Assembly (NCBI RefSeq): GCF_000171235.2
Contig: NZ_ABEA03000006.1
Span: 14,344-38,343, forward strand
Direction of reading: 5' to 3'
DNA length: 24,000 nt
Origin: Geminisphaera colitermitum TAV2
GTDB lineage: Bacteria > Verrucomicrobiota > Verrucomicrobiia > Opitutales > Opitutaceae
Positions 1-24,000 of the stretch are shown here, in pieces (within the stretch, counting starts at the first letter, position 1; each line of letters starts with the position of its first letter). The notes under the pieces were generated by a model that saw nothing but the letters and a program-made list of their open reading frames with translations, had not been told where the DNA came from and searched no databases. A program made the translations under genes and the position numbers.

Positions 1-504
1 TCGGGAAAGAAATATGAATTTGGACAGAAGGTAAGTGTGGCATCGACGAGCAAGGGAGGCTGGCTGTTGGGAGCGTTATGTATGCCAGACAATCCGTATG
101 ATGGGCACACGCTTGAAGCGCAAATGGAGCAGGTAAAACGGCTCTATATTGAAAAACAGGGGCCGAAAACGGCGCACGTGGACATGGGTTATCGAGGGCA
201 CAATTATGAGGGGCCGGTGGAGGTGATCGTGGACAAACGCAGGCGAGGGAAAATCCCCAAACGAGTCTGGCGCTGGATGAAACGCCGTGCCGCCATTGAG
301 CCGACAATCGGACATCTCAAGAATGAACATCGTATGGAGCGCAACAAGTTACGCGGATTGATCGGAGACAAGGTCAATGCCATCCTCAGCGCCGCCGCGA
401 TGAACTTCGGAAAGCTCCTGGCTTTCCTTTTGGCCTTTTTTTCCCGCCTTCTGCTCGCGCTTTTTCCCGCCTTGCGCACCTCGCCATGCTTCAAACTCGC
501 TTAA
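1..504 (+). CDS. IS5-family DDE transposase, C-terminal part (5' end outside window)
   Basis: Frame 1 is open from base 1 (SGKKYEFGQKVSVASTSKGGW...), so the listed 37..504 ORF is only the tail of a longer gene. It has NPYDGHTL, the R-x3-E-x6-K signature (RRAAIEPTIGHLK) and GD..N..L.A.A.NF.KLL, typical of IS4/IS5 DDE transposases. Confidence 0.85.
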   Translation, partial: SGKKYEFGQKVSVASTSKGGWLLGALCMPDNPYDGHTLEAQMEQVKRLYIEKQGPKTAHVDMGYRGHNYEGPVEVIVDKRRRGKIPKRVWRWMKRRAAIEPTIGHLKNEHRMERNKLRGLIGDKVNAILSAAAMNFGKLLAFLLAFFSRLLLALFPALRTSPCFKLA

Positions 505-532
505 TACCGCCCTTCCTCAGCACCGACTACAT

Positions 533-579
533 AAAAAAAGAGGGCACCATCCTGAGATGGCGTCCTCTTTATTATTTTT
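533..579. terminator. Bidirectional intrinsic terminator between transposase (+) and DeoR gene (-)
   Basis: 13-bp stem agagggcaccatc / gatggcgtcctct (one mismatch, one G-U) with tetraloop ctga at 539-568. Flanked by A7 on the left and tttattattttt on the right. Confidence 0.6.
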
Positions 580-606
580 CAGTTGTATTTTTAATATATT
601 GATTCC

Positions 607-1386
607 TCACTCCGCCACCTTCAGCTTTGCGCCGGCGGATTGCAGGGCGCGAGCGATGGGGGGGGGGGGGGGGATGTCCGTCACGATGGTGAAACGCGCG
701 TCCACCGCAGTCGTCAGGCTCAGGGCCTTGCGGCCCCATTTGGAACTGTCCATCGCAAAGATCGTCGCCTCGGCGGCGGAGATCATCTTGCGCTGCGCAG
801 CCACAATCAGCGCGTTGTGATTCCAGATGCCCGCCTCCGTCACACCCGTGCCGCCGAGGATGGCGAGGTCGGCATGGATTTGTTCAAGGGATTGTTCGCA
901 AAGCGGTCCCACCAGCACGCCGAGGCGGTTGTGAATGCCGCCGCCCGTCACGATGGTTTCCGACGAACCGATTTCGCTAAAAAGGCCCGCGATCGGCAGC
1001 GAGTTGGTGATCACTTGCAGACGCTTGCCCACGAGCAACCGCGCCACCGCATACGTCGAAGTGCCGCCGTCCAGAATCACCGTCATGCCGGGCTGCACCT
1101 GCTCGGCAATGACACGGGCGATGGCGTGCTTCTCGGCGGCCTGCCGCTCGTCGCGCGCGATGAAATCGTATTCCTTGGCCAGTTCGTCGGTCTCGATCAA
1201 CGACGCCCCGCCGTGGTGACGCCGCAACACACCGCGCTCGGCGAGTTGGTCGAGCGAACGCCGCACGGTGGACAACGAAATGTCAAAACGCTCGGCCAGC
1301 GTGTGCAGGTCGGCATACTTGTGCTCGCGAATGAATCGCTCGATGAGGTCGATGCGTTGCTTGTTGGTCACGCGGCAGACTGTCAC
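607..1386 (-). CDS. DeoR/GlpR-family transcriptional regulator
   Basis: 259 aa with a GTG start. N-terminal HTH (LHTLAERFDISLSTVRRSLDQLAERGVLRR) and a DeoR-C sugar-phosphate sensor-like remainder (MTVILDGGTSTY, ITNSL, VTGG). A C16 run encodes PPPPP near the C-terminus. Confidence 0.9.
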   Translation of the reverse strand: MTVCRVTNKQRIDLIERFIREHKYADLHTLAERFDISLSTVRRSLDQLAERGVLRRHHGGASLIETDELAKEYDFIARDERQAAEKHAIARVIAEQVQPGMTVILDGGTSTYAVARLLVGKRLQVITNSLPIAGLFSEIGSSETIVTGGGIHNRLGVLVGPLCEQSLEQIHADLAILGGTGVTEAGIWNHNALIVAAQRKMISAAEATIFAMDSSKWGRKALSLTTAVDARFTIVTDIPPPPPIARALQSAGAKLKVAE

Positions 1387-1447
1387 AAGCCGGAGGCCGG
1401 ATTGTCAAAAGAAGTCATACACGCGCCTGACCACGCACTTGACCTTG

Positions 1448-1474
1448 GACATTCAGACCTTCGACATTCGGACC
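1448..1474. promoter_or_regulatory. Tandem direct repeat in the divergent DeoR / DUF360 intergenic region (candidate operator)
   Basis: GACATTCAGACC (1448-1459) and GACATTCGGACC (1463-1474), period 15 bp. They lie between the DeoR start (1386) and the downstream ATG (1484). Confidence 0.25.
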
Positions 1475-1483
1475 CTAAAGCCA

Positions 1484-1912
1484 ATGAGTCATCCGTTCCT
1501 TCAACTGCTGATCCGCTGGGTGGTGCTCGCGCTCGGCGTCACGCTCTCGACCAAAGTGCTGCCCGGCATCCGTTGTCAGGACCTGCCCACGCTCATCGTC
1601 GTGGTGGTGCTGCTCAGCTTCTTCAACGCCGTGCTCCGTCCCCTGCTGGTCTTGTTCACCCTGCCGTTCATCGTGCTGACAATGGGCTTCGGCCTCGTGC
1701 TGATCAACGCGCTGCTCTTCATGCTCGTGAGCCGCCTGGTGGAGGGGTTTGTGGTGGAGAGCTTCGGCTGGGCGGTGGGCGGCGCGCTCATCGTCGGCGT
1801 GACCAATCTCGTCATGAACAGCCTCATGCGTCGTCCGCCGCCGCCTCCGTCTCCTCCTCCCGGCGGCGGGCGCGGTGCGGACAACAAGCCCGGCGACGTC
1901 ATCGACGTCTGA
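1484..1912 (+). CDS. DUF360 / Phage_holin_4_2-type (YvlD-like) 4-TM membrane protein with Pro-rich tail
   Basis: Start chosen at the internal ATG (MSHPFLQLLIRWVVLALGV...). Four hydrophobic segments in the YvlD-like pattern (LLSFFNAVLRPLL, PFIVLTMGFGLVLINALLF). C-terminal PPPPPSPPPGGG. Confidence 0.7.
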   Translation: MSHPFLQLLIRWVVLALGVTLSTKVLPGIRCQDLPTLIVVVVLLSFFNAVLRPLLVLFTLPFIVLTMGFGLVLINALLFMLVSRLVEGFVVESFGWAVGGALIVGVTNLVMNSLMRRPPPPPSPPPGGGRGADNKPGDVIDV

Positions 1913-1924
1913 ACCAGGACTCTC

Positions 1925-2767
1925 GTGACACCGCTGCTCTTCACCCTCATCATTGCCCTCATCTCCATCTCGGCTGGCGCCCTCGGTTCGCTGGTCGGTG
2001 TCGGCGGAGGCATCATCGTGGTGCCCGCGTTGACCCTGCTCATGGGCGTGGATATCCAGCATGCCATCGCGGCGTCCATCGTCGCCGTGGTGGCGACATC
2101 GAGCGGCGCGGCGTCGTCCTACGTGCGGGAGCGGATCACCAACATCCGGCTCGCCATGGTCATGGAAATTGCGACCGCGGTGGGTGCGATCTGCGGGGCG
2201 TTCCTCGCGGTGGTCGTGTCGGGACGCTGGCTGTTTTTGTTGTTCGGCCTGGTGCTGTGTTACACGGCCTGGTCGATGTCGCGCAAAAGCCAGGGGCACC
2301 TGCGCGAGCCCGTGCCGGATGCGCTGGCGGACAGATTGCGGCTGCATAGCTCTTACTATGACCGCTCCTTGAAACAGGAAATTTCCTACCGCGTGTCGCG
2401 CACCCGGCTGGGCTTGGTGGTGAGTTACGTGGCGGGAGTGGTGAGCGGCCTGCTCGGCATCGGCGGCGGCGTGCTCAAGGTGCCGGTGATGAACCTCGCC
2501 ATGGGCCTGCCGATCAAGGTGTGCACGGCGACGAGCAACTTCATGATCGGCGTGACGGCGGCGGCGAGCGCCGCGGTGTATTTCATGCGCGGCGACGTGA
2601 AGCCTTTCATTGCCGCGCCGGTGGCGGTGGGCGTGCTGGTCGGGGCGAGGATCGGGGCGCGCCTGTTGGGACGACTCAAGGGCGAGGTCATCAAAAGAGC
2701 CTTCGTCATCGTGCTCGCGGTGTCGGCCCTGCAAATGCTCTGGAACGGGATTGTGGGGAAGGGCTGA
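1925..2767 (+). CDS. TauE/SafE (TSUP) family anion exporter
   Basis: 280 aa with a GTG start. Two homologous 4-TM halves, each with the G(S/L)LG(V/I)GGG motif (GSLVGVGGGIIVVP and GLLGIGGGVLKVP). Confidence 0.9.
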   Translation: MTPLLFTLIIALISISAGALGSLVGVGGGIIVVPALTLLMGVDIQHAIAASIVAVVATSSGAASSYVRERITNIRLAMVMEIATAVGAICGAFLAVVVSGRWLFLLFGLVLCYTAWSMSRKSQGHLREPVPDALADRLRLHSSYYDRSLKQEISYRVSRTRLGLVVSYVAGVVSGLLGIGGGVLKVPVMNLAMGLPIKVCTATSNFMIGVTAAASAAVYFMRGDVKPFIAAPVAVGVLVGARIGARLLGRLKGEVIKRAFVIVLAVSALQMLWNGIVGKG

Positions 2768-2776
2768 AAAACTGAA

Positions 2777-2953
2777 GGGAGGTTCTAAAAATTGCACAGA
2801 AGGTAACGAAGAAAACGAAGACAATCAATTGAAATGGAACTTTTGTTTTTAATAACCTATTGAAAATAAACAAATTAAACAAGTTATGCTCCCTGTCTTT
2901 ATCTTCGTTTTCTTGGTTATCTTCTGTGCAAAAATGAATTTTTAGAACCTCCC
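2777..2953. repeat. Long imperfect palindromic AT-rich element A
   Basis: The left arm gggaggttctaaaaattgcacagaaggtaacgaagaaaacgaaga matches the reverse complement of the right arm (...tcttcgttttcttggttatcttctgtgcaaaaatgaatttttagaacctccc), with 3 mismatches and a 7-nt indel. The core is AT-rich. GAA recurs at 2799/2808/2817 (9-nt phase). Confidence 0.8.
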
Positions 2954-2976
2954 TGAAATGAAACTGAAACGCTGAA

Positions 2977-3447
2977 ATGAAGACATTCTCATCAAAAACG
3001 ACAGCGAAGGCAGGGGCGGCAAAGTCGGCGATGGCGACTGGCGACGGCGCGGCCCCGATCTCGTTGCGCGTGGAGTTGCTCATCAGCGAAGTGTTGCGCT
3101 GGGGCGTGTGGGCGAGCCTCGCCTTGCTCGTGGCGGGCACCCTGCTGTGCTTTGTGCATTCGCATGACTATGGGGCGGGTGGCGGCACGGCGGAGGATTT
3201 GCGGCGGTTGATCGAGGGCGACGAAGCCTTTCCGCGCACACTGGTCTGGCTGGGCGAAGGGCTGGCGCATGGGCGCGGTCAGGCGATTGTCGTTCTGGGG
3301 CTGCTGCTCCTGATTTCCACGCCGGTGGTGCGGGTGGCGATTTCGATCGTGGGTTTCGCGTTGGAGCGCGACCGCATTTACGTGGTGGTAACGACCACCG
3401 TGTTTCTGCTTCTTGCGTTGTCTTTCGCACTGGGCAAGGCGGGATAG
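2977..3447 (+). CDS. DUF1634 membrane protein (usual partner of TauE/SafE)
   Basis: 156 aa, about 4 TM. C-terminal STPVVRVAISIVGFALERDRIYVVVTTTVFLLLALSF pattern. Sits directly downstream of the TauE gene. Confidence 0.7.
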   Translation: MKTFSSKTTAKAGAAKSAMATGDGAAPISLRVELLISEVLRWGVWASLALLVAGTLLCFVHSHDYGAGGGTAEDLRRLIEGDEAFPRTLVWLGEGLAHGRGQAIVVLGLLLLISTPVVRVAISIVGFALERDRIYVVVTTTVFLLLALSFALGKAG

Positions 3448-3523
3448 CGTCTCTTGATTTGAAATGGCCTCCCTACCGTTACGACAATGGCTGCAACTCA
3501 ACTTGAAATTCCCTGACCGGGTC

Positions 3524-4312
3524 ATGCATTGCTGCCGCCATCATCTCCTTGGTGTGATTTTCTGTATCGGTTTTTCGCTGACATTTCTCGCTGCGCCGGC
3601 AGTTGCCGCCGCCGCCACCGCCGATAGTGCCAGCATGACCGCCAACGCCGGTCCGCTGCGCTGGGAGCAGCAACGCGCCGACCTGCGCCTCAAGGCGGGC
3701 GAGAAAACCGCCTCGGCGATTTTTACTTTTGTCAACACGGGGGCGAAACCGGTGCGGATTACCTCGGTGGAATCGAGTTGCGGTTGCACGGCGGGAAAAC
3801 CCGACCGCGAGGAGTATGCGCCGGGCGAACGCGGGGAACTGCGCGCCGAGTTCAACGCCGGCTCGCGGCGCGGCGTGCAGTCCAACTGGATCGATGTGCG
3901 CACCGACGCCGGCGGCGAACCGGTGCGGCTGGAGTTTGTCGTCGTGATTCCCGATCCCCTGACCGCCACGCCCCGGATGCTAACCTGGGCCGCCGCCACC
4001 GAGATCGCCCGCGACACAACAATCCCCAAAACAACGCGGCTGCATTTTGACCGCCTGGAAACAGGCAGGATCGAGCGCGTCGAAGCCACGCCGGAGGCAG
4101 ACTGGCTGCGCGCCGAGGCGGTGCCGCCAGCCGGGGACGCTGGTGTCGGCGTCGCGGGCGAAACGCCGGACGCAAACGCGGGCGACTGGATCCTGAGCGT
4201 GACGCCTTCGTGGCACGAAGCCGCGCTGCCCTGGCGCTCGGCGGTCACGGTGACGGCGCACACGGAAAAACTCGGTCCGCTCAAACTCCGGATTTTCGTC
4301 GTGTGCCGCTGA
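3524..4312 (+). CDS. DUF1573 domain protein, secreted
   Basis: The internal ATG gives a signal-like N-terminus (MHCCRHHLLGVIFCIGFSLTFLAAPAVAAA). Hallmark FTFVNTGAKPVRITSVESSCGCTAGKP...PGERGELRAEFN. Confidence 0.8.
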   Translation: MHCCRHHLLGVIFCIGFSLTFLAAPAVAAAATADSASMTANAGPLRWEQQRADLRLKAGEKTASAIFTFVNTGAKPVRITSVESSCGCTAGKPDREEYAPGERGELRAEFNAGSRRGVQSNWIDVRTDAGGEPVRLEFVVVIPDPLTATPRMLTWAAATEIARDTTIPKTTRLHFDRLETGRIERVEATPEADWLRAEAVPPAGDAGVGVAGETPDANAGDWILSVTPSWHEAALPWRSAVTVTAHTEKLGPLKLRIFVVCR

Positions 4313-4342
4313 CGAAACTCACGCCATTCGCCGTTAAAAATA

Positions 4343-4450
4343 GATTTTAGACAGAATTAACGGAATTTAATGAATTAACGGAAGTTAAGTGAGAGACATT
4401 TTTTTCAAAATTCTGCCAATTCTACTCATTCTGTTAATTCTGTCTAAAAA
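4343..4450. repeat. Long imperfect palindromic AT-rich element B
   Basis: ttttagacagaattaacggaatttaatgaattaacggaag pairs with the reverse complement of the right arm, ttttagacagaattaacagaatgagtagaattggcagaatt. GAA at 4354/4363/4372/4381 (exact 9-nt phase). Confidence 0.75.
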
Positions 4451-4555
4451 ACTGCTGTTCCGCGCCTTTGCGTCTCGGCGTGAGATATTCCGGATGGGCG
4501 GCGCTTTGCGCCGTCGGCGGGGATTGGCAACAAAACCCGCCCTCCAATTGGAAAG

Positions 4556-4622
4556 ACGAAGGGGCTTTGTAAGCTTGGGGAACTTGCCCCAAGGGCGGCG
4601 GACGGACTTGCTGCTTCGTTTT
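4556..4622 (+). promoter_or_regulatory. Structured leader / terminator-like hairpin upstream of TerC
   Basis: Outer stem acgaag (4556-4561) / cttcgt (4614-4619) followed by tttt. Inner perfect 7-bp hairpin cttgggg-aacttg-ccccaag (4574-4593). Ends 17 nt before the TerC ATG. Confidence 0.3.
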
Positions 4623-4638
4623 ATCGAAAATAAATCAT

Positions 4639-5577
4639 ATGGCCAATACGCCGCTTAGTTTCTGGATCGGTTTTAATGTCTTTGTCCTGCTGATGCTCGC
4701 GCTCGACCTGGGCGTGTTTCACCGCAAGGCGCATGAAGTCTCGCTCAAGGAGGCGCTCGGCTGGAGCGCCGTCTGGATCAGCCTCGCGCTGGTGTTCAAC
4801 GGCCTCATCTGGTGGTGGCACGGCTCGACGCCCGCGCTGGAGTTTCTCACCGGCTACCTGCTCGAAAAGGCGCTCAGCGTGGACAACCTGTTCGTGTTCC
4901 TGCTGCTGTTTGGCTACTTTCGCATTCCCACGATCCTCCAGCACCGCGTGCTGTTCTGGGGCATCCTCGGCGCGCTCGTCATGCGCGCGGTGTTCATCGC
5001 GGCGGGCATCACGCTCATCAATCGCTTCCACTGGATCATTTACGTGCTCGGCGCGTTTTTGATCTACACGGGATTCAAGATGGCTTTTTGCAAAAGCGAA
5101 GAACCCGATCCGTCCAAGGGACTCGTGTTTCGCCTCGCCAACAAGTTCTGGCGCATCACGCCCGACTTGAAAGGGCAGCACTTTTTCTGGCGCGACGCCA
5201 AGGGCGTGCTCTGGTGCACGCCGCTGTTTCTCGTGCTCGTGCTGGTGGAGACGACCGACGTGGTTTTCGCCCTCGACTCGATCCCCGCCATCCTCGCCGT
5301 CACGCGCGACCCGTTCCTCGTTTATACGTCCAACATTTTTGCGATCCTCGGCCTGCGCGCGCTCTACTTCGCGCTTTCAGGCGTGATGAAGATGTTCCAC
5401 CACCTGCATTACGCGCTGGCGTTCATTCTGGCGTTCGTGGGCGTGAAGATGGTCATTTCAGGGTTCTTTCATGTGCCCGTCTGGATCTCGCTCATCGTGA
5501 TCGCTGTTTCGCTGACGGTTGCGATCGTCACCTCGATCATGAACCCGGTTCCGGTGGCCGCTGAGAAAAAAAGTTGA
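4639..5577 (+). CDS. TerC/Alx-family integral membrane protein
   Basis: 312 aa, polytopic. Family motifs FLTGYLLEKALSVDNLFVF and VETTDVVFALDSIPAILAVT. Confidence 0.9.
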   Translation: MANTPLSFWIGFNVFVLLMLALDLGVFHRKAHEVSLKEALGWSAVWISLALVFNGLIWWWHGSTPALEFLTGYLLEKALSVDNLFVFLLLFGYFRIPTILQHRVLFWGILGALVMRAVFIAAGITLINRFHWIIYVLGAFLIYTGFKMAFCKSEEPDPSKGLVFRLANKFWRITPDLKGQHFFWRDAKGVLWCTPLFLVLVLVETTDVVFALDSIPAILAVTRDPFLVYTSNIFAILGLRALYFALSGVMKMFHHLHYALAFILAFVGVKMVISGFFHVPVWISLIVIAVSLTVAIVTSIMNPVPVAAEKKS

Positions 5578-6214
5578 AAAGCGCCTCGGCTCCCGCCTGC
5601 GCCGCGCCGCCGAGAAAGACAAAGAACAGCACTCCGGCCAGCGCCACGGCGTAGGCGCAGAGGATCGCCTTGCCGTCGCGCTCCAGCAGGCCGCCCGCCG
5701 CCAGCAGAATGACCCAGGCGGGGAATGTATTGGAAAAGGGGATCGGCAAGGGCAGGAGCAGAAAGGCCGCCGCCGCCAGAATGAGCAGTGCGTGCGCGCG
5801 TCGCCACGGCTCCGGGTCGGTCAGCGAGGTGAGGCGGGGGCGGAGGAATTTTTCCAGAAAACCGAGCACGCGTCCGGTCAGCGCGAAGAGGCGTCCGTAA
5901 AATCCCGGTGGCAGGGGACGCCGTCGCAGGCGCGCGGGCAGCCACGGTCGCATCCCGAGCGTGAGCCGGAAGGCGATGATCCCGATCGCCACGCCAAAGG
6001 GAGTGGACAGGCCGGGCAGTGGAATGGGCGTGGTGAAGGGCAGCGCGAGCAGGATGAGGAGCAGCGTGTAGGCGCGTCCGCGCAGGGTGTGGATGACGTC
6101 GTCGAGCGTGACGGCTCCGCCGCCGGCGACGAGACGCTGGCGAATCGCGGCGAGTTCCGTCGAGAGGCGCGGGGGGGGCGGGGGCTGGGGCGTTTTTTCC
6201 GGAGAGTTCACCAC
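5537..6214 (-). CDS. exoD: ExoD-family exopolysaccharide synthesis membrane protein
   Basis: TLDDVIHTLRGRAYTLLLILLALPFTTPIPLPGLSTPFGVAIGIIAFRLTLGMRPWLP fits the ExoD pattern. I place the start at GTG 6214 (or 6211), because the longer ORF (to 6277) runs into palindromic element C. Start uncertain. Confidence 0.75.
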   Translation of the reverse strand: MVNSPEKTPQPPPPPRLSTELAAIRQRLVAGGGAVTLDDVIHTLRGRAYTLLLILLALPFTTPIPLPGLSTPFGVAIGIIAFRLTLGMRPWLPARLRRRPLPPGFYGRLFALTGRVLGFLEKFLRPRLTSLTDPEPWRRAHALLILAAAAFLLLPLPIPFSNTFPAWVILLAAGGLLERDGKAILCAYAVALAGVLFFVFLGGAAQAGAEALFNFFSQRPPEPGS

Positions 6215-6380
6215 AGGGGCACGGAGACACAGAGAATCACGGATTTTTTTGCCCACGAAACACACGAAAGGACACAAATGGGAAGGTAGGCATCTGATGG
6301 TTTTTCTTTCGTGTTCTTTCGCGTGTTTCGTGGCCCCCCTCCGTGGTTTGTTCCTTTGTGCTCCGTGTCTCTGTGGTGAA
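6207..6380. repeat. Long imperfect palindromic element C
   Basis: Termini ttcaccacag...ctgtggtgaa. Inner arms ccacgaaacacacgaaaggacac versus the reverse complement ccacgaaacacgcgaaagaacac. GAA/CAA at 6257/6266/6275 (9-nt phase). Followed by a G13 run. Confidence 0.75.
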
Positions 6381-6399
6381 CGGGGGGGGGGGGGAGGGG

Positions 6400-7134
6400 T
6401 CAGGAGCGGGCGGCGTTGAGCGCGGCACCGACGATGCCGGCTTCATTGAGGAAGGTGGCGGGCACGATGGGCGTGCGCAGTTTCAGGTGCTTGAACCATT
6501 TTTTGTGCTCCGAACTGATGCCGCCGCCCACGATAATGAGTTCGGGCCAGGTGACGGCTTCGAGCTGGTTGATGTAGTCGCTGACGCGGTTCGCCCACTT
6601 TTTGAAGGACATTTCCTTTGCTTCGCGCACGGCGGCGGAGACAAATTTTTCGTAGGATTTGCCCTTGTGGCGCAGGTGGCCGAATTCGGTGTTTGGATAC
6701 AGGCGGCCGTCGGCGAAGAGCGCGCTGCCCACGCCGGTGCCAAAGGTAAGCATGAGCACGGTGCCTTTGACGCCCTTGCCCGCGCCAAAGGTGGCTTCGG
6801 CCAGTCCGGCGGCGTCGGCGTCGTTAACGAGGGCGACGCGCTGCCCGGTGACTTTGGAGAAGAGTTTGGCGGCTTCGCAGTCGATAAAATCCTGATGCAG
6901 GTTGAAGGAGGTGCGGATGAAGCCGGACTGAATGACGCCGGGGAAGCCGACGCCGATGGGGCCTTTCCAATTGAAATGCGCGGCGAGTTTTTTGATCTCG
7001 CCGGCCATCTGCGCCGGGGTGAGCGCCTTGGGCGTGGCGATGCGATGGCGCTCCGCAAGGAGTTTGCCGGTTTGGGTGTTCACGGGCGCGCCTTTGAGGG
7101 CCGAGCCGCCGATGTCGATGCCGAGGATGTTCAT
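6400..7134 (-). CDS. ppgK: Polyphosphate glucokinase (ROK family)
   Basis: Start taken at [25 protein letters not shown] (ATP-binding DxGGS). Also [30 protein letters not shown] and IIVGGGIS motifs. The upstream 80 codons of the ORF are low-complexity and not needed. Confidence 0.85.
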
Positions 7135-7222
7135 GCGTTGGGAGATTGTGGATGAAGGTGGATGTGTGGAGAGCCGGGAGAGAGGGAGGAGTTGGGTAAT
7201 TTGAAAAATTCCGGGGCTCCGA

Positions 7223-7759
7223 TCAATGACATCCGCAGTCCGGGCGGTCGCAGCCGTCGTGTTTTCGGGAACTGCCGTCGTCGCCGCCACCACCGCAACA
7301 GCCGCCGTTGATGGGACGCTGCGGGTGCTCGATCTCCTCGGGCGTGGCGGGTCGGGTGCATACGATCTCGACATCAAAGGTCAGGTCCACGCCGGCGAGC
7401 GGATGATTGGCGTCGAGGATCACGTCGTCGCCTTCGATGGAGCGCACGGTGACGATGGGCGCGCTGGGTTCGGGGCCGGTCTGAAATTGGTCGCCGATGT
7501 TGATTTCCCCTTCGACGGGAAGCACGGACTTGGGCACCCGCTGGACCTGGCCGTCGTCGCGTTCGCCGTAGCCTTTGGCCGCCGGGACTTGCACGCTGGT
7601 TTTGGTGCCGCAGGGAAGGCCGGCAAGCGCCTCTTCCAGACCTTCGATGATTTGTCCCGCGCCTTCCAGATAGGCAAGGGCCTGGCCGCCGAGGGAGGTG
7701 TCGAGCACGCGGCCTTCAGGATCGCGGAGCGTGTAGTGAAACGAAATGACGTTGGGCAT
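7223..7759 (-). CDS. slyD: SlyD-like FKBP-type peptidyl-prolyl isomerase with Cys-rich C-terminal tail
   Basis: [39 protein letters not shown], an IF-domain insert, and [28 protein letters not shown]. Tail [27 protein letters not shown]. Confidence 0.85.
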
Positions 7760-7843
7760 CCCGCCAACCCCGCTCGCAACGGGGCGGAGGGTCAAGCCGC
7801 ATGTTGGAAACGGTGGGTGTGGGGGGGGGGCGGGCGGGGAGGC

Positions 7844-8731
7844 TTATCCCCGGAGGCGGCGCACGTGATACTCGCCGCCAAGGACTAGGTATTCGGACTC
7901 GCCTTGCAGGATGGGGGGGGGGAGCAGGCCGCTGAAAAAAACAATCTTGGCCAGTGGCACGGCGACTTCCCAGACGTGGTGCCCGAATTCCCAGGCGACT
8001 TCGGGGTCGGAGGAAAAGGAGCTGAGGTTGTTGAGTTCGACCAGCATCCGGTCGTCGTGCGGCTGCTCGTCGCGCGGAGGGGAGGGGGGGGAATGCGGAG
8101 TGCGGAGTGCGGGATGCGGAATGAGGGTGTATTCGTCGGGATCGTGGGTGCCGCGATAAAGGGTGATCCAGCGTTGGTCGGGGCGACGGCGGGCGAGTTC
8201 ATCCTGACAAAAGGTGTAGAGCAAATCGAGTTGCATGAAGAGGCTGGGCGTGCGCGCGGCTCCTTTCATGCGGTCGAGCGCGTATCGTTCGCGCGCCGCC
8301 GGTTCGGTCGCAAGGCGTCCGTGGTGATAGGTGGCGCGCAGGCCGAAACGGCTTTCCACCCAGGCCTTGAGCGCGGCCCCGGAGAGGCTGTTGCTGTCCA
8401 CGCCCCAGTTGCGCAGCGAGGCGAGGTAGCTGTGCCGCAGGCAGAGTTGGGCGGGGCCGGAGACGTCGGTCCATTCGTGCAGGCGGAATTTTACCGAGAC
8501 GTAGTCATGGAAAACGCGCCCGCGTTCGGCGGGATCGTCGATGCCGGCGAGGCGTTGCCAGAGGCGGCGGTCGGTGAGGTGAACGTGATCGAGTTCGAGC
8601 GGTTGAGGCGCGTCCTGAAATTCCCAGGAGGAAATCGCCCACGGCGAGAGGTTGCAGTGATTGAAACGGGTGGGAAGGGAGGGAGGGGCGGGCGGGGGGG
8701 GAGAGGTGGGAGGGGGCGTGGTAGCGGTCAT
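7844..8731 (-). CDS. DraT-like (NAD+--dinitrogen-reductase ADP-ribosyltransferase family) protein
   Basis: NWGVDSNSLSGAALKAWVESRFGL resembles my recollection of the DraT family core. R-S-E ART triad candidates are LYRGT, LNNLSSFSSD and QGESEYLVLGG. Pro-rich N-terminus. No nif or draG genes nearby. Confidence 0.6.
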   Translation of the reverse strand: MTATTPPPTSPPPPAPPSLPTRFNHCNLSPWAISSWEFQDAPQPLELDHVHLTDRRLWQRLAGIDDPAERGRVFHDYVSVKFRLHEWTDVSGPAQLCLRHSYLASLRNWGVDSNSLSGAALKAWVESRFGLRATYHHGRLATEPAARERYALDRMKGAARTPSLFMQLDLLYTFCQDELARRRPDQRWITLYRGTHDPDEYTLIPHPALRTPHSPPSPPRDEQPHDDRMLVELNNLSSFSSDPEVAWEFGHHVWEVAVPLAKIVFFSGLLPPPILQGESEYLVLGGEYHVRRLRG

Positions 8732-8789
8732 TTTTTTTTAACAATGATGAGACTGGCCGGGCGCGATTATCCAAGTTTCAAATCAGGGC

Positions 8790-9920
8790 ATGAGTCTTCG
8801 TGACGATCCGCTTGATTGGGTGGCGCTCGACCGGTTGCGCGCCGGGTTTCTCTCCGGACAGGCGGCGGGGCGCGGGCCGTATTGGGAGAGTGAACGCGAT
8901 CTTGAGTCCTACGATGCGACGTATGGGGAGCGCATCGGCTGGAAGTGGGACGCGGTGCTGGCGGAGTTGCGCGAGCGCGGCTGGCGTCCTCCGGCGGGTG
9001 CGGTGTTGCTCGATTGGGGCTGCGGGAGCGGTGTCGCCGGACGCAGGGTGGCGGGGGCGTTTGGCGCGGGGTGTTTTGTCGCGGCGCGCGTGTGGGATCA
9101 TTCGGCGCTGGCGCGGCGTTTCGCGCTGGACCGGTTGCGCAGGGAATTTCCGGGCATCGGCGATGTGGGCGAGTGGACGGGACTGGCTGGCGGCGGGGGG
9201 GGGGGGGGAGGGGATGCGCCGTTGGTGCTGGTGGTGAGCCATGTCATCAATGAGTTGTCCGCTGATGATCGCAGCCGGCTGATCGCCTTGGCCGCGGGGG
9301 CGGCGGCGGTCTTGTGGGTGGAGCCCGGCACGCACGCGGACAGCCGGGCGCTCGCGGCGGTGCGGGACGAATTGTTGGCGGCACCACCGACGGCGACGAC
9401 AGCGAACGGGGCGTGGCGGATTGTGGCGCCCTGCACGCATCGGGAGGGGTGTCCGTTGTTTCAGCAGGCGAACGAACGGCATTGGTGTCATTTTTTTGCG
9501 CCGCCTCCGCGGGGCGTGCAGAACGATTCAGGATGGGTGCGTTTTGGGCAGCGTGCGGGAATTGATCTGCGCAGTTTGCCATATTCGTTTCTGGTCATGG
9601 AGCGTGTGAGCGGTGGGATGGCAGGGACGGAGAAGGCGGAGACGGTGGCGGCGGGAATGGCGAATGGAATTGATGAACAAAATCGTGATGCGACGCGTGT
9701 GTTGGGGCGTCCGGAGGTGTTTAAGGGGTATGCGCGCATGTTGGGGTGCGATGGCGCGGGGTTGACGGAGTTGGAATTGCAGAAGCGCACCGATCCGGCT
9801 TTTTTCAAGGAACTGGAACGTCGGCCCGGCATTCCGTTGTTCCGCTGGAGACATGACGGGCGGCGGATTGCCGAGGTGGAGCGGGTGGTGCGGAGCGGCG
9901 AACAGGGCGGAGAGGTATAA
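8790..9920 (+). CDS. Rsm22-like class I SAM-dependent methyltransferase
   Basis: SAM motif I VLLDWGCGSGVAG. HVINELS. Cys cluster CTHREGCPL...WCHFFA as in the Rsm22 family. G14 run encodes a poly-Gly linker. Confidence 0.65.
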   Translation: MSLRDDPLDWVALDRLRAGFLSGQAAGRGPYWESERDLESYDATYGERIGWKWDAVLAELRERGWRPPAGAVLLDWGCGSGVAGRRVAGAFGAGCFVAARVWDHSALARRFALDRLRREFPGIGDVGEWTGLAGGGGGGGGDAPLVLVVSHVINELSADDRSRLIALAAGAAAVLWVEPGTHADSRALAAVRDELLAAPPTATTANGAWRIVAPCTHREGCPLFQQANERHWCHFFAPPPRGVQNDSGWVRFGQRAGIDLRSLPYSFLVMERVSGGMAGTEKAETVAAGMANGIDEQNRDATRVLGRPEVFKGYARMLGCDGAGLTELELQKRTDPAFFKELERRPGIPLFRWRHDGRRIAEVERVVRSGEQGGEV

Positions 9921-9983
9921 TTGTGGGGAAAATGAGGCTTGCGCTTGGGCGAGCCGCGGCTTTGTTCCGCTTTTCCTCTGAAG

Positions 9984-10058
9984 GCCGATGTAGCTCAGTG
10001 GTAGAGCAGCGGTATCGTAAACCGCTGGTCGTCGGTTCGACTCCGACCATCGGCTCCA
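9984..10058 (+). tRNA. tRNA-Thr (anticodon CGU), CCA encoded
   Basis: Cloverleaf read by hand: acceptor GCCGATG/CATCGGC, D arm GCTC-AGTGGTA-GAGC, anticodon arm GCGGT-ATCGTAA-ACCGC (CGT), variable TGGTC, T arm GTCGG-TTCGACT-CCGAC, discriminator T, then CCA. Confidence 0.95.
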
Positions 10059-11284
10059 GTTTCGCAAAGCGATTCTTTGGGTTTTACGCTCATAATCTCC
10101 TGTAAGAAGCCATTTTGTGAAAGTTCGACTAATGAGGCACAAAGGGTGAGGAATTTTGATGTATCAGCAGTGCGCTCACTCGTGAGTGTGTCTTTCGCTG
10201 CTACATCGACGGGGTCTCCCAGCCACGGAAGTTTGATGATTTCCGAATGCAGGCCGATGGCGGGCATATCGGTGTAGATTTTCGCGGTCAGGTTCGCATC
10301 AGAATGTCCTAGAAACTCCTGCGCCGCCCGTTGGTTGATGCCTGCCCGGACGCCCATCGTCTGGAACGTCTTCCGAAAACTGTGAAAGGCGACGGTGCGG
10401 TTGAGTCCGTCGCGTTTCGGGATGCCGGCCGCTTTGATGTCCCGATCCAGCACGCGGAAATGGGGAAACTCCGGGAAAACTGGAGCGTCCGCCTTCGCAT
10501 CCTGCGGAGCGGCGGCGCGCAGCAATGCCGCCAGCCGGGGGTGCAACGGCAGGGGGCGCTTGGTCATGTCCTTTGTTGTTTCATCACGAACCAGCAAATA
10601 CGGCTGTTCTCCGGTCAGATGCAGGTCTCCCCATACCAGCGCCTGCGCCTCGCCCCTGCGGATGCCTGTATACGCAAGGAACCGATACAGGAGGCTGCGC
10701 GGGCCGCTCACCTCGAACAGGCGGGCGAGTTCTTCCGGGGTGAAAGCGCGGGTGTCGCGGACCTTTTGACCGCGAGTTTCGACATGGGGGACTTTGGCGA
10801 GGGGGTTGCGGGCGATGCGGTCCAGCCTCACCAGCCAGTTAAGGAAAATGCAGATGGATGCCTGATATTCGCGGACGGTTTTTGCCGCCAACTTGAGCGT
10901 GGAACGCCACTTTACAAACTGGTCTGCGCGGATGTCTGAAAGGCGTTTCCAGCCCGTTTCATTGAGGATTTTTTCGATGCAAAGGCGAGTAGTGCGAATA
11001 TGGCGCGGTGTGCGTTTGCGAGCCTGCAAATCGGCAACGAACTCGGTGAGCAAGGTGGTCAGCGGGAGGGCGGCGGTGTCGCGTTCGGTGCGCGGTGCAA
11101 TGATGCCCTCTTGCTCGCGCTGTTTTTCAACGATGATGTCGCGGAGCCGTTTGCGGGCAACGCGAACGTCGGGGGTGCCTAGGGCAACGGTGCGAGGTTT
11201 GTCGCCACGATTGAGGGCATAACGCCCGTAATACAGACGGGCGCGCTTGCCGTTGCGGAGGGGGCGGAAAACGTATTCGGTCAT
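9995..11284 (-). CDS. int: Tyrosine recombinase (phage integrase)
   Basis: Catalytic residues are readable: YTGIRRGE (Arg I), HSFRKTF (H-x-x-R), LGHSDANLTAKIYTD (His/Tyr). The N-terminal SAM-like domain has LTEFVADLQARKRTPRHI. The last ~21 codons are antisense to the tRNA. Confidence 0.9.
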   Translation of the reverse strand: MTEYVFRPLRNGKRARLYYGRYALNRGDKPRTVALGTPDVRVARKRLRDIIVEKQREQEGIIAPRTERDTAALPLTTLLTEFVADLQARKRTPRHIRTTRLCIEKILNETGWKRLSDIRADQFVKWRSTLKLAAKTVREYQASICIFLNWLVRLDRIARNPLAKVPHVETRGQKVRDTRAFTPEELARLFEVSGPRSLLYRFLAYTGIRRGEAQALVWGDLHLTGEQPYLLVRDETTKDMTKRPLPLHPRLAALLRAAAPQDAKADAPVFPEFPHFRVLDRDIKAAGIPKRDGLNRTVAFHSFRKTFQTMGVRAGINQRAAQEFLGHSDANLTAKIYTDMPAIGLHSEIIKLPWLGDPVDVAAKDTLTSERTADTSKFLTLCASLVELSQNGFLQEIMSVKPKESLCETGADGRSRTDDQRFTIPLLYH

Positions 11285-11285
11285 G

Positions 11286-11564
11286 TCAGCGCAGTTTGGT
11301 GAATTTGCCTTTGCTGTTCTCGATCCAGAACATCAAATCTTCCGCCCGGTATTGGTTGGAATTTCCGTGAAAACGGTAGTCACCAAAATCGTCAATCTGG
11401 CGGATGCGAAAGGCGCGGGGCTTGTTGTCGTCTCCTAAACCTTGGTAGTAGTATTTGGACGATTTCTTGATCGTCGCATAAAGGTCGAACGGACCTTTGC
11501 TAAAGCCAACAGGGGCGAGGTTGGCGGTTTCATCAACGGGGGGGAGTTCGGTTTGTGTGCTCAT
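11286..11564 (-). CDS. Hypothetical protein immediately upstream of int (possible excision/recombination directionality factor)
   Basis: 92 aa with plausible codon usage. The stop is 1 nt from the int start. No recognisable motif. Confidence 0.55.
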   Translation of the reverse strand: MSTQTELPPVDETANLAPVGFSKGPFDLYATIKKSSKYYYQGLGDDNKPRAFRIRQIDDFGDYRFHGNSNQYRAEDLMFWIENSKGKFTKLR

Positions 11565-11675
11565 TGCTTTGGTCGGGTTGTCTGGTCGGTATTTTTTTTT
11601 GGATACATTAAACCTCCCTCGCGCCGGGGCTTTGCCGACCAGAGCAAAGCACGCCGACGCGGGGAGGGTGAGTGG

Positions 11676-11975
11676 TCAGATTTCGCCGGGAGTGGGGGAT
11701 GCTTCGCCGGGTTTGGGGATTTGGGCGGCAACTTCGCCGGTGATGGGAAGGGCACGGCCAACGGGGCGGATTTGCAGGCCATGCACCTGCCAGCCTTGGG
11801 AATTGAGGGCGTTTTCGATGGAAACCATCGCGCTAAACAGTTCGGGCAACGAATGGGCGCGACGGTCGGAAATCGTGAAAAGAGGGATGAAACCACAAGG
11901 GCCAACTTCCTTGAGCACTACGGCAGGCTTTGGAGCCTTCTTGGTGGGTTTGGTTCGGGTAGGCGGGTTAGGCAT
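11676..11975 (-). CDS. Hypothetical small protein with Lys/Pro-rich N-terminus (candidate early regulator)
   Basis: 99 aa. Preferred over the overlapping 11561..11905 frame, which is Pro/Ser/Arg junk. Divergent from the RHH gene. N-terminal TKPTKKAPKP resembles the RHH protein tail TKAPKPTKKK. Confidence 0.55.
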   Translation of the reverse strand: MPNPPTRTKPTKKAPKPAVVLKEVGPCGFIPLFTISDRRAHSLPELFSAMVSIENALNSQGWQVHGLQIRPVGRALPITGEVAAQIPKPGEASPTPGEI

Positions 11976-12057
11976 AAGAATGCTTTGAGTCTAAACATCC
12001 TTGCCATGTCAACCTTTCTAACAGCGAAAAGATTGATAAACCTGCTATGATTGCTGC
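11976..12057. promoter_or_regulatory. Divergent regulatory (switch-like) region
   Basis: 82-bp AT-richer spacer between divergent genes. TATGAT (12046-12051) lies 6 nt before the ATG, suggesting a leaderless mRNA. Direct repeats TCTAAACA (11990-11997) and TCTAACA (12017-12023). Confidence 0.35.
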
Positions 12058-12363
12058 ATGGGAAAATCTAAAACTGCACAAATGCTTGGGGTTCATCTCG
12101 CTAACGACATTGTCGAAATGATCGAACGTCGTGCGTTGGTAATAGGCGTTACCAAGAGCCGTTTTGCGGCGATGGTATTCGAACACTGGCGGGCGGCAAA
12201 CTACCCGGCTATTTCCACCGTGGACAGCACGGCAAGGGCGATGGTTTTGCAGAGGATGAAAGAGGAAGCGGAAGGCTTCATTTCGGAGTCTGAGGCACAC
12301 GAGGCAAAGACCTCTGGTTCAAGGACGAAGGCTCCCAAGCCAACCAAGAAGAAAGCCGCATGA
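12058..12363 (+). CDS. Ribbon-helix-helix (CopG/Arc-like) DNA-binding protein, candidate repressor
   Basis: LGVHLANDIVEMIERRALVIGVTKSRFAAMVFEHW fits beta-strand-helix-helix. Basic KAPKPTKKKAA tail. This is the only plus-strand gene in the prophage. Confidence 0.6.
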   Translation: MGKSKTAQMLGVHLANDIVEMIERRALVIGVTKSRFAAMVFEHWRAANYPAISTVDSTARAMVLQRMKEEAEGFISESEAHEAKTSGSRTKAPKPTKKKAA

Positions 12364-12499
12364 TCCACGTCGATGCGAATCGTTGGCGAGAAGGCGCGGG
12401 CTGCGCGCAAACGCCGCCGCGCTACCGTTGCGGCTTATGCCTGAGTTGCCGTTACGCTAACCGGTCGGGTTGACAAGGCGGGGCAGGTGTGCCCTATTA

Positions 12500-12586
12500 G
12501 GGTCGTCTCCTAGGTCGGAAAGCGGTTAGGCCGTCAAGCTGGAGGGCGAAAGCCATCAGAGCCTCCGAATAGGAGACCCTTTTTTT
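12500..12586 (+). terminator. Large branched hairpin plus T7: intrinsic terminator, possibly the 3' end of a small RNA
   Basis: Basal stem gg-tc-gtctccta (12501-12512) / taggagaccc (12570-12579), followed by ttttttt. The interior has ggagg/cctcc and a gc-GAAA-gc tetraloop hairpin. Confidence 0.6.
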
Positions 12587-12591
12587 ACCCT

Positions 12592-13098
12592 TCAGTTTTT
12601 ATACATCGTTTGGAAAACGAGTTTTTTCCGCCCCACCCTTACCTCCTCGATTACGGTGGTTACTCCGCTGGCGTCTTTGTAAAGGTATTCGATGGCTTCG
12701 AGGCTCCGGTGCGTTTTCTTCTGCGATTTCCTGACCTTTTGGGCGTTTTTTAGATAGTAGGGGATGCGCAGGATGTCTGCGACTGTGACGGGGAGTTTGT
12801 CTTTCCCATGCTTGTTCAGGGCATGGTTCACTTCATCAATGGCCACGGCATGGGCCTTGTATCCGTTCAGGTTAAGGCCAGTGAGTCCAAATAGTCTTTG
12901 CGCCTCGCTTGGAGTGATCGGCATGTAATCGACAAAATCGTCCTTTTGCCGGGTTGGACGCGGGCCAAGATACCAGCGGCGCAACACGGATTCGGGGCGT
13001 GTCCACCAAAACCAAATGCCGCCGCAAATGGCGGCGGCGAGGGTGGCGAGGGTGGCGAGGATGGCGAGGATGGCGACAATGGGCGCGTGTTTGCTCAT
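12592..13098 (-). CDS. N-terminally membrane-anchored protein with BECR/PBECR-like (phage RNase-toxin-like) C-terminal domain
   Basis: Start at MSKHAPIVAILAILATLATLAAAICGGIWFWW (TM). The C-terminal AIDEVNHALNKHGKDKLPVTVADILRIPYYLKN...VTTVIEEVRVGRKKLVFQTMYKN resembles the H-x3-KHG...IP...EEVR.GRK.L...T.YK pattern I recall from PBECR domains of polyvalent phage proteins. Confidence 0.45.
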   Translation of the reverse strand: MSKHAPIVAILAILATLATLAAAICGGIWFWWTRPESVLRRWYLGPRPTRQKDDFVDYMPITPSEAQRLFGLTGLNLNGYKAHAVAIDEVNHALNKHGKDKLPVTVADILRIPYYLKNAQKVRKSQKKTHRSLEAIEYLYKDASGVTTVIEEVRVGRKKLVFQTMYKN

Positions 13099-13664
13099 GC
13101 GGAAGGGGCGGGTTTTGCGCGAGTGAGGAGGTGCCACGCAATGAAAAACGCCCCTGCCACGGCCACAAGCACGCCCGCAATCCAGAGACCAGCGGGCGAG
13201 GAAAGCAGGTGGCAGACAGCGGCTCCTAGTCCCGCGCAGACAGCCGCAAGCCAATGCGCACGCCAGGCGAGGAGACCGGCCAGCGCGAGGCACGCGAGGG
13301 CGGCGAAGGTGTAAATGAGCACGCGCTTCCCCGTTGCTTGTTCAGCCGGGGAGGGGGGAGTGAAGGCTTGCGGTGCCGTGGCAGTCTCCTTGCGTGTAGT
13401 GAGTTTTACACTACTGTCTTTCGGGAGCTTGGCCGTGAATGTCCCCAGTGTTTCCGAAAACGTGACTTCCGTTCCTGCCGGGAGCGTGAAAGACGCCTCG
13501 CCGGTTTCGGCGGATGCCGTGGCAGGTTTCACCGCATCTCCAGTCTGTGAAACGCGGACGCCCCCGGACCGCGCAACGGCAGACGGAGGCTTGGCTTTGT
13601 GTGCGGTCTGGCAGGCCGGGAAAACCGCAAGGCACGCAAAAAGAACGAAGAAACGGGCGTTCAC
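13095..13664 (-). CDS. Lipoprotein with C-terminal TM helices (unimolecular-spanin-like architecture)
   Basis: GTG start overlaps the upstream stop (GTGA). Signal plus lipobox FACLAVFPAC, a Thr/Ala/Pro-rich periplasmic part, and a hydrophobic C-terminus (VLIYTFAALACLALAGLLAW..., LWIAGVLVAVAGAFFIAW). Confidence 0.6.
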   Translation of the reverse strand: MNARFFVLFACLAVFPACQTAHKAKPPSAVARSGGVRVSQTGDAVKPATASAETGEASFTLPAGTEVTFSETLGTFTAKLPKDSSVKLTTRKETATAPQAFTPPSPAEQATGKRVLIYTFAALACLALAGLLAWRAHWLAAVCAGLGAAVCHLLSSPAGLWIAGVLVAVAGAFFIAWHLLTRAKPAPSA

Positions 13665-13906
13665 GGATGCTTTGTCGTTTGGCGAACCAAGTCCGTCAGA
13701 ATCGCACGTAATTCCTCGTTTTCTTCGGCGAGGTTATCACATTCGCGGCGGAGGGCGGCGGTGTATTCAGGGTCAATCGAGTGTGAGTCCGAGAAGGCGT
13801 AATCTTCACGGCTTTCCTGCGTGGAGCATCCCGAAAGGACTAAAAAACCTGTGACGAACAAGGCGAAGCCTCCGATGTAGGTGGCAATGGTTGTGATCGT
13901 TCTCAT
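13661..13906 (-). CDS. Small lipoprotein with coiled-coil tail (spanin-like)
   Basis: 81 aa. Lipobox FLVLSGC. C-terminal EYTAALRRECDNLAEENEELRAILTDL. ATGA overlap with the upstream gene. Confidence 0.6.
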   Translation of the reverse strand: MRTITTIATYIGGFALFVTGFLVLSGCSTQESREDYAFSDSHSIDPEYTAALRRECDNLAEENEELRAILTDLVRQTTKHP

Positions 13907-14079
13907 TGTGTATTGTTTTTTTGGTTACGGATTTCGCGCCATTTTTGGACGCACGAAAGAATCATGAAGGCGGCGGTGGCGAGCCCGGCGAGGATGGACG
14001 CCACCGTTGAAACGTCGGTTAGCGCGAAGTCCACCGACAGGCCAAGCAGGCCGATGCAGAGTTTGTCGGTTGTATTCAT
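13903..14079 (-). CDS. Holin-like small 2-TM protein
   Basis: 58 aa from the internal ATG: MNTTDKLCIGLLGLSVDFAL...VASILAGLATAAFMILSCV, then the charged tail QKWREIRNQKNNTQ. ATGA overlaps on both sides. Confidence 0.6.
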   Translation of the reverse strand: MNTTDKLCIGLLGLSVDFALTDVSTVASILAGLATAAFMILSCVQKWREIRNQKNNTQ

Positions 14080-14525
14080 TTTTTGGTTTTTGAGAGTTTT
14101 CCAATCAGCCAGAAAGCGATCAAACCGACTGGCAGGACGGCGAGCAGCGTAAGCCATGCGCTGGCACTGGAGGTTTTGCCGGTGAGCACGTAGTTGACGT
14201 AACTTTCGCAATTACGGGTCAACCAATTGAATTTGGGCGGGTTGGAAGCAAACGCGACTGCTCTTGCCTCCATTTCCGGCGTCAGAGCAACCCCTTGATT
14301 TTCCACGAGTTTTCTCCCGTTGAAAAATTGACTTGTGCTTTCTCGCACAAGTCCAGTTCGCCCAAACGAGATTATCGTGTCGCTTGCAAATTGGATGCCA
14401 CTGTGACGAAAAAATGGAACGGTCCGGGCCGTGGCACGGATTACATTTATTCGCTTCGCCTGTGTCGGCAGAGGCGGCAGTCCACACACGGAAACCTCCG
14501 CCTCTTTTGTGTCTGCGTTAGTCAT
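14076..14525 (-). CDS. LRAT/NlpC-P60-like (H-box/NC) hydrolase with C-terminal TM anchor, candidate endolysin
   Basis: Start at MTNADTKEAE (ATGA overlap). His box FFRHSGIQFASDTIISF and Cys box NWLTRNCESYVNYVLTGK match the LRAT-type His...NCE arrangement. C-terminal WLTLLAVLPVGLIAFWLIG. Confidence 0.55.
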   Translation of the reverse strand: MTNADTKEAEVSVCGLPPLPTQAKRINVIRATARTVPFFRHSGIQFASDTIISFGRTGLVRESTSQFFNGRKLVENQGVALTPEMEARAVAFASNPPKFNWLTRNCESYVNYVLTGKTSSASAWLTLLAVLPVGLIAFWLIGKLSKTKK

Positions 14526-14935
14526 TTTTTGAGCACTCCTTTTGCTTTGAGTGCGCCGTCGATGTAGGGTTTGAGGAGCGTCAAAACCCAGATGCCGAGG
14601 GCGGCAAAACCGAGGAATTTCAACCAGCCGGGAATGGAGTTCCAAAAACCTTTTCCAACGGTGTCGATTGCGGTGTTGATGCGGCCCGGAAGTTCGCTGG
14701 CGGATTCGGCAAGCGCGGAGGGAATGCGGTCATTGACGGCTTCGCCAACGGTTGCGGAGAGGTCCGCGGTATCCGTGATGGATGCCATTTGTCGCTGAAA
14801 TTCGTCTTCTGAAAGAAGACCGTCCGCCCGTTGACGTTCGAGAATCGCAGCCTGTTCAGCGGCAATTTTCTCCGTGCGTTCCCGCTCTTTTTTACTCGTG
14901 AAGAGCCAGCCTGAAAATGAGTCTAACCATCCCAT
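14522..14935 (-). CDS. Membrane protein with SHOCT-like motif and C-terminal TM
   Basis: Start at MGWLDSFSGWLF. RQRADGLLSEDEFQRQMASI resembles SHOCT. C-terminal WLKFLGFAALGIWVLTLL. Confidence 0.5.
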   Translation of the reverse strand: MGWLDSFSGWLFTSKKERERTEKIAAEQAAILERQRADGLLSEDEFQRQMASITDTADLSATVGEAVNDRIPSALAESASELPGRINTAIDTVGKGFWNSIPGWLKFLGFAALGIWVLTLLKPYIDGALKAKGVLKK

Positions 14936-14958
14936 TGTAGTTGTTTCCTGTTTTGTAG

Positions 14959-16086
14959 TTAGTTTACCAATACGCGCCCCCACGAAATGGCCCAGTCAAC
15001 GGTGAGGGCGTTGTCGCTGTCCTTAACCTGCGTCTGGTCGAATTTGATGCGCAGCATGGGCCAGATCGTGTCGTAATAAGACCAGCCGAGGGCCATGCAT
15101 TTGATGTCCGTGCGGTTGCCGTCGTTGAGCGTGAACTCGCTTCGCCAGACGCGACGGTAGGAGCCCGCAACGTAGGGAAGGCGGGTGGCTGTCTTGCGTG
15201 ACTTTGTCCCCCCCAAAGCGAAATTATTGGCGGTGTTTGGGAGCGCGAATGCTTCCTCGCTGTTGCCAAGGAAGGTTTCAAATTCGTATTTATTCGGCGA
15301 AATCTGCGACGGCCAGCCAAGGTTTTCGAGTTGCACCTGTCCGCCGCCACCGGTCCAGAACGGGCCGGGCATGGCAACGGGAGAGAGGGGGGAAAGTGCG
15401 ATGTAGAGGTTGAGCACAACCTTGAGTTGCTGGCCGGGGACAAGTGTAACGCCGCCACCTTCCAGCACGTCGCGGCCAAACAGCGAGTTTGACGACTGGT
15501 AATAGTTCCACGACCAGCCGACTTCATGGAGTGTGACTTGCGTGGTGACGGCGTTGAAAATGAAGGTGCGTTTGCGGACAAGCTGGTTGTCCACGATGTT
15601 AACGGTGTTGTCGTCTCCCCCGGTTCCGTAAACGTCCGTGCGCATGGTTTCGGCGGTGAGGCCGGTTTGGTTGACATACCAGATCGTGCCCTTTGCCGGG
15701 GCCGGGAGTTCACGGGCGATGTCCACGGAGGCCGTCACTGTGTCCGCCACGGCCTGAATGCGCATTTCCTCGCCGGTATCCAGTTTCAAAAGACGCCCGA
15801 CGTCCTCATTGCTGAAAAACGCGGCGCTGGCCTTCACGGTGTTGCCGGTCTGGGTGAACGCGATGTTGCCGGAGTCGCGGCGGGTGGGGGTTGTGCCGGT
15901 GCCGACGACGGCAGCGCGGATTACGTCGTCCCAATGGTAGTTTTCGACAAGCGCGTTGAGGCCGTTGTCGAGGATGAGGTTTTTCTTCCAAGGCTGGCGG
16001 AGTTCTTCCGTGCCGTCCGGGTTTAGAACGGAAATTTTGTAGCGGATGCCGATTTGTTGTTTTGTGCTGGTTGAAATTTTTCTCAT
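14959..16086 (-). CDS. Hypothetical virion protein, beta-rich (possible spike/receptor-binding)
   Basis: 375 aa, the largest late-operon ORF. No TM and no enzymatic motif. Gly/Thr/Asn/Val-rich strands. Sits at the distal end of the structural operon. Confidence 0.5.
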   Translation of the reverse strand: MRKISTSTKQQIGIRYKISVLNPDGTEELRQPWKKNLILDNGLNALVENYHWDDVIRAAVVGTGTTPTRRDSGNIAFTQTGNTVKASAAFFSNEDVGRLLKLDTGEEMRIQAVADTVTASVDIARELPAPAKGTIWYVNQTGLTAETMRTDVYGTGGDDNTVNIVDNQLVRKRTFIFNAVTTQVTLHEVGWSWNYYQSSNSLFGRDVLEGGGVTLVPGQQLKVVLNLYIALSPLSPVAMPGPFWTGGGGQVQLENLGWPSQISPNKYEFETFLGNSEEAFALPNTANNFALGGTKSRKTATRLPYVAGSYRRVWRSEFTLNDGNRTDIKCMALGWSYYDTIWPMLRIKFDQTQVKDSDNALTVDWAISWGRVLVN

Positions 16087-16112
16087 GGTGCGAATGTGTA
16101 TCTAAAAAATGG

Positions 16113-16667
16113 TTACGCGTGGGGACCGTAGGCAAAAGCGTCAAGCGCAACGTCCGCCTTGGTGGTGTTGGCGGCGGCGATGTGCCCGGATGGGGTCAAT
16201 GATGCGGCGGACATGGCGACGGCTTGCGTGGCGTGTTCTTCGCCGGTTGCAGTCAGGGCCGGTTCGTAAAGGAGCGCGTCAAGACCGAGGGTTTGCGTGG
16301 CGTTTTTCGACAATGTCGGGCCGGTGGCAGGCTCGTAAGTCCATGCGGCAAGTCCAACGTTTTGCGAGGGGGTTTCAATCGGGGAGACAACAGCGGCGCG
16401 TTCATACAGTCCCCAGCACACGGCGCGGATGCCGGTGCCGCCAAAGCTGCGAATGCTGCCGTCCGCCATGCCGCGCACAACAGGTTCCATCTCCATGTCT
16501 TCCGTCGCGTCTTCGTTGCTGTCGATGCGCGTTACGGGGACATACAGGAGCGCATCGAGCGCGGCGGAGAGTTTCGCGGTTTCGCTCGCAAACGGCACGC
16601 GCCAGCCACGCCGCACATAGAGGAGCGGCGTGGGGATGCACTGGATTTGCGGGCGGGCGAAGATCAC
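16113..16667 (-). CDS. Hypothetical virion-associated protein with three LDA(L/F)xYxP repeats
   Basis: 184 aa with a GTG start. Repeats AKLSAALDALLYVPV, TQTLGLDALLYEPAL and KADVALDAFAYGPHA. Confidence 0.5.
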   Translation of the reverse strand: MIFARPQIQCIPTPLLYVRRGWRVPFASETAKLSAALDALLYVPVTRIDSNEDATEDMEMEPVVRGMADGSIRSFGGTGIRAVCWGLYERAAVVSPIETPSQNVGLAAWTYEPATGPTLSKNATQTLGLDALLYEPALTATGEEHATQAVAMSAASLTPSGHIAAANTTKADVALDAFAYGPHA

Positions 16668-16688
16668 GACGGAGGCGCGGTGTAGTGA

Positions 16689-16955
16689 TTACTTGGTGAC
16701 GGGTTTCGCGGCGGCGAGCGCGGCGGCAATGCCCTTGAGCGCGGCCACGTTGTCCGCTCCCAACGCGGCGGCAAGGTCTTCGCCGGTAATGGGGATCGGT
16801 TCGGATTGCGGAGCCCCCTGCGGACGCACGGCGGTTCCGTTTTCGAGCGCGTCAACCAGCTTGCCGATTTGCGCGGGGATGCTGTTGAGGACATTCACCG
16901 CTTGCGCGGCGAGTTGGGCGGCGGCGATGGCCGGAGTGATGTTTGCCTTAATCAT
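16689..16955 (-). CDS. Small Ala-rich helical protein (scaffold/assembly-like)
   Basis: ATG at 16955 preferred over TTG at 16985. MIKANITPAIAAAQLAAQAVNVLNSIPAQIGKLVDALE...AALKGIAAALAAAKPVTK. Confidence 0.5.
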   Translation of the reverse strand: MIKANITPAIAAAQLAAQAVNVLNSIPAQIGKLVDALENGTAVRPQGAPQSEPIPITGEDLAAALGADNVAALKGIAAALAAAKPVTK

Positions 16956-16994
16956 TATTTTGCTTTTGTTGTAGTTATTAACCAAATACTAAAA

Positions 16995-17684
16995 TCAGTA
17001 GAGGGGGCTAATAATGCCGTATTCGGCGAGCCGATCTGTAAGCGTGTTTACGCGGTCAATGACTTGGCTAAGCGGGGCATCGCTAGGAAGCTTGCTCAAC
17101 GTAAGGGGATTAGCTTCGGATTGAATGTCGAGGATTGCTTCCCCAAATATATTTACCACGCTCAGTCCCCCCAACAGCGTCGTAGGGCCATCGACGGAAA
17201 GCGGGGCAAAGACTTCTAAGTCAGATCGGATGGCTACGGGTGACAAAATATTCAAGAAATACTCCCCCCACTCTGCGACATAACCGCCCTCAGAGTTGTA
17301 GAGTATGCGGTTAGTCCAATCAATTGCCCCGACTGCGTATGCATCGTAGGCTATCCGTTCTTGCCAGTTGATCGCGACGACGTACCCGCTCAAATCGTAC
17401 AGTTCGCGCGTCCAGTGCCCGGCAGAGCGGATTCCCTCTCCGTCTGTCAGGTCCATTTGCCAGAGCGGAACAATCCCGTTCGAGCAGAGGACATTCCCCG
17501 GTTGACCGACCCCCATATCGTCCGTGGCGTCAAGGAACGGATTGCGCGGGGCGAAGTCTCCCAACAGCGTCGCAAGGGAGGCGCGGTTTCCACCGGGCGT
17601 GCCGGGGCGGGCGATTTCCACGCAATCGTCACCGGACAGGTCGAACAATTCCGGCAGATCAAAAATGGTTTTGTAGGATGGCAT
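16995..17684 (-). CDS. Fibre/receptor-binding-like protein
   Basis: 229 aa. The N-terminal FDLPELFDLSGDDCVEIARPG and C-terminal IDRVNTLTDRLAEYGIISP resemble the ends I associate with phage fibre or spike proteins. That is pattern memory only. Confidence 0.45.
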   Translation of the reverse strand: MPSYKTIFDLPELFDLSGDDCVEIARPGTPGGNRASLATLLGDFAPRNPFLDATDDMGVGQPGNVLCSNGIVPLWQMDLTDGEGIRSAGHWTRELYDLSGYVVAINWQERIAYDAYAVGAIDWTNRILYNSEGGYVAEWGEYFLNILSPVAIRSDLEVFAPLSVDGPTTLLGGLSVVNIFGEAILDIQSEANPLTLSKLPSDAPLSQVIDRVNTLTDRLAEYGIISPLY

Positions 17685-17694
17685 TGGTGCGAGT

Positions 17695-18285
17695 TTATGC
17701 GGTCCACCAGATTTCCGAAATCGTAGCGGCGAGGGGGGCGGTCTGCGGGTTGTGGATGCGGACGAATCCGCTCACGTGGTGCGTGATCGTCTCGTTGGCT
17801 CTCACAATGCCGGTTACGCCGTCGCTGGCGTCACGAAATTCCAGATACAGTTCGTTGCTCGTGTTGCTCACAACGACGGCCTTGCGACGCAGCAATGTGT
17901 TTTTGGGCGTGCCGAGCAAATCGACAAAACCGTTCGGCTGAATGATGACACTGCCACCGTTGGACGGGGCGAGCATTTCCGTGGGGGCTTCGATCTGGTC
18001 AAGCCGGTTGTCGGAGAACTTCACCACCCCGGCCCAAAATGAGACGAACATTTCTTTCTTCGTCGGGGAACGAAATTCGAGGCGCTCAAAAAACTCCGGG
18101 GCATCGAAGTCCAGACTCATTCCGCTTCGGAAAGTGGAATAAGGCATTGCGTCGATTTTGATTTCAACCGGGCCGGACGCGGAGAGTAGCGAGAAGTGAC
18201 GGCCATGCACCATTGCCACGCCGACTTGTCCCGGACCAGCGGGGATGACGACGTTTACGATGCTGCCTTGCTGGGAGGTTATCAT
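17695..18285 (-). CDS. Beta-rich hypothetical virion protein (possible vertex/penton, single jelly-roll)
   Basis: 196 aa. Alternating hydrophobic strands (HFSLLSASGPVEIKID, FERLEFRS, MFVSFWAGVVKF, VVVSNTSNELYLEFRD, FVRIHN). Directly follows the membrane-protein genes. Confidence 0.45.
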   Translation of the reverse strand: MITSQQGSIVNVVIPAGPGQVGVAMVHGRHFSLLSASGPVEIKIDAMPYSTFRSGMSLDFDAPEFFERLEFRSPTKKEMFVSFWAGVVKFSDNRLDQIEAPTEMLAPSNGGSVIIQPNGFVDLLGTPKNTLLRRKAVVVSNTSNELYLEFRDASDGVTGIVRANETITHHVSGFVRIHNPQTAPLAATISEIWWTA

Positions 18286-18289
18286 GGCT

Positions 18290-19105
18290 TTATTTGTGTT
18301 TCAGGAGGGCGAGGGCGATGAGGCCGGCAATGACCGCGCCAACGATCAGCTTGGTCTGAGTGGAGGTGTTTCCTTCATCTGCTGCGCCGATGGCGGTTCC
18401 CGCGCTCGTGATTGCGCTTTCAGCCGCATTGATGGACTGGTTTGAGGTCTGCCGTGCGAGGTTGATGTTTTCCAGCGAGGCGATGTGCATTTTGTCCATC
18501 GCGCCCATGACGCCTTGCAGGGCCGTGTCCATGACTTGCATGTTGGAACCGACTGCGAGGTTCATTGCCCGGTCTTGGAATCCCAGCGCGGTTCCAGCCA
18601 GTTCCATGTTTGAGCCAATGGCCGTGTTGAACATGTCTTTGCCGACTGCGAGCGCATCGGTGCCGAAACTTAGCGCGTCCCGGCCAAAATTCATCGCCTC
18701 TAGGGTGGTGGCGAGGTTGCCCCCGATGGCAGTGTTGGCGATGTCCTTTGTTGCCTCCATCGCGGACTGGTTGACCTTCGTGTTTTCCGTCAACGCGGTC
18801 AGCGAGGTCAGCAAGGAGCCTTCCATCGCGCTCTCCGTGAGTGTTCCGAGTTGTGAGGCGGAATCCCCGGCAAACTTGAACGCGGCGTCAACGGTGCCGT
18901 GGTCAGTGCTGGTGGTGACAATGCTGGTTGAAATGGTGTTGTTGTTTCCAACTTTGCCAGTGATTGCGCCGCTGTTGTCGTTGAGCGACTGGTCAACGGT
19001 GTTGCGCGAACCGGAGCCAATGCCAACGCCTTGATCCTGCACGGTTGCGCTTTGATCGTATGCCTTGGTGCCTGATTCTACTTTTGTGCTTCCGAAAAGT
19101 CCCAT
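18290..19105 (-). CDS. Tail-anchored membrane protein with internal ~23-aa repeats
   Basis: Start at MGLFGSTKVE (ATG 19105, 1 nt after the upstream stop). Repeats NTAIGGNLATTLEAM / NTAIGSNMELAGTAL / NLAVGSNMQVMDTAL. C-terminal TM KLIVGAVIAGLIALALL. Confidence 0.6.
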   Translation of the reverse strand: MGLFGSTKVESGTKAYDQSATVQDQGVGIGSGSRNTVDQSLNDNSGAITGKVGNNNTISTSIVTTSTDHGTVDAAFKFAGDSASQLGTLTESAMEGSLLTSLTALTENTKVNQSAMEATKDIANTAIGGNLATTLEAMNFGRDALSFGTDALAVGKDMFNTAIGSNMELAGTALGFQDRAMNLAVGSNMQVMDTALQGVMGAMDKMHIASLENINLARQTSNQSINAAESAITSAGTAIGAADEGNTSTQTKLIVGAVIAGLIALALLKHK

Positions 19106-19106
19106 G

Positions 19107-19490
19107 TTATTTCCTCCGTTTTTTCCCGAAAATGAAACTGGCGAGCCCAAACGTGAACAGCATGAGCGCGAGCCCGCCGCCAACGATGAAGGCCCATGTA
19201 GTGCCAGACCAACTACTGACCGGTTGCGACACTGCCGCCAACGCCGCTTGCAGTGGTTTCTCTTGTGACGCGTTGGAAGAAGCGCCGTCTTTCGCAACGG
19301 ATGCCACCGCATCGGCAGAGCCGCTTGCGGAAACGTCCCGTTGCGTCGAAGAACTGGACGTTGAGATGTCTCCAGACCAACCCCCGTTCACGATTTTGGG
19401 CGAAAAGATAATCGTGCCTGAATTGCTCGTTGGCCCGACTGTCGTGTTTGATGCGAGGCTGTTGCTTCCGGCGATGTCTAGCCAACTCAT
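19107..19490 (-). CDS. Tail-anchored membrane protein, Ser/Thr-rich ectodomain
   Basis: Start at MSWLDIAG (ATG 19490, 4 nt after the upstream stop). C-terminal TWAFIVGGGLALMLFTFGLASFIFGKKRRK. Confidence 0.6.
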   Translation of the reverse strand: MSWLDIAGSNSLASNTTVGPTSNSGTIIFSPKIVNGGWSGDISTSSSSTQRDVSASGSADAVASVAKDGASSNASQEKPLQAALAAVSQPVSSWSGTTWAFIVGGGLALMLFTFGLASFIFGKKRRK

Positions 19491-19494
19491 AGCG

Positions 19495-19782
19495 TTAACG
19501 ACGTTTGAAAATGAGCACGGCCCCGACAACGGCCAGAATCACGCCACCAGCGGCGGCGGCGATTTTCCAGATGGTGTTGCTCGTTTGTGTTTTCGTCCCG
19601 GTGCCACCAGCGGCATTGCCAACGGCTCCGGCAGTGGTTGCGGCCTGTTCTGCCAGCTTTTGCGCGGCGGCGGCCTTGGCCTGCGCTTCCGCCAGCTTTT
19701 CGGCCACTTTCGCCTGGCCGTAAGCGGTAGCCATTTCTTTGCCGCTGTCGAAAAGTCCCCCGACAAAATCTCCAAAGTCCAT
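19495..19782 (-). CDS. Tail-anchored membrane protein, Ala-rich helical
   Basis: 95 aa. AEKLAEAQAKAAAAQKLAEQAA helix, then TM IWKIAAAAGGVILAVVGAVLIFKRR. Confidence 0.65.
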   Translation of the reverse strand: MDFGDFVGGLFDSGKEMATAYGQAKVAEKLAEAQAKAAAAQKLAEQAATTAGAVGNAAGGTGTKTQTSNTIWKIAAAAGGVILAVVGAVLIFKRR

Positions 19783-19876
19783 GTGTGTTTTTCCAGTTTA
19801 ACCCGCGCCATTTTTAGAGAACGGCGCGGGTGCTATGTTGTTGTTGTATTGGACCGGATGATACCGGTGTCGAAGG

Positions 19877-20758
19877 TCAGTAGCTGCCTTGAAGCGATTC
19901 GTTCAGGATCGTGACGGCCCCGGCTGTCGGTGAATGGATGCGGACGTTAAGCGAGCGACGGCCAATGATGGCATCGGCGGTTCCGTATTCATCGAAGGGG
20001 ATGGGGAACGTCCACACGCTGGCGGACATGTTGAGATCAGCCAACGCAAGGGCGTTGGTCTCCGCGTCCACGTCGAAATAGGACACGTCGTCGGCGAGCA
20101 CTTCCACGCGGTTGATTGCGCTGCCGTCCTGTTTTTGGAGAAACAGGCGGTTGATGGGCTGGTTGAGCGGCAGGGTGGTGAAGTTGTAAACGCCAGCCGA
20201 AATCGGCTGAGTGAACGTGGTCTGATGCATGATCGACTGGAGGAACGATCCGCCTTCCGGGATGGAGGGACTGCCAATCCAGTTGTCCACGCCGTTGATG
20301 CGGTAAGGAATGTTCCAGTCGTGCGCCTCGTAAGCCGTGATTGTGAGACCAGCGGCCTGCGCAGGCGTGAGGACTCCGGCGCGCACAAACATCTGAATTT
20401 CAAACGAGCGGACAAGCGCGGCGGGAGTGGGCCATGCGCCACGATACATCTGTTGCGGCGTTTCCTGCCACGGCTCCACAAAGTAAATGGGAATTTCGTC
20501 GTCGGCGACGGTCAGGTTGTTGAAGCGGGCGAGATTGCGCAGGATGGTGGCATCAACTTCGCGGACCGCCGCACCGTTGATGTTGATTTTGATTTCACCG
20601 ATAAGCTGTTCGACGGTGACGGGATTGGCGACGTCGGCGGGAATGCCAATTTTGTATTTCGCCCAGTGGTAGCGCGGCCCAACGGTCATTTTGGTATAGC
20701 AGAATGCGCCGGGGACGGGACTCGTGATGCCCGCAACGGGCTGTTTGATTGTCGGCAT
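19877..20758 (-). CDS. Candidate major capsid protein, two tandem beta-rich halves (double-jelly-roll-like, PM2 P2-size)
   Basis: 293 aa with no TM. The two halves share a pattern: IGEIKININGAAVREVDATILRNLARFNNL / INRVEVLADDVSYFDVDAETNALALADLNM, IPIYFVEPW / WTFPIPFDEY, and SFEIQMFVRAG / SLNVRIHSPTAG. Confidence 0.55.
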   Translation of the reverse strand: MPTIKQPVAGITSPVPGAFCYTKMTVGPRYHWAKYKIGIPADVANPVTVEQLIGEIKININGAAVREVDATILRNLARFNNLTVADDEIPIYFVEPWQETPQQMYRGAWPTPAALVRSFEIQMFVRAGVLTPAQAAGLTITAYEAHDWNIPYRINGVDNWIGSPSIPEGGSFLQSIMHQTTFTQPISAGVYNFTTLPLNQPINRLFLQKQDGSAINRVEVLADDVSYFDVDAETNALALADLNMSASVWTFPIPFDEYGTADAIIGRRSLNVRIHSPTAGAVTILNESLQGSY

Positions 20759-20806
20759 GGTAGTTGTTTCGGTTGTGTGTTGTAGCGTTTTTCCGATACA
20801 GACGGA

Positions 20807-20941
20807 TTAGGCGGATGCGGCGGCTTTGCTGCCAGTCACGGCTTTTCCAACAGCGGGGACGCGGTTGATGAGGAACAAACCGACGATCACGCCAACGGCG
20901 GCGGTCACGACGGGAATCACGTAAACGAGGAGTTTCTTCAT
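20807..20941 (-). CDS. Small single-TM protein, first gene of the late operon
   Basis: 44 aa from the internal ATG: MKKLLVYVIPVVTAAVGVIVGLFLINRVPAVGKAVTGSKAAASA. Confidence 0.55.
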   Translation of the reverse strand: MKKLLVYVIPVVTAAVGVIVGLFLINRVPAVGKAVTGSKAAASA

Positions 20942-21048
20942 GTCAGTTTTGTGTGTTAATGTTTTTGTATTTGTCTTTCCGATACGTCCTGTAATATCCA
21001 CCCGTTTTTACACAAAAAAAAGCCCTCTGGTTGTCGCCCTTTGCCGTT

Positions 21049-21097
21049 CGATGCTGCCCGATGTCGAAGGATGTCGCGCGATGTCGGAGAATGCTGG
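21049..21097. promoter_or_regulatory. Five 10-bp-phased repeats (ATGCTG, ATGTCG x3, ATGCTG): candidate operator/activator array for the late operon
   Basis: The hexamers start at 21051, 21061, 21071, 21081 and 21091. The array lies between a minus-strand terminator and the late-operon start. Confidence 0.5.
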
Positions 21098-21108
21098 TGG
21101 TTGGACGT

Positions 21109-21137
21109 AAAAAAGCCCCGACGTTTCAGGCCGGGGC
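21109..21137 (-). terminator. Intrinsic terminator ending the upstream (early/middle) operon
   Basis: On the minus strand: gccccg-(11 nt loop)-cggggc followed by tttttt. The 6-bp stem is all G:C. Confidence 0.45.
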
Positions 21138-21202
21138 GGGTTATATGTGTATTCTGTTTTTGGCTACCTTGGCGTTCTATAAACGAACGCCCATTCCCAG
21201 AA

Positions 21203-21400
21203 CTAGGTGTTACGCTGACGCGCTACGATCTCACTAATCTGCCGACCTATTGCCTTGGATCGGAGACGGTGGTTCAGATATTGTTCTCGCTGCACATGGT
21301 ACATCCCTGTGCGCAAAAGGCGTCTCCGCATTGCGCCATGCATGGCGGCGCACGACACGTAGACCACCTCGTCCCCATATATTGGTATTGGTTTTTTCAT
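21203..21400 (-). CDS. Small basic hypothetical protein
   Basis: 65 aa, ATG 24 nt after the upstream stop, followed by the terminator. Lower GC than its neighbours. No motif. Confidence 0.4.
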   Translation of the reverse strand: MKKPIPIYGDEVVYVSCAAMHGAMRRRLLRTGMYHVQREQYLNHRLRSKAIGRQISEIVARQRNT

Positions 21401-21424
21401 CGTGAAATTGCGTAACCAGCCGCG

Positions 21425-21709
21425 TCACCGAATGCCTCCGGCATCGGTGCGCTCGGTGTTCAGAGGAGGGATAATCATGAGTCCGCCGCAATCGGCGCAT
21501 TCGTAGATCTCGCCATCGGCATCCGCGACTTCGTGATCTTCGGCCACTCGATAGCGGCCAGCGTCATCCGAGGTTGCGCCGCAATCGGCGCACCGCGCAT
21601 TTCCGGGGATGTGCTCACCCGGTGCCGGGATATATGCCCGGTGATAATTATCGCGCAGCCAACCCTCAGAACCAGCCGGTTGCGCCAATGTCTCATTGTC
21701 ATTCGCCAT
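21425..21709 (-). CDS. Zn-ribbon protein (two CADCG knuckles), candidate transcription factor
   Basis: 94 aa. NARCADCGATSDD...(27 aa)...YECADCGGLM. Confidence 0.55.
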   Translation of the reverse strand: MANDNETLAQPAGSEGWLRDNYHRAYIPAPGEHIPGNARCADCGATSDDAGRYRVAEDHEVADADGEIYECADCGGLMIIPPLNTERTDAGGIR

Positions 21710-21971
21710 GTCGCACCTCCGGGTTAGACCTGTTTTTTTGGCCGACTGAAAAGCCGGTCATCCATGCTTCACGAAGCAGGCCAGAATCGAACTCCACTGG
21801 GGGCACCGTGTTTCCGCGCTCGCCGTCATAAACACCAAGGTCGAAAGCGATGTGTTCTTGCTCAGTGTGTCCGCAATCAGGGGGACAACCTCCGAGGTCG
21901 GGAATGTGCGCCGGTCTAACCAGAGCGCAGGAGGCAACGGGCGGTGCCGTAGTTGTGGTTTCGATACTCAT
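21699..21971 (-). CDS. Hypothetical small Cys/His-containing protein
   Basis: 90 aa. GGCPPDCGHTEQEH. 11-nt overlap with the downstream gene. Confidence 0.5.
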   Translation of the reverse strand: MSIETTTTAPPVASCALVRPAHIPDLGGCPPDCGHTEQEHIAFDLGVYDGERGNTVPPVEFDSGLLREAWMTGFSVGQKNRSNPEVRHGE

Positions 21972-22014
21972 AATTTCCGTGCCTCCTCTGAGGTGTTGGG
22001 CGGACCAAGTGTTT

Positions 22015-22536
22015 TCATAGTTTTAGTTTTCGTTTCACAATCGGAGAACCGGGGACGTAATGAAGGAACTCGTAGCTTTTTGCCGGGAGGTGTTGGGCGG
22101 CGAGCAAGCCGTTTTCCATGAAGGTCTCAGCCCAAAGCTCCGCCCCTTTTGCTGGTTGGCGGAAAAGGAAAACTTCGGTGAGGTTTTGGCGCATACCGGG
22201 CAGTAAATCGGTGGCGGAATGGCAAAGGACGTAGAGCAAATGCCCGTTGTGCCGGATGCGCGTAAAGAGCCATGACAGCGAGCGATCCCGGTCAATCGTG
22301 GCGGATGCGTCTTCGATCCATACGCAACAATTCCGCGAGCGTTCCACACTCAGGCAAAACCGGTCTTTGTCGTTTGTGACAAAGGAGCCTCGCGGCCATG
22401 CGTTGGTTTCAATTTGAGGATCGAAAACGATGTGCCGCCGCCCTTGCAAAACGGTAATCGCCCCCGCGAGTGAATGCGCGAGGGTGGATTTGCCGCACTC
22501 GGAAGGCCCGGCTATGGCAACGCGAACACTGGCCAT
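22015..22536 (-). CDS. Small P-loop NTPase, candidate genome-packaging ATPase
   Basis: 173 aa. Walker A AIAGPSECGKST, Walker B NCCVWIEDAS. Far too short for a large terminase. Start overlaps the upstream stop (TAATG). Confidence 0.6.
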   Translation of the reverse strand: MASVRVAIAGPSECGKSTLAHSLAGAITVLQGRRHIVFDPQIETNAWPRGSFVTNDKDRFCLSVERSRNCCVWIEDASATIDRDRSLSWLFTRIRHNGHLLYVLCHSATDLLPGMRQNLTEVFLFRQPAKGAELWAETFMENGLLAAQHLPAKSYEFLHYVPGSPIVKRKLKL

Positions 22537-22808
22537 TATTCGGCCCTCCCTTCCGGTTTTGGGGCGGTGTTTTCAGCGTTTAAGATGTGAGGCAGTTGGG
22601 GTCGATAGCTCAGCAAAATGACGATGAAAATGAGGACTAAAACCAGTTTTACCGGGGACCAAGGACCGGGCAAGCAGGCCCAAAAGAGGAAACTGCCTCC
22701 GGCCAAAACCGCGAGCGGATAAAACGTGCAAAGCAGCGTGTAAACGAGCCCGGTAAGCCCGCCAAAGCGGAGAGTGTTATGGGCGTGGAGATTGATGATT
22801 GCATTCAT
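22536..22808 (-). CDS. Small polytopic membrane protein
   Basis: 90 aa with three hydrophobic segments (GLVYTLLCTFYPLAVLAGGSFLFWACL, VKLVLVLIFIVILL). Confidence 0.6.
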   Translation of the reverse strand: MNAIINLHAHNTLRFGGLTGLVYTLLCTFYPLAVLAGGSFLFWACLPGPWSPVKLVLVLIFIVILLSYRPQLPHILNAENTAPKPEGRAE

Positions 22809-22849
22809 TGTGTATTGTATTTTTGGTTACGTGTTGCGGTTGATTGCGG

Positions 22850-23779
22850 TCAAAAAACGGGATTTCCGGTGTTGCGGAACTGGGCCGGGACTTCCGGTGT
22901 GCGCGGCGCGTGTTCGGAAGGAACCGCAACCGGGGATGAGGAAGGGTCCACATGCGGCGTCGCGGGTGTCGCGGTGGCGGTATTTGCGGAAACGGTGCGG
23001 GGGGGGGCGGCGGCGGCAACCGGTTTGGGCTTTTTACCAAACCAGCTTTTCCACCAGCTTGCCAGTTTCGCCGACACACCCGGTTTTTGCGCGGTTGTCT
23101 CCACGTAAAGCCCCCAAAGCATGAGGAGCAAAACCAGCCCGGTTGCGACCCAACCTTTGCGCATGAGGTAAGCGGAGGTGCCGTCAACGAGCGCCTTGTG
23201 TTCCGCTGGTGTGGGGGTGGTTTCTTCCGGGTGTCCTGTGACAAAACCAAGTCCGGCATACGTGAGGCGGCAGACGGATTCAGCGGTTTTTTTTGCCGCA
23301 AGTTCCCGCGCTTCCGGTGTCTGCCCGTCGTCTGTTTTGCCCGGTTCCGTGCCAGAGGCCGTTTCTGTGGCGGTTTCCCCCGGTTCCTGTCCGGGGGCGG
23401 CTCCATTTCCTTTTGGGATAAACAGGTCGCTTTCCGGTGCAGAAACGGTGGTTTGTGCGGTTGTTTGCGCGGGAGAACCGCCCGCGTTTGCGGTGTCCCC
23501 GGTTTTGCGGGGGCGTCCGCCTTTCTGGTTTTTCCACCGTCCGATTTTATCTTTTTCCGGGCGGAATTTTTTGGGGTCAAACTTCCGCCCCAAGCTGTCC
23601 AGTTCGTCCAAGCGGTGGGCGCTTGCCTCGCTTTGTTCACTGGCACCGGTCGGAGCGGAAGAAACGGGTTTGCCGTCAACGGTAGTGGTCGCTTTGGGAG
23701 CACGTGCCAGCGCATCCGCGGCGAGGTTCGTGGCGTCCGTTATAACGGGCGGTTTTGTGTTTTCGGTTTCGATGTCCAT
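22850..23779 (-). CDS. Low-complexity Thr/Ala/Pro/Gly-rich protein with one TM helix
   Basis: 309 aa. Chosen over the two overlapping Arg/Pro-rich frames. Basic segment GRKFDPKKFRPEKDKIGRWKNQKGGRPRK. TM GWVATGLVLLLMLWGLYV. Confidence 0.55.
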   Translation of the reverse strand: MDIETENTKPPVITDATNLAADALARAPKATTTVDGKPVSSAPTGASEQSEASAHRLDELDSLGRKFDPKKFRPEKDKIGRWKNQKGGRPRKTGDTANAGGSPAQTTAQTTVSAPESDLFIPKGNGAAPGQEPGETATETASGTEPGKTDDGQTPEARELAAKKTAESVCRLTYAGLGFVTGHPEETTPTPAEHKALVDGTSAYLMRKGWVATGLVLLLMLWGLYVETTAQKPGVSAKLASWWKSWFGKKPKPVAAAAPPRTVSANTATATPATPHVDPSSSPVAVPSEHAPRTPEVPAQFRNTGNPVF

Positions 23780-23794
23780 AGGTGGAAAAATGGG

Positions 23795-23941
23795 TTAGGG
23801 GAAAAGCGGCGAATTGGCCTTGATGAGCATGAATGCGCTTTCAGCACGCATCCCTTGGCGACGGTAACGGCGGTAACGCTGTATCCGTTTGTATCGGCGT
23901 TTTAATTCACTGCGTTGCTCTCGAATTTCGGCGGTTTTCAT
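23795..23941 (-). CDS. Possible 48-aa Arg-rich protein (not in the ORF track)
   Basis: Read by hand on the minus strand: MKTAEIREQRSELKRRYKRIQRYRRYRRQGMRAESAFMLIKANSPLFP. The stop is 15 nt before the next ATG. Confidence 0.3.
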   Translation of the reverse strand: MKTAEIREQRSELKRRYKRIQRYRRYRRQGMRAESAFMLIKANSPLFP

Positions 23942-24000
23942 GGTCAAAATGGGCAGTTAAACCCCGCACATCCCCTCACATTCGTTACCAAACATTTCCA

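Follow-up and report, generated by a model that had tools for sequence, protein, structure and literature searches.

The closest described relatives of the element reported here are other prophages of Verrucomicrobia. In 2022, Yutin et al. (Viruses 14:1842; PMC9502842) catalogued integrated Vinavirales elements of Verrucomicrobia (Opitutae) and used another prophage of Geminisphaera colitermitum, on contig NZ_ABEA03000188, as a representative. These Verrucomicrobia prophages have neither a recognised endolysin nor P15/P16 regulators, and their inactivity was raised as a possibility (Yutin et al., PMC9502842). The host novelty implied by the original prediction for the present locus therefore does not hold for catalogued prophages, but the literature searched contains no cultured or experimentally characterised Verrucomicrobia virus of the Vinavirales type.

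The window analysed is a stretch of 24,000 nucleotides from strain TAV2 of G. colitermitum (Verrucomicrobia, Opitutaceae), a termite-gut bacterium. Positions 9984..24000 very probably belong to a prophage whose virus is temperate and tailless, has an icosahedral particle and a dsDNA genome, and falls in the PM2-like lineage (Varidnaviria, Vinavirales). Such a PM2-like tailless virus had been proposed from the sequence, and the capsid protein, the ATPase, the penton base and the gene order support it. The element is a second, divergent Vinavirales prophage of the species, and the portion of the Yutin et al. 2022 supplements that was available (PMC9502842) does not include its major capsid protein (MCP). 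By analogy, its genes point to a membrane-containing virus; the lipid membrane, the particle shape and inducibility are predictions.

Element borders and gene order

The left border is formed by two overlapping genes:

9984..10058, plus strand: tRNA-Thr (anticodon CGT; ARAGORN)
9995..11284, minus strand: tyrosine integrase, 429-aa ORF (Pfam Phage_integrase 2e-15, phrog_1 3e-40)

The element is integrated at the tRNA-Thr gene, whose 3′ end forms the attL side of the prophage. G+C content is 62-65% left of position 10000 and falls to 53-60% inside the element, the shift beginning at the tRNA-Thr. The integrase gene, which overlaps the tRNA with its 3′ end, is the last in the direction of the late genes. 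Beside the relative L008, an integrase 39-46% identical occupies the same position, immediately following the same late operon in the same orientation; from these sequence comparisons, the integrase is taken to belong to the element type. All plausible genes between 11.3 and 24 kb except one plus-strand ORF (12058..12363) are encoded by the minus strand, and in many of them start and stop codons overlap as ATGA. The largest ORF besides the integrase has 375 aa. In all these respects (tRNA-Thr, integrase, mostly minus-strand genes, 375-aa maximum) the original prediction was accurate.

The right end and the replication genes are outside the window, and the prophage probably extends several kb beyond position 24000. 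The attR site (a second copy of the tRNA-Thr 3′ end) had been expected there; it is absent from the window and also from 979 further bases recovered from a Logan contig, which encode a PAPS-reductase-like protein and not a terminase.

The leftward operon begins, in PM2 order, with a two-transmembrane (two-TM) protein, the packaging ATPase, a small TM protein and the double-jelly-roll (DJR) capsid protein. Three tail-anchored proteins, the two-domain penton base, and the spike with accessory proteins follow, and the distal part comprises small membrane protein and lipoprotein genes. This order is collinear with the PM2 late operon, and it also agrees with that of an autolykivirus and of the sibling prophage on NZ_ABEA03000188. 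Homologues of PM2 P5, P6, P12 and P13-P16 were not detected in the element, and the window contains neither PM2-type regulators (P13-P16) nor a recognised endolysin. The reported lack of tailed-phage hallmarks was borne out, as none of the terminase, portal, HK97 capsid, tape measure, tube and sheath models in Pfam, PHROG and NCBIfam matched in the element.

Capsid, packaging and membrane genes

The rightmost genes of the visible operon are:

22850..23779, minus strand: 309-aa low-complexity protein, one TM helix (30% identical to a 272-aa L008 protein in the same position)
22536..22808, minus strand: 90-aa two-TM protein overlapping the ATPase start (TM helices by hydropathy)
22015..22536, minus strand: predicted packaging ATPase, 173 aa, WP_043582138.1 (tblastn, phmmer, alignment)
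21203..21971, minus strand: three small ORFs of 65, 94 and 90 aa (weak zinc-ribbon matches)
20807..20941, minus strand: 44-aa single-TM protein, PM2 P7 position (TM helix)
19877..20758, minus strand: DJR major capsid protein, 293 aa (Pfam P2_C/P2_N, profile, AlphaFold (AF2) model and Foldseek)
19495..19782, minus strand: 95-aa tail-anchored protein, PM2 P3 position (C-terminal TM helix, synteny)
19107..19487, minus strand: 126-aa tail-anchored membrane protein (C-terminal TM helix)
18290..19105, minus strand: 271-aa tail-anchored membrane protein, PM2 gp j (P10) position (C-terminal TM helix)

The 293-aa protein, annotated "hypothetical", is a PM2-type DJR MCP. It matches Pfam P2_C (2.2e-5) and P2_N (2e-3) in the right order, scoring below the Pfam cut-off. 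There are 117 homologues of 264-285 aa; among 61 aligned, P2_C occurs in 57 and P2_N in 49. Against the PDB, the family profile retrieved the DJR capsid protein of vibriophage NO16 (6e-25) and PM2 P2 (1.3e-20). The AF2 model (pLDDT 95, pTM 0.90) consists of two beta-barrels, and its top Foldseek match in the PDB is PM2 P2 (2vvf_A; E 2.5e-18, TM 0.78/0.84), the remaining 49 of 49 matches listed all being DJR capsid proteins. Model and profile thus agree with the initial view of this beta-rich, two-half protein as a DJR capsid protein, and the best match is the opposite of the HK97-fold or non-viral protein set in advance as refutation. The MCP is 28% identical to that of the sibling prophage (BLASTP), 25% to that of Opitutaceae TAV4 and 31-34% to the best MAG match, and carries two private insertions (residues 129-134 and 154-166).

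The 173-aa protein is, by sequence comparison, assigned as the genome-packaging ATPase of PM2 P9/Autolykiviridae type. Its sole tblastn matches in 50,697 phage records were five Autolykiviridae packaging ATPases (best 9e-11, 86% coverage; identity 25-30%), and phmmer gave 5e-16. Its alignment with PM2 P9 and the published Vinavirales ATPases spans the full length, with Walker A, Walker B and R95 conserved; the motifs GPSECGKS (Walker A) and VWIED (Walker B-like) confirm the Walker A/B ATPase first noted here. The 90-aa two-TM protein, which gave no sequence match in family and phmmer searches, sits, by position only, where PM2 has gp h (assembly factor). Between the ATPase and the P7-like gene, 21203..21971 is a variable cargo slot, which holds a DNA methylase in the TAV4 element; here, its 94-aa ORF has CxxC...CxxC and its 90-aa ORF is 95.5% identical in L011.

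Hydropathy bore out the claim of at least four small single-TM or tail-anchored proteins near the capsid gene: such proteins of 64/44, 95, 140/126 and 340/271 aa flank it, and the 90-aa two-TM protein lies upstream of the ATPase. The 44-aa protein resembles the 43-aa sibling gene _26 and is 48% identical in L011. The N-terminus of the 126-aa protein (MSWLDIAGSNS) matches sibling gene _23, and the protein is 31-47% identical in L003, L008 and L011. The 271-aa protein gave a phmmer match to PM2 gp j (2.2e-5, 30-protein set) and is 30% identical to a 288-aa protein of L008.

Probable vertex, lysis and cargo genes

The genes following the membrane proteins are:

17695..18285, minus strand: predicted penton base, 196 aa (AF2 model, profile, BFVD, cons_s homology)
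16995..17684, minus strand: candidate spike, 229 aa (conserved N-terminal anchor, variable body)
16689..16985, minus strand: 98-aa (or 88-aa) protein within the ~100% shared block (100% identical to its TAV4 homologue)
16113..16667, minus strand: 184-aa protein (identity 69% in L003, 29% in L008, 27% in L011)
14959..16086, minus strand: 375-aa beta-rich protein (phrog_4176 'tail fiber protein' 3.7e-23)

The 196-aa protein is predicted to be a two-domain penton base like GP14 of NO16, on marginal sequence statistics (E 0.004-0.009). Its AF2 model (pLDDT 73, medium confidence) consists of two beta-sandwiches, one proximal and one distal, connected by a low-confidence linker (90-110). The sole PDB match of its profile is the NO16 'Penton base (GP14)' (E 0.004, proximal domain only); Foldseek of the model against the PDB found generic bicupins only, and against BFVD the best matches were Autolykiviridae proteins of 187 and 201 aa (E 2e-9 and 3e-7). 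The sibling prophage's published 'cons_s' protein shares 36% identity with it (7e-33), which places the 196-aa protein, by sequence, in the cons_s spike/penton family of Yutin 2022. The vertex-like role guessed for this gene thereby becomes a penton base by structure prediction, profile and BFVD. The candidate spike matches the NO16 spike GP13 (235 aa, N-terminal stalk) in position and size; it is 99.6% identical in TAV4, and in L008 it is conserved at residues 7-48 only. The 184-aa protein is probably vertex-associated. The 375-aa protein, 51-77% identical in L003, L008 and L011 and with no tblastn match in phage records, is a candidate fibre-like or accessory vertex protein.

A block of ~1.2 kb is ~100% identical at the DNA level to the TAV4 prophage, which is in a different genome assembly, and its flanks are highly diverged. 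Besides the spike gene and that of the 98-aa protein, the block takes in the last ~45 penton codons and the opening codons of the 184-aa gene. Outside it, the distal penton domain shows 72-81% DNA identity to TAV4, divergence begins at the inter-domain linker, and the capsid modules are 25-40% identical. The host-recognition unit is thus exchanged as a cassette by recombination.

The leftmost genes, up to the integrase, are:

14522..14983, minus strand: 153-aa (or shorter) protein, C-terminal TM helix (38-50% identical in L003, L008 and L011)
14076..14525, minus strand: 149-aa orphan, C-terminal TM anchor (Pfam LRAT, weak, E 0.021)
13903..14079, minus strand: 58-aa single-TM protein, candidate holin (TM helix)
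13661..13906, minus strand: 81-aa lipoprotein, lipobox LSGC, coiled-coil C-terminus (lipobox, TM helix)
13095..13664, minus strand: 189-aa membrane protein, signal-like N-terminus, three C-terminal TM helices (hydropathy)
12592..13098, minus strand: 168-aa protein, N-terminal TM helix, C-terminal PBECR3 nuclease (toxin-like) domain (Pfam PBECR3 9.8e-12)
12058..12363, plus strand: 101-aa protein, sole plus-strand gene (TAV4 homologue 34% identical)
11286..11564, minus strand: 92-aa protein (phrog_21559 1.4e-6, unknown-function family)

A lysis cassette is plausible but unproven: of the one originally proposed, the small TM proteins and one clear lipoprotein stand, but there is no recognised endolysin domain. 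The 153-aa protein is conserved in all relatives. The 149-aa orphan, with no homologue among 5.8 billion proteins and no PDB match, bears 'RH...NCESY' motifs (read by eye) and is possibly a permuted NlpC/P60 (LRAT-like) hydrolase, the missing lysin. The 58-aa gene has an ATGA overlap with its upstream gene and a 62-aa TAV4 homologue (33% identical). The 81-aa lipoprotein (phrog_3671 4.3e-5; weak leucine-zipper-type Pfam matches) is a candidate lysis factor of the outer membrane, with a spanin-like or PM2 P18-like role, and the 189-aa protein, with no Pfam or PHROG match, a candidate lysis or membrane factor. The 168-aa protein, whose start codon (ATG at 13098) overlaps the stop codon of the gene upstream, scores above the Pfam cut-off for PBECR3 and is likely cargo. 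The 101-aa protein matches no Pfam or PHROG family and may be a regulator or antitoxin, from a ribbon-helix-helix look read by eye; its TAV4 homologue likewise runs opposite to the late genes.

It is possible, though on balance doubtful, that the locus is a defective or domesticated Vinavirales-type remnant forming no infectious particles. No lysin or P15/P16-type regulator is recognisable, the replication genes and attR are unseen, and the PBECR3 cargo is toxin-like; Yutin et al. raise the same possibility for Verrucomicrobia prophages (PMC9502842). However, all core genes are full-length ORFs with tight ATGA coupling, the ~100% identical block amid diverged flanks argues for recent exchange between circulating viruses, and a related mosaic occurs on an IMG/VR viral contig. 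Considerably less probable is a composite, in which the integrase and the 11.3-13.1 kb genes form a separate tRNA-associated island abutting a Vinavirales structural operon. The PBECR3 nuclease and plus-strand ORF do lack PM2 counterparts, but the L008 integrase downstream of the same late operon is homologous, the 101-aa ORF has its TAV4 homologue at an equivalent place, G+C is uniformly lower from 10 to 24 kb, and the tRNA 3′ end is not repeated anywhere inside the window. A tailed (Caudoviricetes) prophage with head and tail genes beyond 24000 and the 293-aa protein as an accessory beta-barrel protein is scarcely credible: the 'tail fiber' PHROG match of the 375-aa protein and a weak, P-loop-level terminase PHROG match (2.8e-4) of the ATPase stand against an unambiguously PM2-type capsid protein, an ATPase matching Autolykiviridae packaging ATPases only, the PAPS-reductase-like gene in the next 979 bases, and 18-21 kb relatives (L003, L004, L008) in which no tail or portal families were found.

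Proposed life cycle and related viruses

For a functional Vinavirales prophage, PM2, PRD1 and NO16 suggest the following course by analogy. Once the genome has excised and replicated, capsid trimers would assemble around a membrane vesicle of host origin that carries the small viral membrane proteins. At the five-fold vertices, the proximal penton jelly-roll would act as the plug and the distal domain would carry the host-binding spike; the ATPase would translocate the genome into the membrane-lined procapsid. Particle release would fall to the TM and lipoprotein genes at 13.1-14.5 kb, and the orphan LRAT/NlpC-P60-like protein may serve as lysin.

The Autolykiviridae (Vibrio phages 1.008.O and relatives) share the order ATPase, TM protein, MCP, TM proteins, and supply the only significant phage-database ATPase match and the two proteins (187 and 201 aa) structurally most similar to the penton model. 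However, autolykiviruses are lytic, and their linear genomes of ~10 kb encode a terminal protein and a protein-primed DNA polymerase, whereas the element is integrated and no polymerase was seen. PM2 (Pseudoalteromonas phage, Corticoviridae) shares the DJR MCP fold, small membrane proteins near the MCP gene, a weak gp j match and the late-operon order gp h-P9-P7-P2-P3/P4/P8-gp j-P1-...-lysis factors. The MCP has 14% identity to PM2 P2 in structural alignment and gave no tblastn match. Penton and spike are separate genes here, whereas PM2 has a single 335-aa P1; the element exceeds 14 kb, against 10 kb in PM2, and was integrated by a tyrosine integrase in a verrucomicrobium, whereas the PM2 host is a marine gammaproteobacterium.

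Vibriophage NO16 (non-tailed, PM2-related; PLoS Pathog 2026, PDB 9t9r/9t9v) likewise has a separate penton base of ~180-196 aa. In both, the penton has proximal and distal jelly rolls with a flexible link, the AF2 model fitting the published GP14 description, and an adjacent ~230-aa spike gene has an N-terminal anchor. Both are temperate, and the NO16 MCP is the best PDB sequence match of the MCP family profile; NO16, however, infects Vibrio, and the element has additional conserved 184-aa and 375-aa proteins. The Verrucomicrobia clade A MCP prophages (the NZ_ABEA03000188 sibling and those of Opitutaceae TAV1, TAV4 and TAV5) come from the same host family, one of them from the same species. 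Like the element, they have no recognisable lysin or P15/P16 regulators. They share the order ATPase, ~44-aa TM protein, MCP, tail-anchored proteins, ~190-aa 'cons_s' penton and variable spike, and the element differs from them in its own cargo: three small ORFs instead of a methylase, the PBECR3 nuclease and the LRAT-like orphan.

Capsid protein, packaging ATPase and vertex proteins

The 293-aa protein encoded at 19877..20758 (minus strand; WP_043582136.1) carries the NCBI name 'hypothetical protein', and divergent double jelly roll (DJR) capsid proteins of this kind fall below Pfam and NCBI thresholds and remain 'hypothetical'. Its Pfam matches follow the order of the PM2 coat protein, P2_N covering residues 50-125 (2e-3) and P2_C covering 179-290 (2.2e-5), the protein's own scores lying slightly below the cut-off (P2_C, 24.8 vs 25 bits). 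A word-seeded homologue search returned only the protein itself, so an exhaustive HMMER search was required; among 1.84 billion representatives this recovered 117 relatives, of which 29 reach E<=1e-10; almost all measure 264-285 aa, the top identity is 34% and the closest members are in Opitutaceae. P2_C is present in 57 and P2_N in 49 of the 61 aligned sequences. Against the PDB, the family profile matches the 'Double jelly roll capsid protein' of the PM2-related vibriophage NO16 (9t9v; 6e-25) and PM2 P2 (2vvf; 1.3e-20). Searched directly, the single sequence gave no informative match among PDB sequences and, by tblastn, none among phage records. The AlphaFold2 model (pLDDT 95, pTM 0.90) finds PM2 P2 as its top Foldseek match in the PDB (2vvf_A, E 2.5e-18, TM 0.78/0.84), and the remaining 49 matches listed are all DJR capsid proteins (PBCV-1, STIV, PRD1, iridovirus, EhV-201). 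The place of top match is thus taken by neither an HK97 fold nor a non-viral protein, and the original prediction that this is a DJR major capsid protein (MCP) holds. Two insertions (residues 129-134 and 154-166) set this MCP apart from the 60 other aligned homologues, none of which has them; the longer is modelled, at lower confidence, as a small beta-hairpin.

Just upstream of the MCP gene lies the gene for a small packaging ATPase of the FtsK/HerA class (173 aa; 22015..22536, minus strand). Tblastn against 50,697 phage genomes matched it in only five records, all of them packaging ATPase genes of Autolykiviridae (best match 9e-11 at 86% coverage; phmmer 5e-16), in agreement with the earlier proposal that this Walker ATPase is viral. 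It aligns over its full length with the Autolykiviridae ATPases, with PM2 P9 and with the 'ATP' family published for Verrucomicrobia prophages, and it keeps one Arg as well as Walker A and the Walker B region; direct search of PDB sequences gave no informative match.

The 196-aa protein (17695..18285, minus strand) has three database homologues only. Its profile retrieves a single match from the whole PDB sequence set, the NO16 'Penton base (GP14)', at a marginal E of 0.004, and GP14 is still top (E 0.009) when a fifth homologue is added. In the AlphaFold2 model (pLDDT 73), beta-sandwiches at residues 7-86 and 112-195 are connected through a linker of low confidence. This agrees with GP14 as published, in which a flexible link connects the proximal jelly roll, set in the shell, to a distal one. 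Foldseek matches to the model are generic bicupins only in the PDB, and among predicted viral structures (BFVD) the two best are autolykivirus proteins of 187 aa (2e-9) and 201 aa (3e-7). In the sibling prophage, the other Vinavirales element of G. colitermitum, the 'cons_s' spike/penton protein shares 36% identity with it (7e-33). Profile and predicted fold, at marginal statistics, point to a jelly-roll penton/spike of the PM2 P1/NO16 GP14 family.

Hydropathy places small membrane proteins on both sides of the capsid gene, as expected from the original prediction: a 44-aa protein with one TM segment precedes it, three tail-anchored proteins follow it, and a 90-aa two-TM protein overlaps the start of the ATPase gene. 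The minus-strand gene order is that of PM2 (gp h, P9, P7, P2, P3/P4/P8, gp j, P1, then lysis factors), and order and TM predictions also agree with the maps of an autolykivirus and the sibling prophage. Homology of the 90-aa two-TM protein with PM2 gp h was considered on position alone and not adopted.

Classification, integration site and extent

The P2-type DJR MCP, the small packaging ATPase, the jelly-roll penton/spike and the late-operon order with flanking membrane proteins are features of the Vinavirales type; MCP, ATPase, penton and gene order together support the reading of this region as the prophage of a PM2-like tailless virus. A narrower assignment to Corticoviridae, the PM2 clade, was rejected: the MCP is not close, and the P5 lysin, P6, P12 Rep and the P13-P16 regulators are not matched. 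Phmmer gave no match at E<0.02 between window proteins and these PM2 proteins except that of the ATPase with P6, which is marginal (E 0.016, 5.9 bits) and is taken as noise. Tectiviridae were rejected too: the structural match of the MCP to PRD1 P3 (E ~2e-8, TM 0.6/0.5) is much weaker than that to PM2 P2, the window contains no polymerase, and integration is by a tyrosine integrase. A tailed phage (Caudoviricetes) is dismissed by the DJR capsid protein and by the lack, anticipated from the sequence, of any Pfam, PHROG or NCBIfam match to HK97, terminase (large terminase included), portal or tail families in any ORF at 10-24 kb or in the 979 bases beyond; the 14-21 kb relatives (L003, L004, L008 and L011) have no tail or portal genes either.

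The sole tRNA found in the window by ARAGORN is tRNA-Thr(CGT) at 9984..10058 (plus strand), and a 429-aa tyrosine integrase on the minus strand (Pfam Phage_integrase, 2e-15; phrog_1, 3e-40) overlaps its 3' end. G+C is 62-65% on the host side, left of the tRNA, vs 53-60% from 10 kb to the window end. The genes left of the tRNA belong to the ordinary chromosome and encode TerC, DUF1573 and DUF1634 proteins, part of a transposase and an Rsm22-like methyltransferase. The DDE transposase fragment (37-504, plus strand; Pfam DDE_Tnp_1, 4e-7) sits at the left edge of the window, and the Rsm22-like gene (8790-9920, plus strand), directly upstream of the tRNA, encodes an internal run of at least eight glycines. 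Between 11.3 and 24 kb the plausible genes are on the minus strand and often ATGA-coupled, with one 101-aa plus-strand ORF as the exception.

The element extends beyond 24000, and a Logan contig (L001) adds 979 bases. The next gene rightward, on the minus strand, lies mostly past the window (L001 88-1023, corresponding to window positions 23957-24892); its 311-aa product matches phrog_424, 'phosphoadenosine phosphosulfate reductase' (4.5e-45), and has no Pfam or NCBIfam match. Neither the window nor the 979-base extension contains a repeat of the tRNA 3' end (attR). By analogy with the Opitutaceae bacterium TAV4 element (L003) and a MAG contig (L008), which encode upstream proteins of 528 and 573 aa, a putative replication protein of that size should sit a few kb right of 24000. 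The proteins of these relatives match Rep_1 weakly (9e-4) and have no PHROG match, nor any other replication assignment by PHROG or Pfam. The MAG contig L008 carries two integrase pieces, a C-terminal fragment at the left, upstream of the putative replication gene (1557-2390), and an N-terminal part running off the right end (17887-18558); tandem elements may account for the two pieces, or else the assembly may be permuted. Short Logan assemblies from three related runs (L001, SRR6478738; L002, SRR6478749; L010, SRR6478744) contain pieces 99.9-100% identical to the window prophage and to its sibling, and these runs could reveal expression or excision.

Spike-cassette exchange and accessory genes

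The 229-aa candidate spike has a 99.6% identical counterpart in Opitutaceae bacterium TAV4, whose locus, present in two assemblies (L003 and L004), is a collinear element. Identity between the two elements varies widely from protein to protein.

Protein identity between the window element and the TAV4 element
22015..22536, minus strand: packaging ATPase, 37%
19877..20758, minus strand: MCP, 25%
Membrane proteins, 36-48%
17695..18285, minus strand: penton base, 64%
16995..17684, minus strand: spike, 99.6%
98-aa protein, 100%
184-aa protein, 69%
14959-16086, minus strand: 375-aa protein, 77%

At the DNA level, a ~1.2-kb block (window ~16614-17813) is ~100% identical to L003 (LXWT02000001.1), with stepwise decay on both sides: 57-87% to the left, and to the right 81%, then 72%, then <55% past 18013. 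The block includes the last ~45 penton codons. The remainder of the distal penton domain is nearly identical at the protein level and the proximal, capsid-embedded half ~40% identical, so that divergence begins at the inter-domain linker. A cassette of distal penton and spike may have been swapped among unrelated capsid lineages at the flexible linker of the penton. Sharing a host-recognition cassette at ~100% DNA identity between different capsid modules provides a concrete example of receptor-binding module exchange in simple viruses. L008, an Opitutaceae contig, and L011, from IMG/VR, have the same architecture and differing mosaics; as in the window, the integrase of L008 (39% identical) follows the late genes on their downstream side. 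The slot between the ATPase and capsid genes is variable: its 90-aa ORF (21699-21971, minus strand) is 95.5% identical in L011 (1-267), where the MCP is 28% identical, and in the TAV4 element the slot holds a DNA methylase.

Every relative examined retains the 98-, 184- and 375-aa proteins encoded downstream of the spike. The 375-aa protein matches a 'tail fiber' PHROG (3.7e-23); it has no tblastn match in phage records, and direct search of PDB sequences was uninformative. Its identity among relatives is 51-77% vs 25-34% for the MCP, and such conservation, far better than that of the MCP, would be unusual in a receptor-binding protein, and the 375-aa product may instead be an enzyme or a structural component. 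Together with the 184-aa protein, it may form an enlarged vertex apparatus.

The lysis cassette of the original prediction stands in part. A mostly ATGA-coupled run of genes for small membrane proteins resembles a lysis module, but this putative module contains no known endolysin domain. It encodes TM proteins of 153 and 58 aa with a 149-aa orphan between them, then an 81-aa lipoprotein with an LSGC lipobox and a coiled coil, and lastly a multi-TM protein of 189 aa. Reading the 189-aa protein (13095..13664) as a u-spanin was not adopted, because its lipobox is atypical (FPAC) and it has three C-terminal TM helices. The 149-aa orphan (14076-14525, minus strand), whose gene is inserted between two that adjoin each other in the TAV4 element, has a weak LRAT match (E 0.021), a TM anchor at its C-terminus and the pattern 'RH...NCESY', a combination similar to that of permuted NlpC/P60 enzymes. 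This resemblance stays a lead only, since a word-seeded search of 5.8 billion proteins returned the orphan alone and no PDB match was found. Verrucomicrobia prophages were described as being without recognisable lysins and without the regulators P15, P16 and TR_Z1 (Yutin et al., 2022; PMC9502842). Judged from its sequence, the orphan could be the lysin missing from that survey, or a phospholipase; the prophage may lyse its host via a membrane-anchored LRAT/NlpC-P60-like lysin, a type new for these prophages. Between the putative lysis module and the integrase lie the 101-aa plus-strand ORF and a gene for a PBECR3 nuclease (9.8e-12) that also has a TM helix; the pair may be toxin-antitoxin or superinfection-exclusion cargo. 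The toxin-like nuclease gene (12592-13098, minus strand) is convergent with the 101-aa ORF (12058-12363, plus strand), and the homologue of the latter in the TAV4 element adjoins a PemK-like toxin.

Relation to known Vinavirales prophages

Tailless membrane-containing phages are under-sampled, and we know of none cultured from Verrucomicrobia. It is possible, if rather doubtful, that the element is an intact, inducible virus of the cultivable verrucomicrobium G. colitermitum TAV2. In that case Verrucomicrobiota would have their first isolated varidnavirus, and the divergence of its MCP would merit a new family-level lineage in Vinavirales. As the host isolate is growable, induction could give the first laboratory system for such a virus-host pair.

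The novelty of the host, as originally proposed, holds for cultured representatives but not for prophages, since Vinavirales prophages of Verrucomicrobia are known. In gut metagenomes, Vinavirales prophages are mostly integrated in Alphaproteobacteria and Verrucomicrobia, the latter being assigned to MCP clade A (Yutin et al., 2022; PMC9502842). The published MCP tree includes 'Geminisphaera colitermitum WP_157837245', and contig NZ_ABEA03000188 of this species is among the annotated representatives (Yutin et al., 2022; PMC9502842). Beyond this census, we found no literature on phages or prophages of G. colitermitum. WP_157837245.1, named 'major capsid protein P2' at NCBI, shares 28% identity with the window MCP, and the two are encoded on separate contigs, of 116,521 bp and 67,645 bp, respectively. 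The window's own proteins were not found in the accessible parts of the supplements to the census (PMC9502842). G. colitermitum, from which one Vinavirales prophage was already known, thus has a second and more divergent one in the window element. The present findings leave the known picture of the lineage unaltered; their main value lies in a cultivable host for a virus group without a cultured Verrucomicrobia representative, and in a clean example of the exchange of a spike cassette near the penton linker.

Follow-up and report, generated by a model that had tools for sequence, protein, structure and literature searches.

The gene at positions 19877-20758 (minus strand) of the stretch of Geminisphaera colitermitum TAV2 DNA analyzed here (24 kb, referred to as the window) very probably codes for the major capsid protein of a PM2-type phage (order Vinavirales) that is temperate and tailless, has an internal membrane and is integrated at a tRNA-Thr gene, as judged from sequence profiles and a predicted structure. 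As a prophage integrated at a tRNA gene, the element is of a kind that has been published before for Verrucomicrobia (PMC9502842), which was overlooked in the initial annotation of this DNA; within the published group, the capsid protein is divergent and had not been annotated earlier. The major capsid protein with a vertical double jelly roll that was proposed in that annotation was borne out by profile searches, by the predicted fold and by the genomic context of the homologues.

Identity of the capsid gene

The open reading frame had been described without a strand. Its coordinates match exactly an ATG-initiated minus-strand frame of 293 codons; the plus-strand translation is interrupted by many stops. 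The product is 100% identical to WP_043582136.1, which is named "hypothetical protein" in RefSeq and assigned to G. colitermitum, an Opitutaceae species from the termite gut. Among 5.8 billion clusters formed at 90% identity, the one that holds this protein has no other member. No transmembrane (TM) segment is predicted in it, in agreement with the initial annotation. The surroundings of the gene showed no sigma-70-like promoter.

Homology to the capsid protein P2 of phage PM2

P2 is the capsid protein of the Pseudoalteromonas phage PM2 (Corticoviridae; PDB 2VVF/2W0C; Pfam PF18628 and PF25513). Comparisons that started from the single sequence gave little. In a word-indexed protein search the sole match was the protein itself, joined by one relative when the alignment was used as query, and scans of genome contigs and viral contigs with the single protein gave no match. 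Likewise, no match was obtained by direct phmmer against PDB sequences or by tblastn against 50,697 phage records, and no pairwise similarity to PM2 P2 was detectable by phmmer. Since these direct comparisons were all without a match, the assignment as capsid protein rests on profiles and on the predicted structure.

In Pfam, the single sequence matched P2_C (E=2.2e-5, 24.8 bits) and P2_N (E=2.1e-3, 18.2 bits) and nothing else; with a gathering score of 25 for both families, WP_043582136.1 lies just under both, and the precomputed annotation of the protein collection assigns PF25513 to it. When 1.84 billion representatives were scanned in full with HMMER, 117 relatives emerged; most are 265-285 aa long with matches that run from end to end, and the best one is 34% identical. 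In an alignment of 49 sequences, P2_C was matched by 47 members and P2_N by 44. A profile search, proposed earlier as a check, reached known capsid structures when this family alignment was compared with the PDB (E=1e-18 to 1e-20): the entry 9t9v, "Double jelly roll capsid protein", was matched with E=1.2e-20 and PM2 P2 (2vvf/2w0c) with E=3.4e-18 (positions 1-262), both over the full length. Alignment of the family with PM2 P2 alone by hhalign gave a probability of 98.6% (E=4.8e-16). These profile results indicate that the capsid protein is homologous to PM2 P2 along its entire length. The likeness in size that had been pointed out, with P2 at about 270 aa, holds as well, P2 having 269 aa.

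Predicted fold

The AlphaFold2 model of the capsid protein, calculated from the 49-sequence alignment, has a pLDDT of 94.9 and a pTM of 0.90. In a Foldseek search against the PDB, the top match was PM2 P2 (2vvf_A, E=1e-18, TM 0.77/0.84), followed by PBCV-1, STIV, PRD1/PR772, iridovirus and EhV-201, and all 50 of the 50 matches listed were capsid structures of double jelly-roll viruses. The chain is thus predicted to consist of two consecutive beta jelly rolls of the capsid type, and the double jelly roll anticipated in the initial annotation was recovered with PM2 P2 as best match. The absence of helices that had been stated is not quite accurate: DSSP assigned one helix of roughly 10 residues to each half (70-79 and 232-241), each lying between a strand pair and the next strand, and three shorter helices of 4-6 residues. 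A helix that follows a strand pair in each jelly roll is typical of double jelly-roll capsid proteins. Compared with its relatives, the protein carries an 11-residue insertion (residues 157-167), which falls in the least confident region of the model.

Internal duplication

Three peptide blocks that recur in the same order in both halves of the protein had been read as a tandem duplication. All six peptides are present, at residues 53/215, 89/249 and 118/269; the pairs are offset by 162, 160 and 151 residues and thus collinear. To the 49-sequence alignment (the query and 48 relatives), cut at residue 165/166, a profile comparison of the two halves by hhalign was applied, which gave a probability of 94.2% (E=1.1e-7, score 47.3, 109 columns); as controls, a reversed profile reached 15.8 and 30 shuffles of the columns 5.4-13.4. 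In this alignment IGEIKININGAAVREVDATILRNLARFNNL was paired with INRVEVLADDVSYFDVDAETNALALADLNM, IPIYFVE with FPIPFDE and SFEIQMFVRAG with SLNVRIHSPTA, which is exactly the register of the three blocks proposed before. In the AlphaFold2 model, block 1 corresponds to a strand-strand-helix unit (53-79 and 217-241), block 2 to a strand (88-92 and 251-254) and block 3 to another strand (119-125 and 270-276).

It is very improbable that the repeat reflects a chance similarity of two beta-rich halves without true duplication. Such a reading draws on the comparison of the halves as single sequences, which was no better than that of shuffled sequences (Smith-Waterman score 26 versus 28 +/- 5, z about -0.4), and on the low identity within the blocks, which by hand count is below 20% (about 5/30 in block 1). 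It is opposed by the profile-profile score of 47.3, compared with 5-16 for the reversed and shuffled controls, by the agreement of the hhalign register with the structural equivalence in the model, and by the double jelly-roll fold itself. Given a half-to-half profile score well apart from its controls and a single-sequence score at chance level, the duplication is real and detectable only with family information. The claimed repeat was therefore upheld at the profile level, and the two jelly rolls of the chain share a detectable common origin.

Gene neighborhood

From the tRNA-Thr gene to the end of the window, nearly all open reading frames taken as genes lie on the minus strand (Table 1). 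In the direction of transcription, the genes for a 309-aa ORF-h-like protein, a 90-aa multi-TM protein and a 173-aa ATPase are followed by about 1 kb with small open reading frames and a hairpin, then by the genes for a 44-aa TM protein, the capsid protein and three proteins with a C-terminal TM anchor, and finally by those for proteins of 196, 229, 98, 184 and 375 aa and for small membrane proteins. The PM2 genes are ordered gp h, P9, P7, P2, P3, P4, P8, gp j (P10) and P1. The order found here is PM2-like, with ORF-h-like, ATPase, small TM, capsid, membrane, P10-like and vertex proteins. The position of the capsid gene between genes for small membrane proteins, noted already in the initial annotation, was confirmed by TM-like segments in the 44-aa, 95-aa, 140-aa and 271-aa proteins.

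Table 1. Features of the prophage region, with positions in the 24-kb window
Feature	Position	Strand	Evidence or remark
tRNA-Thr(CGT)	9984..10058	+	ARAGORN; Rfam tRNA 70.6 bits
Tyrosine integrase	9995..11284	-	PF00589 E=2e-15; 3' end overlaps tRNA gene
375-aa all-beta tail-fibre-like protein, candidate receptor-binding protein	14959..16086	-	phrog_4176, AlphaFold2, Foldseek
Candidate vertex (penton) protein, 196 aa, homologous to the cons_s / P1_spike family of PMC9502842	17695..18285	-	
About 271-aa membrane protein, PM2 P10 (gp j) homologue	18290..19105	-	phmmer, phrog_34313; C-terminal TM
140-aa protein	19107..19529	-	C-terminal TM, residues 111-135; BLASTP to L001 8999-9388 E=1.7e-7
95-aa membrane protein, cons_o family, PM2 P3 position	19495..19782	-	C-terminal TM, residues 70-94
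Probable major capsid protein, PM2 P2-type vertical double jelly roll	19877..20758	-	Pfam, family profile, AlphaFold2, Foldseek, hhalign
44-aa single-TM protein between ATPase and capsid genes (PM2 P7 position)	20807..20941	-	ATG at 20941
Terminator-like GC hairpin and T run upstream of P7-like/capsid block	21115..21137	-	8-bp stem, 7 GC pairs, TTTTTT
Candidate genome-packaging ATPase, 173 aa, PM2 P9 family	22015..22536	-	Walker A GPSECGKST, Walker B-like VWIED
90-aa multi-TM protein directly upstream of ATPase	22536..22808	-	TM-like windows
309-aa protein, possible ORF-h / PRD1 P10-like assembly factor by position	22850..23779	-	One TM-like segment

The candidate packaging ATPase matched phrog_2666 with E=2.8e-4, the same PHROG in which PM2 P9 is found (2.6e-50), and its orthologues beside related capsid genes matched more clearly (2.3e-11 in L001, an 18.6-kb Opitutaceae contig described below, and 1.2e-20 in L005). 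By BLASTP, it is linked to published Vinavirales "ATP" proteins with E=5e-17 and 9e-17. At the position of the 90-aa protein, genes of 80-94 aa are found in the sister prophage of the same genome (see below), in L007 and in L008. Similarly, the position of the 44-aa protein is occupied by genes of 44 aa in L001 and 41 aa in L008, and, in the sister prophage, by one of 132 nt (about 43 aa). The spacing between the ATPase and the P7-like gene is about 1.07 kb here compared with about 0.27 kb in the sister prophage, and contains extra small open reading frames and the terminator-like hairpin.

Downstream of the capsid gene, the 95-aa protein is 41% identical to the cons_o protein CP007053_22 (BLASTP, E=7e-6). 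When the genes of the window were compared by phmmer with a database of 20 PM2 proteins, gp j (P10) gave the sole convincing link, to the 271-aa protein (E=1.5e-5). The family phrog_34313 was matched by this protein with E=0.014, by its L001 orthologue with 3.3e-8 and by PM2 gp j with 1.1e-10. The likely start of the 271-aa protein is the internal ATG at 19105 and not 19312, a choice based on the end of the upstream gene at 19107 and on the L001 alignment, which begins at residue 62. The 309-aa protein occupies the position of the published ORF-h homologue "cons_a4" in the sister prophage and showed a weak BLASTP match to L001 (5042-5860, E=1.2e-5), with no phmmer match to PM2 gp h; its position weakly supports a role as an ORF-h / PRD1 P10-like assembly factor. 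Homologues of PM2 P5, P15 and P16 were not seen in a pairwise comparison of the window genes, which is a weak test.

Candidate vertex and fibre-like proteins

The 196-aa protein is 34-36% identical to CP007053_25 and NZ_ABEA03000188_21 (BLASTP, E=4e-32 and 5e-32), both of which are labelled cons_s / P1_spike (PMC9502842 File S3). A low-powered hhalign comparison with PM2 P1 gave no signal. On the basis of the published annotation and the BLAST link, the penton role most likely belongs to this cons_s protein.

The 375-aa protein was considered as a spike of the PM2 P1 type and rejected: it belongs to another PHROG (phrog_4176, "tail fiber protein", E=3.7e-23, compared with phrog_24031 for PM2 P1), its fold gave no match to P1, the hhalign probability was 0.6%, and it resembles tail fibres instead. 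Its AlphaFold2 model (pLDDT 94.2) matched predicted tail fibres of tailed phages in BFVD by Foldseek (E=4e-23 to 1e-12, TM up to 0.70), among them those of Stenotrophomonas and Xanthomonas phages (E=5e-17 to 4e-13), and gave no convincing match in the PDB. An orthologue with 52% identity is located at the same place in L001. More than 150 homologues were found, mostly in metagenome sequences, and those named by organism all come from Opitutaceae genomes or MAGs. G. colitermitum has three such fibre-like paralogues, which are 51-54% identical.

Integration site and extent of the element

The integrase gene is full length, and its product is 46% identical to the L001 integrase. At 10 kb the GC content drops from about 0.65 to about 0.57. 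Based on the integrase, the tRNA-Thr gene and this GC shift, the left border of the prophage is placed at about 10 kb, with tRNA-Thr(CGT) as the probable integration site. An Rfam scan detected only the tRNA. The element comprises at least 13.9 kb (10058-24000), its right border and replication module lying beyond window position 24000; an attR copy of the tRNA end was not found within the 24-kb window.

Relatives and published Vinavirales prophages

The closest relative of the capsid protein, MDR1279500.1 from an Opitutaceae MAG, is encoded on L001 together with a related integrase; synteny between L001 and the window extends from the ORF-h-like gene through the 375-aa gene. Two more distant relatives lie on metagenome contigs of 14-16 kb with the same local gene order. 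On one of these contigs, a 29-bp terminal repeat suggests, without proving it, a circular genome, and the other carries a 651-aa gene with a faint match to Pfam Rep_1. The homologues are found in small virus-like gene clusters beside a P9-type ATPase.

Vinavirales prophages in Verrucomicrobia were described by Yutin et al. 2022 (PMC9502842). File S3 of that study annotates the G. colitermitum contig NZ_ABEA03000188, here called the sister prophage, with the capsid protein WP_157837245 and the gene order cons_a4, unnamed, ATP, small hypothetical, MCP, cons_o, unnamed, cons_r (P10) and cons_s (P1_spike). WP_043582136 is absent from the supplementary files of that study that were searched. A third capsid-protein paralogue of G. 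colitermitum is WP_043582288 (281 aa); the three paralogues are 27-31% identical.

Comparison with known viruses

With PM2, the element shares a compact vertical double jelly-roll capsid protein of about 270-290 aa and a neighborhood of ATPase, small TM protein, capsid protein and membrane proteins. However, the capsid protein is only about 15% identical to P2 in the Foldseek alignment, is 24 residues longer and contains the 11-residue insertion as a lineage-specific feature. Furthermore, the host is a Verrucomicrobium and not a gammaproteobacterium, and the element is an integrated prophage of at least 13.9 kb, in contrast to the 10-kb lytic genome of PM2. It is not filed in Corticoviridae sensu stricto (PM2), which is marked by a circular genome of about 10 kb with the rolling-circle Rep P12, the lysin P5 and the regulators P15 and P16. 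The prophages of Yutin et al. (NZ_ABEA03000188 and Opitutaceae TAV5 CP007053) come from the same host family, the former even from the same genome. The sister prophage has the same gene order and clearly homologous ATPase, cons_s and cons_o proteins, whereas the capsid proteins are only about 28-31% identical and the stretch that separates the ATPase from the P7-like gene is longer here.

The best PDB profile match, 9T9V, is distant in sequence. It possibly corresponds to the capsid protein GP19 of vibriophage NO16 (PMC13552765); the code 9T9V does not occur in the main text of that paper. In NO16, the penton base GP14 carries trimeric GP13 spikes (PMC13552765). PRD1 P3, STIV B345 and PBCV-1 Vp54 share the fold class of the capsid protein (E=1e-8 to 1e-11 by Foldseek), but the chains listed are about 320-435 residues long and reach a TM of only 0.55-0.65; no sequence signal to them was obtained in the searches run.

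Alternative explanations

A cellular double jelly-roll-like protein, for example a relative of carbohydrate-active enzymes, in place of a virion protein is the least probable of the alternatives and hardly to be expected here. Cellular homologues of double jelly-roll capsid proteins have been reported (PMC8812541), and the RefSeq label "hypothetical" would be compatible with such an origin. Yet every fold match listed is a viral capsid with PM2 P2 in first place, the only Pfam matches are P2_N and P2_C, and the neighboring genes encode an ATPase of the P9 type, a P10-like and a P1-family protein and an integrase. More weight, though still unlikely, has the view that a true double jelly-roll capsid protein is left as a relic in a cryptic or decaying prophage that does not produce virions. 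The Verrucomicrobia-associated Vinavirales lack known lysins as well as the regulators P15, P16 and TR_Z1 and might be inactive (PMC9502842), and Pfam and PHROG searches revealed no lysin family in the window. The enlarged gap between the ATPase and the P7-like gene, with its small open reading frames and hairpin, points in the same direction. Against decay, the core genes are all uninterrupted, of expected length and tightly packed, the integrase is intact in length, and the capsid protein can be aligned with its relatives from one end to the other and is modelled with high pLDDT; related contigs of 14-16 kb also exist, including the one whose terminal repeat suggests a circular genome. The capsid gene of a temperate PM2-type phage is the preferred reading.

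Proposed role and significance

By analogy with PM2, PRD1 and NO16, three copies of the capsid protein would form a pseudo-hexagonal trimer, and such trimers would tile an icosahedral shell over a protein-rich lipid vesicle that bears the neighboring small TM proteins. The 196-aa P1-family protein may close the five-fold vertices, the 375-aa fibre-like protein may recognize and bind the host, and the P9-type ATPase would load the DNA genome.

What is known of double jelly-roll viruses is left unchanged by this capsid protein. With this analysis, a RefSeq "hypothetical protein" receives a function, and a PM2-like prophage is delimited that is missing from the 2022 Vinavirales census. In one termite-gut Verrucomicrobium, capsid genes of tailless phages are present in up to three highly divergent versions. 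The protein is also a clear case in which the ancient duplication of the jelly roll is still visible to sequence profiles. More speculatively, the element may belong to an Opitutaceae-specific Vinavirales lineage, distinct at the family level, with a composite vertex made of a short P1-family penton and a receptor-binding protein of the tailed-phage fibre type; we regard this as possible but doubtful. An exchange of modules would be suggested by the low identity of the capsid paralogues (only 27-31%) relative to that of the fibre-like paralogues (51-54%). If this were true, host-recognition modules would be swapped or homogenized among co-resident tailless prophages, and also across virus realms.

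Extent and gene content of the prophage

The integrase gene and the tRNA-Thr(CGT) that it overlaps constitute the left border of the prophage, and at ~10 kb in the window the GC content falls from ~0.65 to ~0.57. A repeat matching this border (attR) was not detected inside the window, so the prophage continues past position 24000. The features considered here are listed below. For the ORF at 18290-19312, the start at position 19312 is probably wrong and the internal ATG is favoured, based on synteny and on an upstream gene that ends at 19107.

Features of the PM2-like prophage and its left border
Feature	Position	Strand	Remarks
tRNA-Thr(CGT) and tyrosine integrase gene	9984-11284		integrase gene overlaps tRNA 3' end
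Protein with TM-like segment and C-terminal PBECR3 nuclease domain	12592-13293	-	PF18812
Protein of up to 189 aa, C-terminal TM segment	14076-14645	-	weak LRAT / NlpC-P60-like match
All-beta protein, 375 aa	14959-16086	-	phrog_4176 ('tail fiber')
ORF	18290-19312	-	mechanical start 19312; alternative internal ATG 19105 (271 aa)
Small ORF with CxxC...CxxC zinc-ribbon-like motifs	21425-21709	-	

The ATPase gene and the P7-like gene are separated by ~1.07 kb (20942-22014), compared with ~0.27 kb in the sister prophage published for the same species. Small minus-strand ORFs and a strong terminator-like hairpin (21137-21115) were found in the region. The capsid protein (19877-20758) carries an 11-residue insertion (VDNWIGSPSIP, residues 157-167) that is missing in more than 80% of its 48 relatives. 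In the capsid model, the insertion is located in the linker hairpin joining the two jelly rolls, and these residues have the lowest confidence of the model (pLDDT 73-84). In the wider family, the metagenome contig L007 (14,478 bp), which encodes the capsid relative P0009, begins and ends with the same 29-bp sequence, a pattern that would fit a circular genome of ~14.4 kb.

Verrucomicrobia-associated Vinavirales were reported to be without a known lysin (PMC9502842). The 14076-14645 product matches PF04970 weakly (E=0.021), and by eye its 'RHSGIQF...' and 'NCESYV' stretches resemble the His box and Cys motif of the LRAT / NlpC-P60 superfamily; as judged from sequence, it is a possible candidate for a lysis or lipid-modifying enzyme. 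Towards the integrase end, the PBECR3 protein, whose PF18812 match exceeds the cut-off (E=9.8e-12), may represent a toxin or defence cargo.

A fibre-like protein and its paralogues

The 375-aa protein was considered as a counterpart of the PM2 spike P1. This was rejected, as its high-confidence predicted model is unlike P1 and resembles tail fibres of tailed phages instead. More than 150 homologues were found, and all those with an organism name belong to Opitutaceae. The tailless phage seems to employ a receptor-binding module of the tailed-phage type. One paralogue, P0123, is named 'uL14 family ribosomal protein' in RefSeq, which looks like a mis-annotation; the Ribosomal_L14 Pfam match of the window protein is weak (E=0.012, 16 bits; cut-off 23.6).

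G. colitermitum encodes three paralogues of the fibre-like protein (P0123 and P0125 among them), which are 51-54% identical, and three PM2-type capsid proteins, namely the one in the window, P0118 (WP_157837245) and P0015 (WP_043582288), with pairwise identities of 27-31%. Taken together, these numbers suggest that as many as three divergent prophages of the Vinavirales, with a more conserved host-recognition gene in common, may reside in this species.
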